A DNA stretch of 64,000 nucleotides from NCBI RefSeq assembly GCF_048403405.1, contig NZ_CP183129.1. One strand, written 5' to 3'. The stretch comes from Escherichia coli. Its GTDB lineage: Bacteria > Pseudomonadota > Gammaproteobacteria > Enterobacterales > Enterobacteriaceae. The position numbers and the translations under genes are program-made. Shown here piece after piece: positions 1 to 64,000 of the stretch (positions are counted from its first letter, which is position 1; each line of letters starts with the position of its first letter). The notes beneath the pieces were generated by a model. That model was not told the origin of the DNA. It made no database searches and was given only the letters and a program-made list of their open reading frames with translations.

Positions 1-188
1 CCATCCTGGATATTGGTGCGTGCTCCGATCTGTACATAATGTACATCTCCACGAATAACAACGAGCGGCCAGATCCCCACATCATCAGCCAGACGAACGT
101 CACCAATCACGACGCTGCTATCGTCGATCATTACGCGCTGACCGATTTGTGGAAAAAGATCGCGGTATGGGCGTAAAACATCAGACAT
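1..188 (-). CDS. yrdA: YrdA-like hexapeptide-repeat protein, 5' portion only (3' end lies outside the window)
   Basis: Reverse strand from ATG (rc of 186-188) reads MSDVLRPYRDLFPQIGQRVMIDDSSVVIGDVRL..., which I recognise as the YrdA N-terminus; position upstream of rrnD fits K-12 synteny. Confidence 0.75.
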   Translation of the reverse strand, partial: MSDVLRPYRDLFPQIGQRVMIDDSSVVIGDVRLADDVGIWPLVVIRGDVHYVQIGARTNIQD

Positions 189-340
189 AATTACCTCAGC
201 AATAAATGATTTACTAATGACTTTGGGTGCATTATTGGCCTTGTGCAAGTCTTTTAGCATGCAAAAAAGCACCGTTTTGTGTGCGAATGCAGCAAAAAGG
301 GTGAAAAAGCAACAAACAGAAAAAAAGATCAAAAAAGTAC

Positions 341-369
341 TTGTGCAAAAAATTGGGATCCCTATAATG
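341..369 (+). promoter_or_regulatory. rrnD P1 promoter (-35 TTGTGC, 17 nt spacer, -10 TATAAT) preceded by A/T-rich UP-element-like sequence
   Basis: ttgtgcaaaaaattgggatccctataat seen directly about 300 bp upstream of 16S; matches rrn P1 architecture. Confidence 0.7.
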
Positions 370-448
370 CGCCTCCGTTGAGACGACAACGTGAAACACT
401 TCACAAGATGGTCGTAACAACAAAGAGAAAAAATCCTGAAATTCAGGG

Positions 449-476
449 TTGACTCTGAAAGAGGAAAGCGTAATAT
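449..476 (+). promoter_or_regulatory. rrnD P2 promoter (-35 TTGACT, -10 TAATAT)
   Basis: ttgactctgaaagaggaaagcgtaatat seen directly; tandem P1/P2 arrangement typical of E. coli rrn operons. Confidence 0.65.
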
Positions 477-516
477 ACGCCACCTCGCGACAGTGAGCTG
501 AAAGCCGCGTCGCAAA

Positions 517-529
517 TGCTCTTTAACAA
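517..529 (+). promoter_or_regulatory. boxA antitermination element in the rrn leader
   Basis: tgctctttaacaa matches the boxA consensus of rrn leaders. Confidence 0.7.
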
Positions 530-660
530 TTTATCAGACAATCTGTGTGGGCACTCGAAGATACGGATTCTTAACGTCGCAAGACGAAAATTGAATACCA
601 AGTCTCAAGAGTGAACACGTAATTCATTACGAAGTTTAATTCTTTGAGCATCAAACTTTT

Positions 661-2202
<1,542 letters not shown>

Positions 2203-2270
2203 CCTTAAAGAACTGTACTTTGCAGTGCTCACACAGATTGTCTGATGAAAATGAGCAGTAAAACCTCTAC

Positions 2271-2347
<77 letters not shown>

Positions 2348-2389
2348 AATTTGCACCGCAAATTTGAAGAGGTTTTAACTACATGTTAT

Positions 2390-2465
2390 GGGGCTATAGC
2401 TCAGCTGGGAGAGCGCCTGCTTTGCACGCAGGAGGTCTGCGGTTCGATCCCGCATAGCTCCACCA
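2390..2465 (+). tRNA. alaU: tRNA-Ala (anticodon TGC) in the 16S-23S spacer
   Basis: ggggctatagctcagctgggagagcgcctgctttgcacgcaggaggtctgcggttcgatcccgcatagctccacca. Confidence 0.95.
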
Positions 2466-2648
2466 TCTCTGTAGTGATTAAATAAAAAATACTTCAGAGT
2501 GTACCTGCAAAGGTTCACTGCGAAGTTTTGCTCTTTAAAAATCTGGATCAAGCTGAAAATTGAAACACTGAACAACGAAAGTTGTTCGTGAGTCTCTCAA
2601 ATTTTCGCAACACGATGATGAATCGAAAGAAACATCTTCGGGTTGTGA

Positions 2649-5550
<2,902 letters not shown>

Positions 5551-5642
5551 ACAACGCCGAAGATGTTTTGGCGGATGAGAGAAGATTTTCAGCCTGATAC
5601 AGATTAACTCAGAACGCAGAAGCGGTCTGATGAAACAGAATT

Positions 5643-5762
5643 TGCCTGGCGGCCGTAGCGCGGTGGTCCCACCTGACCCCATGCCGAACTCAGAAGTGAA
5701 ACGCCGTAGCGCCGATGGTAGTGTGGGGTCTCCCCATGCGAGAGTAGGGAACTGCCAGGCAT
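5643..5762 (+). rRNA. rrfD: 5S ribosomal RNA (first copy)
   Basis: tgcctggcggccgtagcgcggtggtcccacctgaccccatgccgaactcag...gggaactgccaggcat; 120 nt. Confidence 0.96.
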
Positions 5763-5774
5763 CAAATTTAGCGT

Positions 5775-5850
5775 GCTGATATGGCTCAGTTGGTAGAGCG
5801 CACCCTTGGTAAGGGTGAGGTCCCCAGTTCGACTCTGGGTATCAGCACCA
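5775..5850 (+). tRNA. thrV: tRNA-Thr (anticodon GGT) between the two 5S genes
   Basis: gctgatatggctcagttggtagagcgcacccttggtaagggtgaggtccccagttcgactctgggtatcagcacca. Confidence 0.95.
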
Positions 5851-5887
5851 CTTTTTAGGTTAAAGTTCGGCAGATTAGAAAAGAATT

Positions 5888-6007
5888 TGTCTGGCGGCAG
5901 TAGCGCGGTGGTCCCACCTGACCCCATGCCGAACTCAGAAGTGAAACGCCGTAGCGCCGATGGTAGTGTGGGGTCTCCCCATGCGAGAGTAGGGAACTGC
6001 CAGACAT
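5888..6007 (+). rRNA. rrfF: 5S ribosomal RNA (second copy, distal)
   Basis: tgtctggcggcagtagcgcggtggtcccacctgacccc...gggaactgccagacat; 120 nt; the double 5S with intervening tRNA-Thr is the rrnD signature. Confidence 0.95.
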
Positions 6008-6016
6008 CAAATAAAA

Positions 6017-6052
6017 CAAAAGGCTCAGTCGGAAGACTGGGCCTTTTGTTTT
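6017..6052 (+). terminator. rrnD terminator T1 (rho-independent hairpin plus T-run)
   Basis: aaaaggctcagtcggaagactgggccttttgtttt directly after the distal 5S. Confidence 0.8.
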
Positions 6053-6090
6053 ATCTGTTGTTTGTCGGTGAACACTCTCCCGAGTAGGAC

Positions 6091-6111
6091 AAATCCGCCG
6101 GGAGCGGATTT
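6091..6111 (+). terminator. Second hairpin downstream of rrnD (stem aaatccgc/gcggattt)
   Basis: aaatccgccgggagcggattt inverted repeat. Confidence 0.5.
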
Positions 6112-6187
6112 GAACTTTGCGAAGCAACGGCCCGGAGGGTGGCGGGCAGGACGCCCGCCATAAACTGCCAGACATCAAATCAAGCGA

Positions 6188-6215
6188 AAGGCCATCCGAA
6201 AGGATGGCCTTTTTG
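6188..6215 (+). terminator. Third terminator-like hairpin, also positioned to terminate convergent yhdZ
   Basis: aaaggccatccgaaaggatggccttttt; lies between rrnD and the yhdZ stop. Confidence 0.7.
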
Positions 6216-6235
6216 CTTTTCGAACTAACATTCAA

Positions 6236-6994
6236 TTAATGGATCACCTGCGATAAAAATGCCCTCGTACGCTCTGATTTAGGATGCGCAAAAAACTCAT
6301 CCGGTGCAGCTTGTTCCACTATCTCCCCACGATCCATAAAAATCACCCTGTCAGCGACGGTTCGTGCAAACCCCATCTCATGTGTTACACACAACATTGT
6401 CATACCCGACTGCGCCAGCCCAATCATCGTATCCAGCACTTCTTTCACCATCTCCGGATCGAGCGCCGACGTAGGTTCATCAAATAGCATGATCTTTGGT
6501 TTCATACAAAGTGAACGTGCTATGGCAACGCGTTGCTGCTGACCACCCGAAATCTGTCCGGGAAACTTCTGGGCATGTTCGGCAATTCTCACCCGCTCAA
6601 GGTAATGCATCGCCAGAGCTTCAGCCTCTTTTTTAGGCATCTTGCGTACCCAAATCGGTGCCAGGGTACAGTTCTGTAGAACGGTCAGATGAGGGAAGAG
6701 ATTGAAATGCTGAAAGACCATTCCCACTTCCTGCCTGACGCGCTCAATATTGCGGATATCTTCATTAAGTTCGATGCCATCCACCACGATCCGTCCCTGT
6801 TGATGTTCTTCCAGATGATTAATACAACGAATGGTTGTCGATTTACCGGAACCAGAAGGGCCACACAGAACGATCCGTTCTCCCGGTTGCACGGTTAAAT
6901 TTATATTTTTCAAAACATGGAATTGTCCATACCATTTATTGACGTTTTCCAGCGTAATCATCGCGTTAGCAGGTTGCAGTAAAATTTGGCTCAT
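6236..6994 (-). CDS. yhdZ: Polar amino-acid ABC transporter ATP-binding subunit
   Basis: 252 aa; Walker [13 protein letters not shown] signature [15 protein letters not shown], Walker [12 protein letters not shown]. Confidence 0.95.
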
Positions 6995-7001
6995 AGTGTC
7001 C

Positions 7002-8105
7002 TCAATGCGGTGTACGCCCGGTGTTAAAACGTTTTTCCAGATGTTGGCTATAACGTGACATGCTGAAACAGAAGATCCAGTAGATCAGCGCGGCGAAAAC
7101 ATACCCTTCCGTCGACATACCCAACCAGGCGGGATCAACGGTTGCCTGCTGAACGCTACTGAAAAGATCGAACAACCCGATGATGATCACCAGGCTGGTA
7201 TCTTTGAAAAGTGCGATGATGGTATTTACCAGCCCAGGAATCACCAGCTTCAACGCCTGTGGCAGAATAACCAGCCCCTGGGTTTTCCAGTAACCCAACG
7301 CCAGCGACTCTGCCGCTTCATATTGCCCTTTAGGCAGCGCCTGTAATCCGCCTCGCACGACTTCCGCAACATATGCTGACTGAAACAGGATCACGCCAAC
7401 CAGCGCGCGGATCAATTTGTCGATACTGGTGCCTTCTGCCATAAACAACGGCAGCATGACCGAAGACATAAACAGAACGGTAATCAGCGGTACACCGCGC
7501 CAGAACTCGATAAAAATGACCGATAAGATACGCACAATCGGCATATGGGAGCGGCGACCTAACGCCAGTAAGATCCCCCACGGCAGCGCCCCCGCAATCC
7601 CAACTGATGCAATAATTAAAGTTAGCGTCAGCCCGCCCCATTGCCGGGTTTCAACCCGCTCAAGACCAAGAAACCCGCCATACATCAGCCACCAGACAAT
7701 CAGTGGGTAAATCACCGCCCATACCGCAATATAGCGACCGCGATGCGGGAGTATTTTCCAGAACATTGGTGCGATCGACACAAGCCCAATCAGTAATGCG
7801 AGGTTAATTCGCCAGCGTTGGTCGTGTGGGTAAAGCCCATACATAAACTGACCAAATCGTTCGTGGATGAAGACCCAACAGGCACCGGCTTTTGTGCAGT
7901 CGGTACGCGTTGAGCCAACCCAGTTAGCCTGCAAAAATGCCCAGTTCAGCAACGGTGGAATCAGTTCCCACATCAACCATATGCAGCCAATAGTCAGCAG
8001 GCTATTGCTCCAGCTGGAGAACAGATTTTTTCGCACCCACACCATCGCGCGGCTTGAGTTATGGCTCGCCGGGCGCGGGGGATGAGACAGCAATACTTTT
8101 GTCAT
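7002..8105 (-). CDS. yhdY: Amino-acid ABC transporter permease
   Basis: 367 aa hydrophobic protein with permease EAA-like loop ([14 protein letters not shown]); operon position. Confidence 0.9.
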
Positions 8106-8114
8106 CATGACTCC

Positions 8115-9296
8115 TTAGCGTTCAACGATCGCGATGCGGCGGTTATAGATATTCATCAACAGCGAGATAGTCAGGCTGATAATCAGATAGACCGACATGG
8201 TCATGGCTATCGTCTCGATGGCTTGCCCCGTCTGGTTCAGCACGGTGCCAGCAAACAGCGAAACCATATCCGGATAGCCAATCGCGGCGGCAAGAGAGGA
8301 GTTTTTGACGATGTTGAGATACTGGCTGGTTAACGGCGGAATAATCACTCGCAGTGCCTGGGGAATAATGACCTGGCGTAGCGTAACCGGGTTGGGTAAT
8401 CCCAGTGACCGTGCCGCTTCATGTTGACCATAAGGCACTGCCTGGATCCCAGCGCGGATAATCTCGGCGATAAATGCAGAGGTATAAACCGAAAGCGCCA
8501 GCGTTAAGGCTGCCAGTTCAGGAATTAAAACCATCCCGCCACGGAAGTTGAAGCCTCGTAGGGCTGGAACATCCCAGTGTAGTGCTGCGCCAAAAAGCCA
8601 TTGCGCCAGTAAAGGCAAACCTATGATCAACATAACGGCGACCGGCCAGGTTCGGCGCAATTGTCCGGTCTTTATCTGGTACGTTTTATTAAAACGGAAT
8701 AGTCCAACAGAAATGGCTATAGCAATAACAACAGTCACGATAAACGCAATAAATCCGTCTCCCAGCTGCGGTGACGGAATATAAAGCCCACGATTGCTCA
8801 AAAAGGCCAGATCAAACGCGCTCACAGCCTGGCGTGGTCCGGGTAAATTGCGCAACACGGCAAAGTACCAGAAGAAGATTTGCAGCAGCGGCGGAATATT
8901 ACGGAAGATCTCAATATAAATTGTGGAAAGCTTTCGTAGCAGCCAGTTATCCGAAAGTCGCGCCAGACCGATAAAGAAGCCCAGAACAGAAGCGAATACA
9001 ATACACAATGCAGAAACCAGTAGCGTATTGAGTAAGCCAACAATGAAAACGCGTCTGTAGGTATCACCCTGCTGGTAATCGATCAAATGCTGGACAATAC
9101 CGAAGCCAGCGCCGCGATCCAGAAAGGCAAAACCTGAAGTAATGCCACGATTACTGAGATTCGTCACAGTGTTGTGAAATAGCCAACCAACAATGCCAAC
9201 AACAGCAACAACGGCAAGGATCTGGAATAACCAGGCGCGAACCGTAGGGTTGGCAAAGGAGAGTGAGCCTTTAACGGTTGAGCGGCGATGAGACAT
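8115..9296 (-). CDS. yhdX: Amino-acid ABC transporter permease
   Basis: 393 aa from MSHRRSTVKG; multi-TM permease with HEAARSLGL motif; operon position. Confidence 0.9.
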   Translation of the reverse strand: MSHRRSTVKGSLSFANPTVRAWLFQILAVVAVVGIVGWLFHNTVTNLSNRGITSGFAFLDRGAGFGIVQHLIDYQQGDTYRRVFIVGLLNTLLVSALCIVFASVLGFFIGLARLSDNWLLRKLSTIYIEIFRNIPPLLQIFFWYFAVLRNLPGPRQAVSAFDLAFLSNRGLYIPSPQLGDGFIAFIVTVVIAIAISVGLFRFNKTYQIKTGQLRRTWPVAVMLIIGLPLLAQWLFGAALHWDVPALRGFNFRGGMVLIPELAALTLALSVYTSAFIAEIIRAGIQAVPYGQHEAARSLGLPNPVTLRQVIIPQALRVIIPPLTSQYLNIVKNSSLAAAIGYPDMVSLFAGTVLNQTGQAIETIAMTMSVYLIISLTISLLMNIYNRRIAIVER

Positions 9297-9363
9297 AGAA
9301 ACCTCGGAAAGCATAACGCTGAAGAGAGCGCCGCCGTAGCGACGCTCGTTACCTCACACCGAC

Positions 9364-10389
9364 TTAACGCACGGGCGGCGCGTACTGAATTCCGCCGTTA
9401 TTCCAGAGATTATTTTGCCCACGTTTAATTTTCAGCGGGCTTTCTGAACCTACGTTACGCTCAAAAATTTCCGAGTAGTTACCCACCTGTTTGATGATGT
9501 TGTAAGCCCATTTATTATCCAGCTTCAGATCCTTGCCGTAATCGCCCTCTTTACCCAGCAGATGTGCCATATCGGGCGTTGCTGGATTAGCCGCTTTTTC
9601 ATCGACGTTTTGCGAGTTAACGCCCATCTCTTCAGCATTCAGCATGGCGAAAAGCGTCCAGCGTACAATTGAGAACCATTCATCATCGCCACGACGAACT
9701 ACCGGCCCAAGCGGTTCTTTAGAGATAACTTCCGGTAAGACAATCCATTCAGCTGGGTTGCTTAATTTGATGCGCAGGGCATACAGTTGTGATTGATCCG
9801 AGGCTAGCGTATCGCAGCGACCAGATTCCAGTGCCTTCGCTGATTCGTCAGAGCGATCGAAAGTCACTGGTGTGTACTTCATATTGTTTGCCTTAAAGTA
9901 ATCGGCAACGTTGAGTTCGGTATCAGTACCCGCCTGAATACAGACGGTAGCGCCATCCAGTTCTTTCGCGCTTTTTAGTCCCGCTTTATCGTGAGTCAGG
10001 AAGCCAATGCCGTCGTAATAAGTGACGCCGGTAAATGCCATTCCCATCCCGGCATCGCGAGATGAAGTCCAGGTCGTATTACGGGAGAGCAAATCCACCT
10101 CCCCTGACTGTAAAGCCGTGAAGCGTTCTTTTGCAGTGAGCGGGGTATATTTCACTTTCGTGTCGTCACCAAATACAGCTGCCGCAACACCACGACAAAC
10201 ATCTACATCAATACCTGAAAACTTACCGTCAGCATCGGCATAAGAGAACCCAGGTAATCCATCACTGATCCCGCATTGCACAAAACCTTTTTTCTGTACG
10301 GCATCAAGCGTCGCGCCAGCATGCGCCTGATTTGCAACGGCAAGCAGCACGCTGGCGGCAGCCAGTGTGGCTATCATCATCTTTTTCAT
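9364..10389 (-). CDS. yhdW: Periplasmic amino-acid binding protein of the YhdWXYZ ABC system
   Basis: 341 aa with signal peptide MKKMMIATLAAASVLLAVANQAHA; solute-binding protein. Confidence 0.9.
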   Translation of the reverse strand: MKKMMIATLAAASVLLAVANQAHAGATLDAVQKKGFVQCGISDGLPGFSYADADGKFSGIDVDVCRGVAAAVFGDDTKVKYTPLTAKERFTALQSGEVDLLSRNTTWTSSRDAGMGMAFTGVTYYDGIGFLTHDKAGLKSAKELDGATVCIQAGTDTELNVADYFKANNMKYTPVTFDRSDESAKALESGRCDTLASDQSQLYALRIKLSNPAEWIVLPEVISKEPLGPVVRRGDDEWFSIVRWTLFAMLNAEEMGVNSQNVDEKAANPATPDMAHLLGKEGDYGKDLKLDNKWAYNIIKQVGNYSEIFERNVGSESPLKIKRGQNNLWNNGGIQYAPPVR

Positions 10390-10788
10390 AATGCTTCCTG
10401 TGAGGCGAAAATTATCGTTATAGGACGTTTGGGAAACGTCTTTTACCTGTCTGTGGCCATCCTCTTATAAGCAAAAGTAGTGCCAGTTTTTGCGCACGAT
10501 TTCGCGTCGCAATAAGCTGAGTGTAGACAGGAAATAATAAAAACAGCGCCCCGCAATGGTGCGAAAATGAAACATGCGCCACATTTTGGCGCAAAATATT
10601 TACGCGTTTTTTACTAAGCAGAATAATGATTGTTAGCGTGAGTATAATTCTGGTGTGAAGTGTGAAAATTAAATTGATGCGTTATTTCGAAAGCAGCGAA
10701 ATAACGCGATATAACATGCTAAATCAGCAGGGAATTAGCCAGCAGAATATAGCAATATTTTATCTTATGGTGAGATACTGTATCGTTA

Positions 10789-10816
10789 AACAGAGCGCGG
10801 TACTCCGCGCTCTGTT
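10789..10816 (-). terminator. Rho-independent terminator downstream of yhdV
   Basis: Perfect 10 bp inverted repeat acagagcgcg-gtact-ccgcgctctgt immediately 3' of the yhdV stop. Confidence 0.7.
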
Positions 10817-10819
10817 CAG

Positions 10820-11041
10820 TTATTTCGACAGCGCGATGATCCCCATCGTCAGGCCAGCTACAGCTGCTGCCCCGCCAGCAATAGCCCCAGCCGTTTCCCA
10901 GTTATCCTGAGTCGTGCCTTTCATACAGGTATTAGTGTGAACCAGTCGACCCTGATCGTCATAAACCGGAACGCAGGGCGAATCGTGAGCACAGCCCGCC
11001 AGCAATGCGGTGAGCAATGCCACAGGAATTAATCTTTTCAT
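10820..11041 (-). CDS. yhdV: Small lipoprotein
   Basis: 73 aa; lipobox LLAGC after signal peptide MKRLIPVALLTALLAGC; Gly/Ala-rich C-terminus. Confidence 0.85.
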   Translation of the reverse strand: MKRLIPVALLTALLAGCAHDSPCVPVYDDQGRLVHTNTCMKGTTQDNWETAGAIAGGAAAVAGLTMGIIALSK

Positions 11042-11293
11042 GGTGTTACCTCAGTAATAAACGCTAACGCTTAATAAGTTAACTCTCTTATTAACGAGCT
11101 GAATGCCATTTTATCACTGGAGGTTATAAATCTTGCGGAATGAATAATGACAAATTATGTGAATTGTAAAAATAGTGAAGGGAGCGGGAACTATAGAAAG
11201 TTTTTAAAAAGTGAGTAGAGGAATATCTTATTAATTTTTATGGGTTTCACTGGAAATAATAAAGACACCCGAAAGTGCCTTTATGTTTCTGAT

Positions 11294-14200
11294 TTATCCT
11301 TTAAAGCAACGGCGGATCACCACAAAGAACACCGGCACGAAGAAGATTGCCAGCAACGTTGCAGAAACCATCCCGCCCATTACCCCGATACCCACTGCGT
11401 TCTGCGCGCCACTGCCGGCACCGTTACTGATAGCTAGCGGTAATACGCCGAGAATAAAGGCGAGAGAGGTCATCAGGATAGGACGCAGGCGCATACGTAC
11501 TGCCATCAGTGTCGCTTCAACAACACCTTTACCCTCTTTCTCCATGAGATCTTTAGCGAACTCAACAATCAAAATAGCGTTTTTAGCCGACAAGCCAATT
11601 GTCGTTAGCAAGCCCACCATAAAGTAGACGTCATTTTTTTGATTAAAGAGTGTCGCCGCCAGTAGCACGCCGACAATCCCTAACGGCACGACCAACATAA
11701 CCGAGACAGGAATTGACCAGCTTTCATAGAGTGCAGCAAGGCACAGGAAAACAACCACAAAGGAAATTGCTACCAGAGCGGGAGCCTGGTTTCCCGATAA
11801 GCGTTCCTGATATGACATACCCGTCCAGTCATAATCAATGCCAGCTGGTAATTGTGATGCAAGGTTTTCCATCAACGCCATGGCATCGCCGGAACTGGTT
11901 CCTGGCGCGGCTTCCCCCTGAATCTCCATTGACGGCAGACCGTTGTAGCGCTCCAGTCGCGGAGAGCCATACACCCAATGTGCAGTGGTAAAGGCCGAGA
12001 ATGGCACCATTTCGCCGTTGGCGCTGCGGACATAAAGTTTATCGACATCTTCTGGCAGCATACGGAATTTGGCATCCGCCTGAACATACACCTTTTTCAC
12101 GCGACCACGGTCAATGAAGTCGTTAACGTAAGTCCCACCCAACGCCGTTGAAATGGTCTGATTGATGTCAGAAAGTGAAACACCTAATGCCTGCGCCTTT
12201 TCCTGGTCAACTTCCAGTTTAAACTGCGCGGTGTCTTCCAGACCATTAGGACGCACGCTGACTAAGCTGGCAGGATGTTGCGCCGCCATACCAAGCAACT
12301 GGTTACGGGCCTGGGTTAGGGCATCGTGACCCAGCCCAGCCTGATCAATTAACTCAAAGTCGAAACCCGTTGCCGTGCCCAGTTCAACAATGGCTGGCAT
12401 ATTGAATGGAATGACAAAACCGTCGCGGATCTTGCCCAATTCCATTTTGGCGCGATGGATTACCGCTTCCGCACTGTTTTCGTCACCACTACGCTCTTCC
12501 CACGGTTTCAGACTGACGAAGGCCATACCGGCGTTTTGTGCCTGGCCGCTGAAGCTAAAACCGTTAACCGTAAAGACACTTTCAACGTTCGCTTTTTCGT
12601 TTTTCAGATAGTAATCCGTCACTTGATCCAACACTTTTTGCGTCCGCTCTTGCGTCGCGCCAGCGGGTAACTGAATCATGGTCAGAAAGACACCCTGATC
12701 CTCTTCAGGTAAGAAGGAAGACGGAAGGCGTAAAAACAACACCACCATTCCTGCAACAATCAGCGCATAGATCAGTAAATATCGTCCTGTGGAACCGAGG
12801 ATTTTGCCGACGCTGTTGGTGTAGTGGTTAACGCTATGATCGAAGGTGGTATTAAACCAGCCGAAGAAACTGCCCTTATTTTCGTGATGCTCAGCAGAGA
12901 CGGGTTTAAGCAGCGTTGCACATAACGCAGGGGTAAGAATCAATGCCACCAGAACAGAAAGCGCCATTGCCGAAACGATGGTGATAGAGAACTGGCGATA
13001 AATTGCCCCAGTAGAACCGCCGAAGAATGCCATCGGAATAAATACCGCTGACAGCACCATCGCGATACCCACCAGTGCGCCCTGAATTTGCGACATTGAT
13101 TTTTCCGTCGCTTCTTTTGGCGGGAGCTTATCCTCCATCATCACGCGCTCGACGTTCTCCACCACCACTATCGCATCATCGACGAGCAGCCCGATGGCAA
13201 GCACCATCCCGAACATCGTTAGTGTGTTGATGGAGTAACCAAAAGCGGCGAGGATGGCAAACGTCCCTAACAACACTACGGGTACCGCAATGGTGGGGAT
13301 CAGCGTTGCTCGCATATTCTGCAAGAACAGATACATCACCAGGAACACCAGCATAATGGCTTCGAACAGCGTTTTTACCACTTCGTGAATAGAAAGCTGG
13401 ACGAATGGTGTGGTGTCATAAGGGTAGAGAACCTTCATTCCCTGCGGGAAGAATGGCTGTAATTCCGCCAGTTTTGCCTTAATGGCTTTCGCGGTATCGA
13501 GAGCATTCGCGCCGGTTGCCAGCTTAATACCCAGGCCCGCCGCCGGTTTACCGTTGATGCGAGCGATAACGTTATAGTTTTCACCGCCAAGTTCAACCCG
13601 TGCGACATCTTTCAGGCGTACCACCGAGCCGTCACTGTTTACGCGCAAGGTCACTTTGCCGAATTCTTCCGGATTTTTTAACCGCGTCTGAGCAATAATC
13701 GAGGCGTTCAACTGTTGCCCTGGTAACGCTGGCGTTCCGCCCAACTGTCCGGCAGCGATCTGATCGTTCTGTACCTTCAACTGGTTAATCACATCAACCG
13801 GCGTCAGTTTGTATTTGTTTAGCAGATCGGCGTCCAACCAGATACGCATCGCATACTGTGCGCCGAAAAGTTGTACGTCACCGACGCCATTCAGACGGCT
13901 AAGCGTATCTTTAACGTTAGAGGCCACATAGTCCGAGATATCGTCCTGTGTGGTGCCTGGGTTATCAGAGACAAAGCCCGCCACCATCAAATAGCTGCTA
14001 CTGGACTTTTCAACACTGATCCCCTGCTGCTGTACCTCCTGCGGCAGCAACGGCGTGGCGAGCTGGAGTTTGTTCTGCACCTGCACTTGCGCGATATCTG
14101 GATCGGTCCCGGACTGGAAGGTAAGGGTAATTGTCACGCTACCGGCGGAATCGCTGGTGGAGGACATATACATCAGGTTATCGATACCATTCATATTCTG

Positions 14201-14398
14201 TTCGATAACCTGCGTCACCGTATCCTGCACAGTCTGCGCATCAGCGCCCGGATAGTTTGCCGAAACAGAAACTGCAGGCGGCGCAATGGTTGGGTATTGG
14301 GCGACGGGCAATTGTAGGATCGCCAGTACACCCGCCATCATCAGAATAATGGCCAGCACCCATGCAAATATCGGTCGTCGAATAAAAAAGTTTGCCAT
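11294..14398 (-). CDS. acrF: RND multidrug efflux pump inner-membrane transporter
   Basis: 1034 aa; N-terminus [23 protein letters not shown] typical of AcrB/AcrF; synteny with acrE and acrS. Confidence 0.95.
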
Positions 14399-14409
14399 GT
14401 CAGATTGCC

Positions 14410-15567
14410 TTACTTCGATGCAGAATCTGCGGGGGTATCGGTAGTGGCTTTAACCTGCTCTCCCGGACGCGCTTTTTGCAGGCCGCTGACAATGACTTGA
14501 TCGCCAGATTTCAGCCCTTCGCTAATCAACCATTTATCGCCAATCGCCTGGCTGGCAACGACAGGGCGCGCTTCAACCTGACTTTTATCGTTAACAATCA
14601 GCACGGTTGCATCACCACGCGGTGTGCGGCTAACGCCTTGTTGCGGGATAAGAATGGCATCAGGTTGGACGCCTTCATCAATCCGTGCGCGCACAAACAT
14701 ACCAGGTAAAAGCGTATGTTGCGGGTTAGGGAAGACGGCACGTAGGGTTATGGAGCCGGTGCTTTCATCAACGGTAACATCGGAGAATTGAAGAGTACCT
14801 TTCAGGGGATAGGTTTGACCGTTCTCCATGACCAACTCTACGTTGCTGGCGGCGTTTTCCTTATGCAGATTTCCTTGCTCTACGGATTGCTTCAGCCTCA
14901 TAAAATCGTTGCTGGATTGGGTCACATCAACGTAGATAGGATCGAGCTGCTGGACAGTCGCCAGTTCGGTCGTTTGCCCATTAGTGACAAGAGCGCCTTC
15001 GGTCACAGTCGATTTGCCGATACGTCCACTAATTGGCGCAGTCACTTTGGTATAAGCGAGATTGATGTGAGCACTTTCGACCGTGGCTTTTGCGGCAATC
15101 ACGGCGGCATCGGCCTGGCGAGCATCAGCAATGGCCTGGTCGTACTCCTGCTGACTGATGTATTTCGTACCCACGAGCGGAACGTAACGTTTTACCGTCA
15201 AATGCGCGATGGCGGCGGCGGCTTCACTTTTCGCCAGTTCGCCTTTCGCGCTGTCATAACTTGCCTGATAGGTCGCGGGATCGATCTGGTACAGAGACTG
15301 GCCTGCTTGCACATCGCTGCCTTCAGTGAAATTGCGACTCAGTACGATCCCGCTAACCTGTGGGCGAACTTCGGCTATACGGTAAGCATTGGTGCGGCCT
15401 GGTAATTCAGTCTTAACTTCTAACGGGGCCGTTTTTACAATATGAACGGTAACCTGCGGTTCACCGACGTGAGCTTTCTCTTCTCCCTTATCGTTACAAC
15501 CGGCGATTAAAGCCGCGGAGATCAGAATAAAGGAGGGCAGGAGGAAAAACCTGGCATGTTTCGTCAT
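14410..15567 (-). CDS. acrE: RND efflux periplasmic adaptor (membrane fusion) lipoprotein
   Basis: 385 aa; lipoprotein signal ...LIAGC; AcrA-like. Confidence 0.95.
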
Positions 15568-15965
15568 TACTATTCCTCAAAAAACCAAAAGCGCGTTATT
15601 TACCCAAAAAGGGAACGCGTTAACTCGCAGAAAGAAAAATACAGTTCGCTATCCTACAAATTATCATTCGTCGATGTAAGGAATAGTTATGAATACAGGC
15701 GTCTCAAGGCACATAAACACAAAAAAAGATTAATATTCTACTGTTTTATTTTGACGCGGGTTGAAAGAGGCAGAATTAAAACCTCGTAAATTGAAATATA
15801 TATTGATAGAGTGAATGTATTTTAGGTGAATAATAAGCGTTATTTATTTGACGATTTATAGCAACTCAATATTATCCTCTCGTATAAATATACATTAGGT
15901 GATAGATTAACCTTCGCTATTTTCTCATCCTGTATCGAATATATTTATTTCCTGAATAATTAATC
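15568..15965. promoter_or_regulatory. Divergent acrS / acrEF promoter-operator region
   Basis: About 400 bp AT-rich intergenic region between divergently transcribed acrE and acrS; specific sites not resolved. Confidence 0.5.
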
Positions 15966-16628
15966 ATGGCAAAAAGAACCAAAGCTGAAGCCCTGAAGAC
16001 CCGGCAAGAACTGATTGAAACTGCCATCGCCCAGTTTGCGCAGCATGGCGTAAGCAAGACGACGCTCAACGACATTGCCGACGCCGCTAACGTTACGCGT
16101 GGCGCTATCTACTGGCACTTCGAGAACAAGACCCAACTGTTTAATGAGATGTGGTTGCAACAGCCTTCATTGCGGGAGTTAATCCAGGATCACTTGACTG
16201 CTGGGTTAGAGCATGACCCGTTTCAGCAATTGCGTGAAAAATTGATTGTTGGCTTGCAATATATTGCCAAAATTCCCCGCCAGCAGGCGTTGCTGAAAAT
16301 CTTATATCACAAATGTGAATTTAATGATGAGATGCTGGCAGAGGGAGTGATACGCGAAAAGATGGGTTTTAATCCGCAGACTCTCCGCGAAGTATTGCAG
16401 GCATGTCAGCAACAAGGTTGTATAGCAAATAATCTCGATTTAGATGTTGTGATGATTATTATTGATGGTGCCTTCAGCGGAATTGTTCAAAACTGGTTAA
16501 TGAATATGGCGGGTTATGATCTTTATAAACAAGCACCCGCACTGGTCGATAACGTATTAAGAATGTTCATGCCAGATGAAAACATAACGAAATTAATTCA
16601 TCAAGCGAATGAATTAAGTGTCATATAA
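15966..16628 (+). CDS. acrS: TetR-family transcriptional repressor of acrEF (EnvR)
   Basis: 220 aa; N-terminal TetR HTH (TRQELIETAIAQFAQHGVSKTTLNDIADAANVTRGAIYWHFENK). Confidence 0.93.
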   Translation: MAKRTKAEALKTRQELIETAIAQFAQHGVSKTTLNDIADAANVTRGAIYWHFENKTQLFNEMWLQQPSLRELIQDHLTAGLEHDPFQQLREKLIVGLQYIAKIPRQQALLKILYHKCEFNDEMLAEGVIREKMGFNPQTLREVLQACQQQGCIANNLDLDVVMIIIDGAFSGIVQNWLMNMAGYDLYKQAPALVDNVLRMFMPDENITKLIHQANELSVI

Positions 16629-16630
16629 AT

Positions 16631-16810
16631 TCACATTCTGTCCTGAAAATCCAGTTCGTCACAGTTAACCAGTTTTAGTGGATTAACTGAGTTCATATTG
16701 CGGCATTTGTCTGTTTCTGTTGCCAGCAGTTCAATCCACTGCATCAGTAAAGTATCAAACAGAAAAACGAAGACAGCGAAAACGACGAGCCACCAATACT
16801 TGCGAATCAT
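16631..16810 (-). CDS. yhdU: Small inner-membrane protein
   Basis: 59 aa from MIRKYWWLVVFAVFVFLF...; the 68-aa ORF in the track has an N-terminal extension. Confidence 0.7.
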   Translation of the reverse strand: MIRKYWWLVVFAVFVFLFDTLLMQWIELLATETDKCRNMNSVNPLKLVNCDELDFQDRM

Positions 16811-16893
16811 TACCTGAGCCTGTGCATGTTTAACCAAGTCTGGCAGGAAATATACACGAAATGAATAATCTGAAAACCAGGCTTACACTTCCT

Positions 16894-17778
16894 TTACTTT
16901 GCAATGAGATCGGGGTCAACTTCGCTTAACCTGCTTCGTTTTGACAGGTTGCCGGTCTTTCTTTTTTTCACTTTCGCCAGTTCTTCCGCAGAGTAATGCG
17001 ACGTGACATCCAGCCGTCGAAGCCCCATTTTGATGTACTCGCTGTTGATCTCAATACCAATGAATTTTCGCCCGCTGGCGACGGCTACGGCACCGGTAGT
17101 AAAGCTACCGGCAAACGGGTCGAGAACGATATCGCCTGGGTTGGAAGAGGCGAGAATAATGCGTTTCAGTAAGGCTTCCGGTTTTTGCGTCGGGTGATTC
17201 TCATATTCATCCATTAAATAACGCACGCGCGGAAAATCCCAGACGTTACCCGGTACTTTTTGATGATTGTAAGGCTGTGGAGGATTTTTGCGATAATCGA
17301 TTAACGCACGCTGCGATCCGGTTTTGGCTTCTACCAGAATAGCATCACCGTTGAACGTGTAGTTCTTTGCGTCTTTCACCATCATCAGGATGGGTTCGTA
17401 CATGGAGCCGTAGTGTTTTTTCGCCTGCACTCCAGAACTGTCATATGACCAGACGATGCGACTTTTGATGGTAAAAAGCTTGCGGCACTGGAGATCGATA
17501 AAGGGCATGTTTTCCGTACTGTTCATGATGTACATGCTGCCCTGCTTTTTCAGAACGCGGTGGCACTCTGCAATCACTTCAAACAGCCAGTCGATAAACA
17601 GATCTTCTTTCCAGGCTTCGATCAGACCATCAAAATTTTTACCGATGTTATACGGTGGGTCGGCAAAGATCAGATCGACACTTTCGGCGGGGATCTTTTT
17701 AAGTTCGGTTAATGCATCACCCTGGATGATGGTCTTTGCTTCATTACCAAATCGGGTCGGTTCACATCCTGTTCTCAT
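16894..17778 (-). CDS. yhdJ: DNA adenine (N6) methyltransferase
   Basis: 294 aa from MRTGCEP; DPPY catalytic motif (IFADPPYNIG) and SAM-binding region; K-12 neighbour of fis. Confidence 0.92.
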   Translation of the reverse strand: MRTGCEPTRFGNEAKTIIQGDALTELKKIPAESVDLIFADPPYNIGKNFDGLIEAWKEDLFIDWLFEVIAECHRVLKKQGSMYIMNSTENMPFIDLQCRKLFTIKSRIVWSYDSSGVQAKKHYGSMYEPILMMVKDAKNYTFNGDAILVEAKTGSQRALIDYRKNPPQPYNHQKVPGNVWDFPRVRYLMDEYENHPTQKPEALLKRIILASSNPGDIVLDPFAGSFTTGAVAVASGRKFIGIEINSEYIKMGLRRLDVTSHYSAEELAKVKKRKTGNLSKRSRLSEVDPDLIAK

Positions 17779-17800
17779 GGTCACTCCCTTTGTGACACCT

Positions 17801-17880
17801 ATAAAAAAGGCGCTTCCCCATGCCGAGTAGCGCCTTTTTAATCAAGCATTTAGCTAACCTGAATTAGTTCATGCCGTATT
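17801..17880. repeat. attL: 80 bp direct repeat copy carrying a duplicate of the fis 3' end and terminator hairpin
   Basis: ataaaaaaggcgcttccccatgccgagtagcgcctttttaatcaagcatttagctaacctgaattagttcatgccgtatt, identical to 33086-33165. Confidence 0.9.
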
Positions 17881-18007
17881 ATCAAAACCTATGTTTCTTA
17901 CAGTTTGTCATGGTTCGTTAGTGTTTATATAACTTATTGAATAAAATGATTAATGTTGTTTCTTTAGTTTACCTTTGTTCATTTCTGTTCATAGGGTAAT
18001 ATTAAAG

Positions 18008-18029
18008 TGTGCAGTCAGTGGTGCAGTCA
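18008..18029 (+). repeat. Candidate integrase arm-type site (left copy); internal tandem GTGCAGTCAG x2
   Basis: tgtgcagtcagtggtgcagtca also present at 33059-33080; sits 27 bp upstream of the int start codon. Confidence 0.55.
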
Positions 18030-18055
18030 GTTTTCAATATGAATTAAGGTTTTCT

Positions 18056-19279
18056 ATGGCTGGAGGAACGAACAAATTAAGCGATACATCGTTGCGTAAG
18101 ATGCTGGGGAGGGAAATCGATAGAGATAGATTTTATGCTGACGGTGATGGATTGAGTATCAAGGTGTCAAAAATTGGCGTTCTTACTTGGTATTTCTCTT
18201 TCCGGATTGGTGGGCGTGAATCGTATTCACAGCGTGTTAAGCTTGGAAACTACCCGGATCTTTCTCTGAAAGCTGCGCGCGAGAAACGTGAACAGTGTCG
18301 AGCATGGCTTGCTGAAGGTAAAAATCCAAAGCATCGGTTAAATGTGGCAATACATGAAACACTCAAACCAGTGACGGTAAAAGAGGCTCTGGATTACTGG
18401 ATCAGAGAATACGCCGTTTACAAGCGCACGAATGTTGATAAACACATTGAGCAACTGAGGAAGCATATTTTCCCCTATATAGGTGATTATCCGTTATCAA
18501 TGTGCGAAACCCGGCATTGGCTGGAGTGTTTCGCTAGAGTAAGGAATGACGCTCCAGTGGCAGCTGGTTATTTGCTGCAGATGTGTAAGCAGGCTCTGAA
18601 GTTTTGCCGCGTACATCGTTATGCGGTTAGCAATGCTCTGGATGACCTGACTATCGATGATGTTGGTAGAAAACAGAATAAGCGCGATAGGGAACACAGC
18701 AGTCAAGAGTTAGCAGATATTTGGCAGGAATGTTCAGGTAAGAAATTTAAACCATACTATTCATCGTTGTTGCGTCTATTGGTGGTGTTTGGATGTCGAA
18801 CCCAGGAGCTTCGGTTGTCACGTATTACAGAGTGGGATTTAAAGGATTGGATCTGGACAGTGCCTAAAGAACACAGCAAAGGCGGAGAGAAGATATTGCG
18901 CCCTATTCCAGTGGTAATACGCCCATTCATCCAACAGCTTATAGAGCAACACAAAAACTCAGGTCTTTTGTTGGGTGAAATAAAGAAACCAGAAGCTGTC
19001 AGCCAATGGGGGAGGATGATATATAAGCGTCTGGGGCATATTGAATCGTGGACACTTCACGACCTGCGCAGGACGTTTGCTACCACACTAAATAACATGG
19101 GGGTTGCACCACATGTTGTTGAACAGCTTCTCGGTCACACATTAGGTGGTGTAATGGCCATATACAATCGTAGCCAGTACTTACCAGAAAAACTAGACGC
19201 TCTAAATAAATGGATGGAACGGCTTGAGGTTATTTCTGGTCAGTATTCAAATGTAAAAATATTGAAGGTAGCGAAATGA
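18056..19279 (+). CDS. int: Tyrosine integrase (P4-like, N-terminal arm-binding domain)
   Basis: 407 aa from MAGGTNKLSD with RBS aagg; C-terminal catalytic residues in HDLRRTFAT and GHTLGGVMAIYNRSQY. Confidence 0.9.
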   Translation: MAGGTNKLSDTSLRKMLGREIDRDRFYADGDGLSIKVSKIGVLTWYFSFRIGGRESYSQRVKLGNYPDLSLKAAREKREQCRAWLAEGKNPKHRLNVAIHETLKPVTVKEALDYWIREYAVYKRTNVDKHIEQLRKHIFPYIGDYPLSMCETRHWLECFARVRNDAPVAAGYLLQMCKQALKFCRVHRYAVSNALDDLTIDDVGRKQNKRDREHSSQELADIWQECSGKKFKPYYSSLLRLLVVFGCRTQELRLSRITEWDLKDWIWTVPKEHSKGGEKILRPIPVVIRPFIQQLIEQHKNSGLLLGEIKKPEAVSQWGRMIYKRLGHIESWTLHDLRRTFATTLNNMGVAPHVVEQLLGHTLGGVMAIYNRSQYLPEKLDALNKWMERLEVISGQYSNVKILKVAK

Positions 19280-20013
19280 AAAAGATAAGCATCCCTGAGC
19301 GTATATATTATCCATTGCCTGAAGCAGCAAAGAAGCTGGGATGTACGCTTAATGATATATATCATTTTGCTGCTATAGGTGCTTTGAATATTTCTGTTTA
19401 TTTTCCAAACTGTCATCCATGTAAATCGCTAGTTATACCAAAATCATTAGTTGAAAATATTGATGTTGATTCAGGTGGGATGTTGCAAGGGGATCGCTGG
19501 GTAATTACAGGGATGAAGCCTGTTGGTAGCGATTTTGAATGGGTAAATTATTTTGGTGTGGCTTCTTATCTTGCAAAGAATTTTTGCGGTTTCTTCTATC
19601 TAAATCGGGAAAGTTTTTCTGAACTTGAATTTATTGGCAATGATGCAAGGATAGTATCATCTTTTTTTTCAACTCGTCCTGAATCAGAAAACTGGGAATG
19701 TCAAATTATGAGTGATGGGGCTATTGAGATCGACAGAAGGTTTTTATGTGTAATGGCTAAGGATTTGGAGCATATCAAAGATGTTGGAACCATGCCTGGA
19801 AGAAAAATGGGAGAATCGCCAAAAACTCTTGCGAAGAAAGCTGAGTTGATCCCTGCATTAATCAAACTAATTCCAGAAATGGATGATATAGATATTGGAA
19901 CTGCTCCAGTTGCTAAAGTGATCGCTGTTTTAGAGGCTGCGGCAGCGATGAAAGGGGTGTTTCTTCCCGCAACAGATAAGAATACGTGGGCTAAATACTT
20001 AGGGCGAACGTGA
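19276..20013 (+). CDS. Hypothetical accessory protein, AT-rich, between int and alpA
   Basis: 245 aa ORF whose start overlaps the int stop (ATGA); no motif I recognise; Ala-rich C-terminus. Confidence 0.55.
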   Translation: MKKISIPERIYYPLPEAAKKLGCTLNDIYHFAAIGALNISVYFPNCHPCKSLVIPKSLVENIDVDSGGMLQGDRWVITGMKPVGSDFEWVNYFGVASYLAKNFCGFFYLNRESFSELEFIGNDARIVSSFFSTRPESENWECQIMSDGAIEIDRRFLCVMAKDLEHIKDVGTMPGRKMGESPKTLAKKAELIPALIKLIPEMDDIDIGTAPVAKVIAVLEAAAAMKGVFLPATDKNTWAKYLGRT

Positions 20014-20102
20014 TATCACATATAAAATATGTGATATCACCTAAATATTCTAAGCATATTATCAATATGCTCTCGAACGATAATAAACGAGGGCATATCC
20101 AT

Positions 20103-20324
20103 ATGAGCAAAGTTAAATCATCGCAAGACCAATTTGATCGCATCATTCGTGAGGAGGAATGCCGACGCCTTACCGGTATTTGCCGAACGACGCGTTATAT
20201 GATGGAAAGGAAAGGGGTGTTTCCAGCCCGTCGTCAGTTGGGGGCTCGTTCTGTCGGTTGGTTGCTGTCTGAGGTTAATGATTGGCTTGAACGTCAACCC
20301 AAAGCACAACTGAAATCGGCGTAA
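20103..20324 (+). CDS. alpA: AlpA-family transcriptional regulator (excisionase-like HTH)
   Basis: 73 aa from MSKVKSSQDQ with RBS gaggg; RLTGICRTTRYMMERKGVFPARRQLGARSVGWLLSEVNDWL matches the AlpA family pattern. Confidence 0.8.
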   Translation: MSKVKSSQDQFDRIIREEECRRLTGICRTTRYMMERKGVFPARRQLGARSVGWLLSEVNDWLERQPKAQLKSA

Positions 20325-20673
20325 GGTGAGTTATGGTATATAAAACAAAGGCGACCGGGGGCGGTCGCCAATGGATACACACTAAACTTGAACGCATCAC
20401 CAACAATGCCACATTTGCGGCTGGTGGGCAATGTGATCAGTCAGATTTGGTTCGTTCCAAGGTTTGCAACGAGAGCTTTTTCCTGTGCTCTTTAAGGAAT
20501 TTCTCAAGAGCAAACGAACAAGGTGCGAATCTTTCTGATTCATGTTCATGCGCTATATTTTTGCGTCGTCTCTTACGAGTTGGTGATGGTGTTTTGGTTG
20601 ATTCTGTGTCGCTCATGGTGCTGTCCTGTAAAGCAATGCGCCTGCGTTCCTCAAACTATGGCGCTGATAGTGG

Positions 20674-20979
20674 CTATTCCTGCCCTTTGACCTTGCGTCG
20701 CTGGAGTTCTTCACGCGCGACGGTGACGAGTTGCCCGATCTCCTCGGCGGCTTTGACTCCGATTTTTTCAACCTGCGCTAGGGCATCGAGCGAAGAAACC
20801 AGGAGGTTTTCTCCGCTTCCTTCTGCCTGGCGGCGGGCGATTTCACCGCGCATGGCGGTTACTATGAATCCGGCGTTGCTTTCACCGTCCAGTTTTACGG
20901 ATTCCATGCCTTCAATAACATCATGCGGGATCCGAGCTGTCAGTGATTGTGATTTTGCGTTTTTTGAACCTGTAGCCAT
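20674..20979 (-). CDS. Putative small DNA-binding regulator, possibly ribbon-helix-helix
   Basis: 101 aa from MATGSKNAKS with strong RBS gagga; LTARIPHDVIEGMESVKLD resembles an RHH strand-helix; divergent from the downstream module. Confidence 0.5.
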   Translation of the reverse strand: MATGSKNAKSQSLTARIPHDVIEGMESVKLDGESNAGFIVTAMRGEIARRQAEGSGENLLVSSLDALAQVEKIGVKAAEEIGQLVTVAREELQRRKVKGQE

Positions 20980-20994
20980 CTGTAATCCTCTCAA

Positions 20995-21175
20995 TGAAAG
21001 TGTAAGACAATATACACATAAAAAGTCTTACATAAAAGCATTGACATGTAAGCCACCTATAAATAAAGTTACTTACACCTTGTTAATGCAAGGTGCAGAA
21101 ACGACGAAACCCCGCACTGTAGGAGCAGTAACGGGGCTTCTAACCACCAACGATAGCAAGATTATCGAGGCAGCT
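20995..21175. promoter_or_regulatory. Divergent promoter region with an array of TGTAAG/CTTACA half-sites
   Basis: TGTAAG at 21001 and 21047, CTTACA at 21027 and 21072, forming two inverted-repeat pairs; TTGACA at 21041. Confidence 0.45.
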
Positions 21176-21379
21176 ATGAGAAATCATACCATACACCCGC
21201 AAGGGCGGGACTCGTACAACCTGAATAAATACATCTGGCGTTTTATCGCCCTGAGCACCGCACAACCGCGCGTGATTCACATCGTGGCCACCAGCGAACA
21301 GGAAGCACGCCAGCAATCCCCGGCTGGCTGCGTGATGGTATTCGCCGCCCGCATTCGTCAGGGGGGGTGCCATGCCTGA
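21176..21379 (+). CDS. Small hypothetical protein (67 aa)
   Basis: ATG at 21176 preceded by RBS gagg; retained portion of the 348-aa track ORF, which is otherwise antisense to the regulator gene. Confidence 0.4.
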   Translation: MRNHTIHPQGRDSYNLNKYIWRFIALSTAQPRVIHIVATSEQEARQQSPAGCVMVFAARIRQGGCHA

Positions 21380-21692
21380 TATGTCAAATTACCAGTACCT
21401 GATTAATCCGCATTTTAACTGTGAGCATGATATTGCTAAAAAGGTTTATTCCGCTGCGGATGGGGCTACTGACAATATATCAATGGCTGTTGCGTCAATT
21501 GGTAGCCTGATGTGGCATGCGTCAGAAAATGAGGAATATGACGCAAAGGCCATGCGCATTGATATGGGTAATATCGGTTTGTTACTGGCAATGCTTGGAC
21601 ATTTTGATATTTCGTTACGGTGCACCATTGAAAATGCCACAGATGCATTAAATGCCATAAAGAAAGCGAATACTGATTCAAATCGGGGATAA
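21372..21692 (+). CDS. Hypothetical protein (106 aa)
   Basis: ORF in the replication module, co-directional with primase; no recognisable motif. Confidence 0.5.
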   Translation: MPDMSNYQYLINPHFNCEHDIAKKVYSAADGATDNISMAVASIGSLMWHASENEEYDAKAMRIDMGNIGLLLAMLGHFDISLRCTIENATDALNAIKKANTDSNRG

Positions 21693-21698
21693 ATAATC

Positions 21699-21998
21699 AT
21701 GAGAACATATTTATCTGGCTTGACTGCCAGCGGTTATGCACACCCTAAAATTATCCCCGGCGCTATTTATCTGGATAAGAACGGTAACAGAGTAACGGTA
21801 AAAGAACTGATGTTTGACCGTGTTTATTTTATTCGTGATGGCTATTCATTTCATAGTTCGCTGAACGTGGAGATCTTTATTTGCAGATTCCGGCGGGAAA
21901 TCCCGCTTTCCAGAAATAACCATGTGTCATGTATGGATGTTGATAAAAAACTACAGGAACTGAAAAACATGATTGCCGCGTGGAGAGAGCAGAAATGA
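21699..21998 (+). CDS. Hypothetical protein (99 aa)
   Basis: ORF whose stop overlaps the primase start (ATGA coupling). Confidence 0.5.
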   Translation: MRTYLSGLTASGYAHPKIIPGAIYLDKNGNRVTVKELMFDRVYFIRDGYSFHSSLNVEIFICRFRREIPLSRNNHVSCMDVDKKLQELKNMIAAWREQK

Positions 21999-23812
21999 AA
22001 AAAGCGCCAAATTTAAAACACCAGCCGCGTGACAAAATGACGGAAGTCATCATTTTTGCGGGTAGTGATGCGTGGGCACATGCGAAGCAGTGGCAGGAAC
22101 AGGACGGGCGACTGGCAGGCGATAACGTGCCACCTGTCTGGCTTGGAGAGCAACAACTTGCCGAACTGGACAACCTGCAAATTGTACCGGACGGACGCTA
22201 TCGCGTGCGTCTCTATCAGGCGGGGTTATTGCGTCCGGGGCTTGTTAATACCATCGGGCAGAAACTGGCAGCGGCAGGTGTCAGGGATGCTGATTATTAC
22301 CCTGAAGGAATGCACAGCCAGAAACGGGAGAACTGGCGCGAATATCTGGAACGTGAGCGGGGAGAGCTGGCGGAAAAGAAAAAGGTAGTTGAACTGCCTG
22401 TAAAGAAAAAAGAGCGGGTAAAAGACGATAACGCTTCATCACTGGCGCTTAACCAGATGGGAGCAAGTCAACGCGGCGAAGTTCTCCTGGCACATTATGG
22501 CGGTGAACTGGCGATTCATGCCGACTCTGACACTGTTCACCATTACAACGGCGTTGTATGGGAGCCAGTACAGGATAAAGAATTACAGCGAGCTATGGCG
22601 CAGATTTTCATTGATGCGGAGATCAGCTATTCGCAGAACGCCATTAAATCGGCGGTCGATACCATGAAGTTAAGTTTGCCTGTAATGGGGAATACAGCCC
22701 GTAACCTGATTGGATTCAGTAACGGGGTATTTGATACCAGAACAGGTAATTTTCGGGAGCATAACAAAAACGACTGGTTGTTAATTGCCAGTGAATTACC
22801 TTTCAGCCCACCAGCAGAGGGGGAAACGCTGGCAACACATGCGCCGAATTTCTGGAAGTGGTTACGCCGTTCGGTGGCTGAGAATGACCGCAAGGCGGAT
22901 CGCGTACTGGCGGCATTATTCATGGTGCTGGCGAACCGGTACGACTGGCAGTTATTCATTGAGGTAACAGGTCCAGGGGGAAGTGGTAAAAGCGTGATGG
23001 CGGAGATTTGCACCATGCTGGCGGGTAAGGCTAATACAGTATCAGCAAGCATGAAGGCGCTGGAAGATGCAAGGGAACGTGCGTTAGTGGTTGGCTTTTC
23101 TCTGATTATCATGCCGGATATGACCCGCTACGCTGGTGATGGGGCAGGGATTAAGGCCATTACAGGCGGTGACAAGGTGGCAATTGACCCGAAACACAAA
23201 GCTCCCTACTCAACGCGTATTCCGGCAGTAGTGCTGGCGGTTAACAATAACGCCATGTCATTCAGTGACCGCAGCGGGGGGATCTCACGTCGTCGGGTGA
23301 TATTCAATTTTTCGGAAGTTGTACCGGAGAACGAACGTGATCCGATGCTGGCGGAAAAAATAGAAGGTGAGCTGGCGGTAGTGATTCGCCATCTGCTTAC
23401 ACGGTTTGCTAACCAGGACGAAGCCAGACGCCTGTTATATGAGCAGCAGAAATCTGAAGAAGCACTGGCGATAAAGCGAGAGGGGGATTCGCTGGTGGAC
23501 TTCTGCGGCTATCTCATGGCGTCGGTAATGTGTGATGGCCTGTTAGTGGGTAATGCTGAAATTGTGCCATTCAGCCCGCGCAGATATCTCTATCATGCCT
23601 ATCTGGCTTATATGAGGGCACATGGGTTTGGTAAACCTGTAACACTGACGCGCTTCGGTAAAGATATGCCGGGGGCAATGGCGGAATATGGCAGGGAGTA
23701 TATGAAACGGAAAACGAAGCACGGTTTGCGTTCAAACGTGACACTGACGGAGGAATCAGAAGACTGGATGCCATCATGTGTATCGGTCACTAATGACGAT
23801 AGCAAAAATTAA
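21995..23812 (+). CDS. Primase-helicase of the phage/plasmid P4-alpha type (PICI pri-rep)
   Basis: About 605 aa; Walker A GPGGSGKS in the C-terminal half; followed directly by the iteron array. Confidence 0.8.
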   Translation: MKKAPNLKHQPRDKMTEVIIFAGSDAWAHAKQWQEQDGRLAGDNVPPVWLGEQQLAELDNLQIVPDGRYRVRLYQAGLLRPGLVNTIGQKLAAAGVRDADYYPEGMHSQKRENWREYLERERGELAEKKKVVELPVKKKERVKDDNASSLALNQMGASQRGEVLLAHYGGELAIHADSDTVHHYNGVVWEPVQDKELQRAMAQIFIDAEISYSQNAIKSAVDTMKLSLPVMGNTARNLIGFSNGVFDTRTGNFREHNKNDWLLIASELPFSPPAEGETLATHAPNFWKWLRRSVAENDRKADRVLAALFMVLANRYDWQLFIEVTGPGGSGKSVMAEICTMLAGKANTVSASMKALEDARERALVVGFSLIIMPDMTRYAGDGAGIKAITGGDKVAIDPKHKAPYSTRIPAVVLAVNNNAMSFSDRSGGISRRRVIFNFSEVVPENERDPMLAEKIEGELAVVIRHLLTRFANQDEARRLLYEQQKSEEALAIKREGDSLVDFCGYLMASVMCDGLLVGNAEIVPFSPRRYLYHAYLAYMRAHGFGKPVTLTRFGKDMPGAMAEYGREYMKRKTKHGLRSNVTLTEESEDWMPSCVSVTNDDSKN

Positions 23813-23824
23813 ACTTATGGAATA

Positions 23825-24049
23825 ACTGTTCACCACTGTTCACCCTGTCATAAATATCTTTTATATCAGTATATTATAGGGTTAACAGTTATTTATGAAC
23901 TGTTCACCAAACTATTCACTGTTCACCTTTTTGATTGTTTATTGAGCTTCAAGGGTGAACAGTGGTGAACAGTTGGTGAATAGTTTTTGTGAAACTGTTC
24001 ACCCCTTAACCTTATGAATTAAAAGATAAAATATCAAAAGGTGAACAGG
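23825..24049. repeat. Candidate origin of replication: array of about 9 ACTGTTCACC / GGTGAACAGT iterons with AT-rich spacers
   Basis: Direct copies at 23825, 23835, 23899, 23918, 23994; inverted copies at 23954, 23964, 24040; degenerate copies at 23909 and 23975; immediately 3' of the primase gene. Confidence 0.75.
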
Positions 24050-24196
24050 TGAAGGGTTAAAACGCAAAAATTTTAATTTACTGCTGTGAGATAAAGACTA
24101 TGACAGTAAAGCACACAAAAACACGCGCTTGATTTGACCGAATACTGGTTAAAAATGACTACAAATTAGATAAATTAGATAAAATAGGAAGAAATA

Positions 24197-24457
24197 ATGC
24201 CGATTCTGACGCATGAAATAAACAATTATTTTGATCAATTCGGACTTCATGATATTGCTTCAATGCCTACCACTCAGTACCGTCAGGCCCTTGCAAATGG
24301 TGGTTTACTGTGGATTGATCATCATGATTTTATTCGTAGCACGCTATCAGATGAAATCCTTGCAACAAATCAAGAGCAGGTTAATGTTTTGATTGAGCAT
24401 TTGCAGGTTTTAAGGAAAAAAATGCCACTACCTCCTAATTGGATGAGTGAGAAATGA
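24197..24457 (+). CDS. Hypothetical protein (86 aa)
   Basis: ATG at 24197 with RBS aggaag; convergent with the two-gene operon. Confidence 0.55.
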   Translation: MPILTHEINNYFDQFGLHDIASMPTTQYRQALANGGLLWIDHHDFIRSTLSDEILATNQEQVNVLIEHLQVLRKKMPLPPNWMSEK

Positions 24458-24459
24458 AT

Positions 24460-24490
24460 TATATGGCCTGGCTCTTTGCCAGGCCATATA
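24460..24490. terminator. Bidirectional terminator: perfect 13 bp inverted repeat between convergent stop codons
   Basis: tatatggcctggc-tctttg-ccaggccatata located exactly between the stops at 24455-24457 (+) and 24492-24494 (-). Confidence 0.75.
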
Positions 24491-24491
24491 C

Positions 24492-25001
24492 TCAAAGCAT
24501 TGTTAACAAGGCGGACGCACCAGCACCAACGAGACTGGCTACCGTACTATTATTTAGTAAATCCTTAAGCAAATTTTTTGCCTGAGGATCTTGTGATTGA
24601 GAAACTTTTTCAACAAGTTCAGTTATGCTGAGATTTACAATAAGATTGTTATGCTCACCGAGTTGAACCTGTGTACCGGATATGTTACCAATGTTAAATG
24701 TATTTTGGCTAGATTGTTTTGGTTTATGTTCATTAGCAGTCAGATTCTCGACTTTTAATGTAAGCATGTGAGGGTGATTAGTACCAACATTGAGTGTACC
24801 TCCTGGTAAAAATGACATATCAATTACTTTTAATATTATTTCCCCCTTCCCTAGTTTTTGAGTGATTTCATCTCCAATATTAATATCTGGTTCTTCAGTA
24901 TAAGGGATTAGCACTTTTTTTTCAGCTGAGTTTCTTTTCCCCTTGTATTCAACTCCTGCGATTGTGAATTTTTCTGGATATGCCATGACGTTAAGATCCA
25001 T
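24492..25001 (-). CDS. Candidate system gene B: 169-aa protein with hydrophobic Gly/Ala-rich C-terminal tail
   Basis: ATG (rc of 24999-25001) with RBS gaggag 7 nt upstream; 27 bp after gene A; C-terminus STVASLVGAGASALLTML; shares a C-terminal module with gene A. Confidence 0.7.
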   Translation of the reverse strand: MDLNVMAYPEKFTIAGVEYKGKRNSAEKKVLIPYTEEPDINIGDEITQKLGKGEIILKVIDMSFLPGGTLNVGTNHPHMLTLKVENLTANEHKPKQSSQNTFNIGNISGTQVQLGEHNNLIVNLSITELVEKVSQSQDPQAKNLLKDLLNNSTVASLVGAGASALLTML

Positions 25002-25030
25002 TATGTTGCTCCTCGTGATCGCTTTTGCGT

Positions 25031-25807
25031 TTAACTAGTAGATTTGAAAGTGTATTTTGTCTGTGTGTTAAGGTTTGATATTAGAGCTTCATAGTTTTCT
25101 TTACTCAGTAAGTTTTTTGAGTAGGCCTTCTTAAGAAGGTTTTTTGAGAGAGTAATAATTTCTTTTTCACCAGTTGATGCAATTTTTGAGAAGAACTCAG
25201 AGAGCTCTTGTATATTAATATTGTTATTTGTACCAAGTTGTACGTATTGGCTATTTACAGTAGCTATGTTGAATATGTTTTGTTTTGGATGCGTTTTTTT
25301 TAGCTTTTCAATTTCAGCATGTTCTATGATTTTTTGAGAGATACTTTCAATATAACCACTAACGTCTTTTTTTTCTGGGAAGGAAAACCCATCACCTCTT
25401 AATATTTTATCTGTTTCGGCCATTTCATAGTAAAGCCTGCGAATCATCACAAGTAATAGTAATTTAGCCTCCTCGATTGACTCCTCTATTGAGAATTGAC
25501 ATTCAATTGCTAACGCGGAGGTCTGCTCTAAAACAATTTCTGAGTTATTTTCAATGTAAGGATTGATAAAACCATTCCAAAAAATTTGAACGGGAGTACC
25601 TTTAAATGCCAAACCTTGATAGCATATTTCTGTTCCATCATATGCAGTAACTTTCATGGGGGGGCCTGCATTGAAAAATCGCCATCTATGAATCAGTTTG
25701 GTTAATCTTTCGTCAATCTCCCGAACTAATTTATAAGTCCTTTTGAACAATGGGGATGGTCGCATCCCAGGAACAGCAAGAATTTCTTTTGTCACTTGAA
25801 TCTCCAT
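25031..25807 (-). CDS. Candidate system gene A: 258-aa protein, no recognisable motifs
   Basis: First gene of the two-gene minus-strand operon; Lys/Asn/Ile-rich, AT-rich coding sequence; segment KQNIFNIATVNSQYVQLGTNNNINIQELSEFF is paralogous to gene B. Confidence 0.7.
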   Translation of the reverse strand: MEIQVTKEILAVPGMRPSPLFKRTYKLVREIDERLTKLIHRWRFFNAGPPMKVTAYDGTEICYQGLAFKGTPVQIFWNGFINPYIENNSEIVLEQTSALAIECQFSIEESIEEAKLLLLVMIRRLYYEMAETDKILRGDGFSFPEKKDVSGYIESISQKIIEHAEIEKLKKTHPKQNIFNIATVNSQYVQLGTNNNINIQELSEFFSKIASTGEKEIITLSKNLLKKAYSKNLLSKENYEALISNLNTQTKYTFKSTS

Positions 25808-26054
25808 AGTTTATCAGCATTTTTGTAAATTATTTGTGTGTTAACATTCAAGACTGTTCGTAACAAAAATACCTTATTTACATCAATTTTTTGATCCATA
25901 TCTTAAATAGTGGCACTCAGACGTGAGCCGCCACTGTTGCCGTCCGATCCCCTGCGCGATGCCGGGTTGATCTGCGAGATGCCGAGAGTGTCGGGCGGCG
26001 CTCCCTCCGTGTTGGTTTCACGTCCTGAATCTTAACCAATACGAGAAAACCTTC

Positions 26055-27224
26055 ATGAAGAAATTAATCGAGCTCCGCCAGCAAAAAAACGCCCTGAAAA
26101 ACCAGATGCGATCCCTGCTGGAAAAAGCCGACAGTGAAAACCGCAGCCTGAACGATGACGAGGGCAAACAGTTTGATGAACTGCGTGCAAAAGCTGATTC
26201 CCTCGATACAGACATTTCCCGCCTCGAGTCTGTGGCTGATGAAGAACGCAGCAAGCCAGGAACGGGCATCCAGAAAGTATCATCTGATGAATTGCGTAAC
26301 TACATCGTAACCGGAGATGTGCGATCTCTGTCCACCAGCACTGACAGCGGCAGGGATGGCGGATATACCGTAATTCCTGAGCTTGATCGCGAAGTCATGC
26401 GCCAGCTACAGGATGACAGTGTTATGCGCGTGATCGCGACCGTGAAGACTGCAAAATCAAATGAGTTTCAGAAACTGGTTTCCACTGGCGGCGCAACTGT
26501 AGGACGAGGCACAGAAGGCAGCGCACGCAGTGAAACCAACACCCCGAAAATTGAACGCGTAACCATCAAGCTGAACCCGATCTACGCCTACCCGAAAACC
26601 ACGCAGGAAATCCTAGATTTTTCAGAGGTGGATATTCTGGGCTGGTTATCCTCCGAAATTGCCGACACGTTCGCCAGCACCGAAGAGGATGATTTTGTTA
26701 ATGGCAACGGTAACGGCAAGCCGAAAGGCTTCATGGCTTACACCCGTGCGGCGACCAGTGACAAAACCCGCGCTTTTGGCACCATTGAAAAAATGGTAGC
26801 GGCAAGTGGAACCGCCATTACAGCGGACGAACTGATCGACATTCTCTACAAGCTGAAAGCGAAATACCGCAAAAATGCCGTCTGGGTGATGAACTCGGGC
26901 ACGGCAGGGACACTACAGAAGCTGAAAAATGAGAACGGCGATTATATCTGGCGCGACAGCCTTAAAGAAGGTGCGCCGGATATGTTGCTTGGTCGTCCTG
27001 TTTACTGCCTGGAGTCCATGCCGGACATCGGCGCAGGAAAAGCACCGCTAGCGGTTGGCGATTTCAGTCGTGGTTATTTCATCGTTGATCATGTAACAGG
27101 GATTCGCACCCGACCGGACAACATTACTGAACCCGGATTCTACAAGGTCCACACGGATAAATATCTGGGCGGTGGTGTGGTGGATTCAAACGCCATCAAA
27201 ATTCTGGAAATGAAAGCTGGCTAG
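26055..27224 (+). CDS. Major capsid protein, HK97 fold, with N-terminal coiled-coil delta/scaffold domain
   Basis: 389 aa; coiled-coil N-terminus then conserved MCP blocks (LLGRPVYCLESMP, GDFSRGYFIVDHVTGIRTRPD, NAIKILEMKAG). Confidence 0.85.
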   Translation: MKKLIELRQQKNALKNQMRSLLEKADSENRSLNDDEGKQFDELRAKADSLDTDISRLESVADEERSKPGTGIQKVSSDELRNYIVTGDVRSLSTSTDSGRDGGYTVIPELDREVMRQLQDDSVMRVIATVKTAKSNEFQKLVSTGGATVGRGTEGSARSETNTPKIERVTIKLNPIYAYPKTTQEILDFSEVDILGWLSSEIADTFASTEEDDFVNGNGNGKPKGFMAYTRAATSDKTRAFGTIEKMVAASGTAITADELIDILYKLKAKYRKNAVWVMNSGTAGTLQKLKNENGDYIWRDSLKEGAPDMLLGRPVYCLESMPDIGAGKAPLAVGDFSRGYFIVDHVTGIRTRPDNITEPGFYKVHTDKYLGGGVVDSNAIKILEMKAG

Positions 27225-27278
27225 TCATGAGTAAGGAGGAGGCTGCGGCCTCCTTTTTCAGCTTTATGGAGTACACCG

Positions 27279-27839
27279 ATGAAAAACACCGATTTTGAAA
27301 TCCGCACATCTGAACTGACCGCCAGCAATAAAAAGCTGGTGGGGTATGCCGTTCGCTGGAACAGCCTTTCAGAAATTATCTGGGACGAATTCCGCGAACA
27401 GTTCACGCCGGGGGCTTTTGCTGACTATCTGGCGGCGGGTAATGATGTGCGCTGCCTGTATGAGCATGACTATACCCAACTGCTGGGGCGCACCAAATCC
27501 GGCACTCTGGTACTGACTGAGGATAACACCGGGTTACGTTTTGAACTGACACCGCCGGATACCCAGCTTGGAAAAGATGTGCTTACGCTGGTGGAGCGTG
27601 GCGACATTACAGGAATGAGCTTTGGTTTTCGCGCATTATGCGAGGAGTGGAGTATCGCGCAAAAACCGTATTTGCGTACCGTAACCGCCGCTGAACTCCG
27701 TGAAATCACAATAACGTCGATGCCTGCTTATCCAGAATCTGGCGTGGAGATTGCCCACCGTTCGTTGTTTGCACAGCACCCTGAATTATGCCCGACAGGA
27801 AATAATCGTCATCGCTGGTCTGAGCTGGCGGGGTTGTGA
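27279..27839 (+). CDS. Prohead maturation protease, HK97 family
   Basis: 186 aa; pattern FEIR...GYAVRWN...GAF...LYEHD...LGRT...GMSFGFR...MPAYPE typical of HK97 prohead protease. Confidence 0.8.
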   Translation: MKNTDFEIRTSELTASNKKLVGYAVRWNSLSEIIWDEFREQFTPGAFADYLAAGNDVRCLYEHDYTQLLGRTKSGTLVLTEDNTGLRFELTPPDTQLGKDVLTLVERGDITGMSFGFRALCEEWSIAQKPYLRTVTAAELREITITSMPAYPESGVEIAHRSLFAQHPELCPTGNNRHRWSELAGL

Positions 27840-27840
27840 T

Positions 27841-29055
27841 ATGTGGTGGCCTTTTAGTCGTAAAAAAAGCGAGCAGCGTAACCTGTCCATTGATGATTTT
27901 CTGGCGCTGTCCGGCGTACCGAATACCGGATCCGGAGAATATGTTTCTGCCGGGACGGCTGAATCATTGCCTGCAGTGATGAATGCGGTTTCTGTCATCG
28001 CTGAGGCGGTGGCCACGATGCCGTGTTATCTGTATCTGGTACGTAATGACAAGGGCAGGGAGGCGCGGGAATGGCTGGACAGTCACCCGGTAGATATTCT
28101 GCTGAATGAGCAGCCTAATTCGTGCCAGACACCTTACCAGTTTAAACGCACAATGATGCGTCACTGCCTGCTGAACGGTAACGCCTATGCGGTTATTGAG
28201 TGGGGGCAGGACGGGCAGCCAAAATCACTTCATCCTTATGCGCCGGGGTGTGTTGTACCGGAACGCACAGGCGCACACAAATACCGCTATACCATCACCG
28301 AACCCTATACAGGAACGGTGCGCACGTATTTACAGGAAGAAGTTCTGCATCTCCGCTATGCCTCGGATGATGGCTTTCTGGGGCGCTCCCCCGTCACGAT
28401 TTGCCGTGAGGCACTTGGGCTTGGCCTTGCTCAACAGCGCCACGGAGCCAGCATTATGAAAGATGGCATGATGGCGGCAGGGATTATCACGTCAGGCGAA
28501 TGGCTGGACGGCGTGAAAGGTAAACAGGCATTGGATGCTCTGGAACGCTACAAGGGGGCGAAAAATGCCGGAAAAACGCCAATCCTTGAAGGGGGCATGG
28601 ATTACAGGCAACTGGGAATGAGTAACCAGGATGCGGAATGGCTGGCCTCCCGTCGCTTCTCCATTGAAGACATCGCCCGCATGTTCAACGTATCGCCTAT
28701 TTTTCTGCAGGAATACAGCAACAGCACCTACAGCAATTTCAGCGAGGCAAGCCGCGCGTTTCTGACCATGACAATGCGCCCGTGGCTGGCGAACTTCGAA
28801 CAGCAAATCAAGGCCGCTTTGCTGGTGGCTTCTCCCGTACCTGGTACCCGTTATCTGGTTGAGTTTGATTCAGCCGATTTATTACGCGCCACACCCACCG
28901 AACGTTATGCCACGTATGAGAAAGGGATTAAGAACGGGATCATGAATCCGAACGAAGCCCGTGAGCGTGAGGGTATGCCGCCGCGTGAAGGTGGTGATGA
29001 GTTCAGCCAGGCATGGAAACAGACTGTGGAAATTAAAGGGAGAAAAGATGAGTGA
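27841..29055 (+). CDS. Portal protein, HK97 family
   Basis: 404 aa from MWWPFSRKK, starting 2 nt after the protease stop; the track ORF's upstream extension overlaps the protease. Confidence 0.8.
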   Translation: MWWPFSRKKSEQRNLSIDDFLALSGVPNTGSGEYVSAGTAESLPAVMNAVSVIAEAVATMPCYLYLVRNDKGREAREWLDSHPVDILLNEQPNSCQTPYQFKRTMMRHCLLNGNAYAVIEWGQDGQPKSLHPYAPGCVVPERTGAHKYRYTITEPYTGTVRTYLQEEVLHLRYASDDGFLGRSPVTICREALGLGLAQQRHGASIMKDGMMAAGIITSGEWLDGVKGKQALDALERYKGAKNAGKTPILEGGMDYRQLGMSNQDAEWLASRRFSIEDIARMFNVSPIFLQEYSNSTYSNFSEASRAFLTMTMRPWLANFEQQIKAALLVASPVPGTRYLVEFDSADLLRATPTERYATYEKGIKNGIMNPNEAREREGMPPREGGDEFSQAWKQTVEIKGRKDE

Positions 29056-29350
29056 AGCCAGAATTACACCTGATGAAGTCAGGGCACATCTTCGACTTGA
29101 TGATGATTTATCCGGTGAAGGCGAACTTCTGAAAATGTATACCGATGCGGCGCTGGAAGCCTGCCAGAAGCATATCGGGAAACGTTTTGAAGACGGGCTG
29201 GAATTTACCCCGGCAATGCGTGTTGGTTGCCTGATGTACATCGCTTTCCTGTACGAGAACCGGGAAGCGGTTTCACCAGTGGAGCACTCGGAACTGCCTA
29301 TGGCTATTTCTGCGCTCTGGTCAGTTTATCGTGACGTAGGGGTGTACTGA
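29048..29350 (+). CDS. Head-tail connector (gp6-like) protein
   Basis: 100 aa, MSEARITPDEVRAHLRLDDDLSGEGELLKMYTDAALEACQKHIGKRF; start overlaps the portal stop. Confidence 0.7.
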   Translation: MSEARITPDEVRAHLRLDDDLSGEGELLKMYTDAALEACQKHIGKRFEDGLEFTPAMRVGCLMYIAFLYENREAVSPVEHSELPMAISALWSVYRDVGVY

Positions 29351-29790
29351 TGCCGTGGCAACCATTAAGGCGATGCACTGAGCCTGGCTGTAATAAGCGC
29401 GTGAAGTCCGGCAAGTGTGAAGAGCACAGGCGGGCTGCATGGCGTGCAGAGGATGCCAGACGGGGACACCGCCGCGCGCGCGGGTATTCCCGACAGTGGG
29501 ACAAATACCGCGCCCTGTACCTGAGCAAAAACCCGTTATGCGTGCGTTGTCTGGCTAAGGGGATTTATACGCCAGCTCTTGTGGTGGATCACATCATTCC
29601 CATCAATGGCGGCGGTGATGTTCTCTTCTGGCCTGAGTGGAATCACCAGGCATTGTGCCAGACGTGCCACAACCGTAAGACGACACGGGAAGATCCAGCC
29701 ACGAAAGCAAACCGTAAAGCGGGCATGTATCACGAGCAGGAAGAACGGGCGGCACACCGTAACGACTGGATGTATGGCGATGATGACTGA
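29350..29790 (+). CDS. HNH endonuclease (cos-packaging accessory nuclease)
   Basis: 146 aa; Cys-rich HNH core CVRCLAKG...VVDHIIPINGGGD...NHQALCQTCHNRKT. Confidence 0.85.
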   Translation: MPWQPLRRCTEPGCNKRVKSGKCEEHRRAAWRAEDARRGHRRARGYSRQWDKYRALYLSKNPLCVRCLAKGIYTPALVVDHIIPINGGGDVLFWPEWNHQALCQTCHNRKTTREDPATKANRKAGMYHEQEERAAHRNDWMYGDDD

Positions 29791-29960
29791 ACAGGAGCAA
29801 ACCAGGCTGATACGTGGACTGATAAGGCAGCGTGACACATGGAAGACACAGGAGACAGAGCACAAAGCCAACAGGACAGGGCGCACAAAACTCACCACAG
29901 CGAAGCGATTAACCGACCGTGACCGCGAGGTCATGGAATGTTTTCGCAATCGCTGGTGAG

Positions 29961-30026
29961 GCCGTCAGAGGGGGTGGGGGTGGTTTTCAGGACGAAACCG
30001 TCCCTGCCGGACACCGACCGCCCCCT
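29961..30026. other. Candidate cos/packaging site between HNH and terS
   Basis: G-tract gagggggtgggggtgg and complementary C-tract ccgccccctc flanking palindrome ggacgaaaccgtcc, in the 290 bp gap upstream of terS. Confidence 0.35.
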
Positions 30027-30078
30027 CAAATTTTTGTGCACGGTAATTTTTTTGAAAATAATTGGGCGAAAAAAGAAC

Positions 30079-30435
30079 ATGGCAAGACCACCAAAAGCCC
30101 CCGCTTACCTGGATGAAATCGCGGTCAGGCAGTGGAAGGAAAAATCGCGCCAGCTTTCCGGGCGGGAAGACCTTACCCCCGCCGACTGGAGCAATCTGGA
30201 ACTGTATTGTGTTAACTACTCCATATACCGCAAAGCCGTCGAAGACCTTGCGACGCGCGGGTTCAGCATTGTTAACAGTCAGGGCAGCGAGAGCAGAAAC
30301 CCCGCACTGAGCGCAAAGGCTGACGCAGAAAGAATAATGATCAAAATGGCTTCTTTGCTGGGTTTTGACCCGGTAAGCCGTCGCAGAAATCCACCGGAAA
30401 CAGAGGAAGAGGACGAACTTGACCGCCTGGCATGA
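30079..30435 (+). CDS. Terminase small subunit (P27-family-like)
   Basis: 118 aa from MARPPKAPAYLDEIAVRQWKEK; directly upstream of and overlapping terL; acidic C-terminus. Confidence 0.75.
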   Translation: MARPPKAPAYLDEIAVRQWKEKSRQLSGREDLTPADWSNLELYCVNYSIYRKAVEDLATRGFSIVNSQGSESRNPALSAKADAERIMIKMASLLGFDPVSRRRNPPETEEEDELDRLA

Positions 30436-32080
30436 GTACGCAGAAGGCGTAAAAAACGGCAAAATTACGGCCTGTAAACGACTGAAACAGGCCGTTAAAC
30501 GGTATTTTTCTGACCTTGAAAACTCCCTTTACACGTTCGATCCGGAGGTCGTGGAGCGGTTTATTGCCTTTTCCCGGGTGTGTCCGCACGTAAAAGGCGC
30601 AATGCGCGGTAGTCCCATTGAACTGGAGCCGTGGCAGCAGTTCGCCTTTGCCTGCATCCTGGGCTTTAAGGTTAAGGCCACCGGACGGCGCAAATACACC
30701 AGCGCATTCATTGAAGTACCGCGAAAAAATGCCAAATCCACGGTCGCCGCTATCCTGGCTAACTGGTTTCTGGTTATGGAAAACGGGCAGCAGGATATTT
30801 ACACCGCCGCCGTGAGTCGTGATCAGGCGCGGATCGTGTTTGATGATGCGCGTCAGATGTGCCTTTTATCCCGACCGTTACGAAAGCGGGTAAATATTCA
30901 GGCACACAAGGTGATACACCCGAAAACTAACAGCCTGTTAAAGCCACTGGCAGCAAAAGCGGCAACCATTGAAGGTACAAATCCGAGTCTTGCCATTGTG
31001 GATGAATATCACCTGCACCCTGACAACGGGGTTTATTCCGCACTTGAGCTGGGGATGGGGGCGCGTCCGGAGGGGCTGTTATTTGCCATCACCACATCGG
31101 GGAGCAACGTTGTTTCAGCCTGTAAACAACACTATGACTATTGCTGTCAGATACTGGATGGTGAAGAGATGAACGAATCCATGTTCGTTCTGATTTACGA
31201 GCTGGATGATGAAAGCGAGGTTGACGATCCGGCCATGTGGATAAAGGCGAATCCAAATATCGATGTTTCCGTCGATCGTGAAAAACTGGCCTCAACCATC
31301 CAGAAAGCGCGGGGTATTCCGTCGCAGTGGGTGGAAATGCTCACCAAGCGATTCAATATCTGGTGTCAGGGGGCTACGCCGTGGATGGGTAACGGTGCAT
31401 GGGCGGAGTGCGCCGGAACGTTCGCGGAGGCGGATTTATACGGGCAGGAGTGCTACGCGGGACTGGACTTATCATCAACCAGCGATATTTCCAGCGTGTG
31501 CTATGCCTTTCCGGTCGGTAAAAAGATTATGCTGGTTTCCCGTCACTATCTGCCGGAATTTCAGCTACAGAACCCCGCCAATAAAAACCGCGCCATCTAT
31601 CGCCAGTGGGTAAAGGCGGGCTGGATACGCACAACACCGGGTGACTGCATTGATTATGACCGTATCCGTGATGACATCATGGCGGATGCAGAGAATTTCA
31701 ATATCAGGCTGGTGGGCTTCGATACATGGAACGCCACGCACCTGAGGACGCAGCTACAGGGGGCAGGATTTGAGGTGGAGCCGTTCCCGCAAACATACCT
31801 TCGTTTCAGTCCGGCGGCGAAATCGTTCGAAGTTTTTGTTAACCGGAAGGTGATTGTGCATCGTGGTGATCCGGTGCTGGCCTGGTCAATGAGTAATGTT
31901 GTGATGCAGAGTGACGCGAACGCCAATATCAAGCCGAACAAGAAAAAATCATCCAACAAGATAGACCCGAGCGTTGCGGCGCTGATGGCGTTTGGCACAT
32001 TCCAGGCAGAGCATGAGGAATTTGCATTTGATATGAGCGACAGCCACAAAGAGCGACTTGCGGCGTTTGATGGGGTATGA
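30419..32080 (+). CDS. Terminase large subunit
   Basis: 553 aa; ATPase N-terminal domain and nuclease C-terminal domain typical of TerL. Confidence 0.85.
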   Translation: MTAWHEYAEGVKNGKITACKRLKQAVKRYFSDLENSLYTFDPEVVERFIAFSRVCPHVKGAMRGSPIELEPWQQFAFACILGFKVKATGRRKYTSAFIEVPRKNAKSTVAAILANWFLVMENGQQDIYTAAVSRDQARIVFDDARQMCLLSRPLRKRVNIQAHKVIHPKTNSLLKPLAAKAATIEGTNPSLAIVDEYHLHPDNGVYSALELGMGARPEGLLFAITTSGSNVVSACKQHYDYCCQILDGEEMNESMFVLIYELDDESEVDDPAMWIKANPNIDVSVDREKLASTIQKARGIPSQWVEMLTKRFNIWCQGATPWMGNGAWAECAGTFAEADLYGQECYAGLDLSSTSDISSVCYAFPVGKKIMLVSRHYLPEFQLQNPANKNRAIYRQWVKAGWIRTTPGDCIDYDRIRDDIMADAENFNIRLVGFDTWNATHLRTQLQGAGFEVEPFPQTYLRFSPAAKSFEVFVNRKVIVHRGDPVLAWSMSNVVMQSDANANIKPNKKKSSNKIDPSVAALMAFGTFQAEHEEFAFDMSDSHKERLAAFDGV

Positions 32081-32367
32081 CGAGAATGACTGAAACTGAT
32101 CTACTAAAAATAATTCGCCGCATTACCGGAATCAGTCAGCAGCCTGACGAACAGGCTACACAGCCGGACAGCGTGATAGCCGAAAATTACGCGCGTGTGG
32201 TGGCTGAGGTGATGCGCCGTGACGGTATTGAGCTTAACGGCGTGGATATGCGCAACATACGAACCAGAGTCCTTGAGTTGCTGGCATACCGTCGCCGTTC
32301 TCAACAACGGAGGGAGAGCGCGAAAAATACTTACCAGTGGAAGAAGCCGGAACGACTGCGGCGGTAA
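32077..32367 (+). CDS. Hypothetical protein (96 aa), translationally coupled to terL
   Basis: ATGA overlap with the terL stop; basic C-terminus; possibly a head-completion protein. Confidence 0.5.
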   Translation: MTRMTETDLLKIIRRITGISQQPDEQATQPDSVIAENYARVVAEVMRRDGIELNGVDMRNIRTRVLELLAYRRRSQQRRESAKNTYQWKKPERLRR

Positions 32368-32408
32368 CTTGCTGATATTCCCGATAACGCAAAATTGCGT
32401 TGGCTGGC
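32366..32408 (+). repeat. Copy 1 of a 43 bp imperfect direct repeat in the right-end non-coding region, followed by palindrome TGCAAATTTGCA (32414-32425)
   Basis: taacttgctgatattcccgataacgcaaaattgcgttggctgg versus copy 2 at 32669-32711, about 35 of 43 identical by eye. Confidence 0.6.
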
Positions 32409-32668
32409 ATAGTGCAAATTTGCACGATGACCTAACCCATTGACTTTTCTTCAATCCTCAATTTTGAGGAGGCCGGAAGATAAAAAACTGTCAAAACTTG
32501 TCATGCAAAACGTTACCAGCACGGCTATTGATTTATTCGGCCCCTGCAACTGCTCCCAGAATGGTGGGGATCTGAAATCCGACCCTGAAAAAGTGCGCAA
32601 AAGTGGTACGCAAAAATTAGCGTCCAGCCACAGCCACCAGCTAGACAGAACGCCCAGAGCATTGTCAG

Positions 32669-32711
32669 TAACTGGTTGATATTCCCGACAGCCCCAAAAT
32701 GGGTTGGCTGG
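32669..32711 (+). repeat. Copy 2 of the 43 bp imperfect direct repeat, followed by palindrome TTGCAGATCTGCAA (32720-32733)
   Basis: taactggttgatattcccgacagccccaaaatgggttggctgg. Confidence 0.6.
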
Positions 32712-33058
32712 TGGGTGAGTTGCAGATCTGCAACTCGACCATGAAACTACGGAAACTACCCGTAGTTTGGGTAGTAAGAGTAACACCCAGATTCTGGGGC
32801 TTACTCGCGATACCCAAATAAAGGGTATCGGTGGACGAAATATTATTTCTCATATGTGAGCACCGAAGGCGGAATTCCGCCCTCGGTTATCTATCATGCA
32901 CAGGGAGAAGCAGGGCAAAACTCTTGCCATGGCGTCTTCCGGACCGCTCACCACACCGTTTTTATCCCCATTAAAAATGAAAAAACACATCACTGCGGAG
33001 ACATAACCACTGGCAGGTATCTATTCTATTTATTATTGTTCGGTTTCGTTCGTGCTTA

Positions 33059-33080
33059 TGTGCAGTCAGTGGTGCAGTCA
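33059..33080 (+). repeat. Candidate integrase arm-type site (right copy), 5 bp from attR
   Basis: tgtgcagtcagtggtgcagtca identical to 18008-18029. Confidence 0.55.
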
Positions 33081-33085
33081 TTTTA

Positions 33086-33165
33086 ATAAAAAAGGCGCTT
33101 CCCCATGCCGAGTAGCGCCTTTTTAATCAAGCATTTAGCTAACCTGAATTAGTTCATGCCGTATT
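33086..33165. repeat. attR: 80 bp direct repeat overlapping the last 17 nt of fis and its terminator
   Basis: Identical to 17801-17880; the fis stop codon (33149-33151) lies inside the repeat. Confidence 0.9.
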
Positions 33166-33445
33166 TTTTCAATTTTTTACGCAGCGTACCACGGTTGATG
33201 CCCATCATCAGCGCAGCACGGGTCTGGTTACCACGGGTGTATTGCATCACCATGTCCAACAGGGGCTGTTCTACTTCAGCCAGTACCAGCTCATAGAGGT
33301 CATTCACATCCTGACCGTTCAGTTGAGCAAAATAGTTCTTCAGTGCCTGTTTAACCGAGTCACGCAGGGGTTTTTGGGTTACCTGATCCTGAGAGTTAAC
33401 GGTAGAAACGGTCAGTACGTCAGAATTTACGCGTTGTTCGAACAT
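33149..33445 (-). CDS. fis: Nucleoid-associated protein / global regulator Fis
   Basis: 98 aa [39 protein letters not shown]...[17 protein letters not shown]. Confidence 0.97.
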
Positions 33446-33470
33446 AGTTCTGTCAGCTCTTTATTTCTGT

Positions 33471-34436
33471 TTACGCAAAATTTTCGAAGTATGCCTCCAA
33501 CGCCTCCAGCTGTTCGCTGGCATCCTCAATGGCGTTGAATGTGCGCCGAAACTGGTCATTTGGAGCGTGTTCCTGGAGATACCAGGAAACGTGTTTACGT
33601 GCAATTCGGTACCCTTTTGCCGGACCATAAAAGTCATGCAGTTCCCGAACGTGCGCGCAAAGCAAGCGCTTAACCTCTGCCAAAGGCAGCGGGGGCAGCA
33701 ACTCCCCAGTGTCCAGATAATGCTGGATTTCCCGAAAGATCCAGGGTCTTCCCTGAGCTGCGCGGCCTATCATCAGGGCATCCGCCCCTGTATAGTCGAG
33801 CACAGCTCTGGCTTTAAGCGGGTCAGTAATGTCGCCATTCGCGATAACCGGAATGGAAACTTTCTGCTTAACTGCCCGAATACTGTCGTACTCAGCTTCT
33901 CCATTGAACAAACAGGCGCGTGTACGGCCATGAATGGTCAGAGCCTGAATGCCACAGTCTTCAGCCAGTTGGGCAATCTCTTCGCAGTTACGGTGTTCCG
34001 GTGCCCAGCCGGTGCGAATCTTCAGGGTAACAGGAACGTCCACTGCATTGACGACCTCGGTAAGGATCGATTTAACGACATCCGGGTACTGCAAGAGGGC
34101 TGAACCTGCGAGCTTGCGATTCACTTTTTTAGCCGGGCAACCCATATTGATATCAATAATCTGGGCACCGCTTTCCACGTTAATACGTGCTGCATCTGCC
34201 ATTTCTTTCGGATCGCTACCAGCAATTTGCACGGTGCGAATACCGGGTTCATCAATGTGCACCATCCGTAAACGAGATTTGTCGCTTTCCCAAACCTGAG
34301 GGTTAGAAGACATCATCTCGGATACTGTCAATCCGGCTCCCATCTCGTAGCACAACGTCCGAAAAGGTCTGTCTGTAATGCCAGCCATGGGCGCTGCGAT
34401 CAGGCGATTTCTGAGCTGATATTGTCCGATGCGCAT
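33471..34436 (-). CDS. dusB: tRNA-dihydrouridine synthase B
   Basis: 321 aa; TIM-barrel Dus family; operon with fis. Confidence 0.93.
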
Positions 34437-34763
34437 GAGTTAAGAAATGACCATACTGTGACTGCAAGGCGGCGTATATTACGCATTTTTTGCACGAGAT
34501 GAAAGGCCAAACTTTGACCAATCCTCTGAGATGGATCAAAGAATTGCATTTAAAATGAGCGTGGCGCGATAATTACTCATAAAAATCATCATATTAGAAA
34601 ATGTTGACTAAAATTTACACTCCAAGAAATTTGAGTAAGTTCTCAATTTTTCTTTATGAATGAAAATTTTGGCACGCAAATTTGCGTAAATAATCAGCAA
34701 ATTTACGTGCCTTTTGTGAGCTTGCTCGCACTTCGGCTTGGTCACCTTACGGTGATGCGAAGG

Positions 34764-35645
34764 TTAATTCTTACGACCGGTAATGCGGCACCACTCTTCT
34801 TTTTCCACGACCGGGTCCAGTGCGAAGCTGTCGGCATAAGCTTCGCAAACGCTCTCTGCCTGGCTTGCCAGAATACCGGAAAGGCCCAGCAAACCGCCTG
34901 AAACCGGCAGGACGCTGATTAACGGTGCCAGTTCACGTAATGGGCCTGCAAGGATGTTAGCGACCACCACGTCGGCTTTCATTTCTTCTGGCTGATCTTT
35001 CGGTAAGTAGAGTTCCAGACGGTCAGAGACGCCATTACGTTCCGCGTTGTCGCGGCTGGCCTGAATCGCCTGCGGATCGATATCAATACCAATGGCTTTT
35101 GCTGCACCCAGTTTCAGCGCCGCGATAGCCAGAATGCCGGAACCACAGCCAAAGTCGATGACTGTTTTACCGGTTAAATCGAGGCTGTCGAGCCATTGCA
35201 GGCACAGAGAGGTAGTTGGATGGGTACCCGTACCAAACGCCAGCCCTGGGTCTAACATTACGTTGACGGCGTTTTCGTCCGGCACATCACGCCAGCTTGG
35301 GCAGATCCACAGTCGTTCACCAAAGCGCATCGGGTGGAAATTATCCATCCATTCGCGCTCCCAGTCTTTATCTTCCAGTTGTTCGATTTTATGCGCGAAG
35401 ACTGCGCCGAGCAGCGGATGGTTTTCCAGAATCGCCACCACGTCGTTCATATCGGTTTCAGCGTCGAACAGACCAATCACATCGGTGTCGCCCCACAGGC
35501 GCGTTTCGCCCGGCAGCGGCTCAAACACAGGCGTATCGTGGGTATCCTGAAAAGTGATAGAAACGGCACCCGCTTCCATCAGCGCATCGCTAAGATCTTC
35601 CGCGTTCGCGCCGGTGGTGTTCAGTTTCAGTTGGATCCAAGGCAT
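34764..35645 (-). CDS. prmA: Ribosomal protein L11 methyltransferase
   Basis: 293 aa; SAM-binding motif [20 protein letters not shown]. Confidence 0.93.
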
Positions 35646-35656
35646 GGCAAAACTCT

Positions 35657-37108
35657 TTATTTATCAGTAGTCAAAACGGTAGCTTGCGGGACGGATGTAC
35701 CGAAACGGTTTCCGACCAGGAAAGCCAGCAAACTTAGTAGTAACGAGGGCACGATAGGGTGGAAGCCCAGGTACTGAATATTCAGCGTCGCGAGTACGGC
35801 ATACAGCACGCCGCCAACGATCATCGCACTTAGCGCGCCTTTGGCGTTGGCGCGTTCCCAGTAAAGACCCAGCACCAGCGGCCACAGGAAAACGGCTTCC
35901 AGCCCACCGAAGGCCAGCAAATTCAGCCAGATGATCATTTCTGGCGGCTTCCAGGCGGCAAGCAGCAGCAACGCACCGAGAACTAACGTAATTACCGCCG
36001 ACATCCGCTTCAGACGCGTCTCGTTTTGCATTTGATCCGGACGGATATTCAAATAGAGATCTTTAATGATCGTAGCGGAACTTTGCAGCAACTGGGCATT
36101 GATCGTCGACATGATCGCAGCCATAGGTGCAGCCAGGAAGATCCCGGCAGCAAACGGTGGCAACACTTTTACCATTAACGTCGGGATCACCAGGTCCGGT
36201 ACGGTGAGATCGGGGATCACCGCCCGACCTAACGCTCCGGCCAGGTGCATACCGAACATCAGGATTGCGACCACAATCGTACCGATGATGATCCCCCGAT
36301 GTACGGCTTTGCTGTCTTTATAAGAGATACAGCGCACCGCAGTATGCGGCAGGCCAATCACGCCAAAACACACCAGCACCCAGAACGACGTCATAAACGC
36401 AGGCGACAGAATATCGTCAGCGCCTTGTGGCGTAACCAGTTGCGGATCGATGGTTTGCAGCGTCTCTACCGCATTGCTTAAGCCGCCAGCAGCATGGACC
36501 ACGCCAATAAGCAGCACAATGGTGCCAATCAGCATCACCAGCCCTTGCATGGTGTCGTTCAGCACGCTGGCGCGAAAGCCACCAAAGGCGGTGTAGAGCG
36601 CAATGCTGATGCCAAAAATCAGCAAACCTGTTTCATAAGGAATACCCGCCGCAGTTTCCAGCAGGCGCGCACCGCCGATAAACTGCACGGCCATCGCACC
36701 AACGAACGCAACCAGCAAACTCAAACTCGCCAGCCACACCAGCAGACGACTCTGGTAGCGGGCAAATAGCATATCGTTCAGCGTCACCGCATTGTAGCGG
36801 CGCGCAAGAATCGCGAACTTCTTGCCGAGAATACCGAGCGAAAGCCAGACCGCAGGAAGCTGAATCATCGCCAGCAATACCCAACCCAGGCCGTATTTAT
36901 AAGCAGCGCCAGGCCCGCCGATAAACGAACTGGCACTGATATAGGTCGCGGTGAGCGTCATCGCTAGCACAATACCGCCCATAGAGCGGCTACCGAGGAA
37001 ATACTCATTAAGGAAGGTGCCGGTGCTCCGTTTACGCATCGCATAAACAGAGATACCGAACACCACCACCAGATAGGCGACCAGCGGTAGAATCACTTCA
37101 AGCTGCAT
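35657..37108 (-). CDS. panF: Sodium/pantothenate symporter
   Basis: 483 aa from [13 protein letters not shown]; multi-TM SSS-family transporter. Confidence 0.92.
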
Positions 37109-37340
37109 CGTCATCCTCCAGTGGGATATCGCGATAGATAAATTTCACCATCGCCCAGCACAGTCCAATAAACAGCAGCGGCGTCAGGATGCAGGCCATC
37201 TCAAACCAGCGCGGAAAGCCGGTAAAACCGGGGGCAACGCCAGGTAAGTAAGCGGCTACTAACCATACCGCCAGATACAAAAGGGTCAGCCCCAGCGCCC
37301 AGCGCGCCTCTTTATGGGCCTGAACAAAACGAGTGTCCAT
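37098..37340 (-). CDS. yhdT: Small membrane protein co-transcribed with panF
   Basis: 80 aa, two hydrophobic segments; overlaps the panF start. Confidence 0.8.
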   Translation of the reverse strand: MDTRFVQAHKEARWALGLTLLYLAVWLVAAYLPGVAPGFTGFPRWFEMACILTPLLFIGLCWAMVKFIYRDIPLEDDDAA

Positions 37341-37448
37341 TTTTTGTCCCTGATGGGTGAAGAAAGCGGGGATTGTACCTTATGGGGGTTGTCGATCCCC
37401 AGTAATAAAAAAGGCCGGAAAATCCGGCCTTTTGACGCTTTTGCAGTC

Positions 37449-38798
37449 TTATTTTTCCTGAAGACCGAGTTTTTTCTCCAGATAGTGGATATTAGTACCA
37501 CCATGCTGGAAGTTCTCGTCATTCATGATGCGGATCTGTAGATCAACGTTGGTTTTGATACCGTCGATGATCAGCTCCTGCAGCGCATTCTTCATGCGGG
37601 CAATCGCCACGTCACGGTTTTCACCGTAGCAAATCAGCTTACCGATCATTGAGTCATAGTACGGCGGTACGGTGTAGCCCGCGTAGATATGAGACTCCCA
37701 ACGTACGCCAAAACCGCCAGGTGCGTGGAAACGGGTAATTTTGCCCGGACTTGGCAGGAAGGTGTTCGGATCTTCGGCGTTGATACGACATTCCACCGCA
37801 TGGCCGCGAACGTGAACTTCTTCTTGCTTGATCGACAGCGGTTGACCAGCAGCGATACGCAGCTGTTCTTTGATCAGGTCAACGCCGGTGATCATTTCAG
37901 TAACCGGGTGTTCTACCTGAATACGGGTGTTCATTTCGATGAAATAGAACTCGCCGTTTTCGAACAGGAACTCGAAAGTACCCGCACCGCGATAGCCGAT
38001 ATCAATACATGCTTTAGCGCAACGTTCGCCGATGTAGCGACGCAGTTCCGGGGTAATGCCTGGTGCTGGTGCTTCTTCGACCACTTTCTGGTGGCGGCGC
38101 TGCATGGAGCAGTCACGTTCCGCCAGATAGATAGCGTTGCCCTGACCGTCAGCCAGTACCTGAATCTCGACGTGGCGAGGATTTTCCAGGTATTTCTCCA
38201 TGTAAACCATATCGTTGCTGAAAGCAGCTTTCGCTTCCGCACGGGTCATGGAGATGGATTGTGCCAGTTCAGCGTCGCCGCGCACTACGCGCATACCGCG
38301 ACCGCCGCCGCCGCCGGAGGCTTTGATAATCACCGGATAACCAATGCGTTTAGCAATGGCGCGGTTTTTATCCATATCGTCGCCCAGCGGGCCGTCAGAA
38401 CCCGGTACGCAAGGAACACCCGCTTTTTTCATCGCCGCGATTGCGGATACTTTGTCGCCCATCAGGCGAATGGTTTCTGCTTTCGGGCCGATGAAGATAA
38501 AGCCGGAGCGTTCAACCTGCTCGGCAAAATTGGCGTTCTCGGAGAGGAAGCCGTAACCCGGATGGATTGCTACTGCGCCGGTGATTTCAGCGGCGCTGAT
38601 GATTGCCGGGATGTTCAGATAACTTTTTACTGACGGAGCAGGGCCGATACAGACCGTTTCATCTGCCAGTAATACGTGTTTTAGATCGCGATCCGCGCTG
38701 GAGTGCACAGCGACAGTCTTGATGCCCAGTTCTTTACAGGCACGAAGAATACGCAATGCAATCTCGCCGCGGTTGGCAATAACAATTTTATCCAGCAT
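37449..38798 (-). CDS. accC: Biotin carboxylase subunit of acetyl-CoA carboxylase
   Basis: 449 aa from [33 protein letters not shown]. Confidence 0.96.
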
Positions 38799-38808
38799 GT
38801 TCGCCTCG

Positions 38809-39279
38809 TTACTCGATGACGACCAGCGGCTCGTCAAATTCTACCGGTTGTCCACTTTCGACCAGAATTGCTTTCACGGTACCGGATTTGTCCGCTTCGA
38901 TCTGGTTCATCATTTTCATGGCTTCAACGATGCACAGGGTATCGCCCACGTTGACTTTCTGACCCACTTCGATGAACGCTTTCGCGTCCGGGCTTGGGGT
39001 GCGGTAGAAAGTACCAACCATCGGGGAACGTACGATGTGACCACTGATTTCCGCTGCTGCTGGCGCTTCCATGGAAGGAACGGTCGCCGGAGCGGCTGCG
39101 TTAGATTGAGCTGGCTGCTGCATCATTGGTGCAGCGTAAGCTTGTTGCATCACAGGGAAACTTGCGGCAGGAGCTGCACGGCTGATGCGTACTGACTCTT
39201 CGCCTTCGGAGATTTCCAGTTCGGAGATGCCTGATTCTTCAACCAGCTCGATCAGTTTTTTAATCTTACGAATATCCAT
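38809..39279 (-). CDS. accB: Biotin carboxyl carrier protein
   Basis: 156 aa; biotinylation motif [10 protein letters not shown]; Pro/Ala-rich linker. Confidence 0.96.
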
Positions 39280-40256
39280 GAGTGGGTTCCGTACTCTTTG
39301 TTTAGTGTGATTGTGACAGGCGTTTCACCGCCGTCTGTAAAGCGTATGCCCCGACAGCTGTATGCATAGCGATAAATTCCAGCAGGCCGGGACGCCGGTC
39401 TATTTTGCCCCAGAGTGTCAATGTTAGACTTGACGGACATTGTGCAGCGATCTGCTGCTATCCTCCGGCAAAAAACAAAATATACCTTCGTTGCGCCAAT
39501 GTCACCTTTTCCGCAGCGCAAAAACTGCGTCAGGGAGGACGAGGTCGCACATTATAACGATTTCGTAGCAATTGGCAGCTAAATACTGGTCTTATCAGGG
39601 AAGATAATCAACAGCTAACATGTAAATAACCTTCAACACCGTGTAATTTGCAACAAGCCGCACAATTCACGAAATTAGCGCCATCATCGACGGAACTTCT
39701 TATAACGTAAGGCTAAAAGCTGTAAAGCCAGCCCTGCGAAGATGAGGGGCTGTAATGAGATAATCTTCACAGACCACAAATAATGTAGGGATGCCAGGAT
39801 CGCGACAAGATAGACGACATTACGCAGCGGTTGCTGAGGATTACGCAATTTTCACTGTATCGTCTGGATAGATGTGAATGCTAAAGCACGCAAAATCAAC
39901 CGTCTGACAATGCTCAGCATCAAATACGTTCGAGTGGTTAATTTGTAGGCAAATAAAATCAGATTATTCACCCCATGGTACCAGAAATCAGTAACAGGTT
40001 AAGCGTAGCGTCGCCCAGGCAAAGCACCATAAACCTAACAGGCGACGGAGGCGTATCAATAATGGCTGTTTAGTGGAGTAACAGTGCGCATCAATTTATG
40101 GTCAGTCGAAATCATGACGTTCCAGTTTGGATGATGTTGTACAACTTCATGACCAAGATGTTCGACGAAAGCTGTCCGGCTAACCGCTTTTCCCGTTAAC
40201 CGATTGAATAATGATTTCAAAATGAGTTCCCTCTCTTATTAATCCTTGCTAAATGG

Positions 40257-41231
40257 TTAGTTAACCTTCACCAGCGTGCGACCCTGGATCTGGTTATTAA
40301 TGATGGCCTCGGCAAACTTCGGTGCCTCTGCCAGAGATATCTCTTGTGCCGCCTGGGTATAGAATGATTCCGGTAAATCGGCGACCAATCGCTGCCAGGC
40401 TTGTGCGCGGCGTGTTGGTGGCGTCATCACTGAATCCACCCCCTGTAAACGGACATTACGCAGAATAAATGGCATGACCGTGGTCGGCAGAGTGAAACCA
40501 CCCGCCAGACCACAGGCCGCCACGCAGCCGCCGTAATTCATTTGCGCCAGCACTTTTGCCAGCACTTTGTCGCCAACGGTGTCAATTGCCCCAGCCCAGA
40601 CTTGTTTTTCCAGAGGACGGGATTCGGCAAACTCATCGCGAGGGAGAATACGGCTGGCTCCTAAACTTTTCAGATATTCATGGGTACTTTCGCGACCAGA
40701 AACGGCAACGACCTGATAACCCAACTTATGCAGCAGCGCCACGGCGGTACTGCCGACGCCACCACTGGCACCCGTCACGACAATCTCCCCATCCTGCGGG
40801 CGAACACCGGCATCTTCCAGCGCCATCACACACAGCATGGCGGTAAAACCGGCAGTACCGATAATCATTGCTTTACGCGCGTCCAGCCCTTGCGGCATGG
40901 CAACCAGCCAGTCACCTTTCACTCGCGCCTGCTCCGCCAGCCCCCCCCAGTGGTTTTCACCAACGCCCCAGCCAGTGAGTAACACCTCCTGACCGGCATG
41001 AAAACGCGGATCTTCGCTGGTGCGTACAGTTCCGGCAAAATCGATCCCAGGAATCATCGGAAAATTACGGATGATTTTTCCCTTACCGGTAATTGCCAGC
41101 GCATCTTTGTAGTTCAGGCTCGACCAATGAACATCAACCGTGACATCGCCCTCCGGCAGGCAACTTTCGTCCAGAGTCTTTACCGATGCGAGAGTTTTGC
41201 CGTCCTGCTGTTCTAAAAGTAACGCCTGCAT
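40257..41231 (-). CDS. yhdH: Acrylyl-CoA reductase / zinc-type quinone oxidoreductase family protein
   Basis: 324 aa MDR-family dehydrogenase; synteny. Confidence 0.88.
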   Translation of the reverse strand: MQALLLEQQDGKTLASVKTLDESCLPEGDVTVDVHWSSLNYKDALAITGKGKIIRNFPMIPGIDFAGTVRTSEDPRFHAGQEVLLTGWGVGENHWGGLAEQARVKGDWLVAMPQGLDARKAMIIGTAGFTAMLCVMALEDAGVRPQDGEIVVTGASGGVGSTAVALLHKLGYQVVAVSGRESTHEYLKSLGASRILPRDEFAESRPLEKQVWAGAIDTVGDKVLAKVLAQMNYGGCVAACGLAGGFTLPTTVMPFILRNVRLQGVDSVMTPPTRRAQAWQRLVADLPESFYTQAAQEISLAEAPKFAEAIINNQIQGRTLVKVN

Positions 41232-41382
41232 AAGTGGTCCTCATGTGCATGATGGATTGGAAAATAATTTCTGAAGACTATACTCGCTAATGGAAAAGCA
41301 AAGCCGATGAAGCGCAATAAATTGCGAGATAAATCTGATTTGCTAGTATGCCCGCTTCCTCACTATCGGAGTTAACACAAGG

Positions 41383-43323
41383 ATGAGATTAACGACGAAA
41401 TTTTCGGCCTTTGTTACGCTGCTCACCGGGTTAACAATTTTTGTGACTTTGCTGGGCTGTTCGCTAAGTTTCTACAACGCCATTCAGTATAAGTTTAGTC
41501 ATCGCGTTCAGGCGGTGGCGACGGCGATTGATACCCACCTTGTGTCGAATGACTTCAGCGCATTAAGGCCACAAATTACCGAATTAATGATGTCAGCAGA
41601 TATCGTTCGTGTAGACCTGCTGCATGGTGATAAACAGGTTTATACCCTCGCCAGAAATGGTAGTTATCGTCCGGTTGGCACCAGCGATCTGTTTCGCGAA
41701 CTGAGCGTTCCGTTGATAAAGCATCCGGGGATGTCGCTGCGTCTGGTTTATCAGGATCCGATGGGCAACTATTTCCATTCGTTGATGACCACCGCGCCGC
41801 TCACGGGGGCGATTGGCTTTATCATTCTTATGCTCTTCCTGGCGGTACGCTGGTTACAACGGCAACTTGCCGGGCAAGAATTGCTGGAAACCCGGGCTAC
41901 TCGTATCTTAAACGGTGAGCGTGGCTCTAATGTGTTGGGAACCATCTATGAATGGCCGCCCAGAACCAGCAGTGCGCTGGATACGCTGCTTCGTGAAATT
42001 CAGAACGCACGCGAACAACACAGCCGTCTTGATACGCTGATCCGCTCTTATGCCGCCCAGGACATGAAAACCGGCCTCAATAACCGACTCTTTTTCGATA
42101 ATCAGTTAGCAACGTTACTGGAAGATCAAGAGAAAGTAGGTACCCACGGGATCGTGATGATGATTCGTCTGCCGGATTTCAATATGTTGAGTGATACCTG
42201 GGGGCACAGCCAGGTTGAAGAACAGTTCTTCTCTCTGACGAATCTGCTATCGACATTTATGATGCGCTACCCTGGCGCACTGCTGGCGCGTTACCACCGC
42301 AGTGATTTTGCTGTGCTGTTACCGCACCGGACGTTAAAAGAGGCAGAGAGCATCGCCGGTCAGTTAATCAAAGCCGTCGATACCTTGCCGAACAATAAAA
42401 TGCTCGATCGCGACGATATGATCCACATTGGTATCTGCGCCTGGCGTAGTGGTCAGGATACCGAGCAGGTAATGGAACATGCAGAGTCTGCCACGCGTAA
42501 TGCGGGATTGCAGGGCGGCAATAGCTGGGCTATTTACGATGACTCGTTGCCTGAAAAAGGACGCGGTAATGTTCGCTGGCGTACGCTTATCGAGCAAATG
42601 CTGAGTCGCGGCGGCCCGCGCCTTTATCAAAAACCGGCGGTTACTCGCGAAGGTCAGGTTCATCATCGCGAACTCATGTGCCGCATCTTCGATGGTAACG
42701 AAGAGGTTAGCTCGGCGGAGTATATGCCGATGGTCTTGCAGTTTGGCTTATCGGAAGAGTATGACCGCCTGCAAATCAGCCGTCTTATTCCACTATTGCG
42801 TTACTGGCCTGAGGAAAATCTGGCGATTCAGGTTACCGTTGAGTCGCTGATTCGCCCGCGTTTTCAGCGTTGGCTGCGCGATACGTTAATGCAATGTGAA
42901 AGATCGCAACGAAAACGCATAATTATTGAACTTGCAGAGGCCGATGTAGGTCAACATATCAGTCGTTTACAACCTGTTATTCGTTTAGTGAATGCTTTAG
43001 GGGTACGGGTAGCCGTCAACCAGGCTGGTTTGACGCTGGTAAGCACCAGTTGGATCAAAGAACTTAATGTTGAGTTACTCAAGCTCCATCCGGGGCTGGT
43101 CAGAAACATTGAGAAGCGAACGGAGAACCAGCTGCTGGTTCAAAGCCTGGTGGAAGCCTGCTCCGGGACCAGCACCCAGGTTTACGCCACCGGCGTGCGT
43201 TCGCGAAGCGAGTGGCAGACCCTGATTCAGCGCGGTGTTACAGGTGGGCAAGGGGATTTTTTCGCGTCCTCACAGCCACTTGATACTAACGTGAAAAAAT
43301 ATTCACAAAGATACTCGGTTTAA
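41383..43323 (+). CDS. csrD: GGDEF-EAL domain regulator of CsrB/CsrC RNA decay
   Basis: 646 aa; N-terminal TM segments followed by degenerate GGDEF and EAL domains; synteny upstream of mreB. Confidence 0.9.
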   Translation: MRLTTKFSAFVTLLTGLTIFVTLLGCSLSFYNAIQYKFSHRVQAVATAIDTHLVSNDFSALRPQITELMMSADIVRVDLLHGDKQVYTLARNGSYRPVGTSDLFRELSVPLIKHPGMSLRLVYQDPMGNYFHSLMTTAPLTGAIGFIILMLFLAVRWLQRQLAGQELLETRATRILNGERGSNVLGTIYEWPPRTSSALDTLLREIQNAREQHSRLDTLIRSYAAQDMKTGLNNRLFFDNQLATLLEDQEKVGTHGIVMMIRLPDFNMLSDTWGHSQVEEQFFSLTNLLSTFMMRYPGALLARYHRSDFAVLLPHRTLKEAESIAGQLIKAVDTLPNNKMLDRDDMIHIGICAWRSGQDTEQVMEHAESATRNAGLQGGNSWAIYDDSLPEKGRGNVRWRTLIEQMLSRGGPRLYQKPAVTREGQVHHRELMCRIFDGNEEVSSAEYMPMVLQFGLSEEYDRLQISRLIPLLRYWPEENLAIQVTVESLIRPRFQRWLRDTLMQCERSQRKRIIIELAEADVGQHISRLQPVIRLVNALGVRVAVNQAGLTLVSTSWIKELNVELLKLHPGLVRNIEKRTENQLLVQSLVEACSGTSTQVYATGVRSRSEWQTLIQRGVTGGQGDFFASSQPLDTNVKKYSQRYSV

Positions 43324-43501
43324 CCTGCCGTTTAATCCGTTTTCACGTAGAATAACGCGCGCTGCGTCTCATGGGAGTGTGCTTGTCTGCTCGCCAGATT
43401 GTTGCAGCACATATGCAGATGAATGACCTTACGCGGTTGCAAACAGGCGAGGAATGCTGCTGATGCATTAAGCCTTTCTGGACTCAGGCAGAGATTTGTA
43501 A

Positions 43502-44671
<1,170 letters not shown>

Positions 44672-44736
44672 TCGGATGCAGGCAGGGGAAATGTCTGTTT
44701 ACCCTGCCTGGTCTGATACGAGAATACGCATAACTT

Positions 44737-46328
<1,592 letters not shown>

Positions 46329-46336
46329 AGGTTTCT

Positions 46337-46930
46337 ATGACTTCTCTGTATTTAGCTTCCGGTTCTCCGCGTCGTCAGGAGTTACTTGCGCAACTTGGCG
46401 TAACCTTTGAACGTATTGTTACGGGCATTGAGGAGCAGCGTCAGCCGCAGGAGAGCGCGCAGCAGTATGTTGTGCGTCTGGCGCGCGAGAAAGCACAGGC
46501 GGGTGTCGCGCAAACGGCGCAGGATCTCCCGGTGCTGGGTGCGGATACTATCGTTATCCTGAACGGAGAAGTGCTGGAGAAACCGCGCGACGCAGAGCAT
46601 GCGGTGCAGATGTTGCGCAAATTATCGGGTCAGACCCATCAGGTAATGACGGCAGTGGCGTTGGCTGACAGCCAGCACATTCTCGATTGCCTGGTGGTCA
46701 CCGATGTGACTTTCAGAACGTTAACAGACGAAGACATCGCGGGCTATGTCGCCAGCGGTGAACCGTTAGATAAAGCAGGTGCATACGGTATTCAGGGGCT
46801 GGGTGGCTGTTTTGTCAGGAAGATAAATGGCAGCTATCACGCCGTAGTCGGCTTACCGCTGGTTGAAACGTATGAATTATTAAGTAATTTTAACGCACTG
46901 CGTGAGAAAAGGGATAAACATGACGGCTGA
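46337..46930 (+). CDS. yhdE: Maf-family nucleotide pyrophosphatase
   Basis: 197 aa [22 protein letters not shown]... Maf signature. Confidence 0.93.
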
Positions 46931-48389
46931 ATTGTTGGTAAACGTAACGCCTTCGGAAACGCGAGTGGCGTATATTGATGGCGGTATTCTGCAGGAAATT
47001 CATATTGAACGTGAGGCGCGACGCGGAATAGTAGGCAATATCTACAAGGGTCGTGTAAGTCGTGTACTTCCGGGTATGCAGGCGGCTTTTGTAGATATTG
47101 GGCTGGATAAAGCCGCGTTTCTTCATGCATCTGACATCATGCCGCACACCGAATGTGTGGCGGGTGAAGAACAAAAGCAATTCACGGTGCGCGACATCTC
47201 GGAGCTGGTCCGTCAGGGGCAAGATCTGATGGTGCAGGTGGTGAAAGATCCACTTGGCACTAAGGGTGCGCGCCTGACCACGGATATCACGCTGCCTTCT
47301 CGCTATTTGGTATTTATGCCAGGGGCTTCTCACGTTGGGGTTTCCCAACGAATTGAAAGCGAATCAGAACGTGAACGCCTGAAAAAAGTGGTCGCAGAGT
47401 ATTGCGACGAGCAGGGCGGGTTTATCATCCGTACCGCAGCGGAAGGGGTTGGCGAGGCTGAACTGGCCTCCGATGCCGCTTATCTGAAACGCGTCTGGAC
47501 CAAAGTTATGGAGCGTAAAAAGCGCCCGCAGACTCGTTATCAGCTGTACGGCGAACTGGCGCTGGCGCAGCGTGTTCTGCGTGATTTCGCCGACGCCGAA
47601 CTCGACCGCATTCGCGTTGACTCACGCCTGACTTACGAAGCATTGCTGGAGTTTACCTCGGAGTACATTCCCGAGATGACCAGCAAGCTGGAGCATTACA
47701 CCGGACGCCAGCCGATTTTCGATCTCTTTGATGTCGAAAACGAAATTCAGCGAGCGCTGGAACGCAAAGTAGAACTGAAATCCGGTGGCTATCTGATTAT
47801 CGACCAGACCGAAGCGATGACCACCGTAGACATCAATACCGGGGCGTTTGTCGGTCATCGCAATCTGGACGACACCATTTTCAATACCAATATTGAAGCG
47901 ACGCAGGCTATCGCTCGCCAGTTACGGTTGCGTAATCTGGGCGGGATTATCATTATTGATTTCATCGATATGAATAATGAAGATCACCGCCGCCGCGTGC
48001 TGCACTCGCTGGAGCAGGCGTTGAGCAAAGACCGGGTGAAAACCAGCGTTAATGGTTTTTCGGCGCTGGGGCTGGTGGAGATGACGCGTAAACGCACCCG
48101 CGAAAGCATTGAGCACGTACTATGTAACGAATGCCCAACCTGCCACGGTCGCGGAACGGTGAAAACCGTGGAAACGGTATGCTATGAAATCATGCGCGAG
48201 ATTGTTCGTGTACACCATGCTTATGATTCCGACCGTTTCCTGGTCTATGCTTCTCCGGCAGTAGCTGAAGCCTTGAAAGGCGAAGAGTCACACTCGCTGG
48301 CGGAAGTGGAAATTTTCGTTGGCAAACAGGTTAAAGTACAAATTGAACCGCTCTATAACCAGGAGCAGTTTGACGTCGTAATGATGTAA
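46920..48389 (+). CDS. rng: Ribonuclease G
   Basis: 489 aa from [30 protein letters not shown]; S1 domain and RNase E/G catalytic core. Confidence 0.95.
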
Positions 48390-48456
48390 ACAGATGCTGG
48401 GCCGCCATCCGGCAAAGGGTTTTTGAGTCACATTTTTAGCAGACAAGGAGTGACGG

Positions 48457-51400
48457 GTGAGGCGATTGCCGGGGATATTACTGCTTACTGGAGCCGCGCT
48501 CGTTGTGATCGCTGCCCTGCTGGTTAGCGGCCTGCGTATTGCTTTACCGCATCTTGATGCCTGGCGTCCGGAAATCCTCAACAAAATAGAATCCGCGACT
48601 GGCATGCCGGTAGAAGCCAGTCAGCTCTCAGCCAGCTGGCAGAATTTTGGCCCGACGCTTGAAGCACACGACATCCGTGCAGAACTAAAGGATGGCGGCG
48701 AATTTTCGGTTAAACGCGTTACTCTTGCGCTAGATGTCTGGCAGAGCCTGTTACATATGCGCTGGCAGTTTCGCGACCTCACTTTCTGGCAGCTGCGCTT
48801 TCGCACCAACACTCCTATCACCAGCGGCGGTGGTAATGATAGCCTGGAAGCCAGTCACATCAGCGATCTGTTTCTTCGTCAGTTCGACCATTTTGATCTC
48901 CGCGACAGTGAAGTCAGTTTCCTGACGCCATCCGGTCAGCGCGCCGAGCTGGCGATCCCACAACTCACCTGGCTGAACGATCCACGTCGACACCGTGCAG
49001 AAGGCCTGGTAAGCCTCTCCAGCCTTACCGGACAGCACGGCGTGATGCAGGTGCGTATGGATTTGCGCGATGATGAGGGGTTGTTAAGCAATGGTCGCGT
49101 CTGGCTCCAGGCGGATGACATCGACCTGAAGCCGTGGCTCGGTAAATGGATGCAGGACAATATTGCGCTGGAAACGGCACAGTTCTCCCTTGAAGGCTGG
49201 ATGACGATCGACAAAGGCGATGTAACCGGTGGCGACGTCTGGCTGAAACAGGGCGGTGCCAGCTGGTTGGGCGAGAAGCAAACGCATACGCTGTCGGTGG
49301 ATAATCTGACCGCGCATATTACGCGTGAAAATCCGGGATGGCAGTTCTCTATTCCCGATACACGGATCACGATGGACGGCAAACCCTGGCCGAGCGGAGC
49401 ATTGACGCTGGCCTGGATACCGGAACAGGACGTTGGCGGCAAAGACAATAAACGCAGTGACGAACTCCGGATTCGCGCCAGTAATCTGGAGCTGGCAGGC
49501 CTGGAGGGCATACGCCCGCTGGCCGCGAAACTTTCACCTGCACTGGGTGATGTTTGGCGCTCCACACAACCGAGCGGCAAGATTAACACTCTGGCGCTGG
49601 ATATCCCGCTTCAGGCGGCAGACAAGACCCGTTTTCAGGCATCGTGGAGCGATCTGGCCTGGAAGCAATGGAAATTATTACCGGGTGCGGAACACTTCTC
49701 CGGGACGCTTTCCGGCAGCGTAGAAAATGGTTTGCTTACCGCGTCGATGAAACAGGCAAAGATGCCTTACGAAACGGTATTCCGTGCGCCACTGGAAATC
49801 GCCGACGGCCAGGCAACGATAAGCTGGCTGAACAATGACAAAGGTTTCCAGCTGGATGGGCGTAATATTGACGTTAAAGCCAAAGCAGTCCATGCGCGCG
49901 GCGGTTTTCGTTACCTGCAACCAGCTAACGATGAACCCTGGCTGGGTATTCTGGCTGGCATCAGTACCGATGATGGTTCACAAGCCTGGCGCTATTTCCC
50001 GGAAAACTTGATGGGTAAAGACCTGGTTGATTACTTAAGTGGCGCGATTCAGGGCGGTGTAGCGGATAACGCGACGCTGGTTTATGGTGGCAATCCGCAA
50101 CTCTTCCCCTATAAACACAACGAAGGTCAGTTTGAAGTGCTGGTGCCGCTGCGCAACGCGAAGTTTGCCTTCCAGCCGGACTGGCCTGCATTAACTAACC
50201 TTGATATTGAACTGGACTTTATTAACGACGGTTTATGGATGAAAACCGATGGCGTTAATCTGGGCGGCGTGCGCGCGAGTAATCTCACCGCAGTGATCCC
50301 TGACTACTCGAAAGAAAAACTGCTGATTGACGCTGACATTAAAGGTCCGGGTAAAGCCGTCGGCCCTTACTTTGATGAGACACCGCTGAAAGATTCTCTG
50401 GGTGCAACCCTGCAAGAACTCCAGCTCGACGGCGATGTGAATGCTCGCTTACATCTCGATATTCCGCTGAACGGCGAACTGGTAACCGCGAAAGGTGAAG
50501 TGACGCTGCGTAATAACAGTCTGTTTATCAAACCACTCGACAGCACCCTGAAAAATTTGAGCGGGAAATTCAGCTTTATTAATGGCGATCTGCAAAGTGA
50601 ACCACTGACAGCAAGCTGGTTTAATCAGCCGTTGAACGTGGATTTTTCCACCAAAGAAGGGGCAAAAGCCTACCAGGTTGCGGTGAATCTCAACGGTAAC
50701 TGGCAACCAGCGAAAACCGGCGTTTTGCCTGAAGCGGTGAACGAAGCATTAAGTGGCAGCGTGGCGTGGGATGGTAAAGTGGGCATTGATCTGCCTTATC
50801 ATGCTGGCGCGACCTATAACGTAGAGCTAAACGGCGATTTGAAGAATGTGAGCAGTCACTTACCTTCACCGTTAGCCAAACCTGCGGGTGAACCACTGCC
50901 GGTAAACGTTAAGGTTGATGGCAATCTCAACAGCTTTGAGTTAACCGGACAGGCTGGTGCAGATAACCATTTCAATAGTCGCTGGTTGCTTGGTCAAAAG
51001 CTGACGCTCGACCGTGCTATTTGGGCGGCAGACAGTAAAACGCTCCCGCCGTTGCCGGAACAAAGTGGCGTTGAACTCAATATGCCGCCGATGAATGGTG
51101 CCGAGTGGCTGGCCCTGTTCCAGAAAGGCGCGGCGGAGAGTGTCGGTGGTGCAGCGAGTTTCCCACAACACATAACGTTACGTACGCCTATGTTGTCGCT
51201 GGGAAATCAGCAATGGAATAACCTGAGCATTGTTTCGCAACCGACGGCAAATGGCACCCTGGTTGAGGCGCAAGGGCGTGAAATCAACGCCACGCTGGCG
51301 ATGCGTAATAACGCGCCGTGGCTGGCGAATATCAAATATCTTTATTACAACCCGAGCGTGGCGAAAACTCGTGGTGATTCAACACAGTCATCACCTTTCC

Positions 51401-52257
51401 CGACAACGGAGCGCATTAACTTCCGTGGCTGGCCGGACGCCCAAATACGATGCGCAGAGTGCTGGTTCTGGGGGCAAAAATTCGGGCGCATTGACAGTGA
51501 TATCACCATTTCTGGCAATACATTAACGCTGACTAATGGACTGATTGATACTGGTTTTTCGCGGCTCACTGCCGATGGTGAATGGGTTAACAATCCGGGA
51601 AATGAACGCACCTCGCTGAAAGGAAAACTGCGTGGGCAGAAAATTGATGCCGCCGCAGAATTTTTTGGTGTCACGACGCCCATACGCCAGTCGTCATTTA
51701 ATGTGGATTACGATTTACACTGGCGCAAAGCACCCTGGCAACCAGATGAGGCGACGTTGAATGGCATCATTCATACTCAACTGGGCAAAGGCGAAATTAC
51801 CGAAATCAATACCGGACATGCCGGGCAATTGCTGCGCTTATTGAGCGTTGATGCACTGATGCGTAAGCTGCGTTTTGATTTCAGAGACACTTTTGGCGAA
51901 GGGTTCTATTTTGACTCCATTCGCAGCACCGCGTGGATTAAAGACGGCGTTATGCACACTGACGACACGCTGGTGGATGGCCTGGAAGCGGATATCGCCA
52001 TGAAAGGGTCGGTAAATCTGGTGCGTCGCGACCTGAATATGGAAGCGGTTGTCGCACCAGAGATTTCTGCGACGGTGGGCGTGGCTGCGGCTTTTGCGGT
52101 TAACCCCATTGTTGGCGCGGCAGTGTTTGCAGCCAGTAAAGTGCTGGGGCCGCTGTGGAGCAAAGTCTCCATTTTGCGCTATCACATTTCGGGTCCGCTG
52201 GACGATCCGCAAATCAACGAAGTGTTGCGCCAACCGCGTAAAGAAAAAGCGCAATGA
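48457..52257 (+). CDS. yhdP: AsmA-like large envelope protein (inter-membrane phospholipid transport family)
   Basis: 1266 aa with N-terminal TM anchor MRRLPGILLLTGAALVVIAALLVSGL; synteny. Confidence 0.92.
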   Translation: MRRLPGILLLTGAALVVIAALLVSGLRIALPHLDAWRPEILNKIESATGMPVEASQLSASWQNFGPTLEAHDIRAELKDGGEFSVKRVTLALDVWQSLLHMRWQFRDLTFWQLRFRTNTPITSGGGNDSLEASHISDLFLRQFDHFDLRDSEVSFLTPSGQRAELAIPQLTWLNDPRRHRAEGLVSLSSLTGQHGVMQVRMDLRDDEGLLSNGRVWLQADDIDLKPWLGKWMQDNIALETAQFSLEGWMTIDKGDVTGGDVWLKQGGASWLGEKQTHTLSVDNLTAHITRENPGWQFSIPDTRITMDGKPWPSGALTLAWIPEQDVGGKDNKRSDELRIRASNLELAGLEGIRPLAAKLSPALGDVWRSTQPSGKINTLALDIPLQAADKTRFQASWSDLAWKQWKLLPGAEHFSGTLSGSVENGLLTASMKQAKMPYETVFRAPLEIADGQATISWLNNDKGFQLDGRNIDVKAKAVHARGGFRYLQPANDEPWLGILAGISTDDGSQAWRYFPENLMGKDLVDYLSGAIQGGVADNATLVYGGNPQLFPYKHNEGQFEVLVPLRNAKFAFQPDWPALTNLDIELDFINDGLWMKTDGVNLGGVRASNLTAVIPDYSKEKLLIDADIKGPGKAVGPYFDETPLKDSLGATLQELQLDGDVNARLHLDIPLNGELVTAKGEVTLRNNSLFIKPLDSTLKNLSGKFSFINGDLQSEPLTASWFNQPLNVDFSTKEGAKAYQVAVNLNGNWQPAKTGVLPEAVNEALSGSVAWDGKVGIDLPYHAGATYNVELNGDLKNVSSHLPSPLAKPAGEPLPVNVKVDGNLNSFELTGQAGADNHFNSRWLLGQKLTLDRAIWAADSKTLPPLPEQSGVELNMPPMNGAEWLALFQKGAAESVGGAASFPQHITLRTPMLSLGNQQWNNLSIVSQPTANGTLVEAQGREINATLAMRNNAPWLANIKYLYYNPSVAKTRGDSTQSSPFPTTERINFRGWPDAQIRCAECWFWGQKFGRIDSDITISGNTLTLTNGLIDTGFSRLTADGEWVNNPGNERTSLKGKLRGQKIDAAAEFFGVTTPIRQSSFNVDYDLHWRKAPWQPDEATLNGIIHTQLGKGEITEINTGHAGQLLRLLSVDALMRKLRFDFRDTFGEGFYFDSIRSTAWIKDGVMHTDDTLVDGLEADIAMKGSVNLVRRDLNMEAVVAPEISATVGVAAAFAVNPIVGAAVFAASKVLGPLWSKVSILRYHISGPLDDPQINEVLRQPRKEKAQ

Positions 52258-52335
52258 TTTGACGAGGGCGCGTAATTGCCCCAATCTCATATGATAATCG
52301 TTGCCAAAGGCCAACGAGCCGGAACATAACCGTAG

Positions 52336-52365
52336 GCCGGATAGGGCGTTCACGCCGCATCCGGC
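52336..52365. repeat. REP (repetitive extragenic palindromic) element between yhdP and tldD
   Basis: gccggatagggcgttcacgccgcatccggc fits the REP consensus. Confidence 0.75.
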
Positions 52366-52397
52366 AGCCGTAAAAAATCCTCTACTGCAGTAACTAA

Positions 52398-53858
<1,461 letters not shown>

Positions 53859-53984
53859 TAATTTCAGTATTTTCAGAAGGATAATTAATCCTTCTACGTG
53901 CACGAACGGTCCCCTCCCCCTCTGGGGTTAGGGTGAGGGGAACCCATTGGCACAGGTTTGTACAACGTAACAGTACAATATGAA

Positions 53985-54914
53985 TTACTTCTCTTTCCCG
54001 CGCCCGTGCATTTCCTGAAACAATTTACCGACCTCAACAAAATAATCCGTCAGTGAGTTGATCACGACCTGTACCTTCAGCGGCAGCTTATCTTTTTCGG
54101 TATACAACGCATAAACCGGGCGTGGATCTGACTGGTAACGCGGCAGCAGGATCTCCAGCTCCCCGCGATTGATCTCGTTGATCACCCACATCAGCGGCAC
54201 ATAGGCGATCCCAGCGCCTGCAGTCAGCCAGCGCACCAGCGTCATCGGATCATTAGTCACAAATCTCCCTTGCGGGATCAGGCGAGTCGAGATCCCTTCC
54301 GGTGCGATCAGTTCAAATTCATTGTCGGGTCGCACGCTGTATTCAAGCCATGAATGACTACTTAAATCGGCGGGTTTTTCCGGTATGCCGTATTGTGTGA
54401 GATAGCTTTTCGCGGCGCACACCACCATTGGCATCGCGCCCAGACGGCGGGAAAACAGGCTGGAATCCTGCAACGCGCCGACGCGGATCACCACATCCAG
54501 ACCGTCGGCAATCAGGTCGGGGGCAGGAATTCCGGTAACCAGATTGACGCTCAAACCTGGGTATTCTTTCAGCATTTTTGCTGTCAGCCCGGCGAGAACA
54601 TTTTGTGCCATAGTTGAAGAACAGCCAATGCGCAGCGTCCCGATGGGGGTGTTATTGAAAGCATACAGTTGCTCATGAACATCCTGCACTTCATGAAGCA
54701 TCCGACGGCAGCCCTGGTAGTAAATTCTACCGGCTTCGGTCAGGCCAATGCTGCGTGTGCTACGGTTTAACAGCTTTACCTGCAACTCATCTTCCAGTTT
54801 TGACACCGTCTGACTGATGGACGAAACGCTCATCTGTAGCTGTCTGGCGGCGGCGGTAAAAGAGCCAAATTCAACTACTTTGGCAAACACCGACATGCGT
54901 TTTAGTCGTTCCAT
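53985..54914 (-). CDS. aaeR: LysR-family transcriptional activator of aaeXAB
   Basis: 309 aa; N-terminal LysR HTH (FTAAARQLQMSVSSISQTVSKLEDEL); divergent from aaeX. Confidence 0.93.
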   Translation of the reverse strand: MERLKRMSVFAKVVEFGSFTAAARQLQMSVSSISQTVSKLEDELQVKLLNRSTRSIGLTEAGRIYYQGCRRMLHEVQDVHEQLYAFNNTPIGTLRIGCSSTMAQNVLAGLTAKMLKEYPGLSVNLVTGIPAPDLIADGLDVVIRVGALQDSSLFSRRLGAMPMVVCAAKSYLTQYGIPEKPADLSSHSWLEYSVRPDNEFELIAPEGISTRLIPQGRFVTNDPMTLVRWLTAGAGIAYVPLMWVINEINRGELEILLPRYQSDPRPVYALYTEKDKLPLKVQVVINSLTDYFVEVGKLFQEMHGRGKEK

Positions 54915-55096
54915 TATTCACTCTGACTTAAAAGTGATTTAGATCACATAATATAGATAACAGCATAACAGTTACGCTAATATATTAAATATCAATCTAC
55001 AGCAATGTTGCTCTCGCCCGGCTTTCCATGCCCTTCTCTGCGGCGACAGATGCTGAAAATAATAACGCCTGCTCTCTCTATACAACCAAGGTCAAC

Positions 55097-55300
55097 ATGA
55101 GTCTGTTTCCCGTTATCGTGGTGTTTGGGCTGTCCTTCCCACCGATATTTTTTGAATTGCTTTTATCACTGGCGATTTTCTGGCTGGTGCGCCGGGTACT
55201 TGTGCCAACAGGTATCTACGACTTTGTCTGGCATCCGGCGTTGTTCAACACCGCGCTCTATTGCTGCTTGTTTTATTTGATATCGCGACTGTTCGTTTGA
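55097..55300 (+). CDS. aaeX: Small membrane protein AaeX
   Basis: 67 aa from [23 protein letters not shown]; the track ORF has an N-terminal extension. Confidence 0.85.
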
Positions 55301-55307
55301 GGTTGAA

Positions 55308-56240
55308 GTGAAAACACTAATAAGAAAATTCTCCCGTACGGCCATCACGGTCGTATTAGTCATTCTGGCCTTCATCGCAATTTTTAATGCCTGGGTCTAT
55401 TACACCGAATCCCCGTGGACGCGTGACGCGCGCTTTAGCGCTGACGTCGTTGCGATCGCGCCGGACGTTTCTGGACTTATCACCCAGGTGAATGTTCATG
55501 ATAACCAGCTGGTGAAAAAAGGACAGGTACTGTTCACCATCGACCAGCCGCGCTATCAAAAGGCGCTTGAGGAAGCGCAAGCCGATGTTGCTTATTATCA
55601 GGTACTGGCACAGGAGAAACGCCAGGAGGCCGGACGTCGTAACCGTCTCGGTGTGCAGGCGATGTCTCGCGAAGAGATCGATCAGGCCAACAACGTACTA
55701 CAAACGGTTCTGCATCAGTTAGCGAAAGCGCAGGCGACCCGCGATCTGGCAAAACTGGATCTTGAACGCACGGTGATCCGCGCGCCAGCAGATGGCTGGG
55801 TGACCAACCTCAACGTCTATACCGGTGAGTTTATTACCCGTGGATCAACGGCGGTTGCGCTGGTGAAACAGAACTCCTTCTATGTACTGGCCTATATGGA
55901 AGAAACTAAGCTGGAAGGGGTGCGCCCTGGGTATCGTGCAGAGATCACGCCGCTTGGCAGTAACAAAGTGCTGAAAGGGACTGTTGATAGTGTTGCCGCT
56001 GGGGTCACCAACGCCAGCAGCACGCGTGACGACAAAGGGATGGCGACCATCGACTCTAACCTTGAATGGGTGCGTTTGGCGCAACGTGTTCCGGTTCGTA
56101 TTCGTCTCGACAACCAGCAAGAGAACATCTGGCCTGCGGGCACCACTGCTACAGTGGTGGTCACTGGCAAACAAGATCGCGACGAAAGCCAGGATTCGTT
56201 CTTCCGTAAAATGGCCCATCGCCTGCGTGAGTTTGGTTAA
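55308..56240 (+). CDS. aaeA: p-Hydroxybenzoic acid efflux pump periplasmic adaptor subunit
   Basis: 310 aa membrane-fusion protein with N-terminal anchor. Confidence 0.93.
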
Positions 56241-56245
56241 TCACG

Positions 56246-58213
56246 ATGGGTATTTTCTCCATTGCTAACCAACATATTCGCTTTGCGGTAAAACTGGCGA
56301 CCGCCATTGTACTGGCGCTGTTTGTTGGCTTTCACTTCCAGCTGGAAACGCCACGCTGGGCGGTACTGACAGCGGCGATTGTTGCCGCCGGTCCGGCCTT
56401 TGCTGCGGGAGGTGAACCGTATTCTGGCGCTATTCGCTATCGTGGCTTTTTGCGCATCATCGGCACATTTATTGGCTGTATTGCCGGACTGGTGATCATT
56501 ATTGCGATGATCCGTGCACCATTATTGATGATTCTGGTGTGCTGTATCTGGGCCGGTTTTTGTACCTGGATATCCTCGCTGGTACGAATAGAAAACTCGT
56601 ATGCGTGGGGGCTGGCCGGTTATACCGCGCTGATCATTGTGATCACCATTCAGCCGGAACCATTGCTTACGCCGCAGTTTGCCGTCGAACGTTGTAGCGA
56701 GATCGTTATCGGTATTGTGTGTGCCATTATGGCGGATTTGCTCTTTTCTCCGCGATCGATCAAACAAGAAGTGGATCGAGAGCTGGAAAGTTTGCTGGTC
56801 GCGCAATATCAATTAATGCAACTCTGTATCAAGCATGGCGATGGTGAAGTTGTCGATAAAGCCTGGGGCGATCTGGTGCGACGCACCACGGCGTTACAAG
56901 GTATGCGCAGCAACCTGAATATGGAATCTTCCCGCTGGGCGCGGGCCAATCGACGTTTAAAAGCGATTAATACGCTATCGCTGACGCTGATTACACAATC
57001 CTGCGAAACTTATCTTATTCAGAATACGCGCCCGGAATTGATCACTGATACTTTCCGCGAATTTTTTGACACGCCGGTAGAAACCGCGCAGGACGTCCAC
57101 AAGCAGCTCAAACGCCTGCGGAGAGTTATCGCCTGGACTGGGGAACGGGAAACGCCTGTCACCATTTATAGCTGGGTCGCGGCGGCAACGCGTTATCAGC
57201 TTCTCAAGCGCGGCGTTATCAGTAACACAAAAATCAACGCCACCGAAGAAGAGATCCTGCAAGGCGAACCGGAAGTCAAAGTAGAGTCAGCCGAACGTCA
57301 TCATGCGATGGTTAACTTCTGGCGAACCACACTTTCCTGCATTCTGGGGACGCTTTTCTGGCTGTGGACGGGCTGGACTTCCGGCAGTGGTGCAATGGTG
57401 ATGATTGCGGTAGTGACGTCACTGGCAATGCGTTTGCCGAATCCACGCATGGTGGCGATCGACTTTATCTACGGGACGCTGGCAGCGCTGCCGTTAGGGC
57501 TGCTCTACTTTTTGGTGATTATCCCTAATACTCAACAGAGCATGTTGCTGCTGTGTATTAGCCTGGCAGTGCTGGGATTCTTCCTCGGTATAGAAGTACA
57601 GAAACGGCGACTGGGCTCGATGGGGGCGCTGGCCAGCACCATAAATATTATCGTGCTGGATAACCCGATGACTTTCCATTTCAGTCAGTTTCTCGACAGC
57701 GCATTAGGGCAAATCGTCGGCTGTGTGCTCGCGTTCACCGTTATTTTGCTGGTGCGGGATAAATCGCGCGACAGGACTGGACGTGTACTGCTTAATCAGT
57801 TCGTTTCTGCTGCTGTTTCCGCGATGACTACCAATGTGGCACGTCGTAAAGAGAACCACCTCCCGGCACTTTATCAGCAGCTGTTTTTGCTGATGAATAA
57901 GTTCCCAGGGGATTTGCCGAAATTTCGCCTGGCGCTGACGATGATTATCGCGCACCAGCGCCTGCGTGATGCGCCGATCCCGGTTAACGAGGATTTATCG
58001 GCGTTTCACCGACAAATGCGCCGCACAGCAGACCATGTGATATCTGCCCGTAGCGATGATAAACGTCGTCGGTACTTTGGCCAGTTGCTGGAAGAACTTG
58101 AAATCTACCAGGAAAAGCTACGCATCTGGCAAGCGCCACCGCAGGTGACGGAACCGGTTCATCGGCTGGCGGGGATGCTCCATAAGTATCAACATGCGTT
58201 GACCGATAGTTAA
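56246..58213 (+). CDS. aaeB: p-Hydroxybenzoic acid efflux pump inner-membrane subunit
   Basis: 655 aa polytopic membrane protein. Confidence 0.93.
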
Positions 58214-58304
58214 GTCAAAACCGACGCCAAAAGCGTCGGTTTTTTCATGGCTATACTTAGCGATGAACGGCAGAACTCGCCGCGAAACGTGACGGTGGCA
58301 ACAG

Positions 58305-58577
58305 ATGAATATTTATACCTTTGATTTTGATGAGATTGAGAGTCAGGAGGATTTTTATCGCGACTTCAGCCAAGCCTTTGGTCTGGCGAAAGATAAGGTA
58401 CGCGATCTCGACTCACTATGGGATGTGTTAATGAACGATGTCCTGCCGCTACCACTTGAGATTGAATTTGTTCATCTGGGAGAGAAAACGCGTCGCCGTT
58501 TTGGCGCGTTAATATTGCTGTTTGATGAGGCAGAGGAAGAGTTGGAAGGGCATTTGCGTTTTAATGTTCGTCATTAG
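58305..58577 (+). CDS. yhcO: Barstar-like ribonuclease inhibitor family protein
   Basis: 90 aa [27 protein letters not shown]... barstar-like. Confidence 0.85.
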
Positions 58578-58632
58578 CGCAAAAAAAAGCCCCCGAACCG
58601 AGGGCAATATCGTCGGACAAGACGATGAGGGT

Positions 58633-58896
58633 TTATTTGTACAGTTCAGCCGTAGCGTGCCAGGTGTCACCGCTACGAGCTTCCGTAATCTGGTAGGCCG
58701 TTGCGCCTTTCTCTTCTGCTTTTTTGTTCAGCATTTCACGCATATCCATTGGCGAAGACGCCACACCACTTACGGATACGGTCCCGATTGCTTCACGATT
58801 TTGTGCTTGTGCAGCATCAATGGAGTCGGCAGCGAATGCACCGAAAGATAGAACAGAAAGTACGCTTAATGCAGCAACAGTGGTTTTGATTTTCAT
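58633..58896 (-). CDS. yhcN: Periplasmic stress-response protein of the YhcN/YdgH family
   Basis: 87 aa from MKIKTTVAALSVLSVLSFGAFA (signal peptide). Confidence 0.85.
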   Translation of the reverse strand: MKIKTTVAALSVLSVLSFGAFAADSIDAAQAQNREAIGTVSVSGVASSPMDMREMLNKKAEEKGATAYQITEARSGDTWHATAELYK

Positions 58897-59261
58897 GATT
58901 TTTACCTCGACATAATCTTTTAGCTGGGCCTTTGTTTCGTGACCCATATCACAAAATCAAGTATACACTAATTATTGAACTAATTAATACCACGCTAACT
59001 GTTTCAGTTGATACTAAGTGTTAAAAATGTGAATTTTAATAACAAAAAAGAATTAAAAACACGGTTATTTATTTTTAATTCTAGTATTTTCAATTAGATA
59101 ATGAATTTTGCATAATGTGCTTTTTTTATCGTATGTATTCATTGTGTGAATGACATGTCGCAGTAAAACGCACTATTCGTTAAATTAATCGCAGGGGAAA
59201 GCAGGGGGGTTGAGAGGGATAAGCAACATTTTCCCCGCCGCCAGAAGCGACGGGGCAGAGA

Positions 59262-59735
<474 letters not shown>

Positions 59736-59763
59736 TCACCCGATATGGTGGTTGATACAACAT

Positions 59764-59795
59764 TATTGTGCATACAGATGAATTTTTATGCAAAC
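59764..59795. promoter_or_regulatory. Candidate ARG-box operator in the argR promoter (autoregulation)
   Basis: tgtgcatacagatgaatttttatgca resembles the ARG-box consensus TNTGAATWWWWATTCANW; immediately upstream of argR. Confidence 0.5.
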
Positions 59796-60091
59796 AGTCA
59801 GCCCTGAAGAAGGCTGAAATAATGTTATGAAAGAGCGGGATTTTATCAAATTTCGTTATTGAGAAACATGCCTGCGTCACGGCATGCAAATTCTGCTTAA
59901 AAGTAAATTAATTGTTATCAAATTGATGTTGTTTTGGCTGAACGGTAGGGTATATTGTCACCACCTGTTGGAATGTTGCGCTAATGCATAAGCGACTGTT
60001 AATTACGTAAGTTAGGTTCCTGATTACGGCAATTAAATGCATAAACGCTAAACTTGCGTGACTACACATTCTTGAGATGTGGTCATTGTAA

Positions 60092-61105
<1,014 letters not shown>

Positions 61106-61167
61106 TTGATTAGCGGATAATAAAAAACCGGAGCGCAGACTCCGGTTTTTTGTTTTGAGCGCACGAC

Positions 61168-62235
61168 TTAATTGGTTGCCGGATATTCCTGAATGGTGAC
61201 CTGCAGCGTTAACTGCTTATCATCACGCATCACTACAACCGGGATCACCGAGCCAGGGCGAATTTCCGCCACCTGATCCATCGTCTCCAGAGCAGAGATG
61301 GCCGGTTTGTTATCCACCGAAATAATCAAATCGTTGACCTGAATACCCGCATTCGCCGCCGGGCCGTCAGGTGACACTTCATTAACCACGATCCCTTGCA
61401 GTTGATCTATACCACCGCCCTGCGCGTGCAGTGGTGCGATCTCACGTCCGCCGATACCAATGTAGCCGCGGATCACGCGACCATCGCGGATCAGTTTATC
61501 CATAATTTTGGTTGCTAACTGGAAAGGAATCGCAAAGCCGATACCTTCCGGCGTTTCGCCATCGTTACTCTTATCAAACGACAGCGTGTTAATGCCCATC
61601 AGTTCGCCCAGCGAGTTCACCAGCGCGCCGCCAGAGTTACCGTGGTTAATGGAAGCATCGGTTTGCAGGAAGTTTTGCCGCCCGGTCGGGTTCAGACCGA
61701 TTCGACCCGTGGCACTAATAATCCCCTGGGTAATGGTCTGCCCGAGGTTGTACGGGTTACCGATCGCTAGTACCACGTCGCCAATGTGCGGTACGCGACG
61801 TGCATTGATTGGAATGGTAGGTAAACCGCCAGTGGCATTAATTTTAAGTACCGCCAGATCGGTTAGAGAGTCAGATCCCACCAGCAATGCTTCAAATACA
61901 CGCCCATCCTGTAAGGCGACGATGATCTGATCGGCGTCGTTGATGACGTGTTTATTGGTGATGATATAACCGCGTTGATCCATGATTACACCGGATCCCA
62001 GGGTGCGGATCTCAAGCTGGTTGTGAGAGTTGGTGTTCAAACCACGGTTGTAAACGTTAACCACCGCTGGTGCGGCGCGGCGAACCGCCAGATTATAGCT
62101 GGCAGGCGTCTCATCGGTACTGTCAAATTGCGGAGTGGAAAGCGGGTTAAGGCTGCGCAGCGAAGGCATGGCAACCAGCAGAATAGCGCCGACAATTAAT
62201 CCAATCGCAACGGAACGTAAGAGCTTCACAAACAT
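61168..62235 (-). CDS. degS: Periplasmic serine endoprotease DegS (sigma-E activating)
   Basis: 355 aa; N-terminal TM anchor, trypsin-like domain (GNSGGALVN), single C-terminal PDZ. Confidence 0.95.
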   Translation of the reverse strand: MFVKLLRSVAIGLIVGAILLVAMPSLRSLNPLSTPQFDSTDETPASYNLAVRRAAPAVVNVYNRGLNTNSHNQLEIRTLGSGVIMDQRGYIITNKHVINDADQIIVALQDGRVFEALLVGSDSLTDLAVLKINATGGLPTIPINARRVPHIGDVVLAIGNPYNLGQTITQGIISATGRIGLNPTGRQNFLQTDASINHGNSGGALVNSLGELMGINTLSFDKSNDGETPEGIGFAIPFQLATKIMDKLIRDGRVIRGYIGIGGREIAPLHAQGGGIDQLQGIVVNEVSPDGPAANAGIQVNDLIISVDNKPAISALETMDQVAEIRPGSVIPVVVMRDDKQLTLQVTIQEYPATN

Positions 62236-62324
62236 GATGGAGGCGTCATTAAAAAAGGGAACGGCAGCAGCATACCACGAGTTAACCGGACATCACACGT
62301 CAGCCTGATGCCCGGTTTACGACA

Positions 62325-63692
62325 TTAACGCATCAGCAGATAGATGCTTTCATTGCCGCGTACAATTTGCAGGGCGATGATGGCCGGTTTTGCCGCCAGC
62401 ACTTTACGCATTTCAGCAATCGAGTTCACCCGATCGCGGTTGACGCCAATGATCACATCGTCTTTTTGCAAGCCTGCCTGAGCAGCTGGGCTTCCTTTGA
62501 CAACCTCATCGATCTTAATACCTTTGCCGCCATCTTTTAGCTGACCATCGCTCAACGTTGCACCTTCAAGCGCTGGCGTGATCATTTCAGCGCTGGCCGA
62601 CGAAGAGGTGCTGGTATCGAGCGTCACTTCTACTTCCAGTGGTTTGCCGTTACGCAGCAGGCCAAGCTTCACTTTCGTGCCCGGCTCGGTGGTTGCGATA
62701 CGAGAGCGCAACTCAGCAAAGCTATTCAGCGGTTTGCCGTTGAGGCTGGTAATAATATCGCCCGCTTTGACGCCCGCTTTTGCCGAGCCAGAACCTGGCA
62801 ACACTTCGCTGACAAACGCGCCACGCTGCACGTCAAGGTTGAAGGCTTTGGCGATATCGGCACTCATCTCTGTGCCTTTGATGCCTAACAGACCGCGTTT
62901 GATTTCACCAAAGTCGATAAGCTGCTGCGCCAGTGTTCGCGCCATATTACTGGGGATGGCAAATCCAATCCCGACGCTCCCGCCGCCAGGCGCAAGGATT
63001 GCCGTGTTGATGCCAATTAACTCACCGTTAAGGTTTAACAGTGCACCGCCGGAGTTACCGCGGTTAATGGAAGCATCTGTCTGGATAAAGTTTTCAAGAC
63101 CTTCAAGATTCAACCCACTGCGGCCTAATGCTGACACAATGCCAGAGGTGGCGGTTTGCCCAAGGCCAAATGGGTTACCGACCGCCACGGCAAAATCACC
63201 GACGCGCAATTTATCGGAGTCGGCAATAGCGATTTGCGTTAATTTGCTCGGGTTTTGAATTTGCAACAGGGCGATATCGCTCTGGTCATCGCTACCAATC
63301 AGTTTTGCATCAAACTCGCGCCCATCATTGAGCTGAATACTGATTTTCTGTGCCTGATTAATCACATGGTTGTTAGTCAGCACATAGCCTTTACTGGCGT
63401 TGATGATGACACCGGAGCCTAAACCTTCGAAGGGTTGTGCAGGTTGATCCGGTAAATCATCACCAAAAAACTTTTTGAATTCTTCCGGGATTTTCTGTCC
63501 CTGACTGGCCGTTCCTTCCACCCGTACGCTCACCACTGCCGGAAGCACTTTTTCCAGCATTGGAGCCAGACTGGGGAGAGGGGCCTGATCGGCAACCTGG
63601 CCTGGAATCGACGCAACGGCCTGAAATGACGCCGAGAGAGTTAACCCGACACTTAACGCTAATGCACTCAACAGCTGGGTTTGTTTTTTCAT
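62325..63692 (-). CDS. degQ: Periplasmic serine endoprotease DegQ
   Basis: 455 aa from MKKQTQLLSALALSVG; trypsin-like domain (GNSGGALLN) and two PDZ domains. Confidence 0.95.
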   Translation of the reverse strand: MKKQTQLLSALALSVGLTLSASFQAVASIPGQVADQAPLPSLAPMLEKVLPAVVSVRVEGTASQGQKIPEEFKKFFGDDLPDQPAQPFEGLGSGVIINASKGYVLTNNHVINQAQKISIQLNDGREFDAKLIGSDDQSDIALLQIQNPSKLTQIAIADSDKLRVGDFAVAVGNPFGLGQTATSGIVSALGRSGLNLEGLENFIQTDASINRGNSGGALLNLNGELIGINTAILAPGGGSVGIGFAIPSNMARTLAQQLIDFGEIKRGLLGIKGTEMSADIAKAFNLDVQRGAFVSEVLPGSGSAKAGVKAGDIITSLNGKPLNSFAELRSRIATTEPGTKVKLGLLRNGKPLEVEVTLDTSTSSSASAEMITPALEGATLSDGQLKDGGKGIKIDEVVKGSPAAQAGLQKDDVIIGVNRDRVNSIAEMRKVLAAKPAIIALQIVRGNESIYLLMR

Positions 63693-63845
63693 TATTCCTG
63701 CTCTCGTACCTGAATGATAAGAAAAGAGATTCAAAACAGTTTGATGTTATTGAATTTTCAGACGGCTAACAATGAGACACCAGATTAAATGATAGTCGGG
63801 GAGGGAAAGAAGAGGAGGGCGCAATGGCTGCGCCCGAAAAATAAA

Positions 63846-64000
63846 TTAGTCGCGCTTCGCGCCAGTACGCAGCAGGCCGGACGCGCCTTCAGAATAGTCG
63901 CGAGGCATTTGCACCGGTGCCTGATCGTTGCTGGCTTCAGACTCTGCCAGACGATTACGGAACGGGTTTGCTTCAGCAGACAGTTCCGGCAGCAGGCTGC
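63846..64000 (-). CDS. yhcB: Cell-division associated inner-membrane protein YhcB (ZapG), C-terminal portion only
   Basis: Reverse-strand translation ends ...NDQAPVQMPRDYSEGASGLLRTGAKRD*, which I recognise as the YhcB C-terminus; 5' end lies outside the window. Confidence 0.75.
   Translation of the reverse strand, partial: SLLPELSAEANPFRNRLAESEASNDQAPVQMPRDYSEGASGLLRTGAKRD

Follow-up and report, generated by a model that had tools for sequence, protein, structure and literature searches.

The closest described relatives of the island analysed here are the capsid-forming PICIs (cf-PICIs), whose E. coli O157:H7 prototype, EcCIEDL933, spans about 15.4 kb (15.4-15.5 kb), a size similar to that of the present element. 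Its dependence on alpA, its self-made small capsids and its dependence on a helper for tails only have been shown by mutagenesis and electron microscopy (Alqurainy et al., bioRxiv 10.1101/2022.09.08.507074; He et al., bioRxiv 10.1101/2025.02.11.637232), and the combination of helper- and alpA-dependent induction, own small capsids and helper-tail-only dependence has been shown only for EcCIEDL933, EcCIGN02175 and KpCIDSM30104. All EcCIEDL933 packaging-module mutants lost transfer except that of one hypothetical gene, and the authors' range for packaging-module identity within the family is about 50-90% (Alqurainy et al., bioRxiv 10.1101/2022.09.08.507074). The 3' end of fis is likewise a known PICI attachment site, with about 3,500 "fis PICIs" recorded and excision demonstrated for one from Klebsiella (Mageeney et al. 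2023, PMC10111431).

An island at the 3' end of fis

Within the window, the whole 64,000-nucleotide stretch of E. coli DNA that was analysed, two direct repeats of 80 nt, 100% identical and spaced 15,285 nt apart, bound an island lying between yhdJ (16894-17778, minus strand) on the left and fis (33149-33445, minus strand) on the right, with the final 17 nt of fis, stop codon included, inside the right repeat. The window outside the island is core chromosome: rrn, yhdWXYZ, acrEF, acrS and yhdU lie to its left, and to its right are the genes from fis to degQ. Joining the flanks in silico through one repeat copy yields an empty site in which 1116/1116 nt are collinear with yhdJ-fis of K-12 MG1655 (98.7% identity, 0 gaps), and the 80-mer occurs just once in K-12. 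Since the element comes with a fis stop codon and terminator of its own, the gene is still intact, and its product is identical to K-12 Fis. The identity block contains the core TACGGCATGAACTAA, reaches into the fis terminator and matches the published fis PICI consensus; the crossover presumably lies at TTAGTTCATGCCGTA (17864-17878 in attL). An earlier note on this DNA had placed the perfect repeats at exactly these positions and had reported a break in the K-12 yhdJ-fis contiguity, which the gapless junction after removal of the insert bears out; its question about attachment at this end of fis is answered by Mageeney et al. 2023 (PMC10111431), who record it as a PICI site.

The cf-PICI family, the fis integration site and this very element are all already published. 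Eco4384.15.fis (CP010151.1/4722942-4738226; strain D8) is the same element, matching the whole query (100%) at 99.9% identity, as is Eco4068.15.fis (CP015834.1; MS6198), which matches 96% of it at 99.0%. The study that lists them gives each the very 80-nt attL/attR identity block found here; it mapped these islands and classed them as PICIs bearing a 'Late zone', without describing them as capsid-forming (Mageeney et al. 2023, PMC10111431). The identical integrase protein is present on 586 contigs, and the fis occupants inspected here were of three kinds only, all satellite-sized.

Both att arms carry a doubled GTGCAGTCAgtgGTGCAGTCA motif (Table 1), and these 12-bp-period motifs, about 89 nt and 145 nt either side of the core, are the likely arm sites. 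The P' motif, which recurs at the same offset in the element of strain E3 despite an int with only 76% nucleotide identity, is a probable arm-type binding site of the integrase (or of AlpA). A doubled arm motif has been reported only for helper-embedded PICIs and was said to be absent from fis attPs (Mageeney et al. 2023, PMC10111431); the one found here differs from the helper-embedded motif, but its geometry is similar.

Table 1. Features of the fis island, in window coordinates
Feature	Position	Strand	Evidence or remark
attL, 80-bp identity block	17801..17880	.	last 17 nt of fis and fis terminator
P' arm doubled motif GTGCAGTCAgtgGTGCAGTCA, period 12	18009..18029	+	about 145 nt from core
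Tyrosine integrase, 407 aa	18056..19279	+	RefSeq annotation of identical copy, PHROGs, NCBIfam
Hypothetical protein, 245 aa	19276..20013	+	start overlaps int stop
AlpA-type HTH excisionase/activator	20103..20324	+	phrog_2790, E = 2e-18
YlcI/YnfO family protein	20674..20979	-	opposite strand to early operon; RefSeq, PHROGs
Icd-like protein	21176..21379	+	NF033153, 71 bits; phrog_6196
Two small early genes: 106-aa hypothetical and DUF4222 protein	21372..21998	+	RefSeq, PHROGs
Primase/replicase (Pri-Rep) with D5_N, DUF5906, Pox_D5; P4-family primase C-terminal region	21995..23812	+	PHROGs, NCBIfam, Pfam
Replication origin, AT-rich DNA set among ten CTGTTCACC iterons of both orientations	23826..24048	.	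iteron count
Hypothetical protein, 86 aa	24197..24457	+	phrog_1957
Cargo gene hyp169: N-terminal beta-barrel and 70-aa C-terminal module	24492..25001	-	phi-Q-phi-G core, helices, hydrophobic tail
Cargo gene hyp258: helical N-terminal domain and same C-terminal module as hyp169	25031..25807	-	RefSeq start 25795
HK97-fold major capsid protein	26055..27224	+	PDB 9GYI match, PHROGs
HK97-family prohead protease	27279..27839	+	PHROGs, NCBIfam
Portal protein	27841..29055	+	PHROGs, O157:H7 island homology
Head-tail connector, Ad1 type	29048..29350	+	phrog_40 (Ad1), E = 2e-28; TIGR01560 71 bits vs cut-off 24
HNH endonuclease, packaging accessory	29350..29790	+	PHROGs, O157:H7 island homology
Conserved small ORF, 61 aa	29774..29959	+	phrog_3173; also in O157:H7 (EcCIEDL933-type) island
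Candidate cos site, G+C-rich HNH-terS intergenic region	29960..30078	.	inferred only
Small terminase, P27 family (TerS)	30079..30435	+	PHROGs, NCBIfam
Large terminase (TerL)	30419..32080	+	PHROGs, O157:H7 island homology
Conserved ORF, 93 aa	32086..32367	+	phrog_1561; 75% identical to O157:H7 island counterpart
Non-coding tail, 44-nt repeat twice (32364-32407, 32668-32711)	32364..32711	.	repeat search
P arm doubled motif GTGCAGTCAgtgGTGCAGTCA	33060..33080	+	about 89 nt from core
attR, second 80-bp identity block copy	33086..33165	.	source of fis stop codon and terminator

Likeness to EcCIEDL933 and class of the element

For the identity comparisons with the prototype the island of O157:H7 strain 86-24 was taken as the EcCIEDL933 equivalent. 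EcCIEDL933 and the window island share the layout int, alpA, Icd-like, DUF4222, Pri-Rep, cargo, capsid, protease, portal, connector, HNH, small ORF, TerS, TerL and small ORF, and tail and lysis genes are absent from both. Identity is highest for TerL (93%), TerS (88%), HNH (84%) and portal (81%) and lower for the capsid protein (63%), protease (62%) and connector (54%), giving 54-93% over nine packaging proteins, near the range quoted for the family; the capsid protein matches PDB 9GYI, the EcCIEDL933 capsid (He et al., bioRxiv 10.1101/2025.02.11.637232), at E = 8e-155. The packaging genes are co-linear except for a 112-aa head-closure ('adaptor') gene, which the O157 island has between portal and connector and the window island is missing. 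The HNH-terS spacer has a mean column identity of 94% over four elements including the O157:H7 island, the capsid-to-portal DNA of which is only about 71% identical to that of the window. In the early region the AlpA-type HTH proteins are 64% identical across 50 aa, and the two islands diverge further in their attachment site (roxA-phoQ in EcCIEDL933, fis here, with integrases 54% identical), in their replicase (a DUF927 protein in O157, D5_N/DUF5906 here, of which only the first ~125 residues align, at 74% identity) and in their cargo (SSB and PerC in O157, the hyp169/hyp258 pair here). The TIGR01613 P4-primase match of the element's replicase falls under its curated cut-off (95 vs 109 bits). 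The ten origin iterons are counted at no more than one mismatch, and CTGTTCACC matches number 29 in the entire 64-kb window against 12.9 +/- 3.5 expected. The 245-aa hypothetical protein following int had no match in PHROG, Pfam or PADLOC.

Taken with these likenesses, the content of the island makes it a cf-PICI of the 'fis PICI' group with a probability of roughly 88%. Measured from repeat start to repeat start it is an att-bounded 15,285 bp, where cf-PICIs run to roughly 10-15 kb; it combines a PICI-type early region (integrase, AlpA-type regulator, primase-replicase) with its own capsid protein, prohead protease and portal, and its own HNH, TerS, TerL and head-tail connector. The components forbidden in cf-PICIs were sought in the PHROGs assignments of the 20 island genes, none of which matched a tail or lysis PHROG, and no holin gene was found among them; an AlpA-type HTH without matches to tail families is also what Mageeney et al. 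2023 ask of fis PICIs. In the SatelliteFinder cfPICI model the head-tail adaptor (head-closure) is the one component lacking, leaving 10/11 core components, a 'Type B' element that is still accepted and belongs to the commonest cfPICI class reported by SatelliteFinder (459/969). The earlier note had named int, alpA, a P4-type primase, capsid, prohead protease, portal, connector, HNH, TerS and TerL, all of which are present (RefSeq of an identical copy, PHROGs, NCBIfam, Pfam), and an iteron origin, which is real. Its cf-PICI reading is supported by gene content, order, size, missing tail and lysis genes and packaging homology to EcCIEDL933, with the caveat of 10/11 core components; the absence of tail and lysis functions holds both for the island and for the remaining core chromosome of the window.

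The head-closure gap and alternative readings

The lack of a head-closure gene had been passed over in the earlier note. With two cf-PICI head-closure proteins as queries, tblastn found no match below E = 0.17 anywhere in the window, and the portal stop overlaps the connector start with no head-closure gene between. Head closure is the most phage-like part of the cf-PICI module, with 50-63% identity to the protein of an HK97-like helper, compared with only 32-37% for connector, portal and capsid; helper-supplied head closure is plausible, and head-closure-less cf-PICIs may take this protein from the helper as well as tails. With the gene missing, and given that EcCIEDL933 mutants (bar the one hypothetical gene) lost transfer, the element may be unable to transfer unless it obtains the protein from a helper.

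Such a gap invites the reading of a decayed cf-PICI remnant, no longer transmissible and vertically inherited, whose capsids without head closure would neither retain DNA nor accept tails. One of 11 core components is indeed gone, the packaging-module genes of EcCIEDL933 are, with one exception, each needed for transfer, and truly decayed elements do occur at fis, the one in strain E3 having lost its primase and capsid genes along with a portion of that for the protease. Against this, the head-closure-less portal-to-connector junction occurs in 142/5,426 complete E. coli genomes and in no fewer than three types of location, namely at fis, at rcnR-thiM and within the terL of prophages, and 10-of-11 elements are the commonest cfPICI class. 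All ORFs are intact, and dN/dS is 0.00-0.17 for seven packaging genes compared with a diverged relative that is also Hc1-less (silent-site divergence 0.08-1.35); judged by these substitution ratios, the packaging proteins evolve under purifying selection, and both findings speak against pseudogenised structural genes, which the earlier note had named as a refuting observation. Decay is an improbable account of the locus.

More improbable still, and to much the same low degree, are two accounts that place the element outside the cf-PICIs. A full HK97-type head and packaging set beside an integrase could be what remains of an HK97-like temperate phage, its head half, after deletion of the tail and lysis genes, but the organisation is that of a Gram-negative PICI (int reading inward, AlpA, Icd-like, DUF4222, Pri-Rep, iteron origin), no CI/Cro-type switch is annotated in the element, and the att sites are precise and regenerate the empty site exactly, with no space between them for phage DNA that might have been lost. 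True-phage capsid proteins are at most 37% identical to that of the element, none of 50,697 phage records holds most of it, and a published survey covering 165,778 genomes of proteobacteria matched tail signature proteins to none of the tested fis islands and found no prophages at fis (Mageeney et al. 2023, PMC10111431). The P4-family primase C-terminal region and Icd-like gene, together with an int, AlpA and Pri-Rep early region common to classical PICIs, would suit a P4-like satellite or classical PICI that remodels helper-made capsids; the element's own portal, connector and TerL are, however, forbidden or cfPICI-specific in the SatelliteFinder PICI model. No Sid, Psu or Delta family was assigned among the 20 genes (PHROGs, NCBIfam), and no Rpp/Ppi-type gene is annotated in the element. 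An intact temperate prophage was rejected on the lack of tail and lysis modules and of an early/late organisation with outward-facing int, as was a P4-like satellite proper, the Psu-Delta-Sid capsid-size operon not being found and an own capsid gene being present.

Proposed life cycle, relatives and cargo

On the cf-PICI reading a life cycle can be outlined, in which integration and replication are read from the sequence and the remaining steps from experiments on relatives. The tyrosine integrase would have recombined the element's attP with the last fis codons at the core, leaving an element predicted to stay silent until a helper phage turns on alpA, whereupon AlpA would drive excision and early transcription. 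The P4-family primase/helicase would copy the circle from the CTGTTCACC iteron origin, and small capsids, T=4 if they resemble those of EcCIEDL933, would be built from the capsid protein, protease and portal that the element itself encodes. Its HNH-TerS-TerL machine would then fill these with DNA of unit length, with packaging probably starting at a cos in the conserved spacer between HNH and terS, and addition of the Ad1 connector followed by a helper-phage tail would give an infectious particle; since the element is without a head-closure gene, that protein too would presumably come from the helper. The induction, the size of the capsids, the place of cos and the identity of the helper are extrapolated from relatives here, as are the small capsids and tail dependence themselves.

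Nearly the same replication and packaging modules occur behind other integrases at rcnR-thiM, and the terL genes of prophages harbour related packaging modules. The SMS-3-5 island at rcnR-thiM has a packaging module 98-100% identical in protein and also shares the replication module; in the ETEC4085 cf-PICI, inside a prophage terL, protease through TerL are 97-100% identical and the capsid protein has diverged (71%). Both have the same head-closure-less portal-connector junction as the window island. SMS-3-5 and the helper-embedded cf-PICIs differ in having other integrases and other attachment sites, with cargo genes different or absent.

It is at this variable cargo position, between the replication and packaging modules, that the minus-strand, low-G+C pair hyp169 and hyp258 is found. 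The 70-residue C-terminal module common to both has a RHIM-like phi-Q-phi-G core, which reads G-I-Q-V-G-N-N-N in some homologues, followed by helices, to which hyp169 and some of the hyp258 homologues add a hydrophobic tail; AlphaFold2 models the core with low confidence, as disordered in hyp258 and as weak strands in hyp169. The best structural matches of the hyp169 N-terminal beta-barrel are phage head-closure/stopper proteins. A speculative reading, to which we give little credence, is that the pair forms a previously undescribed phage-interference or abortive-infection module, in which the barrel would recognise phage connector complexes and the shared module would signal, by homotypic and possibly amyloid-like assembly, to a membrane-active tail; such signalling would be analogous to that of the E. 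coli Bab/Agp system.

Identity, insertion site and gene content

The 15.3-kb island between yhdJ and fis is an intact, apparently selected member of a characterised family, the cf-PICIs (phage-inducible chromosomal islands that form capsids), at a documented site and already catalogued. Its capsid protein matches PDB 9GYI (E = 8e-155), the capsid of EcCIEDL933 (He et al., bioRxiv 10.1101/2025.02.11.637232). Compared with the roxA-phoQ island of O157:H7 strain 86-24, taken to be equivalent to EcCIEDL933, the element has co-linear packaging genes except that it lacks a head-closure gene, with identities of 93% for TerL, 88% for TerS, 84% for HNH, 81% for the portal, 75% for both small ORFs, 63% for the major capsid protein (MCP), 62% for the protease and 54% for the connector. 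The comparison with described cf-PICIs proposed in the earlier note thus returned a homologous packaging module, whose 54–93% identities are close to the 50–90% range by which the cf-PICI authors define the family (Alqurainy et al., bioRxiv 10.1101/2022.09.08.507074); six attB sites are given in the supplementary tables of the same paper. Capsid proteins of true phages reach at most 37% identity to that of the element, and the only 'phage' records that come closer, vB_KppS-Ant (LR881103.1, 16.5 kb; 75%) and Pasteurella phage Pmp8 (OR544139.1, 15.3 kb; 61%), are of satellite size and, though deposited as phages, probably represent cf-PICIs obtained from induced lysates. Under the cfPICI definition of SatelliteFinder, which comprises 11 core components and forbids tails and holins, the element has 10 of 11, and its interpretation as a cf-PICI is supported.

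The 80-nt direct repeats claimed for the island are perfect in both copies, and the flanks joined through one repeat form 1,116 nt collinear with K-12 MG1655 (98.7% identity, 0 gaps), bearing out the proposed break in yhdJ-fis contiguity. The 80-mer is present once in K-12. The left neighbour is yhdJ and the right neighbour is fis, on the minus strand; the right repeat contains the last 17 nt of fis, including the stop codon, and the other 63 nt comprise the fis downstream spacer and rho-independent terminator, with Fis itself unchanged relative to K-12. Whether the 3' end of fis is a documented attachment site, a question left by the earlier note, is answered by Mageeney et al. 2023 (PMC10111431), who mapped 2,642 and then 923 further 'fis PICIs', gave an identity-block consensus, TACGGCATGAACTAA, extending into the fis terminator, found no prophages at the site and cited experimental evidence that a Klebsiella fis PICI excises. 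Their supplementary table includes Eco4384.15.fis (CP010151.1/4722942-4738226) and Eco4068.15.fis (CP015834.1); the 80-nt block of both is exactly that of the window, and the copies in these genomes are 99.9% and 99.0% identical to the element, respectively. At least 80% of the element is carried by 19 complete E. coli genomes, and the exact integrase and capsid proteins occur on 586 and 658 public contigs. Discovery value is small, since the literature already covers family, life cycle, capsid structure and fis site, as well as the element's coordinates in another strain; residual value lies in the configuration without head closure, the architecture of the arm motifs and an uncharacterised cargo pair. 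A different island of ~9.8 kb occupies the same site in E. coli SUISSEKPC3NDM5 (locus L005, NZ_CP083701.1, 17671-27156), encoding int, a short HTH protein, a VirE-family protein, TerS and, adjoining fis, a 761-aa product whose annotation is tail tape measure protein; it is a distinct satellite type with the fis attachment site in common.

RefSeq annotation of an identical copy, PHROGs, NCBIfam and Pfam agree on the gene order, and with it on the int, alpA, P4-type primase, iteron origin and head and packaging genes listed previously. None of the element's genes matches a tail or lysis family, again as claimed. To the left the window holds an rrn operon, yhdWXYZ, acrEF, acrS and yhdU, and to the right fis through degQ, at 99.997% identity to strain TUM1226; both flanks in the window are ordinary chromosome, so that no adjoining prophage, a possibility raised at the outset, is present to provide the 'missing' tail and lysis genes in cis. 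An Rfam scan of 17000-34000 found no C4/isrK/P4-CI-type RNA and no other credible family. An open frame of 348 aa, unannotated in RefSeq, is probably not a gene.

Features of the fis element (window coordinates; gene rows in order)
Feature	Position	Remarks
80-nt direct repeats	17801-17880 and 33086-33165	
Doubled 12-bp-period motif	18009-18029 and 33060-33080	equivalent offsets in L004 (fis element of strain E3) and L005 (fis island of SUISSEKPC3NDM5)
Tyrosine integrase		first gene; translational overlap with 245-aa ORF of no assigned function
AlpA-type HTH		after 245-aa ORF
YlcI/YnfO gene		antisense; after AlpA-type HTH
348-aa open frame	20333-21379 (plus)	overlaps antisense YlcI/YnfO gene and Icd-like gene
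Icd-like gene and DUF4222 gene		after YlcI/YnfO
Primase/helicase		605 aa; D5_N, DUF5906, Pox_D5; P4-family primase C-terminal region
Replication origin		223 bp; ten CTGTTCACC iterons
Cargo genes (n=3)		34-36% G+C trough between origin and packaging operon
hyp169	24492-25001 (minus)	cargo
hyp258	25031-25807 (minus)	cargo
Packaging operon		single, rightward; HK97-fold major capsid protein, HK97 prohead protease, portal, Ad1 head-tail connector, HNH, 61-aa ORF, P27-family TerS, TerL, 93-aa ORF
HNH-terS spacer	29960-30078	119 nt
44-nt repeat, 2 copies	32364-32407 and 32668-32711	just 3' of last packaging-operon gene
Non-coding tail	32368-33085	

The missing head-closure gene

Whereas the O157 island and PEC148 carry a 112-aa head-closure gene between portal and connector, termed 'head-tail adaptor' in the literature on cf-PICIs, in the element the stop of the portal gene overlaps the start of the connector gene, and a search of the whole window with two cf-PICI head-closure proteins yielded no match (best E = 0.17). 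Among 5,426 complete E. coli genomes, the contiguous portal-connector junction is found in 142 (the packaging lineage, in any form, in 533); elements with it sit at fis, rcnR-thiM (SMS-3-5) and within prophage terL genes. All seven packaging genes have dN/dS of 0.00–0.17 when the window is compared with the diverged ETEC4085 element. This recurrence across genomes and sites, together with low dN/dS, indicates a variant apparently maintained by selection and moved between sites, which argues against the element being a dead remnant; the element is judged intact. An example of real decay at fis is the strain E3 element (L004 18185-27417, NZ_CP104536.1), a cf-PICI deletion derivative that has lost primase and capsid genes as well as the portion of the protease gene encoding the N-terminus.

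Where a cf-PICI does encode head closure, no other component is as helper-like as this protein, at 50–63% identity to the protein of an HK97-like helper prophage, against 32–37% for connector, portal and capsid; it is therefore plausible that a helper supplies the protein to the element. As a clean, intact example of a common 10-of-11 cf-PICI variant without the head-closure gene, the element raises the question whether such satellites depend on the helper for anything beyond tails. Its life cycle is proposed wholly from experiments on EcCIEDL933, EcCIGN02175 and KpCIDSM30104: helper phage would induce the element in an alpA-dependent manner, after which it would replicate, make its own T=4 capsids, package itself and take tails from the helper ('tail theft'). 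Close cf-PICI relatives also lie within terL of HK97-like prophages (L016-L019, L020-L023, L024), flanked by split TerL_ATPase and TerL_nuclease fragments, and are helper-embedded capsid-forming satellites.

Attachment-site arms and candidate cos site

Reconstruction of attP places a doubled motif of period 12, GTGCAGTCAgtgGTGCAGTCA, ~89 nt before and ~145 nt after the core TTAGTTCATGCCGTA. Its offsets are kept in the strain E3 element despite an integrase gene at only 76% identity, and the arm sequence around it has drifted; another fis satellite, whose integrase is more distant, carries GTGTAACTAttgGTGTAACTA at matching places. Motif sequence varies by integrase type (GTGCAGTCA in strain E3 and the element, GTGTAACT in a further satellite at fis), and the exact doubled motif, scanned in one genome per species, matched only Buttiauxella massiliensis and Enterobacter soli, and so is narrow. 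Helper-embedded PICIs have a doubled motif with a TGTATTGC core at -81 and +132, stated to be absent from fis PICI attPs (Mageeney et al. 2023, PMC10111431). The geometry in the element resembles theirs but the motif sequence differs, which suggests that fis PICIs share the helper-embedded arm architecture with a motif of their own; the doubled motifs are probably arm-type binding sites.

The HNH-terS spacer is conserved far more than the capsid genes, the diverged O157:H7 island included, and we take it to be a candidate cos site by analogy with HK97-type phages. The non-coding tail has no broad conservation, sharing one 39-nt unit with the O157 island and a ~320-nt stretch, at 82% identity, with SMS-3-5. 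The 44-nt repeat is absent from Rfam; the O157:H7 island keeps one 39-nt copy at 97% conservation (L003, about 17730-17768).

The hyp169/hyp258 cargo pair

The products of hyp169 and hyp258 have a 76-residue C-terminal region in common (BLASTP E = 1e-6), whose core, conserved in the two families as F-N-I-x(6-7)-phi-Q-phi-G-x-x-N, resembles the G-phi-Q-phi-G signature of the RHIM, PP and BASS3 amyloid motifs. Amyloid signalling has a precedent in E. coli anti-phage defence, Bab/Agp, and the pair matches in position the variable regions on either side of the packaging operon, where genes for immune systems are expected (He et al., bioRxiv 10.1101/2025.02.11.637232). AlphaFold2 models the shared segment as disordered or at low confidence. 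As a known defence system the pair was rejected, with no significant PADLOC match and no Pfam match, RHIM included, even at E <= 10. Nor does the module look like an adaptor in wide use on varied sensors and effectors: among 1.84 billion representatives, a profile search returned only 134 clusters, the full-length matches being nearly all of the ~170-aa or ~250-aa type, with only short, repeated partial matches in three very long proteins and, at the level of these profile matches, nothing indicative of NLR-, TIR- or nuclease-containing architectures. Such confinement weakens the amyloid-signalling analogy, and defence by homotypic assembly is an improbable role for the pair. The cargo position holds a conserved, uncharacterised cassette of two genes, suited to a screen for activity against phages.

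What the first reader, a model, noticed from the sequence alone, without database searches (positions are those of the whole stretch)
18008..18029. 22 bp sequence upstream of int is repeated next to attR (candidate integrase arm sites)
tgtgcagtcagtggtgcagtca, itself a tandem of GTGCAGTCAG, occurs 27 bp upstream of the int start and again at 33059-33080, 5 bp from the attR core. Symmetrical placement near both ends is what is expected of arm-type binding sites for a P4-like integrase or excision factor; the int-proximal copy could also autoregulate int.
Basis: seen in the sequence. Interest (0 to 1): 0.4.

Follow-up and report, generated by a model that had tools for sequence, protein, structure and literature searches.

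The report
Integrase arm sites of a fis-inserted phage satellite
The repeated 22-bp sequence is real and is most likely the pair of docking sites that this phage satellite's own integrase grips when it cuts itself into or out of the chromosome next to the fis gene; this is a known kind of site, but it had been reported absent from this group of satellites.

Summary
Observation confirmed. TGTGCAGTCAGTGGTGCAGTCA occurs exactly twice (18008-18029, 33059-33080), just inside each end of a 15.2-kb capsid-forming PICI satellite inserted at the 3' end of fis. Each copy is two GTGCAGTCA half-sites 12 bp apart.

Interpretation supported for the integrase, not for AlpA. Relatives inserted at the same fis core carry at least seven different tandem motifs in the same layout. 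The far-arm tandem starts 97-98 bp upstream of the crossover segment. The int-side tandem starts 136 bp downstream, 234 bp from the first in attP. Motif class follows the integrase N-terminal arm-binding domain: one residue, Ser58/Pro58, separates GTGCAGTCA from GTGTAGTCA integrases. AlpA does not predict the motif, since identical AlpA helix-turn-helix regions occur with different motifs.

Phage P4's annotated attP arm repeats have the same layout. So does the "doubled motif" published for HE-PICIs (231-232 bp), which that paper called unique to HE-PICIs and left without a binder.

Binding and autoregulation of int are inferred, not shown. Two or three elements have mismatched arms.

Verdict: a new member of a known kind, of moderate interest.

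The parts
18008..18029 (+). P' arm tandem (int-proximal): two GTGCAGTCA half-sites (18009-18017, 18021-18029), period 12. Candidate arm-type sites for the Int N-domain and possibly an operator of int.
   Evidence: Exact repeat. Conserved in a diverged spacer in L002 and in every class-A relative sampled by Int homology alone. Starts 136 bp from the crossover centre in 51 of 52 instances.
33059..33080 (+). P arm tandem (fis-proximal end of the element): two GTGCAGTCA half-sites (33060-33068, 33072-33080), period 12.
   Evidence: Exact repeat. Found 5-7 bp from the hairpin that precedes the fis core in Buttiauxella, Enterobacter and many IMG/VR contigs whose flanks are otherwise unrelated. Starts 97-98 bp upstream of the crossover centre in 28 of 28 instances.
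17801..17880 (.). attL identity block (80 bp). It contains the native fis terminator hairpin (17804-17839), a duplicated copy of the last 17 bp of fis (17864-17880) and the inferred crossover segment GTTCATGCCGTA (17867-17878).
   Evidence: Perfect 80-bp direct repeat. The empty fis-yhdJ site in about 5,400 E. coli genomes ends exactly at 17880. The crossover is narrowed by L003/L006 (17-bp block) and by the L004/L005 att variants. It matches the published fis PICI block TACGGCATGAACTAA.
33086..33165 (.). attR identity block (80 bp). The element-borne copy of the terminator hairpin (33089-33124) now terminates fis. Crossover segment at 33152-33163. The fis stop codon is at 33149-33151 (minus strand).
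17881..33085 (+). The 15,205-bp satellite (capsid-forming PICI integrated at fis): int, alpA, icd-like, DUF4222, D5/P4-type primase, capsid, protease, portal, connector, HNH, TerS, TerL. No tail genes.
   Evidence: Pfam. RefSeq annotation of the identical locus in NZ_CP103479.1. Present in 25 of 5,426 complete E. coli genomes.
18056..19279 (+). int, a 407-aa P4-like tyrosine integrase. Residues 1-100 (18056-18355) form the arm-type DNA-binding domain. The variable beta3-loop-beta4 hairpin is residues 43-66, and Ser58 is the candidate determinant for base 4 of the half-site.
   Evidence: PF13356 E=1.4e-17 and PF00589. PDB sequence hits 3JTZ/3RMP/3JU0. AF2 model pLDDT 84. Foldseek rmsd 1.1-1.5 A to arm-type binding domains of the HPI and HAI7 integrases. 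Column analysis.
20103..20324 (+). alpA (HTH regulator and putative excision factor). Part of the integration module, but not the protein that tracks the 22-mer.
   Evidence: PF05930. Annotation. Identical AlpA HTH regions with different motifs.
17893..17991 (+). Ladder of GTTYR boxes at 10-bp spacing in the P' arm (17893, 17903, 17913, 17923, then 17967, 17977, 17987). A second, class-independent layer of attP architecture with an unknown binder (RDF/AlpA, another factor, or intrinsic bending).
   Evidence: Conserved columns in the footprint alignment. GTT-GTT distance of 10 bp: 60 observed vs 2.2 expected; 20 bp: 33 vs 1.9; 30 bp: 12 vs 1.6. Coordinates.
33038..33052 (+). GTTCG-N5-GTTCG boxes in the P arm, 11-21 bp upstream of the P tandem. 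Same ladder as in the P' arm.
   Evidence: Present at fixed offsets in 24 non-redundant, otherwise very divergent P arms.
17975..18002 (+). Candidate int promoter (inferred only): -35 TTGTTC (17975-17980), 16-bp spacer, -10 TAATAT (17997-18002). It would start transcription at about the first half-site.
   Evidence: Read by eye. The -10-like TAAYAT block is conserved in classes A and A'. It did not pass the consensus scan. Coordinates.

Best explanation
The two 22-mers are the P and P' arm-type binding sites of the satellite's own P4-like tyrosine integrase. There are two tandem half-sites per arm, four in all, enough for one per subunit of an integrase tetramer. After excision the ends join into attP, where the two tandems are co-oriented and 234 bp apart start to start (about 22 helical turns), on either side of a crossover segment at the 3' end of fis. 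The N-terminal arm-binding domain of each Int subunit would hold an arm half-site while its C-terminal domains hold the core. This folds attP (or attL plus attR) into the recombination complex for integration and excision. Because int is transcribed inward from attL, its promoter must lie between the core and the ATG, and the P' tandem sits at or just after the likely start site. Int bound there probably also represses its own gene. What is shown: the repeat, the att structure, the empty site, the fixed geometry, the motif classes, the tracking with the Int N-domain rather than AlpA, and the fold of that domain. What is inferred: physical binding, the requirement for recombination, the one-half-site-per-subunit picture, and autoregulation.
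For: (1) The repeat is exact and non-random.
(2) The element is a bona fide integrated satellite with a precise empty site. Junction-form contigs carry the two tandems 234 bp apart (L067/L082 = L088/L087). These are either excised or packaged attP, or boundaries between tandem copies.
(3) Int has the arm-binding domain (Pfam). The AF2 model superposes on the solved arm-type binding domains of P4-like integrases 3JU0, 3JTZ and 3RMP at rmsd 1.1-1.5 A.
(4) Footprint: in L002 the int module is only 76% identical and the spacer has diverged, yet the 22-mer is intact.
(5) In a sample chosen by Int homology alone, 35 of 38 distinct int-upstream regions have a tandem with at least 11/12 identity, against 0.08% of shuffles.
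(6) All four half-sites change in concert. The classes are GTGCAGTCA, GTGTAGTCA, GTGTAACTA, GGTTGTCA, TGTATAAACA, GTGTATCAC and TGGAACAAC, all at the same fis core. Both arms match in 24 elements.
(7) Rigid geometry: -97/-98 in 28 of 28 instances and +136 in 51 of 52.
(8) Partner test. The highest identity among pairs with different motifs is 1.00 for the AlpA HTH region but 0.90 for the Int N-domain, and that 0.90 pair differs by a single motif base. ARI against motif class is 0.81 for the Int N-domain and 0.60 for AlpA. Only residue 58 (Ser vs Pro, at the start of beta4) separates C from T at half-site base 4, including in a family that uses a different core.
(9) P4's GenBank record annotates 12-bp 'attP arm sequence repeat' units as tandem pairs, one 15 bp upstream of int and one 54 bp beyond the core.
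(10) HE-PICI doubled motifs have the same period and a 231-232 bp spacing.
(11) Precedent for autoregulation: P4 Int, KplE1 IntS and PAI-I536 IntI repress their own promoters in attL.
Against: No binding or genetic data exist for this integrase, so everything rests on comparison. Arm matching within an element partly reflects inheritance of the element as a unit. There are exceptions: L099 has GTGTAGTCA at P' and GTGCAGTCA at P. Contig 2740892410_000004 (L130/L186) pairs a class-D int side with a GTGTAGTCA far arm. L149 shows a junction with a single half-site. The motif classes and N-domain clusters are not phylogenetically independent samples, so the ARI values and the Ser58/Pro58 split overstate the statistical support. 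The Int catalytic domain also tracks motif class fairly well (ARI up to 0.77), because int is inherited as one gene. The consensus promoter scan found no promoter in the int-proximal arm, so the operator role rests on a weak hand-picked -35.
Confidence: 0.8

Rival explanations
1. The tandems are binding sites for AlpA (the element's HTH regulator and recombination directionality factor). AlpA would bind both arms to drive excision and/or control int.
For: AlpA-family proteins (P4 Vis, KplE1 TorI) do bind att regions and regulate int. The HE-PICI paper lists AlpA as a possible binder of its doubled motif. AlpA type correlates loosely with motif class (ARI 0.6).
Against: Class E (GTGTATCAC) elements carry the same AlpA HTH as classes A and A'. 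Class F (TGGAACAAC) carries the same AlpA as class D (TGTATAAACA). L003 and L006 have nearly identical AlpA recognition helices but different motifs. The highest AlpA-HTH identity among different-motif pairs is 1.00. RDF sites are typically phased one helical turn apart (abstract listed). The 10-bp GTTYR ladder fits that better than the 12-bp tandems do.
Confidence: 0.06
2. The tandems bind some other protein, either a host nucleoid protein or another element-encoded factor linked to int. They act as architectural or regulatory sites, not as integrase arm sites.
For: The binder has not been identified experimentally. A gene overlapping the int stop codon (19276-20013; DUF6387 in relatives) travels with int in several elements.
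Against: A host factor cannot explain four different motifs at the same site in one species, E. coli. The int-adjacent gene is absent from L003 and L006, which have the same architecture. Int is the only protein whose variable DNA-binding hairpin tracks the motif down to a single residue and a single base.
Confidence: 0.05
3. The repeat is functional, but for replication or packaging (ori iterons, or a cos/pac recognition site), not for recombination.
For: Satellites carry iterons and packaging sites. The far-arm copy lies downstream of the terminase genes.
Against: The position is fixed relative to the crossover segment rather than to rep or terminase genes. The same layout exists in satellites with entirely different replication and packaging modules: L003/L006 with VapE and TerS only, HE-PICIs, and P4. 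A separate iteron-like cluster (CTGTTCAC x7) sits right after the primase gene at 23826-24002.
Confidence: 0.02
4. The repeat has no function. It is a by-product of how the ends were formed, or a chance or slippage repeat.
For: Tandem GTGCAGTCA-N3-GTGCAGTCA strings with other spacers do occur in unrelated genomes, mostly in coding repeats.
Against: Zero expected in shuffles. Both copies lie inside the element rather than in the duplicated host block. Both are kept in diverged backgrounds and across genera. Parallel tandems with other sequences occupy the same positions.
Confidence: 0.01

Closest known systems
The 'doubled motif' tgTGTATTGCantgTGTATTGCa of helper-embedded PICIs (HE-PICIs), NAR Genom Bioinform 2023, PMC10111431
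   Same: It belongs to a sister integrase clade. It is a tandem of two half-sites with a 12-bp period, in two co-oriented copies per attP at fixed distances on either side of the crossover. Measured my way, the start-to-start spacing is 231-232 bp, against 232-234 bp here. The published 81 + 132 bp equals my inner-edge 77 + 136 = 213 bp if they measured to inner edges.
   Different: The sequence differs (GTGCAGTCA here). The paper states the motif was not found in fis PICI attPs and is unique to HE-PICIs, and it leaves Int arm domains, AlpA or an unknown protein open as the binder. Here the fis PICIs show the same architecture with a polymorphic motif (at least seven classes), and the covariation points to the Int N-domain.
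Bacteriophage P4 attP arm repeats (GenBank NC_001609 features 'attP arm sequence repeat') and P4 Int autoregulation
   Same: The units are 12 bp, in tandem pairs. One pair (ATTGGGGGCATA ATTGGGGGCATC) lies 15 bp upstream of the int ATG. One pair lies 54 bp beyond the core, co-oriented with the first. The integrase has the same domain architecture. P4 Int represses Pint by direct DNA binding (Piazzolla 2006, as cited).
   Different: P4 Int is only about 25% identical. The motif is GGGGGCA. The spacing is 209 bp rather than 234 bp. P4 has an extra inverted copy over the int ATG and one inside int, and neither is seen here. P4's target is a tRNA-Leu gene, not fis.
KplE1 (CPS-53) IntS P' arm-type sites overlapping the intS promoter in attL (PLoS Genet 2010, PMC2951348)
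   Same: int is transcribed inward from attL, so its promoter overlaps the recombination region. Arm-type Int sites near the promoter give negative autoregulation. The RDF also binds nearby.
   Different: That case is shown experimentally for KplE1; here it is only inferred. The integrase family, target and site sequences all differ.
Lambda Int P1/P2 and P'1-P'3 arm-type sites (classical heterobivalent integrase model)
   Same: The N-domain binds arm sites distant from the core in both arms, bridging arm and core in the intasome (general knowledge, summarised).
   Different: Lambda has five sites in a 2 + 3 layout and depends on IHF, Xis and Fis sites. Here the layout is 2 + 2 with a 12-bp period, and a 10-bp GTTYR ladder takes the place of recognisable IHF sites.
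Arm-type binding domains of the HPI and HAI7 P4-like integrases (PDB 3JTZ, 3JU0, 3RMP)
   Same: The fold is the same as the window Int N-domain (rmsd 1.1-1.5 A, 28-35% identity). Entry 3RMP is titled as the structural basis for recognition of attP substrates.
   Different: They come from different islands, targets and arm sequences. The papers were not available in the library, so residue-level contacts could not be transferred.

Membership tests
Arm-type sites of a heterobivalent (lambda/P4-type) tyrosine integrase | The cognate integrase carries an N-terminal arm-type DNA-binding domain in addition to its core-binding and catalytic domains | tested here: met
   PF13356 Arm-DNA-bind_3 E=1.4e-17, PF22022 and PF00589. 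PDB hits 3JTZ/3RMP/3JU0. AF2 model pLDDT 84, Foldseek rmsd 1.1-1.5 A.
Arm-type sites of a heterobivalent (lambda/P4-type) tyrosine integrase | Repeated sequence, unrelated to the core, present in both arms of attP inside the element | tested here: met
   Copies at 18008-18029 and 33059-33080 lie inside the element. Junction-form contigs show both copies flanking the core.
Arm-type sites of a heterobivalent (lambda/P4-type) tyrosine integrase | Fixed spacing and orientation relative to the crossover region | tested here: met
   -97/-98 in 28 of 28 and +136 in 51 of 52 instances. The copies are co-oriented, with 232-234 bp between tandem starts.
Arm-type sites of a heterobivalent (lambda/P4-type) tyrosine integrase | Site sequence co-varies with the integrase arm-binding domain | tested here: met
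   ARI 0.81. No pair with different motifs exceeds 0.90 N-domain identity. Ser58/Pro58 tracks C/T at base 4. Caveat: the lineages are not independent, and there are 2-3 elements with mismatched arms.
Arm-type sites of a heterobivalent (lambda/P4-type) tyrosine integrase | Direct, specific binding by the Int N-domain, and a requirement for recombination | not testable with these tools
   Needs EMSA or footprinting, and attP mutagenesis with integration and excision assays.
P4-type attP layout | 12-bp arm repeats as a tandem pair just upstream of int and a co-oriented tandem pair beyond the core | tested here: met
   P4 features 3942-3965 and 4151-4174, with the core at 4078-4097. The window has the same layout. 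The spacing differs (209 vs 234 bp).
HE-PICI doubled motif (PMC10111431) | Tandem of two 8-9-bp cores with period 12; two co-oriented copies per attP at fixed distances | tested here: met
   (231-232 bp in L209/L275 vs 232-234 bp in fis PICIs).
HE-PICI doubled motif (PMC10111431) | Core sequence TGTATTGC | tested here: not met
   The window motif is GTGCAGTCA. The other fis-PICI classes also differ. The architecture is the same but the sequence is not.
fis PICI / capsid-forming PICI | Integration at the 3' end of fis with the identity block TACGGCATGAACTAA; int-alpA-primase module | tested here: met
   Core TTAGTTCATGCCGTA at 17864 and 33149. Genes.
fis PICI / capsid-forming PICI | Own capsid, protease, portal, connector, HNH and TerS/TerL genes, and no tail genes | tested here: met
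   Pfam. Annotation of the identical locus. Family description.
fis PICI / capsid-forming PICI | Induction by a helper phage, and transfer | not testable with these tools
   Indirect only: junction-form contigs occur in viral-contig collections.
RDF (AlpA/Xis/Vis/TorI) binding sites | Site sequence co-varies with the RDF | tested here: not met
   Identical AlpA HTH regions occur with different motifs: classes A/A' vs E, D vs F, and B vs C.
Autoregulatory operator of an int promoter embedded in attL (KplE1 / P4 type) | int is transcribed inward from attL, so its promoter lies in the recombination region | tested here: met
   int (18056, + strand) starts 175 bp from the identity block. Upstream lie the host terminator and the convergent gene yhdJ.
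Autoregulatory operator of an int promoter embedded in attL (KplE1 / P4 type) | The Int site overlaps the promoter or transcription start, and Int represses transcription | tested here: inconclusive
   The consensus scan found no promoter. A hand-picked TTGTTC-16-TAATAT ends 6 bp before the first half-site, and its -10 block is conserved in classes A and A'. No expression data.

The most novel reading that the evidence does not exclude
The arm sites and the Int N-domain form a set of at least seven or eight mutually orthogonal specificity pairs that all use one chromosomal site (the fis 3' end) and one rigid attP geometry (about 22 helical turns between tandems). This diversification would be an adaptation to competition for that site. 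A satellite whose integrase reads only its own arm code can excise itself cleanly from tandem arrays and cannot be excised, or blocked, by a co-resident relative. The Ser58/Pro58 to C/T correspondence would be one readable letter of that code. The published view that the doubled motif is unique to HE-PICIs would then be replaced by a clade-wide, fast-evolving arm code.
Probability: 0.3. Interest if true: 0.6.

Novelty: new member of a known kind. Interest (0 to 1): 0.4.

Why it matters
Capsid-forming and other fis-inserted PICIs are abundant in Enterobacteriaceae: thousands were mapped in PMC10111431. They move between species, yet their recombination sites have not been dissected.

This analysis gives concrete, testable Int-binding half-sites, their geometry and a crossover segment. 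It extends a published motif, thought to be unique to one subgroup, to the whole integrase clade. It also gives a reasoned answer to the question that paper left open, namely whether the integrase arm domain or AlpA reads the motif.

The set of natural motif and N-domain pairs at a single attB, including a one-residue/one-base correspondence, is a ready-made system for studying or engineering arm-site specificity. It would also allow orthogonal integration tools to be built.

For genome annotation, the tandem pair at -98/+136 offers a precise way to recognise the ends of these satellites and to resolve tandem arrays.

Tried and rejected
1. The consensus promoter/terminator scan of 17780-18120 found nothing, so the operator idea rests on a weak hand-picked promoter.

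2. The motif-first scan of genome contigs returned mostly unrelated hits with other spacers: coding repeats in Actinobacteria, Planctomycetes and others. Only Buttiauxella and Enterobacter were relevant, and one genome per species limits that collection.

3. AlpA as the binder was considered seriously and rejected on covariation.

4. A host factor was rejected because four motifs occur at one site in E. coli. The int-adjacent ORF was rejected because it is absent from L003 and L006.

5. An ori or cos role was rejected on position, and because a separate iteron cluster exists.

6. I looked for extra or inverted copies like those in P4 (over the int ATG and inside int). There are none in the window.

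7. My longest-common-substring reconstruction of attP misplaced the block in L076 and L184. The core-anchored measure and the junction contig L177 were used for those instead.

8. I checked whether class F integrases on 38-46 kb contigs are true prophages at fis. The 12 kb I hold looks PICI-like (Bro, primase/DUF927, SSB), consistent with the published 'elongated PICIs', so I did not pursue it.

9. The structural papers behind 3JTZ/3JU0/3RMP are not in the library, so protein-DNA contacts could not be mapped onto residue 58.
Full report
**Observation.** The 22-mer TGTGCAGTCAGTGGTGCAGTCA occurs exactly at 18008-18029 and 33059-33080 on the + strand. There is no other match with up to three mismatches in the window, and none in 100 dinucleotide-preserving shuffles. 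Each copy is two GTGCAGTCA half-sites 12 bp apart. These four are the only exact half-sites in 64 kb, and one-mismatch copies are at chance level (20 observed vs 15 expected).

**What the repeat sits in.** A perfect 80-bp direct repeat (17801-17880 and 33086-33165) brackets a 15,205-bp insert.
- The repeat covers the last 17 bp of fis (fis = 33149-33445, minus strand), the fis terminator hairpin, and the spacer towards yhdJ (16894-17784).
- In about 5,400 complete E. coli genomes the yhdJ flank runs straight into fis and stops matching exactly at 17880. Only 25 of 5,426 genomes carry the insert.
- The insert encodes a P4-like tyrosine integrase with an Arm-DNA-bind_3 N-domain, AlpA, an Icd-like protein, DUF4222 and a D5/P4-type primase. 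It also encodes capsid, prohead protease, portal, connector, HNH, TerS and TerL, with no tail genes.
- This is the gene set of a capsid-forming PICI. The site is that of the published 'fis PICIs', whose identity-block consensus TACGGCATGAACTAA is the reverse complement of the core found here.

**Where the crossover is.** Other satellites at the same site share much less with attB.
- L003 and L006 share only TTAGTTCATGCCGTATT and bring their own terminator hairpin.
- L004 and L005 have attL TTAGTTCATGCCGTACT but attR TCAGTTCATGCCGTATT.
- So exchange occurs within GTTCATGCCGTA (window 17867-17878 and 33152-33163).
The int ATG is at 18056, 26 bp after the repeat.

**Comparative test 1: same site, different integrases.** Five E. 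coli loci with integrases of graded divergence, all at fis-yhdJ, were fetched.
- L002: the int region is 76% identical at the DNA level and the core-to-int spacer has diverged. The 22-mer is nevertheless intact at both ends.
- L003: the motif is replaced by GTGTAACTATTGGTGTAACTATT, abutting the int ATG, and by GTGTAACTTGGCGTGTAATT near the fis end.
- L006: GTTGTCAaaaagGTTGTCA and GGTTGTCAgtacGGTTGCAA.
- L004 and L005: TGTATAAACAttTGTATAAACA and TGTATAAACAtcTGTATAAACA.
- The period is 12 bp in every case. One pair lies just upstream of int, and the other lies 5-7 bp from the hairpin that precedes the core.

**Comparative test 2: motif-first search.** I searched for GTGCAGTCA-N3-GTGCAGTCA in one genome per species and in IMG/VR.
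- Every hit with the GTG spacer (Buttiauxella massiliensis, Enterobacter soli and about 25 viral contigs) lies either just upstream of an int start or next to the hairpin and fis core. The surrounding arm sequence is otherwise unrelated.
- Hits with other spacers are unrelated repeats in other phyla.
- Two metagenomic contigs (L067, L082) carry both copies 234 bp apart around one core. That is the spacing predicted for a reconstituted attP, although a boundary between tandem copies would look the same.

**Comparative test 3: sampling by integrase homology alone.** Eighty IMG/VR loci with 60-87% identical integrases were retrieved, all next to the fis core.
- All 44 loci with enough upstream sequence show a tandem just before int. 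Of the 38 distinct upstream regions, 35 have a tandem with at least 11/12 identity, against 0.08% of shuffles.
- New classes appear: GTGTAGTCA (a one-base variant changed in both half-sites), GTGTATCAC, and TGGAACAAC (period 11).
- Where both ends are visible, the far arm carries the same class as the int side in 24 elements, including classes A, A', B, C, D and E. One contig holds a class-D and a class-A satellite in tandem, each with its own motif.
- There are exceptions. L099 has GTGTAGTCA at P' and GTGCAGTCA at P. Contig 2740892410_000004 pairs a class-D int side with a GTGTAGTCA far arm. L149 has a junction with a single half-site.

**Geometry.** In classes A, A', D and E the far-arm tandem starts 97-98 bp upstream of the centre of the crossover segment (28 of 28 instances). 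The int-side tandem starts 136 bp downstream (51 of 52). Classes B and C give 83-85 and 149 bp. The start-to-start distance in attP is therefore 232-234 bp in all classes, about 22 helical turns, even though the sequence in between is heavily diverged and free of indels.

**Who reads the motif.** I extracted the Int N-domain and the AlpA homologue from 50 loci with a called motif.
- Class E elements carry the same AlpA HTH as classes A and A'. Class F carries the same AlpA as class D. L003 and L006 have almost identical AlpA recognition helices but different motifs.
- Among pairs with different motifs, AlpA-HTH identity reaches 1.00. Int N-domain identity never exceeds 0.90, and that maximum is A versus A', whose motifs differ by one base.
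- The adjusted Rand index against motif class is 0.81 for the N-domain and 0.60 for AlpA. The catalytic domain also reaches 0.77, which is expected because int is inherited as one gene.
- Between classes the N-domain is the most diverged Int segment; within a class it is the best conserved.
- An AF2 model of residues 1-101 (pLDDT 84) has strands 25-30, 33-37, 43-50 and 58-66 packed on helix 71-86. It superposes on the solved arm-type binding domains of the P4-like integrases HAI7, HPI and 3RMP at rmsd 1.1-1.5 A.
- The class-variable part is the beta3-loop-beta4 hairpin. Exactly one of the 100 columns, residue 58 (Ser vs Pro), separates all ten distinct GTGCAGTCA integrases from all nine distinct GTGTAGTCA integrases. 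That set includes a family that integrates at a different core (identity block ATAACAGCA) yet uses GTGTAGTCA tandems 233 bp apart.
- So arm recognition is modular and independent of core specificity.

**Comparison with what is known.**
- Phage P4's GenBank record annotates 12-bp 'attP arm sequence repeat' units. A tandem pair, ATTGGGGGCATA ATTGGGGGCATC, lies 15 bp upstream of the int ATG. A co-oriented pair lies 54 bp beyond the core. There are two extra copies not seen here. P4 Int is only about 25% identical to the window Int, and the spacing is 209 bp.
- P4 Int represses its own promoter by direct binding. KplE1 IntS does so through P' arm sites that overlap its promoter, and PAI-I536 IntI is also autoregulated.
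- The closest match is the 2023 HE-PICI paper. It describes tgTGTATTGCantgTGTATTGCa in two co-oriented copies per attP, at 81 +/- 2 and 132 +/- 2 bp from the centre. It states that the motif was not found in fis PICI attPs and is unique to HE-PICIs, and it leaves Int arm domains, AlpA or an unknown protein open as the binder.
- Measured with my convention, two HE-PICIs give 231 and 232 bp. My inner-edge distances, 77 + 136 = 213 bp, equal their 81 + 132 if they measured to inner edges.
- The window's 22-mer pair is thus the fis-PICI counterpart of that motif. A global alignment would have blurred it, because the sequence is polymorphic.

**Mechanism proposed.**
- Shown: the repeat, the att structure and empty site, the fixed geometry, the concerted class changes, the tracking with the Int N-domain rather than AlpA, and the fold of that domain.
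- Inferred: the four half-sites are bound by the N-domains of Int subunits, possibly one per subunit of a tetramer, bridging the arms to the core for integration and excision.
- Also inferred: because int is transcribed inward from attL, its promoter must lie in the 175 bp between the identity block and the ATG. A hand-picked TTGTTC-16-TAATAT (17975-18002), whose -10 block is conserved in classes A and A', would start transcription at about the first half-site. Int bound to the P' pair would then repress int as in P4 and KplE1. The consensus scan did not call this promoter, so this step is the weakest.

**A second layer.** Both arms carry GTTYR boxes at 10-bp spacing: window 17893/17903/17913/17923, 17967/17977/17987, and 33038/33048.
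- In 17 non-redundant P' arms, GTT-GTT distances of 10, 20 and 30 bp occur 60, 33 and 12 times, against about 2 expected. In 24 very divergent P arms the boxes sit at fixed offsets.
- They do not change with motif class. One-turn phasing is typical of recombination directionality factors (abstract listed), so AlpA is a candidate. Intrinsic bending or another protein cannot be excluded.

**Limits.**
- No binding or genetic data exist for this integrase.
- The classes are lineages rather than independent samples, so the covariation statistics overstate the support.
- Arm matching partly reflects descent of whole elements.
- Two or three elements have mismatched arms.

**Verdict.** The integrase arm-site reading is well supported (about 0.8), the AlpA alternative is disfavoured, and autoregulation is plausible but untested. 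This is a new member of a known kind of site. Its added value is that it extends a motif reported as unique to one subgroup to the whole clade, and points to its reader.

Noticed in passing
window 17893-17991 and 33038-33052; also all related loci: Ladder of GTTYR boxes at exactly 10-bp spacing in both att arms: four next to the core, three before the int-side tandem, and two or three before the far-arm tandem. They stay the same across all motif classes. GTT pairs 10 bp apart occur 60 times vs 2.2 expected. Binder unknown (AlpA/RDF, another protein, or intrinsic curvature).
   Followed up: partly
window 18039-18047 (ATG AAT TAA); ATGAACTGAGG in relatives: A conserved two-codon mini-ORF (Met-Asn-stop) whose stop codon overlaps the Shine-Dalgarno sequence of int. 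It is kept in classes A, A' and E although the sequence just upstream is variable and has indels. Possible translational control of int.
   Followed up: no
window 23826-24002: Seven copies of CTGTTCAC/GTGAACAG in direct and inverted orientation immediately downstream of the primase gene (which ends at 23812). This is probably the satellite's replication origin iterons.
   Followed up: no
L157 + L101 + L060 (contig IMGVR_UViG_2713896732_000002): Two different satellites in tandem at fis: a class-D element followed by a class-A element. The internal att site has a class-D far arm on one side and a class-A int-side arm on the other.
   Followed up: partly
L099/L053; L130/L186 (contig IMGVR_UViG_2740892410_000004); L149 core at 318: Elements whose two arms carry different motif classes (A'/A; D/A'), and one junction with a single half-site. 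These may be recombinant or immobilised satellites, or unresolved tandems.
   Followed up: partly
L161-L197 group, e.g. L177 16-269 and L184 713-733 / 11891-11911: A further satellite family that integrates at a different chromosomal site (identity block ATAACAGCA; target gene not identified). It uses GTGTAGTCA-CTG-GTGTAGTCA tandems in both arms, 233 bp apart in the junction form. Its Int N-domain is related (TWYFTYR...RPER).
   Followed up: partly
L067 (249 and 483, minus strand) and L082 (4381 and 4615); also L138, L142, L119: Metagenomic viral contigs in which the far arm, core and int-side arm are contiguous. They are either the excised or packaged attP form of these satellites, or boundaries between tandem copies.
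   Followed up: partly
L002 (NZ_CM142767.1) 20185-30130: A degraded relative at the same site. Its int-alpA module comes from another lineage, its primase and major capsid genes are missing, and its protease is truncated. Its portal-to-TerL region and far arm are nearly identical to the window's, so it is a mosaic, decaying satellite.
   Followed up: no
L003 27648-29933 and L006 25979-28267: The class B and C satellites at fis are a different type: VapE primase, TerS only, and a large gene annotated 'phage tail tape measure protein' that ends about 10 bp before the far-arm tandem.
   Followed up: no
L023, L033, L041, L045, L046 (rumen/gut Clostridia MAGs): GTGCAGTCA-AAA-GTGCAGTCA tandems about 65 bp upstream of a terminator hairpin that abuts the 3' end of a tRNA gene. 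This is the same 'tandem, hairpin, att target' layout in unrelated bacteria, and may be the far arm of another integrative element.
   Followed up: no
L125, L127, L133 (contigs of 38-46 kb): Class F integrases (motif TGGAACAAC, period 11, plus a third copy) at fis on long viral contigs. The first 12 kb looks PICI-like (Bro, CHC2 primase, DUF927, SSB), consistent with the 'elongated fis PICIs' in the literature.
   Followed up: partly

What the first reader, a model, noticed from the sequence alone, without database searches (positions are those of the whole stretch)
19276..20013. AT-rich accessory gene wedged between integrase and alpA
A 245-aa ORF whose start overlaps the int stop (ATGA) lies where PICI-type elements usually go straight from int to the regulatory module. 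It is visibly AT-rich, has no motif I recognise, and occupies a second known cargo position of satellites, so it may be an additional defence or host-interaction gene, or a regulator of excision.
Basis: inference. Interest (0 to 1): 0.55.

Follow-up and report, generated by a model that had tools for sequence, protein, structure and literature searches.

The report
Satellite gene with operator before alpA
The AT-rich gene wedged between the integrase and alpA of this E. coli phage satellite is a real, undescribed three-part protein that always travels with its own pair of DNA boxes in front of alpA, so it is most likely a switch that controls when the satellite wakes up, not loose cargo.

Summary
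A 245-aa ORF (19276-20013) overlaps the int stop (ATGA), has 38.6% GC and matches no Pfam, NCBIfam or PADLOC family. It lies in a 15.3-kb capsid-forming PICI-like satellite inserted at the 3' end of fis.

The protein ("X") belongs to an uncharacterised Gammaproteobacterial family. It has 88 sequence representatives and over 300 AFDB50 fold relatives. None occur in phage or plasmid collections. In every locus that contained the upstream gene, X lies between a P4-type integrase and an alpA-like gene.

X has three parts:
- a conserved N-terminal Xis/MerR-like winged helix;
- a hypervariable, mosaic middle domain;
- a conserved C-terminal helical domain.

All 18 examined loci with the same C-terminal type carry two GTGA-WW-TCAC dyads 20-22 bp apart. 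Box 1 overlaps the X stop codon. Box 2 lies a near-fixed distance upstream of a covarying hairpin that sequesters the alpA ribosome-binding site. Lineages with other C-termini lack these boxes; two of the seven carry different box pairs at the same 21-bp phasing.

A near-identical int/alpA island carries DUF6387 and no boxes, so the boxes travel with X.

Best reading (confidence 0.5): a signal-responsive DNA-binding regulator that gates alpA, the satellite's master activator. Defence cargo, excision factor and RNA hairpin remain rivals. Nothing is tested experimentally.

The parts
17801..17880 (.). attL: left copy of the 80-bp direct repeat (3' end of fis plus its terminator) that bounds the island
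   Evidence: An exact 80-bp repeat lies at 17801-17880 and 33086-33165. The flanking genes are yhdJ and fis.
18056..19279 (+). int: P4-type tyrosine integrase, 407 aa
   Evidence: phrog_1 integrase, E=3e-60. RefSeq CDS. Arm-DNA-bind_3 plus Phage_integrase domains in orthologues.
19276..20013 (+). X: 245-aa ORF of the finding, an uncharacterised three-module protein translationally coupled to int (ATGA)
19288..19440 (+). X residues ~5-55: conserved N-terminal Xis/MerR/AlpA-like winged helix (LPERLYYPLxEAAxxLGCxxxDxxH). Cys23 and His30 are invariant and Asp27 nearly so
19441..19785 (+). X residues ~56-170: hypervariable, beta-rich middle domain; proposed sensor
19819..20010 (+). X residues ~182-245: conserved C-terminal three-helix domain ending ...TDKNTWAKYLGRT ('type A'); proposed reader of the boxes
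   Evidence: Helices at 182-196, 212-225 and 235-241. Mean identity is 45%. The domain type co-varies with box sequence across lineages. There is no sequence match to Pfam or PDB.
20010..20019 (.). Box 1: palindrome GTGATATCAC, containing the X stop codon (G-TGA-TATCAC)
20031..20040 (.). Box 2: second GTGATATCAC, 21 bp start-to-start from box 1
   Evidence: In a 10-locus alignment the fully invariant columns all lie in the two boxes.
20063..20068 (+). AT-rich hexamer CAATAT, 22 nt after box 2 and abutting the hairpin. Putative -10 of the alpA promoter (inference); there is no -35 match
   Evidence: This is my reading of the sequences. The simple promoter scan did not call it.
20067..20096 (+). 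alpA leader hairpin: ATGCTCTCG / 12-nt loop / CGAGGGCAT. The 3' arm contains the GAGG ribosome-binding site
   Evidence: It appears in the predicted MFE structure; the whole 20000-20110 fragment, which also contains the box palindrome, folds with z=-6.1. 96% of cells are paired and 6 of 9 pairs show changes on both sides across 6 loci.
20103..20324 (+). alpA: AlpA-family regulator, 73 aa; master activator of Gram-negative PICIs
   Evidence: phrog_2790 excisionase/regulator, E=2e-18. RefSeq CDS. The role is taken from PMC6092414.
33086..33165 (.). attR: right copy of the 80-bp repeat

Best explanation
X is a sequence-specific DNA-binding regulator belonging to the satellite's own control circuit. 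It is made together with the integrase in the quiescent island. This follows from the ATGA translational coupling and is inferred.

Proposed mechanism (all steps inferred):
1. The conserved C-terminal helical domain binds, probably as two dimers on one face of the helix, to the two GTGA-WW-TCAC dyads. These start at X's own stop codon and sit a fixed ~22 nt upstream of the alpA leader.
2. From there X gates transcription of alpA, the master activator of the satellite life cycle.
3. The hypervariable, recombining middle domain is the input module. It most likely senses a helper-phage protein, as Stl does in staphylococcal islands.
4. The universally conserved N-terminal Xis/MerR-like domain is the output or partner-binding module.
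5. The leader hairpin or terminator keeps read-through from int-X from expressing AlpA. Only transcripts started at the X-controlled promoter, inside the hairpin, would be translated.

The sign of regulation is unresolved. The fixed spacing, with box centres at about -40 and -61 and no -35 element, leans towards signal-dependent activation. A repressor or roadblock is equally compatible with PICI precedent.

Shown here: gene reality, synteny, modular architecture, box conservation and co-variation, cassette behaviour and hairpin covariation.

Inferred: DNA binding by X, promoter position, sensing and sign.
For: 1. Synteny. In every locus that contained the upstream gene, X lies between a P4-type integrase and an alpA-like gene. 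It overlaps int by ATGA in all but L016 and L025. This holds from 100% down to about 28% identity, in both cf-PICIs and classical PICIs, at several att sites and in several genera. L024 is cut just upstream of X, so its upstream gene could not be identified.

2. Box conservation.
- All 18 type-A loci examined protein-first carry two GTGA-WW-TCAC boxes 20-22 bp apart.
- Box 1 overlaps the stop codon, or in L082 starts 2 nt after it.
- The spacers are completely unconserved. In a 10-locus alignment the fully invariant columns all lie in the boxes.

3. Co-variation with the C-terminal domain, not the N-terminal one.
- Type-B C-termini lack the boxes (L011/L091, L017, L018).
- L025, with another C-terminus, has two CCCGAATTCGG palindromes 21 bp apart.
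- L016 has two AAACTCTCC direct repeats 21 bp apart.
- The N-terminal motif is the same in all of these.

4. Cassette test. L007 and L008 lie at the same att site with Int 96% and AlpA 91% identical. The segment from the last int codons to the alpA hairpin is swapped: X plus boxes in one, DUF6387 without boxes in the other. The boxes therefore belong to X, not to AlpA or Int.

5. Dyad symmetry is kept by double changes (GTGAATTCAC in L004, GCGATATCGC in L089), while the central WW varies freely.

6. Geometry. The hairpin begins 22-29 nt after box 2 in 15 of the 18 loci. In L012, L019 and L086 the reported fold adds outer pairs that start earlier.

7. Fold. The N-terminal domain resembles Xis, RDF, AlpA and MerR winged helices. 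The model is confident.

8. Constant-variable-constant architecture, with mosaic alleles sharing a 100%-identical C-terminus plus boxes.

9. The literature leaves room for this. No repressor is known for Gram-negative PICIs, alpA is switched on by the helper phage, and the mechanism is unknown (PMC6092414; PMC11773190).
Against: - No experiment or DNA-protein model links X to the boxes.
- The boxes are physically adjacent to the X 3' end, so their co-occurrence with the type-A C-terminus could be hitch-hiking by descent.
- Two identical palindromes are also mutually complementary and could act as an RNA or DNA hairpin. In L090 the two boxes differ yet stay complementary. In the window the palindrome extends to 14 bp. 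In a P2-like region the same pair is followed by a T-run, like a terminator.
- Neither terminal domain matches a DNA-binding family by sequence.
- The predicted N-terminal 'recognition' helix has no basic residues.
- The -10 assignment is my own reading. It was not called by the promoter scan, and the AAT may simply be the base of the hairpin stem.
- Islands lacking X, including the characterised EcCICFT073 and apparently EcCIEDL933 (not among the hits), are inducible. X is therefore not essential to the general PICI mechanism.
Confidence: 0.5

Rival explanations
1. X is free-standing accessory cargo of the 5' hot spot: an anti-phage or host-interaction protein expressed with int in the quiescent island. 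The variable middle domain recognises phage components. The boxes serve something else, or only tune X's own mRNA.
For: - Published work states that PICIs carry immune systems at their 5' or 3' ends (PMC11364771).
- The slot shows presence, absence or replacement among near-identical islands.
- The gene is AT-rich with low GC3, like the pri-adjacent accessory genes.
- The middle domain evolves fast and is mosaic.
- Distribution is patchy: 18 and 55 of 5426 E. coli genomes.
Against: - There is no PADLOC hit and no enzymatic or effector domain.
- A pure cargo gene does not explain lineage-specific box pairs held at 21-bp phasing and at a near-fixed distance from the alpA leader.
- It does not explain the invariant position and, in most loci, translational coupling to int across about 28-100% identity.
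- The family is absent from phage and plasmid collections, where defence genes usually also circulate.
Confidence: 0.2
2. The two boxes are not a protein-binding site. They form an RNA or DNA hairpin at the end of the int-X transcript that acts as a terminator, insulator, processing site or stabiliser. X's function is then unrelated to them and remains open.
For: - The boxes are mutually complementary in every locus.
- The window version extends to a 14-bp stem with a 3-nt loop.
- In L090 the boxes GTGAAATCAC and GTGATTTCAC keep perfect complementarity through changes in both.
- In L045 the same pair is followed by a T-run after an unrelated gene.
Against: - The arm sequence is essentially invariant instead of co-varying, while everything around it is scrambled.
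- Each arm is itself a palindrome, which a hairpin does not require.
- Several lineages have changes that break inter-box pairing but keep or tolerate dyad symmetry: L004 pairs 7 of 10, L080 pairs 8 of 10, and L089 box 2 is GCGATATCGC.
- No U-tract follows box 2 in the X loci.
- L016 has direct, non-complementary repeats at the same 21-bp phasing.
Confidence: 0.12
3. The boxes are a real operator, but they are read by another protein: AlpA itself (positive autoregulation), a host factor, or a helper-phage regulator. X does something else.
For: - AlpA is a known positive autoregulator in EcCICFT073 and EcCIMP1.
- The box geometry suits an activator.
- Nothing directly ties X to the DNA.
Against: - A 91%-identical AlpA, with identical downstream genes, functions in an island without the boxes.
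- A scan of 2.9 million viral contigs for the box pair found it only next to X genes in enterobacterial satellites. The other hits were unrelated: a gut phage repeat array, coding repeats and one P2-like terminator-like site. There is therefore no sign of a helper-phage operator being mimicked.
- Box identity changes with the X C-terminal type.
Confidence: 0.1
4. X is a recombination directionality factor or architectural cofactor of the integrase. Its N-terminal Xis-like domain would help assemble the excisive or integrative intasome.
For: - The top structural matches are excisionases and RDFs: Pukovnik Xis, RdfS and the GIsul2 AlpA-family excisionase.
- X is translationally coupled to int.
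- X co-inherits with int and alpA in E. coli.
Against: - The same integrase (96% identity) works with an unrelated DUF6387 gene in the slot.
- A 62%-identical integrase uses the same att site with no gene there.
- The only conserved cis sites lie about 2 kb from att and are absent near attL and attR.
- X evolves much faster than Int: 36-54% identity against 81%.
- X is three times the size of known RDFs.
- alpA is the factor shown to be needed for excision in related PICIs.
Confidence: 0.08

Closest known systems
SaPI Stl / Gram-positive PICI Rpr master repressors
   Same: - Satellite-encoded DNA-binding regulator placed next to int and transcribed with it.
- Conserved DNA-binding part plus a highly variable part that diversifies between islands.
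- Operator sites lie in the short region controlling the gene that starts the satellite cycle.
- The proposed input is a helper-phage protein.
   Different: - No sequence or fold relationship. Stl uses a Cro/CI-type HTH; X has an Xis/MerR-like N-terminal winged helix and an unclassified C-terminal helical domain.
- The target gene alpA is co-directional, not divergent.
- The sign of regulation is unknown.
- Present only in a subset of Gram-negative PICIs and cf-PICIs.
- Nothing has been tested experimentally.
AlpA / Xis / MerR-type winged-helix proteins (Pfam HTH_17 PF12728, Phage_AlpA PF05930)
   Same: - A few family members reach HTH_17 weakly by sequence.
- Encoded in the same int-alpA module.
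   Different: - 245 aa with two extra domains, instead of 60-80 aa.
- The window protein matches no Pfam profile.
- The predicted recognition helix lacks basic residues and carries conserved Cys, Asp and His.
- Box identity follows the C-terminal domain, not this one.
5' accessory (immune) region of PICIs
   Same: - Same position just after int.
- AT-rich.
- Present, absent or replaced among otherwise near-identical islands.
   Different: - No known defence domain.
- Carries a dedicated conserved cis element aimed at alpA.
- Position and, in most loci, coupling to int are conserved across the whole family.
DUF6387 (PF19924) proteins
   Same: - Alternative occupant of exactly the same slot, with the same ATGA overlap with int.
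- Also adjacent to alpA in ICEKp258.2.
- Also uncharacterised.
   Different: - No detectable homology (hhalign probability 1%; phmmer found nothing).
- No GTGATATCAC boxes downstream.
Fold-back inhibition of read-through expression in IS10/IS50 transposase genes (recalled from general knowledge, not tested)
   Same: A hairpin sequesters the ribosome-binding site in transcripts that enter from upstream. Transcripts from the gene's own promoter start inside the hairpin and escape it. This is proposed here for the alpA leader.
   Different: The alpA transcription start is not mapped. In about half of the related loci the hairpin also looks like an intrinsic terminator.

Membership tests
Capsid-forming PICI (context of the gene) | int, alpA and primase, plus own major capsid, protease, portal, connector, HNH, TerS and TerL. 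No tail or lysis genes. About 15 kb with a specific att site. | tested here: met
   RefSeq annotation of the 100%-identical region in strain D8 lists exactly these genes. PHROG and NCBIfam hits agree. An 80-bp att repeat bounds 15.3 kb. Induction by a helper phage was not testable.
HTH_17 / AlpA / excisionase / MerR winged helix | Significant match to the Pfam profile (PF12728, PF05930 or PF00376) | tested here: not met
   The window protein has no Pfam hit at E<=10. Across the family, 3 of 28 N-terminal segments reach HTH_17 at E<=0.1, best 2.5e-4, and 1 reaches MerR at 0.015.
HTH_17 / AlpA / excisionase / MerR winged helix | beta-alpha-alpha-beta winged-helix fold of about 50 residues | tested here: met
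   [not shown]
HTH_17 / AlpA / excisionase / MerR winged helix | Small single-domain protein (AlpA/Xis), or wHTH plus coiled-coil dimeriser (MerR) | tested here: not met
   The protein has 245 aa and two further domains: a beta-rich middle and a three-helix C-terminus.
Stl/Rpr-type satellite master repressor | Cro/CI-type HTH (HTH_3) DNA-binding domain | tested here: not met
   No HTH_3 or related Pfam hit in any of 36 members.
Stl/Rpr-type satellite master repressor | Next to int and co-transcribed with it; operator in the regulatory intergenic region; variable sensor domain | tested here: met
   ATGA overlap with int. Conserved box pair between X and alpA. Variable, mosaic middle domain. The divergent-promoter layout of Stl is not present.
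Stl/Rpr-type satellite master repressor | Represses the satellite and is relieved by binding a helper-phage protein | not testable with these tools
   Needs reporter, EMSA and interaction experiments.
Known anti-phage defence systems | Match to a PADLOC model or a recognisable effector domain | tested here: not met
   No PADLOC hit at E<=0.1. No Pfam hit. No PDB fold match beyond the wHTH.
Known anti-phage defence systems | Located in a variable accessory hot spot of the mobile element | tested here: met
   The slot is filled by X, by DUF6387 or by nothing in related islands. The 5' end of PICIs is a reported immune hot spot (PMC11364771).
DUF6387 (PF19924) | Match to the Pfam profile or profile-profile similarity | tested here: not met
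   X has no Pfam hit. hhalign of A1 against the L008 DUF6387 protein gives probability 1%. The L008 protein itself matches PF19924 at 2e-30.
Recombination directionality factor | Binding sites adjacent to the att core; specific partnership with its integrase | tested here: not met
   The only conserved sites lie about 2 kb from attL and are absent near either att copy. A 96%-identical Int occurs with an unrelated gene in the slot.

The most novel reading that the evidence does not exclude
X is the missing helper-phage sensor of Gram-negative phage satellites. It would be a functional analogue of Stl built from unrelated domains. Its hypervariable middle domain would bind a helper-phage protein, and through the two dyad boxes it would switch alpA, and hence the whole PICI or cf-PICI cycle, on or off. 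The mosaic alleles would then encode helper specificity, and DUF6387 would be a second, unrelated solution to the same task.
Probability: 0.3. Interest if true: 0.8.

Novelty: new variant of a known kind. Interest (0 to 1): 0.62.

Why it matters
How Gram-negative PICIs and capsid-forming PICIs sense their helper phage is an open question. The founding paper states that no global repressor is known and that the inducer of alpA is unidentified (PMC6092414).

This finding gives a concrete candidate component for a subset of these satellites:
- a protein family with no annotation;
- a defined 31-bp target;
- a defined variable domain;
- natural allele swaps at one chromosomal site.

Each of these can be tested with standard reporter, EMSA and transfer assays.

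Even if the regulatory reading is wrong, the work defines a widespread uncharacterised family. It has over 300 AFDB50 clusters, none in phages or plasmids, and it marks the int-alpA junction of satellites. That could improve satellite annotation.

It also reveals a covarying alpA leader hairpin that probably insulates the master activator from integrase transcription.

Tried and rejected
Searches that found nothing:
- Pfam, NCBIfam, PADLOC and PHROGs on the whole protein.
- Pfam on 36 family members.
- Pfam and PDB-sequence profiles of the C-terminal domain alone.
- PDB-sequence profile of the N-terminal domain alone. Pfam on the N-terminal segments gave only weak HTH_17 and MerR hits.
- Foldseek against PDB: no hit below E=0.38.
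- A PDB sequence profile of the family: only a chance lipocalin match at E=0.63.
- Rfam on 17700-21500: nothing above threshold.
- tblastn against 50,697 phages and 72,556 plasmids: no match.
- A literature search for the RefSeq protein accessions: no paper.

Ideas rejected:
- X related to DUF6387. hhalign and phmmer found no relationship.
- The gene in the same slot of the characterised EcCIMP1 is a relative. EcCIMP1_002 is a small protein about a tenth the size of UvrB, with no stated link.
- An X homologue in the prototype EcCIEDL933. EDL933 and Sakai are not among the 55 E. coli genomes with the O157-type allele.
- The boxes mimic a helper-phage operator. A scan of IMG/VR for the box pair found enterobacterial hits only beside X genes. 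The roughly 40 other hits are an unrelated gut-phage repeat array, and two are coding repeats.
- The boxes are a CRP site. The half-site spacing is wrong (my own comparison).
- The boxes are an intrinsic terminator in the window. No U-tract follows them.

Technical dead ends:
- The GTDB representative scan with the wide alignment failed for lack of conserved stretches. With the narrow alignment it found only 2 loci.
- RNAalifold on an automatic alignment of the alpA leader gave no structure because of misalignment. It was replaced by a hand-trimmed alignment with pair counting.
Full report
**1. Context**

The window is an E. coli chromosome segment: rrn operon, yhdWXYZ, acrFE, acrS, yhdU, yhdJ, then an island, then fis-dusB-prmA. 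It is 100% identical to strain D8 across the queried ORF (hit H1).

The island is bounded by an exact 80-bp direct repeat at 17801-17880 and 33086-33165. The repeat duplicates the 3' end of fis and its terminator.

The island is 15.3 kb and encodes the following:
- int, the ORF of the finding, and alpA;
- a YlcI/YnfO gene, an Icd-like gene, DUF4222 and a D5/P4-type primase;
- three AT-rich small genes;
- an HK97-type capsid, protease, portal, connector, HNH, TerS and TerL, with no tail genes.

This is the gene set of a capsid-forming PICI as described for EcCIEDL933 (bioRxiv 10.1101/2022.09.08.507074).

**2.

- The ORF runs 19276-20013 and encodes 245 aa. Its ATG overlaps the int TGA, giving ATGA.
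- GC is 38.6% and GC3 is 28.9%. The values for int, alpA and the window are 44.3%, 49.1% and 50.1%.
- It matches no Pfam family even at E<=10, and no NCBIfam or PADLOC model. There is one weak PHROG of unknown function over residues 5-52.
- It is a real gene. Full-length homologues down to about 28% identity exist.
- An AGGTG-like ribosome-binding site inside the end of int and the ATGA overlap are conserved.
- AlphaFold2 with a 17-sequence alignment gives mean pLDDT 83.9.

**3. Distribution**

- The word-indexed search of 5.8 billion proteins found 17 clusters, all Enterobacterales and all 'hypothetical'.
- The exhaustive HMMER search of 1.84 billion representatives found 88 with E<=1e-3.
- Foldseek against AFDB50 found 302 matches with E<=1e-3. 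The 50 listed are nearly all uncharacterised proteins (three carry generic or doubtful names), and every named organism is a Gammaproteobacterium: Enterobacterales, Aeromonas, Vibrio, Pasteurellaceae.
- There is no homologue in 50,697 phage genomes or 72,556 plasmids.
- Only 2 of 100,044 GTDB species representatives matched the peptide patterns.
- In 5426 complete E. coli genomes the window allele occurs in 18, always with the same int and alpA.
- A 36-41%-identical allele (36% by BLASTP; 41% by local alignment), typical of O157:H7, O145, O103 and O121 strains, occurs in 55 genomes.

**4. Position is invariant, presence is not**

In every locus where the upstream gene was present on the contig, X lies between a P4-type integrase and an alpA-like or HTH_17 gene. 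It overlaps int by ATGA in all but L016 and L025. L024 is cut just upstream of X, so its upstream gene could not be identified, and its downstream gene has no Pfam match.

These loci cover:
- E. coli at three att sites (fis, rcnR, cspD/clpS);
- Klebsiella michiganensis, Kosakonia, Serratia and metagenomes;
- both cf-PICIs and classical PICIs.

L016 even has two tandem paralogues.

The slot is nevertheless replaceable:
- At the rcnR site, islands with 96%-identical Int and 91%-identical AlpA carry either X or an unrelated DUF6387 protein. The swapped segment runs from the last codons of int to the hairpin just before alpA.
- The DUF6387 allele is present in 50 E. coli genomes.
- At the fis site, another satellite with a 62%-identical Int has no gene in the slot.
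- Within E. coli, DNA homology of the window island to other islands begins right after alpA.

**5. Anatomy of the protein**

The model has the following parts:
- a beta-alpha-alpha-beta unit (residues ~10-55);
- a beta-rich middle (~56-170);
- a disordered linker (171-181, pLDDT below 50);
- three helices (182-241).

Across 36 homologues the mean pairwise identity is 47% for the N-terminal part, 21% for the middle and 45% for the C-terminal part.

At the rcnR site three alleles (L007, L022, L023) share a 100%-identical C-terminal domain, but their middles are unrelated. The megablast hits show the same mosaic at the DNA level. X also diverges much faster than its neighbours. Against the K. 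michiganensis and Kosakonia islands, Int is 81-82% identical, AlpA 71-76% and X 54% and 36%.

The representatives fall into at least two C-terminal types, plus rarer ones, all with the same N-terminal motif LPERLYYPLxEAAxxLGCxxxDxxH:
- type A ends ...T(D/H)xxTWxKYLGR(K);
- type B ends ...PPVxGxTLxxWLKxVELDY...

**6. The cis element**

Immediately at the end of X lie two copies of the palindrome GTGATATCAC, at 20010-20019 and 20031-20040. They are 21 bp apart start to start. The X stop codon lies inside box 1.

Conservation across type-A loci:
- All 18 distinct type-A loci obtained protein-first have this pair.
- The spacing is 20-22 bp and the spacers are completely unrelated.
- The C-terminal tails differ in length, yet box 1 still overlaps the stop codon. 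In L082 it starts 2 nt after the stop.
- In a 10-locus alignment the fully invariant columns all lie in the boxes.
- Variants define the consensus GTGA-WW-TCAC. The centre varies freely (TA, AT, AA, TT).
- Two variants keep self-palindromy through double changes: GTGAATTCAC and GCGATATCGC.

The boxes are absent from:
- type-B loci (L011/L091, L017, L018);
- the DUF6387 island;
- the empty-slot island.

Two divergent lineages with other C-termini have different pairs at the same 21-bp phasing right after the stop codon:
- L025 has two CCCGAATTCGG palindromes;
- L016 has two AAACTCTCC direct repeats.

So box identity follows the C-terminal domain, while the N-terminal motif stays constant.

A pattern-first scan of 2.9 million viral contigs found the 11-nt-spaced pair next to X genes in eight satellite-sized contigs. 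Otherwise it appeared only in unrelated settings:
- a gut-phage array of TGTGATATCA repeats between two RHH-like genes;
- two coding tandem repeats;
- one P2-like region where the pair precedes a T-run.

**7. Relation to alpA**

Downstream of box 2 every island, with or without X, has a hairpin ending a few bases before the alpA ATG. Its 3' arm contains the GAGG/AGGAG ribosome-binding site.
- In the window the arms are 20067-20075 and 20088-20096.
- On six hand-trimmed sequences, 96% of cells pair and 6 of 9 pairs show changes on both sides. Only 1 of 500 shuffles reaches this, and slid controls reach 35-55% paired. The structure was derived from these same sequences, which inflates the contrast.
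- In about half of the loci the hairpin is followed by a T7 run, so it looks like a terminator. The window has no such run.
- The hairpin starts 22-29 nt after box 2 in 15 of the 18 type-A loci. In L012, L019 and L086 the reported fold adds outer pairs that start earlier.
- An AT-rich hexamer ending in AAT (CAATAT, TAGAAT, CAGAAT, CATAAT...) sits about 22 nt after box 2 at the base of the stem.

If that hexamer is a -10 element, the consequences would be:
- the boxes are centred near -40 and -61;
- there is no -35 element;
- transcription would start inside the 5' arm.

This is my reading. The simple scan did not call it. Under that reading, read-through transcripts from int-X would carry the full hairpin and be terminated or untranslatable. 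Transcripts from the box-controlled promoter would be translated.

**8. Interpretation**

The most economical explanation is that X binds its own adjacent box pair through the C-terminal domain and thereby gates alpA. The variable middle would be the signal input and the invariant N-terminal winged helix the output or partner module.

This fits what is known. alpA is the activator required for induction, excision and transfer of Gram-negative PICIs and cf-PICIs. Its transcription depends on the helper phage by an unknown route, and no repressor is known.

I put this at 0.5. The sign is open. The fixed geometry and missing -35 favour signal-dependent activation, while PICI precedent favours repression.

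Weaknesses:
- There is no binding evidence.
- The boxes are physically linked to the X 3' end.
- Palindrome pairs can also be hairpins, as in L090, the window's 14-bp extension and L045.
- Neither terminal domain matches a DNA-binding family by sequence.
- The N-terminal 'recognition' helix has no basic residues.
- X-less islands are inducible.

Rivals:
- Defence or host-interaction cargo, 0.2. This is supported by the variable slot, the AT-richness and the literature statement that PICI 5' ends carry immune genes. It does not explain the cis element.
- RNA or DNA hairpin, 0.12.
- An operator read by another protein, 0.1. The L007/L008 contrast argues against this.
- Excision cofactor, 0.08. 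The same Int pairs with unrelated or no partners, and no sites lie near att.

**9. Novelty and verdict**

I found no paper describing this family or the box pair. In kind, it is a satellite-encoded regulator with a variable input domain and an operator before the master switch. That makes it a new variant of the Stl idea, built from unrelated parts in Gram-negative satellites.

It is computationally well-defined and directly testable. Its function is inferred, not shown.

Noticed in passing
window 20067-20096 (and the equivalent position in L004, L007, L008, L011, L012, L014, L017-L019, L080-L090): A hairpin lies immediately 5' of the alpA start codon, and its 3' arm contains the ribosome-binding site. 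It is conserved in islands with X, with DUF6387 and with type-B X. Compensatory changes occur in 6 of 9 pairs. In about half of the loci it is followed by a T7 run, like an intrinsic terminator. It probably insulates alpA from int read-through.
   Followed up: partly
window 24197-25807: Three AT-rich ORFs (34-38% GC) lie between the primase and the capsid gene: 86 aa on the + strand, and 169 aa and 258 aa on the - strand. This is the pri-adjacent accessory region reported as an immune hot spot (PMC11364771). They hit only PHROGs of unknown function. The two minus-strand proteins share phrog_5789. None of the three has a PADLOC or NCBIfam hit, and Pfam, run only on the 258-aa protein, found nothing.
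   Followed up: partly
window 17801-17880 and 33086-33165: An exact 80-bp direct repeat, covering the 3' end of fis and its terminator, marks the ends of the island. A different satellite (L009) has a 62%-identical integrase and a VirE-type primase but no X. It uses the same yhdJ/fis site.
   Followed up: partly
L008 7046-7900 (E. coli ST80, rcnR site): A DUF6387 protein (PF19924, E=2e-30) occupies the same int-alpA slot with the same ATGA overlap. It is present in 50 of 5426 E. coli genomes. DUF6387 is also adjacent to alpA in ICEKp258.2 of K. pneumoniae (PMC10763509). It may be a functional analogue of X, but this was not tested.
   Followed up: partly
window 19342-19365 (X residues 23-30): Cys23 and His30 are invariant in the N-terminal alignment, and Asp27 is invariant or nearly so. 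They are spaced i, i+4 and i+7 on the predicted second helix of the N-terminal winged helix, which carries no basic residue. This may be a metal or partner-binding face rather than a DNA-reading helix.
   Followed up: no
L016 811-2379: Two tandem X paralogues follow the integrase. Both end ...PDKxTWSKWR..FR. Downstream are two AAACTCTCC direct repeats 21 bp apart.
   Followed up: partly
L025 1652-1683: A distant X relative (P0094) with a different C-terminus is followed by two CCCGAATTCGG palindromes 21 bp apart, upstream of an HTH_17 gene. The architecture is the same, with a different box sequence.
   Followed up: partly
L011 ~7785-7800, L017 ~3755-3770, L018 ~1955-1970: Type-B X genes contain a palindrome GTGGGAATTCCCAC (imperfect in L018) inside their last 45 nt of coding sequence, and have no intergenic boxes. 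It could be their operator or merely reflect the conserved YVGIPT peptide.
   Followed up: no
L027 5540-5660 (about 40 similar IMG/VR contigs of 35-60 kb): A gut phage family carries an array of six TGTGATATCA repeats between two ribbon-helix-helix-like genes. The core motif is the same, but the context and host type are unrelated.
   Followed up: partly
L045 2165-2195: In a P2-like prophage region the exact box pair (11-nt spacer) follows an ORF6N-type gene by 33 nt and precedes a T-run, like an intrinsic terminator. There is no X or alpA nearby. This is unexplained and keeps the hairpin reading of the boxes alive.
   Followed up: partly
window 20333-21379: A 348-aa ORF on the + strand overlaps the annotated YlcI/YnfO (- strand) and Icd-like genes. 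RefSeq does not annotate it. It is probably a chance ORF.
   Followed up: no
window 51497-51506: A third exact GTGATATCAC lies far outside the island. About 1.3 matches per window, allowing up to one mismatch, are expected by chance. It is probably chance.
   Followed up: no

What the first reader, a model, noticed from the sequence alone, without database searches (positions are those of the whole stretch)
20674..21379. Divergent regulatory switch: putative RHH-type regulator facing a small gene across a TGTAAG half-site array
A 101-aa minus-strand gene with a strong RBS and an RHH-like N-terminal segment faces a small plus-strand gene (21176-21379, 67 aa, hidden inside a long track ORF) across about 180 bp. 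That interval contains four TGTAAG/CTTACA half-sites arranged as two inverted-repeat pairs and a TTGACA -35 box. This resembles a repressor/operator switch controlling induction of the satellite, distinct from AlpA.
Basis: partly seen in the sequence, partly recalled or inferred. Interest (0 to 1): 0.5.

Follow-up and report, generated by a model that had tools for sequence, protein, structure and literature searches.

The report
Satellite repressor switch nested in antisense gene
A small DNA-binding repressor and its four-site operator sit at the early (replication) promoter of an E. coli phage satellite. This is a strong, testable candidate for the "missing" repressor of Gram-negative satellites, and the whole cassette lies antisense inside a longer translated gene that starts just after the activator gene alpA.

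Summary
A 101-aa gene (20674-20979, minus) faces a 67-aa gene (21176-21379, plus) across 196 bp. That gap holds TGTAAG/CTTACA at 21001, 21027, 21047 and 21072, and a TTGACA-17-TAAAGT promoter.

The 101-aa protein belongs to the YlcI/YnfO family and is predicted to form a ribbon-helix-helix dimer; its best structural matches are TraY and single-chain Arc. The 67-aa gene is Icd/Kil-like and heads the operon that ends in the primase of a capsid-forming PICI integrated next to fis.

In 24 related loci from at least eight genera, and in the model island EcCICFT073, four sites sit at the same offsets. Their sequence changes in step with the predicted DNA-reading strand of the protein. It does not track AlpA, Icd or the protein's C-terminus, and in the window the primase-type iterons are a different sequence. 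This is strong comparative evidence for a repressor and its operator.

The "track ORF" is not an artefact. A long plus-strand ORF with its own ribosome-binding site starts 9 nt after alpA, runs antisense through the repressor cassette and ends as the Icd-like protein, like phage P4's eta/kil. Stop codons in that frame are actively avoided.

I infer that the repressor silences the early promoter, and that alpA-driven read-through bypasses it. No binding or expression was measured here.

The parts
20010..20040 (.). Two perfect 10-bp palindromes GTGATATCAC (20010-19 and 20031-40), 21 bp apart, flanking ATATAAAATAT, about 65-90 bp upstream of the alpA ATG. Candidate control site of the alpA promoter.
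   Evidence: Read directly from the sequence. Its function is inferred; it was not followed up.
20103..20324 (+). alpA-like HTH gene (73 aa), the activator/excisionase family of Gram-negative PICIs.
   Evidence: RefSeq annotates it as an HTH regulator. It matches phrog_2790 and phrog_66, excisionase/regulator families. It aligns with Phage_AlpA proteins of related loci.
20333..21379 (+). Long eta-like ORF (348 aa). It has a ribosome-binding site AAGGTGAG and an ATG 9 nt after the alpA stop. It runs antisense through orf59 and the repressor gene, then through the operators and the leader, and its last 67 codons are the Icd-like gene.
   Evidence: Found. In 19 of 23 related loci this frame has no stops, against 5-8 in each other frame of the gap. 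Of 99 codons preceding Gln/His codons, none ends in T, against a 31% baseline. Most loci have a Shine-Dalgarno sequence plus ATG at the ORF start. GenBank holds it as a 348-aa 'Icd-like protein'.
20350..20369 (-). Intrinsic terminator of the repressor-orf59 transcript: an 8-bp GC-rich stem followed by TTTGTTTTAT. No T-run follows the stem on the plus strand.
   Evidence: Terminator scan; sequence read.
20437..20616 (-). orf59, a small basic protein gene 57 nt downstream of the repressor gene. It is not annotated in RefSeq. Function unknown.
   Evidence: Matches phrog_21027 at E = 5e-15. A small ORF sits at the same position in related loci, with a shared FALE-x-F motif.
20674..20979 (-). Repressor gene (101 aa). 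It has a YlcI/YnfO-type RHH N-domain (strand residues 10-18, helices 19-28 and 35-54) and a long C-terminal helix (59-100).
21000..21009 (+). Operator site 1 (GTGTAAGACA), over the inferred start region of the repressor transcript.
   Evidence: The offset is conserved and the sequence is allele-specific in all loci.
21009..21014 (-). Inferred -10 (TATATT on the minus strand) of the repressor promoter, between sites 1 and 2.
   Evidence: A conserved TGTGTATAnT lies on the minus strand in the related loci. It falls below the threshold of the promoter scan, so this is an inference.
21025..21033 (-). Operator site 2 (GTCTTACAT on the plus strand).
21041..21069 (+). Early promoter: TTGACA (21041-46), 17 nt, TAAAGT (21064-69). 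It drives the operon from the Icd-like gene to the primase gene.
   Evidence: Promoter scan, 10 of 12 positions. TTGAC is conserved in at least 80% of loci.
21046..21055 (+). Operator site 3 (ATGTAAGCCA), abutting the -35 hexamer.
21070..21079 (-). Operator site 4 (TACTTACACC on the plus strand), just after the -10, over the predicted transcription start.
21106..21146 (+). Conserved leader stem-loop (21106-21140) followed by the near-invariant TCTAACCA (21139-46). Function unknown.
   Evidence: 86% of cells are paired, and 10 of 18 pairs show compensatory changes. None of 500 shuffles reached this, and slid controls gave at most 3 such pairs. No Rfam family matches.
21176..21379 (+). Icd/Kil-like gene (67 aa), first cistron of the early operon (followed by orf106, DUF4222 and primase, 21372-23812).
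   Evidence: NF033153 scores 71.2 bits against a cutoff of 25. It shares a sequence pattern with the P4 kil reading frame. Operon layout.
23806..24048 (.). Replication origin downstream of the primase gene: at least 9 copies of CTGTTCACC in both orientations.
   Evidence: These repeats differ from TGTAAG, so the operator sites are not primase iterons.

Best explanation
The interval is the early-control (immunity) region of a capsid-forming phage-inducible chromosomal island (PICI).

**Repressor and operator.** The 101-aa protein is an Arc/Mnt-type ribbon-helix-helix repressor. Its dimers bind four 8-10-bp sites spaced 22-23 bp apart.
- Sites 1 and 2 bracket the -10 of the repressor's own promoter, giving autoregulation.
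- Sites 3 and 4 bracket the -10 of a strong back-to-back promoter. That promoter drives the Icd/Kil-like gene and, behind it, the DUF4222 and primase genes.
- The long C-terminal helix probably links dimers so that binding is cooperative.
- Occupied sites keep replication and the toxic division inhibitor off in the quiescent island.
- Different alleles recognise different sites, which would give allele-specific immunity.

**Bypass route.** The whole repressor cassette (repressor, orf59, promoters, operators) lies antisense inside a long ORF. This ORF has its own ribosome-binding site and starts 9 nt after the alpA stop codon. Its C-terminus is the Icd-like protein, the same nested design as eta/kil in phage P4. 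When a helper phage switches on alpA, transcription is predicted to read through, with coupled translation preventing premature termination. That would reach the replication operon from upstream. It would bypass the repressed promoter and shut down repressor synthesis by convergent transcription.

**Status of each step.**
- Shown here (sequence-based or computed, in silico only): the sequence features, the predicted fold, the protein-site co-variation and the selection against stops in the long frame.
- Inferred: binding, repression, autoregulation, cooperativity and the read-through bypass.
For: **Protein family and fold**
- The 101-aa protein scores above the curated cutoff for NCBIfam YlcI_YnfO_N.
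- A single-chain dimer of residues 1-57 folds as strand-helix-helix twice, with the two strands paired (pTM 0.71, core pLDDT about 90).

**Site geometry**
- The four sites lie at fixed offsets of about 23, 46, 68 and 91 nt from the repressor ATG in all loci.
- The promoter hexamers between them are conserved while the sites vary.

**Co-variation of strand residues 12-18 with the site sequence**

| Strand (residues 12-18) | Site |
|---|---|
| SLTARIP / SVTARVP | TGTAAG |
| LTTVRVP | TGTGTTTC |
| QISIRIP | TGTGATTC |
| MTTIRVP | TATATCAC |
| QLNARFP | GGTATTCA |
| MISTRVP | GTGTAG(T/G)C |
| xKNxRxP | GTGTG(T/C)AT |
| ALKARVP (EcCICFT073) | GTGGGssACA |

**Controls for what the sites track**
- AlpA is 94-97% identical between loci whose sites differ.
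- Icd is 91% identical between the window and EcCICFT073, yet their sites differ.
- The repressor's C-terminus is 91% identical between the window and L016, yet their sites differ.
- The primase iterons are CTGTTCACC, at the origin.

**Long ORF**
- The frame has 0 stops, against 5-8 in each other frame of the gap, in 19 of 23 loci. In three of the four exceptions (L003, L008, L025) the frame antisense to the repressor gene is still open, but out of phase with the icd-like gene.
- That antisense frame is open in 15 of 16 genes, where synonymous resampling predicts 0.1-0.47 per gene.
- None of 99 wobble positions before CAN codons is T, against a 31% baseline. Those positions vary among A, C and G.
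- Most loci have a Shine-Dalgarno sequence plus ATG at the ORF start.

**P4 parallel**
- In P4, eta is open from near vis through PLE and CI into kil, and kil resembles Icd.
- The P4 logic is summarised in PMC10111431.

**Experimental literature**
- AlpA is necessary and sufficient for induction of EcCICFT073, and it activates a fusion to 'ORF3' (PMC6092414). ORF3 is probably c1487, the 428-aa long ORF (this identification is an inference).
Against: - No binding, expression or transcript data were available. Every functional step is inferred.
- The repressor's own promoter is weak by consensus and was not called by the promoter scan.
- Pfam finds no RHH family in the protein. hhalign against single Arc and Mnt sequences is weak.
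- Half-sites 22-23 bp apart are unusual for RHH proteins, which normally bind adjacent sites.
- In the model island EcCICFT073 the protein lacks the whole C-terminal helix (59 aa). Either that helix is dispensable or that allele is crippled.
- AlpA over-expression alone induces EcCICFT073 (PMC6092414), so the repressor may matter little for induction.
- Most of the long ORF translates to a low-complexity product rich in Ser, Cys and Arg. Selection may act on translation itself rather than on the protein.
- Four loci have a stop in the leader.
Confidence: 0.62

Rival explanations
1. The RHH protein is only a local autoregulator, for example the antitoxin-like partner of orf59 in an addiction or accessory module. 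It would have no role in silencing the Icd-primase operon, which would be controlled solely by AlpA.
For: - RHH plus a small downstream gene resembles a type II toxin-antitoxin layout. orf59 is conserved in position.
- AlpA alone induces EcCICFT073 (PMC6092414).
Against: - Sites 3 and 4 bracket the -10 and the start of the strong divergent promoter in every allele. An autoregulator would not need them.
- A 57-nt gap separates the two genes.
- orf59 matches no toxin family and is poorly conserved.
Confidence: 0.12
2. The four repeats are bound by some other island protein: AlpA, the Icd-like protein (PHROGs label its family 'transcriptional repressor'), the primase, or the integrase. Their match to the RHH gene would be linkage only.
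For: - PHROG families 6196 and 1743 carry the label 'transcriptional repressor'.
- All these genes are neighbours and could be inherited together.
Against: - Site class changes while AlpA stays 94-97% identical, and while Icd stays 91% identical.
- Site class stays the same where Icd is only 36-46% and AlpA 32% identical.
- The primase iterons are a different sequence at the origin.
- Site class follows only residues about 1-30 of the RHH protein, not its C-terminus.
Confidence: 0.05
3. The protein is an activator or architectural, centromere-type RHH (like ParG or omega) that organises the region for replication, partition or packaging rather than for repression.
For: - Evenly spaced sites with variable orientation (+ - + - or + + - -) recall omega-type heptad arrays.
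- The C-terminal part has a weak helix-hairpin-helix-like match to Hef (E = 0.006).
Against: - No ParA partner is present in the island.
- The sites overlap the core promoter elements of both promoters, which is the geometry of repression.
- The origin lies elsewhere.
Confidence: 0.06
4. Only one of the two overlapping reading frames is real. Either the long plus-strand ORF is a by-product of the repressor's composition, or the minus-strand repressor gene is spurious.
For: - Antisense frames of genes are often open.
- Annotation pipelines disagree: RefSeq calls the short genes, many GenBank records call the long ORF.
- The long product looks like low-complexity sequence.
Against: - The open frame is not the codon-aligned shadow frame.
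- T is excluded at 99 of 99 wobble positions that would create a stop, while A, C and G all occur there.
- The AT-rich gap is also stop-free in that frame only.
- The ORF has its own Shine-Dalgarno sequence and ATG.
- The repressor gene has a curated family match, a confident fold and co-varying sites.
Confidence: 0.08

Closest known systems
Phage P22 immI region: Mnt repressor, O-mnt operator, Pant (arc-ant operon)
   Same: A small RHH repressor with a C-terminal helical oligomerisation domain. It is transcribed divergently from the operon it represses. Its operator overlaps back-to-back promoters, and it regulates itself. (Established knowledge of P22; the predicted architecture here comes.)
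   Different: - Mnt binds one 17-bp operator with adjacent half-sites. Here there are four sites 22-23 bp apart.
- There is no detectable sequence-family membership.
- The target operon here is Icd/primase, not arc-ant.
- The cassette is nested antisense in another gene.
Phage P4 immunity region: PLL-vis-eta/kil with PLE, seqA and CI RNA
   Same: - The gene order is alpA/vis homologue, then a long ORF, then an Icd/Kil-like C-terminus translated also from an internal start, then the primase.
- An internal promoter lies inside the long ORF.
- The origin iterons share the sequence TGTTCACC.
- In P4, translation of the long ORF from the upstream promoter overrides immunity (PMC10111431).
   Different: - P4 immunity is an RNA (CI), detected by the Rfam families C4 and isrK. 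That control works on P4 but finds nothing in the window.
- Here a protein repressor gene with its own promoter and operators lies on the opposite strand of the long ORF.
- The island lacks sid, delta and psu and carries its own capsid genes.
SaPI/PICI master repressor Stl (Rpr) with the divergent str-xis-pri-rep operon
   Same: A repressor gene diverging from the replication operon of a phage satellite, with allelic diversity (PMC6092414 introduction).
   Different: - Stl proteins are helix-turn-helix proteins released by binding a helper-phage protein. No such partner is known here.
- Published induction of these Gram-negative islands goes through AlpA.
Phage P1/P7 immI: c4 antisense RNA, icd, ant
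   Same: An Icd-family division inhibitor is the first cistron of a tightly silenced operon. The window protein scores above the cutoff for the Icd-like family NF033153.
   Different: - Control in P1 is by C4 RNA; no C4 match is found here.
- P1's own icd was not found at E <= 1e-3; only one phage record matched the 67-aa protein.
E. coli K-12 prophage proteins YlcI (DLP12) and YnfO (Qin)
   Same: They share the 42-residue N-terminal domain that defines NF041551. YlcI has the same R-x-P strand-helix pattern.
   Different: - YlcI is 64 aa, lacks the long C-terminal helix, and sits next to cos/nohD.
- No four-site array was evident by eye upstream of ylcI.
- Neither protein has a known function.

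Membership tests
YlcI/YnfO family (NCBIfam NF041551) | Whole-protein score above the curated cutoff (30 bits) for the 42-position N-domain profile | tested here: met
   71.3 bits, E = 4.9e-20, residues 9-50 matched to profile positions 1-42.
Ribbon-helix-helix (Arc/MetJ/CopG) superfamily | Strand-helix-helix fold in which two subunits pair their N-terminal strands into an antiparallel sheet | tested here: met
Ribbon-helix-helix (Arc/MetJ/CopG) superfamily | Match to a sequence profile of an RHH family (Pfam Arc, RHH_1, CopG and others) | tested here: not met
   No Pfam hit even at E <= 10. hhalign against Arc gives E = 0.0088 with 4.6% probability, although the R-x-P register is correct; against Mnt E = 0.12.
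Ribbon-helix-helix (Arc/MetJ/CopG) superfamily | Sequence-specific DNA binding through the strand residues | not testable with these tools
   Indirect support only. The variable strand residues 12-15 co-vary with the site sequence across at least 10 classes.
Icd-like host cell division inhibitor (NCBIfam NF033153) | Score above the curated cutoff (25 bits) | tested here: met
   71.2 bits, residues 19-62. Division inhibition itself was not tested.
Capsid-forming PICI (cf-PICI) | An island of about 15 kb with integrase, alpA, primase, and its own major capsid protein, protease, portal, connector, HNH and small and large terminase genes, but no tail genes | tested here: met
   RefSeq annotation of DNA identical to the window (L001 coordinate + 8399 = window coordinate) between yhdJ and fis.
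Capsid-forming PICI (cf-PICI) | Induction and transfer depend on a helper phage that supplies the tails | not testable with these tools
   Shown for EcCIEDL933 in 10.1101/2022.09.08.507074, not for this island.
P4-like satellite | Core genes psu, delta, sid and epsilon together with alpha and int | tested here: not met
   None of psu, delta or sid is annotated in the island. Only the alpha-like primase, the TGTTCACC iterons, the Icd/Kil-like gene and the eta-like ORF are shared.
P4/P1-type RNA immunity (Rfam C4 RF01695, isrK RF01394) | Covariance-model match at the gathering score in the leader of the early operon | tested here: not met
   No match in the window even at E <= 10. The models do find P4 and the related locus L018.
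Type II toxin-antitoxin module with RHH antitoxin | An adjacent, usually overlapping, gene for a recognisable toxin family | tested here: not met
   orf59 lies 57 nt downstream, matches no NCBIfam family, and matches only a PHROG of unknown function. It is weakly conserved. PADLOC and toxin-specific libraries were not searched.

The most novel reading that the evidence does not exclude
A complete protein-repressor cassette (RHH gene, partner ORF, two promoters and a four-site operator) is maintained antisense inside a translated, alpA-coupled gene whose C-terminus is the Icd/Kil-like protein. The island would then have two mutually exclusive ways to express its replication operon:
- a local promoter held off by an allele-specific repressor;
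- helper-triggered read-through whose coupled translation runs over the repressor gene, silencing it and bypassing its operator.

This would be a protein-based counterpart of P4's RNA immunity. It would also be the missing repressor layer of Gram-negative PICIs, including the model islands.
Probability: 0.4. Interest if true: 0.8.

Novelty: new variant of a known kind. Interest (0 to 1): 0.66.

Why it matters
[quoted passage not shown] The module described here is present in that paper's own model island, EcCICFT073. Related sequence occurs in 1465 of 5426 complete E. coli genomes, and homologues occur across Enterobacterales. I found no paper that describes it. It gives a concrete candidate for how these satellites stay silent, and for why co-resident islands might not cross-regulate.

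**A natural recognition table.** It also provides a table of at least ten strand/site pairs on one RHH scaffold. That is useful for studying RHH specificity and for building orthogonal repressors.

**A case of antisense gene overlap.** Synonymous-site statistics show the overlap is under selection. The design suggests a simple switch: read-through transcription and translation that both bypass a repressor and turn it off.

Tried and rejected
- **Rfam.** Searches of 15-30 kb at E <= 1 and of 20950-21400 at E <= 10 gave no C4, isrK or other credible family for the leader. The weak SprD and mir-92 hits are chance.
- **Pfam on the 101-aa protein.** Nothing found.
- **Foldseek with the full-length monomer model.** Uninformative, because the long helix dominates. 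I solved this by modelling a linked dimer of the N-domain.
- **Profile search of PDB sequences.** Only a marginal helix-hairpin-helix-like match to Hef. I kept this as a note, not a claim.
- Weak results.
- **tblastn against 50,697 phage records.** No match for the repressor, and one for Icd, in a 16.5-kb induced element.
- **blastn-short of the region against P4.** No DNA similarity. The P4 parallel is architectural and at protein level.
- **Promoter scan.** It did not call the repressor's own promoter. I inferred that promoter from a conserved TATAnT.
- **Sites as primase iterons.** Considered and rejected.
- **Sites as AlpA or Icd binding sites.** Considered and rejected.
- **Long ORF as an artefact.** Considered and rejected.
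- **EcCIEDL933.** I did not locate this island to check it directly.
- **YlcI in K-12.** No comparable site array was evident by eye upstream of ylcI.
Full report
**1. Observation**

- A 101-codon gene lies on the minus strand at 20674-20979, with GAGAGGA 6 nt before its ATG.
- A 67-codon gene lies on the plus strand at 21176-21379.
- The 196-bp gap between them holds TGTAAG at 21001 (+), 21027 (-), 21047 (+) and 21072 (-).
- The gap also holds a near-consensus promoter: TTGACA (21041-46), 17 nt, TAAAGT (21064-69).

TGTAAG is not over-represented in the window (21 copies, 23.5 expected), so four copies in 77 bp is a local cluster. In shuffles of the gap, four copies in + - + - order arose in 0.2% of trials.

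**2. Context**

The window is identical to annotated E. coli chromosomes over this stretch. The region belongs to an island of about 15 kb between yhdJ and fis. Its gene order is:
- integrase, a 245-aa gene, an AlpA-type regulator;
- the 101-aa gene, annotated 'YlcI/YnfO family';
- the 67-aa gene, annotated 'host cell division inhibitor Icd-like';
- two small genes, then a primase;
- then major capsid protein, prohead protease, portal, connector, HNH, and small and large terminase. No tail genes are present.

This is the gene content of a capsid-forming PICI (10.1101/2022.09.08.507074), integrated at the fis site used by many Gram-negative PICIs (PMC10111431). Both family assignments pass NCBI's curated cutoffs.

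**3. The protein is predicted to be a ribbon-helix-helix dimer**

- Pfam finds nothing in it.
- A monomer model gives an extended N-terminus, helices 19-28 and 35-54, and a long helix 59-100.
- I modelled two copies of residues 1-57 joined by a flexible linker, using the same construction for 23 homologues as the alignment. The result is strand 10-18, helix, helix, twice, with the strands paired (pTM 0.71, core pLDDT about 90).
- The overall layout, an RHH domain plus a C-terminal helix, resembles P22 Mnt.

**4. Geometry of the operator**

Measured from the repressor ATG, the four sites start at about 23, 46, 68 and 91 nt, and this holds in every related locus.
- Between sites 1 and 2 lies a conserved TATAnT on the minus strand. 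I infer this is the -10 of the repressor's own promoter.
- Between sites 2 and 3 lies the conserved TTGAC(A).
- Sites 3 and 4 bracket the -10 of the plus-strand promoter.

The array as a whole has two-fold symmetry: + - + - in most alleles and + + - - in the 'KN' alleles.

**5. Co-variation**

I collected 24 related loci from Escherichia, Enterobacter, Xenorhabdus, Photorhabdus, Erwinia, Serratia, Yersinia and others, plus EcCICFT073.
- The protein is well conserved except at residues 12-15 of the predicted strand.
- The site sequence changes with that strand, while the site positions and promoter hexamers stay put.

| Strand (residues 12-18) | Site |
|---|---|
| SLTARIP / SVTARVP | TGTAAG(A/C)C |
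| LTTVRVP / LFTVRVP | TGTGTTTC |
| QISIRIP | TGTGATTC |
| MTTIRVP | TATATCAC |
| QLNARFP | GGTATTCA |
| MISTRVP | GTGTAG(T/G)C |
| xKNxRxP | GTGTG(T/C)AT |
| ALKARVP (EcCICFT073) | GTGGGssACA |

At least 16 strand variants occur among 120 cluster representatives.

**6. Controls for what the sites track**

- The AlpA proteins of EcCICFT073, L018 and L023 are 94-97% identical, yet their sites differ.
- The Icd-like proteins of the window and EcCICFT073 are 91% identical, yet their sites differ.
- The repressor C-termini of the window and L016 are 91% identical, yet their sites differ.
- The window and L022 share TGTAAG sites, although Icd is only 36% and AlpA 32% identical.
- The primase-type iterons are a different sequence. 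At least nine CTGTTCACC copies lie at 23806-24048, downstream of the primase gene. They contain P4's ori type 1 octamer (TGTTCACC by my recollection; annotates the repeats but does not print their sequence).

The sites therefore follow the N-terminal 30 residues of the RHH protein and nothing else that I could test.

**7. The long ORF is real**

The Icd-like frame stays open upstream to 20330. An ATG at 20333 is preceded by AAGGTGAG, and it lies 9 nt after the alpA stop codon.
- In 19 of 23 loci this frame has no stops in the AT-rich gap (the other frames have 5-8 each). It has none across the antisense of the repressor gene (others 2-11). In most loci it has none for a further 300 nt.
- In three of the four exceptions (L003, L008, L025) the frame antisense to the repressor gene is open but out of phase with the Icd-like gene. 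In L004 that antisense frame carries one stop.
- Given each protein sequence, synonymous resampling predicts an open antisense frame in 10-47% of cases. It is open in 15 of 16 genes.
- The sharpest test concerns the wobble position. In this register a stop arises when a T-ending codon precedes a Gln or His codon. Across 20 distinct genes, 0 of 99 such positions carry T, against a 31% baseline. A, C and G all occur there (36, 38 and 25 times). The stop-forming trinucleotides number 1 in this register, against 83 and 113 in the other two.
- Most loci have a Shine-Dalgarno sequence and an ATG close to where the frame opens, near the end of the upstream alpA, Bro-N or AntA gene.
- Many GenBank records annotate the long form. 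The EcCICFT073 version is c1487, 428 aa. Its N-terminus keeps a faint Bro-N/Ant remnant.

**8. Parallel with P4**

In P4, eta is open from near vis (the AlpA homologue) through PLE and the CI region. It ends as kil, whose sequence follows the Icd-like pattern.
- Rfam's C4 and isrK models find P4's CI and seqA as expected, but find nothing in the window.
- One related locus (L018) carries both the RHH cassette and the C4 and isrK elements. The two controls can therefore coexist.

**9. Leader**

Between the promoter and the Icd-like start lies a stem-loop (21106-21140), followed by the near-invariant TCTAACCA and a small hairpin around the ribosome-binding site.
- The stems are supported by compensatory changes in 10 of 18 pairs. 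No shuffle out of 500 reached this, and slid controls gave at most 3.
- Its role is unknown. Part of its conservation could reflect coding in the long frame.

**10. Model**

- *Shown here (sequence-based or computed, in silico only):* the features themselves, the predicted fold, the protein-site co-variation and the selection on the long frame.
- *Inferred, repressor part:* RHH dimers occupy the four sites. They repress the early promoter and their own promoter. The C-terminal helix makes binding cooperative.
- *Inferred, bypass part:* helper-induced alpA transcription continues into the long ORF, and coupled translation protects it from termination. It reaches the primase operon without using the repressed promoter. 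Convergent transcription then stops repressor synthesis.
- *Fit to published data:* this agrees with AlpA being necessary and sufficient for induction, and with AlpA activating an 'ORF3' fusion in EcCICFT073 (PMC6092414). Equating ORF3 with c1487 is my inference.

**11. Novelty and caveats**

- The 2018 paper says a global repressor in Gram-negative PICIs is unclear. Later papers that I could search do not mention this protein.
- RHH repressors with divergent promoters are ordinary. The spacing of the sites, the allelic recognition series, the satellite context and the antisense nesting are not.
- Nothing here is experimental.
- The EcCICFT073 allele lacks the C-terminal helix.
- Loci are related by descent, so the probabilities quoted are not exact.

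Noticed in passing
window 20010-20040: Two perfect palindromes GTGATATCAC, 21 bp apart, flank an AT-rich stretch just upstream of alpA. They look like the binding site of a dimeric regulator at the alpA promoter, possibly the target of the unknown helper-phage inducer or of AlpA itself.
   Followed up: no
window 23806-24048: At least nine copies of CTGTTCACC, in both orientations, lie downstream of the primase gene. They contain what I recall as P4's ori/crr type 1 octamer, TGTTCACC (annotates those repeats but does not print their sequence), so this cf-PICI appears to use a P4-alpha-type origin.
   Followed up: partly
window 21106-21146: A conserved leader stem-loop with compensatory changes in 10 of 18 pairs, followed by the near-invariant TCTAACCA. 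No Rfam family matches and its function is unknown. It is also translated within the long ORF.
   Followed up: partly
L029 12473-12652 (EcCICFT073, NC_004431 1380473-1380652): The model island's YlcI-like protein is only 59 aa. An in-frame deletion removes the whole C-terminal helix but keeps the RHH domain and the last 8 residues. This may weaken repression in the strain used for published experiments.
   Followed up: partly
L018 1780-1965: A related island carries Rfam isrK and C4 (P4 seqA/CI-type) elements downstream of its Icd-like domain, in addition to the RHH cassette. Protein and RNA immunity can therefore coexist in one element.
   Followed up: partly
L004, L008, L009, L012, L022, about 95-115 nt from the repressor ATG: In five related loci the first leader hairpin is replaced by a sequence containing the consensus DnaA box TTATCCACA (TTGTCCACA in L004), right at the predicted start of the early transcript.
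   Followed up: no
window 20437-20616 (minus strand): orf59 is a small, highly basic ORF, 57 nt after the repressor gene. It matches phrog_21027 and has a positional counterpart in related loci, but RefSeq does not annotate it. It too lies antisense inside the long ORF.
   Followed up: partly
window 20674-20979, residues 45-86 of the protein: The C-terminal part gives a marginal profile match (E = 0.006) to the helix-hairpin-helix region of Hef (L-x-x-V-E-x-I-G-x-K-x-A-x-E-I). AlphaFold, however, models it as one continuous helix. Ile73 and Gly74 are invariant.
   Followed up: no
L030 4252-4446 (E. coli K-12 ylcI): K-12 YlcI, the founding member of the family, is a 64-aa RHH-only protein. It is transcribed away from nohD and the cos site of the DLP12 prophage. 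Lambdoid helper phages thus carry a homologue of the satellite's DNA-binding domain next to their packaging genes.
   Followed up: partly
L001 7436-8133 versus window about 15900-17000: The otherwise identical reference strain has an IS1 between acrS and yhdU that appears to be absent from the window. This was inferred from the loss of collinearity upstream of the island and was not checked directly.
   Followed up: no

What the first reader, a model, noticed from the sequence alone, without database searches (positions are those of the whole stretch)
23825..24049. Bidirectional iteron array marks the satellite replication origin
About nine copies of the 10-mer ACTGTTCACC in direct and inverted orientation, interspersed with AT-rich spacers, lie immediately 3' of the primase-helicase gene. 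This is the classic layout of a PICI pri-rep/ori unit and implies autonomous replication after excision.
Basis: partly seen in the sequence, partly recalled or inferred. Interest (0 to 1): 0.45.

Follow-up and report, generated by a model that had tools for sequence, protein, structure and literature searches.

The report
P4-type replication origin of a phage satellite
The repeat cluster is real and is almost certainly the replication origin of a 15.3-kb capsid-forming phage satellite in E. coli; it uses the same 8-base binding site and layout as the classic satellite phage P4, so it is a well-understood kind of element, not a new one.

Summary
Observation confirmed. Window 23826-24056 holds 12 copies of CTGTTCACC (8 perfect, 2 with one mismatch, 2 with two). 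They start 13 bp after the stop codon of the 'primase' gene. The rest of the window predicts about 0.07 copies in such a stretch.

Interpretation supported and sharpened.
- The array is two ~105-bp modules in inverted orientation.
- Each module is collinear, within 1-2 bp, with the type-1 iteron region of the phage P4 origin: 3 iterons, 1 opposite iteron plus CCyTTAAC, a ~35-bp spacer of ~20% GC, then 2 iterons.
- The core TGTTCACC is the P4 ori/crr iteron.
- The upstream protein is 50% identical to P4 alpha over the helicase and origin-binding domain (PDB 1ka8, E 2e-24).
- It is 49% identical over its full length to EcCICFT073 Pri-Rep, whose adjacent ori has published replication tests. That ori has the same layout with a different iteron (CTGTCTACC).
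- Iteron sequence changes with the origin-binding domain across seven elements.

The island (17801-33165, inserted at the 3' end of fis) has the gene content of a capsid-forming PICI (cf-PICI).

Caveats: nothing was tested functionally here. The 'primase' lacks the zinc-ribbon and Toprim domains of P4 alpha.

Verdict: a new member of a known kind, of low to moderate interest.

The parts
21995..23812 (+). Initiator gene ('DNA primase family protein', Pri-Rep / P4 alpha-like). It has D5_N, an SF3 helicase (DUF5906) and a C-terminal Pox_D5 winged-helix origin-binding domain. The longest ORF starts at 21980; RefSeq starts the identical gene at the equivalent of 21995.
   Evidence: Pfam. 50% identity to P4 alpha over aa 150-600. 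49% identity over the full length to EcCICFT073 Pri-Rep. RefSeq annotation of the identical island.
23483..23773 (+). Coding region for the origin-binding domain (aa 502-598 of the 610-aa ORF), the predicted reader of the iterons.
   Evidence: phmmer hit to PDB 1ka8, the P4 origin-binding domain, E 1.8e-24. Alignment A3.
23826..23927 (-). Origin module A, a P4-ori-like module in reverse-complement orientation. Iterons at 23826-34 (+), 23836-44 (+), 23880-88 (-, 1 mismatch), 23900-08 (+), 23912-20 (+, 2 mismatches), 23919-27 (+).
23845..23879 (.). AT-rich spacer of module A: 35 bp, 20% GC (13% in the 30-bp window 23850-23879). Candidate melting site.
23928..23953 (.). Central 26-bp spacer (27% GC) between the two inverted modules. 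It is the centre of the ~230-bp imperfect palindrome.
   Evidence: (inverted repeats I1, I2).
23954..24056 (+). Origin module B, collinear with P4 ori 9310-9413. Iterons at 23954-62 (-), 23964-72 (-), 23975-83 (-, 1 mismatch), 23995-24003 (+, followed by CCTTAAC), 24040-48 (-), 24048-56 (-, 2 mismatches).
24004..24039 (.). AT-rich spacer of module B: 36 bp, 19% GC (17% in the 30-bp window 24010-24039). Candidate melting site.
17801..17880 (+). attL: the left copy of an 80-bp exact direct repeat that bounds the island.
33086..33165 (+). attR: the right copy of the 80-bp repeat. It includes the terminator and the last codons of fis. attL start to attR start is 15,285 bp.

Best explanation
The array is the vegetative replication origin of a 15.3-kb capsid-forming PICI inserted at the 3' end of fis. 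It consists of two inverted copies of a P4-ori-type module. The island's initiator is a P4 alpha homologue encoded immediately upstream. I infer the following steps. Its C-terminal winged-helix domain binds the 12 CTGTTCACC iterons, which sit 10-11 bp apart within clusters and so lie on one face of the helix. Initiator molecules bound to the two modules assemble the SF3 helicase on the AT-rich DNA (the two ~20% GC spacers and/or the central 26 bp) and melt it. The head-to-head arrangement favours two opposed helicase rings and bidirectional replication of the excised circle after helper-phage induction. Priming is probably done by host DnaG, because the protein has no intact primase domain. 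What is shown here: the repeats, their layout, the homology of array and protein to P4 and to EcCICFT073, and the covariation of iteron with binding domain. What is inferred: binding, melting, helicase loading and the source of primers.
For: (1) The clustering is far beyond chance. (2) The core equals the 'ori type 1 repeat' TGTTCACC annotated in P4 ori (6 copies) and crr (10 copies, just 3' of alpha). (3) Module B aligns with P4 ori at 68.7% identity. Iteron columns are 45/48 identical against 34/67 elsewhere, Fisher p 4e-7. Iteron spacings are 10, 11, 20, 45, 8 bp against 10, 11, 21, 44, 10 bp in P4. (4) The protein's C-terminus matches the solved P4 origin-binding domain at E 1.8e-24, and helicase plus binding domain are 50% identical to alpha. 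(5) EcCICFT073 Pri-Rep is 49% identical over its full length. The region 3' of it has the same >> < >>> | <<< > << layout at nearly the same offsets from the stop codon, but with iteron CTGTCTACC. That pri-rep-ori unit supported plasmid maintenance, and deleting rep or ori reduced it (PMC6092414). (6) Covariation. A PICI whose Pri-Rep is 76% identical, with the main divergence in the last ~35 residues of the binding domain, uses GGTAGACAG. Pasteurella Pmp7 uses TCTTCAC-type iterons. Serratia phage Scapp uses AAAAGTGCA. In all of them the array lies 3' of the gene. (7) Across 80 IMG/VR loci with the same binding domain (50 distinct downstream sequences) the array is kept with about 10 iterons. 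Conservation stops near 24080, so gene plus array move as one module. The same module sits in a different cf-PICI with another integrase. (8) cf-PICIs replicate after induction (10.1101/2022.09.08.507074).
Against: There are no functional data for this island. P4 needs two separated cis elements (ori and crr), and it is an assumption that two adjacent inverted modules fulfil both roles. Among near-identical relatives, substitutions are not significantly depleted in iteron cores (32/96 variable core columns against 43/145 outside, p 0.57). There is too little divergence there, and the core changes are mostly whole-unit indels. The initiator lacks Zn-ribbon and Toprim domains, so the priming step is unexplained. 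Iterons of this kind commonly also act in copy control or autoregulation, which the data cannot separate from origin function.
Confidence: 0.85

Rival explanations
1. The array is only a crr-like cis enhancer or a copy-control ('handcuffing') site that binds the initiator, while DNA synthesis starts at another site in the island.
For: In P4 the iteron cluster immediately 3' of alpha is crr, not ori, and the true ori lies 4.5 kb away. Iterons in plasmids commonly have control roles (general knowledge).
Against: No second cluster exists in the island. Outside the array there is one exact copy inside the initiator gene, which encodes TVHH and is not kept in the Klebsiella relative, and one 1-mismatch copy in int. 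Both modules have the six-iteron 3+1+2 pattern of P4 ori rather than the 1+3+2 pattern of the crr repeats. In EcCICFT073 the homologous region was the tested ori.
Confidence: 0.08
2. The repeats are transcriptional operators through which the initiator or another island protein regulates the downstream accessory genes or its own operon, with no role in replication.
For: The array lies between two co-oriented genes, with no terminator after the initiator gene.
Against: No sigma-70-like promoter was found in 23500-24600 (0 against 3.9 expected). The DNA downstream of ~24080 is mosaic, while the array always travels with the initiator gene. Homology to two characterised origins argues against it.
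Confidence: 0.04
3. The array is the packaging (cos or pac) site recognised by the island's own terminase.
For: cf-PICIs package their own DNA specifically.
Against: cf-PICIs have cohesive ends and an HK97-type HNH-TerS-TerL module. In such systems cos lies next to terS (general knowledge). The record of the related induced element vB_KppS-Ant begins 22 bp before terS, not at the array, though this may be an assembly convention. The same array occurs in classical PICIs that have no terminase.
Confidence: 0.02
4. The repeats are a chance or low-complexity feature of an AT-rich intergenic region.
For: None beyond the low GC content of the region.
Against: 0 of 100 shuffles reach the observed count, and Poisson P is about 1e-18. 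The array is conserved in hundreds of genomes.
Confidence: 0.01

Closest known systems
Phage P4 origin (ori, 'oriI') and cis replication region (crr), bound by the gp-alpha C-terminal domain
   Same: Identical octamer TGTTCACC in both orientations. Six iterons per module in the order 3 / 1 opposite + CCyTTAAC / AT-rich spacer / 2, with spacings equal within 1-2 bp. The initiator is 50% identical over the SF3 helicase and winged-helix origin-binding domain. An iteron cluster lies directly 3' of the initiator gene, as crr does in P4.
   Different: P4 has one ori module plus two direct 120-bp crr repeats 4.5 kb away, whereas here two ori-like modules are adjacent and inverted. No P4 type-2 repeats were seen in the conserved block. 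There is no terminator between gene and array. The initiator lacks the Zn-ribbon and Toprim primase part of alpha. The rest of the island shares no P4 morphogenesis genes (sid, delta, psu).
EcCICFT073 pri-rep-ori replicon (Gram-negative PICIs; Fillol-Salom et al. 2018, PMC6092414)
   Same: The initiator has the same domain order and is 49% identical end to end, including the N-terminal domain. The array has the same 2-1-3 | 3-1-2 orientation pattern and almost the same offsets from the stop codon. The surrounding gene order is the same: int, alpA, Icd-like, DUF4222, pri-rep, ori.
   Different: The iteron is CTGTCTACC rather than CTGTTCACC. Spacer B of EcCICFT073 is GC-rich. EcCICFT073 is a classical PICI that uses helper capsids, whereas this island carries its own capsid and terminase genes.
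cf-PICI EcCIEDL933 and relatives (Alqurainy et al., 10.1101/2022.09.08.507074)
   Same: Similar size (15.3 kb against 15.4 kb). int-alpA-rep followed by capsid, protease, portal, connector, HNH, TerS and TerL, with no tail or lysis genes. A cf-PICI in tqsA of a STEC strain carries the same initiator gene plus array, at 95% DNA identity over the 681-bp query covering the 3' end of the gene and the array.
   Different: Different integrase and attachment site (fis 3' end) and different accessory genes after the origin. I did not locate EcCIEDL933 itself, so its identity to this island is untested. The cf-PICI papers do not describe the origin.
[quoted passage not shown]
   Same: The same logic: an origin immediately 3' of the initiator gene, with two iteron sets around AT-rich DNA (as summarised in PMC6092414).
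   Different: No sequence relationship was tested here. SaPIs have separate pri and rep genes and short hexamer iterons (from memory, not checked).

Membership tests
Gram-negative PICI pri-rep/ori replicon | The origin lies immediately 3' of the replication initiator gene. | tested here: met
   The first iteron starts 13 bp after the stop codon.
Gram-negative PICI pri-rep/ori replicon | Two sets of iterons flank AT-rich DNA. | tested here: met
   12 iterons in two inverted modules. Two spacers of ~20% GC (13-17% in 30-bp windows) and a 27% GC centre.
Gram-negative PICI pri-rep/ori replicon | The initiator is homologous to a PICI Pri-Rep of tested function. | tested here: met
   49% identity over 596 aligned residues to EcCICFT073 Pri-Rep. 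The array layout is the same.
Gram-negative PICI pri-rep/ori replicon | The fragment supports initiator-dependent autonomous replication. | not testable with these tools
   This needs the plasmid maintenance assay of PMC6092414.
P4-type origin (type-1 iterons / alpha origin-binding domain) | Repeated octamer TGTTCACC in both orientations. | tested here: met
   8 exact octamers in the array, which is the same octamer annotated in the P4 record.
P4-type origin (type-1 iterons / alpha origin-binding domain) | The initiator carries the alpha-type C-terminal winged-helix origin-binding domain. | tested here: met
   PDB 1ka8 at E 1.8e-24 and Pfam Pox_D5.
P4-type origin (type-1 iterons / alpha origin-binding domain) | Separate ori and crr elements, both required in cis, about 4.5 kb apart. 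| tested here: not met
   There is a single locus with two adjacent inverted modules and no second cluster in the island.
P4-type origin (type-1 iterons / alpha origin-binding domain) | The initiator has an N-terminal DnaG-type primase (Zn ribbon plus Toprim). | tested here: not met
   P4 alpha hits Zn_Ribbon_Prim and Toprim_3. The window protein has neither, and its N-terminal 175 aa has no Pfam hit. There is only a weak Toprim-like fold without the acidic motifs.
P4-type origin (type-1 iterons / alpha origin-binding domain) | Three tandem 10-bp type-2 repeats beside the type-1 iterons. | tested here: not met
   No further repeat family lies in the conserved block 23813-24080. The only tandem 9-mer (24163-24180) lies in the variable region.
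Capsid-forming PICI (cf-PICI) | Size of 10-18 kb, bounded by att repeats. | tested here: met
   80-bp direct repeats 15,285 bp apart.
Capsid-forming PICI (cf-PICI) | int, alpA and a replication module, followed by capsid, protease, portal, connector, HNH, TerS and TerL. | tested here: met
   Pfam hits and the RefSeq annotation of the identical island.
Capsid-forming PICI (cf-PICI) | No tail module and no lysis genes. | tested here: met
   None is annotated between attL and attR.
Capsid-forming PICI (cf-PICI) | Induction by a helper phage and packaging into its own small capsids. | not testable with these tools
   Experimental.

The most novel reading that the evidence does not exclude
E. coli PICIs and cf-PICIs of this allele carry a compacted P4 replicon. 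ori and crr have collapsed into one palindromic double module, served by an alpha-derived initiator that has lost its primase. Because its binding domain and iteron are those of P4, P4-family satellites and these PICIs could fire, titrate or block each other's origins when they share a cell. That would be cross-replication or incompatibility between two satellite families that are regarded as independent.
Probability: 0.3. Interest if true: 0.5.

Novelty: new member of a known kind. Interest (0 to 1): 0.25.

Why it matters
It fixes the position and anatomy of the origin of a widespread cf-PICI replicon. DNA similar to the query (the last 111 bp of the initiator gene, the array and ~140 bp downstream) is present in about 11% of complete E. 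coli genomes (593 of 5,426). It also links that replicon directly to the biochemically characterised P4 alpha/iteron system. This gives ready-made predictions: which residues read which bases, what a minimal replicon is, and which elements should be incompatible. [quoted passage not shown] It adds no new principle of replication.

Tried and rejected
- A full-text search for TGTTCACC returned only unrelated primer listings.
- A P4 oriI/oriII literature search returned only Vibrio papers. P4 facts therefore rest on the GenBank record annotation, the PDB entry and PMC4889955.
- I tested whether substitutions avoid iteron cores among 48 near-identical arrays. The result was not significant (p 0.57) because divergence is too low and the core changes are mostly whole-unit indels.
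- I tested whether the exact 10-mer inside the initiator gene (22532) is a functional extra site. It was rejected: it encodes TVHH and is not kept in the Klebsiella relative that uses the same iteron.
- No Rfam family was found in the island.
- No PADLOC hit was found for the three ORFs after the origin.
- I did not locate EcCIEDL933 itself.
- The large genome contigs and metagenome scans were not run, because seven elements with four iteron types already gave the covariation.

Full report
**1. The observation**

The sequence 23813-24060 was read directly.

- The 10-mer ACTGTTCACC has 16 hits with at most one mismatch in the 64-kb window. That compares with 3.4 expected, and 0 of 100 shuffles reach 16. 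Ten of the hits lie in 23825-24049.
- The 8-mer core TGTTCACC has 11 exact hits against 1.7 expected, eight of them in the array.
- A 9-mer scan (CTGTTCACC, up to two mismatches) finds 12 sites: 23826+, 23836+, 23880-, 23900+, 23912+, 23919+, 23954-, 23964-, 23975-, 23995+, 24040-, 24048-.
- Eight of the 12 are perfect, two have one mismatch and two have two.
- The background rate gives 0.07 sites per 241 bp, so Poisson P is about 1e-18. No other 241-bp stretch has more than two sites.
- The stop codon of ORF 21980-23812 is 13 bp upstream of the first site.
- GC falls to 13% (23850-23879) and 17% (24010-24039) in 30-bp windows.

The copy number is 12 rather than nine, and the right edge is 24056.

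**2. Anatomy**

The repeat finder reports long imperfect inverted repeats: 56-nt arms at 71% and 36-nt arms at 83%. The array resolves into two modules of about 105 bp.

- Module B (23954-24056, + strand) reads: three iterons GGTGAACAG spaced 10 and 11 bp; one opposite iteron CTGTTCACC followed by CCTTAAC; a 36-bp spacer of 19% GC; then two iterons.
- Module A (23826-23927) is the reverse complement of the same plan.
- A 26-bp spacer (27% GC) separates the two modules.

As single-stranded DNA the whole array folds into one long hairpin (-49 kcal/mol, z = -9). This follows from the inverted modules and is not independent evidence of function.

There is no terminator between the gene and the array, and no sigma-70-like promoter in 23500-24600. 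No Rfam family matches anywhere in the island.

**3. Context**

The window is E. coli chromosome. An identical island in strain 4621 is annotated with this gene order: int, hypothetical, AlpA-type HTH, YlcI (opposite strand), Icd-like, hypothetical, DUF4222, 'DNA primase family protein'. After the array come three hypotheticals, then major capsid, HK97 protease, portal, connector, HNH, TerS (P27 family) and TerL. The island lies between yhdJ and fis.

An exact 80-bp direct repeat (17801-17880 and 33086-33165) bounds the island. The repeat contains the terminator and last codons of fis. The two copies start 15,285 bp apart.

Size, gene set and the absence of tail and lysis genes match the published definition of capsid-forming PICIs.

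**4. The initiator**

- Pfam finds D5_N (aa 167-296), DUF5906 (an SF3 helicase, 330-438) and Pox_D5 (501-596).
- The C-terminus matches PDB 1ka8, the phage P4 origin-binding domain, at E 1.8e-24.
- tblastn gives 50% identity to P4 alpha over aa 150-600.
- P4 gp-alpha is a DnaG-type primase fused to an SF3 helicase and a C-terminal winged-helix origin binder (PMC4889955).
- P4 alpha hits Zn_Ribbon_Prim and Toprim_3, but the window protein hits neither. Its first 175 residues have no Pfam match.

**5. The array is a P4-type origin**

The P4 GenBank record annotates 'ori type 1 repeat' six times in ori (9310-9413). It annotates the same repeat ten times in crr (4291-4590), the cis-required region just 3' of alpha. 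The sequences read TGTTCACC and GGTGAACA.

Window module B, module A (reverse complement), P4 ori and the two modules of the Klebsiella-derived element vB_KppS-Ant align collinearly.

- Module B is 68.7% identical to P4 ori, as close as it is to module A (67%).
- Identity is 45/48 in iteron columns against 34/67 elsewhere (Fisher p 4e-7).
- Successive iteron offsets are 10, 11, 20, 45 and 8 bp in module B, against 10, 11, 21, 44 and 10 bp in P4 ori.

**6. Link to a tested PICI origin**

EcCICFT073 Pri-Rep is 49% identical to the window protein over its whole length, N-terminal domain included.

The 288 bp after its stop codon carry CTGTCTACC-type iterons in the same >> < >>> | <<< > << order. 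Their offsets are 14, 23, 72, 91, 102, 111 | 145, 156, 175, 212/224, 233. The window offsets are 14, 24, 68, 88, 100, 107 | 142, 152, 163, 183, 228, 236.

Fillol-Salom et al. describe Gram-negative PICI origins as two iteron sets flanking an AT-rich region 3' of the initiator. They report that the EcCICFT073 rep-ori segment maintains a ts plasmid at the restrictive temperature, and that deleting rep or ori impairs this (PMC6092414).

**7. Covariation**

| Element | Initiator vs window | Iteron |
|---|---|---|
| vB_KppS-Ant | 74% identity | GTTCACC |
| O157:H7 classical PICI | 83% DNA identity over the OBD-plus-array query | GTTCACC |
| cf-PICI in tqsA | 95% DNA identity over the OBD-plus-array query | array matched by the query; iterons not read |
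| E. coli F8111 PICI | 76% identity | GGTAGACAG |
| Pasteurella Pmp7 | 34% identity | TCTTCAC / GTGAAnA, one module still followed by TTTAAC |
| Serratia phage Scapp | 38% identity | AAAAGTGCA, both orientations |

- In the F8111 PICI the binding domain is nearly the same as the window's. The main difference is the last ~35 residues, where KRKTKHG-LRSN becomes RAKCTKGPDKGRTITN.
- In every case the array lies 3' of the initiator gene.
- This is the pattern expected if the C-terminal domain reads the repeats.
- Mapping the specificity to the wing segment is my inference.

**8. Modularity**

Eighty IMG/VR loci encode a 98-100% identical binding domain and give 50 distinct downstream sequences. 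All keep 8-11 iterons.

Conservation is high through about 24080 and collapses beyond it: 111 of 142 columns vary. The initiator gene plus array therefore move as a unit into islands with different integrases and cargo.

Similar DNA occurs in 593 (megablast) to 783 (blastn) of 5,426 complete E. coli genomes.

**9. Rivals**

- A crr-only or copy-control role is weakened by the absence of any second cluster in the island.
- The exact copy at 22532 encodes TVHH and is not preserved in Ant.
- An operator role is weakened by the lack of promoters and by the mosaic downstream DNA.
- A cos role is unlikely. The same array occurs in PICIs that have no terminase, and cf-PICI cos sites belong to the HNH-TerS region.
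- Chance is excluded by the statistics in section 1.

**10. Side result on the 'primase'**

The N-terminal ~135 residues are conserved in the family. In some database entries they are fused to RepA/AAA_25 helicases.

Where Toprim has EGxxD the family has an invariant AGSDA. No DxD follows strand 3 (VRLYQAG). A profile comparison with P4 alpha finds nothing.

My reading is a degenerate, probably inactive Toprim remnant, so primers probably come from host DnaG. This is tentative.

**11. Verdict**

- The feature is the origin of a cf-PICI replicon.
- It is homologous both to the tested EcCICFT073 ori and to P4 ori. It is built as two inverted P4-ori modules that share P4's iteron.
- It is a new member of a known kind.
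- The modest new points are the close collinearity with P4, the natural specificity switches and the primase-less initiator. All of these are untested at the bench.

Noticed in passing
[not shown]
   Followed up: partly
window 17801-17880 and 33086-33165: An exact 80-bp direct repeat (att) bounds a 15,285-bp island inserted at the 3' end of fis. The repeat regenerates the fis stop codon and terminator.
   Followed up: yes
window 24080-25810: A low-GC (~36%) mosaic cargo region lies right after the conserved replicon block. It holds orf86 (+, phrog_1957) and two minus-strand ORFs of 169 and 258 aa (phrog_5789). None has a Pfam, NCBIfam or PADLOC hit. A strong bidirectional terminator hairpin lies at 24460-24490. 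These may be accessory or anti-phage genes of unknown function.
   Followed up: partly
L087 9027-9416 and 9420-9800 (E. coli F8111 PICI) versus window 23420-24056: A natural specificity switch. The Pri-Rep is 76% identical, with the binding domain nearly the same apart from the last ~35 residues, yet the iteron changes from GGTGAACAG to GGTAGACAG. This points to the wing segment as the base-reading element.
   Followed up: partly
window 20333-21379: The mechanical 348-aa ORF here is probably spurious. RefSeq annotates a YlcI/YnfO gene on the opposite strand and a short Icd-like gene in this interval of the identical island.
   Followed up: no
window 2271-2465 and 5775-5850: [quoted passage not shown]
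   Followed up: no
E. coli genomes collection: Genomes that match the binding-domain-plus-array query have a median of 2 and up to 12 matching places. Several elements with related initiators or iterons therefore often share one cell, which bears on possible origin cross-talk. The other places were not inspected.
   Followed up: no
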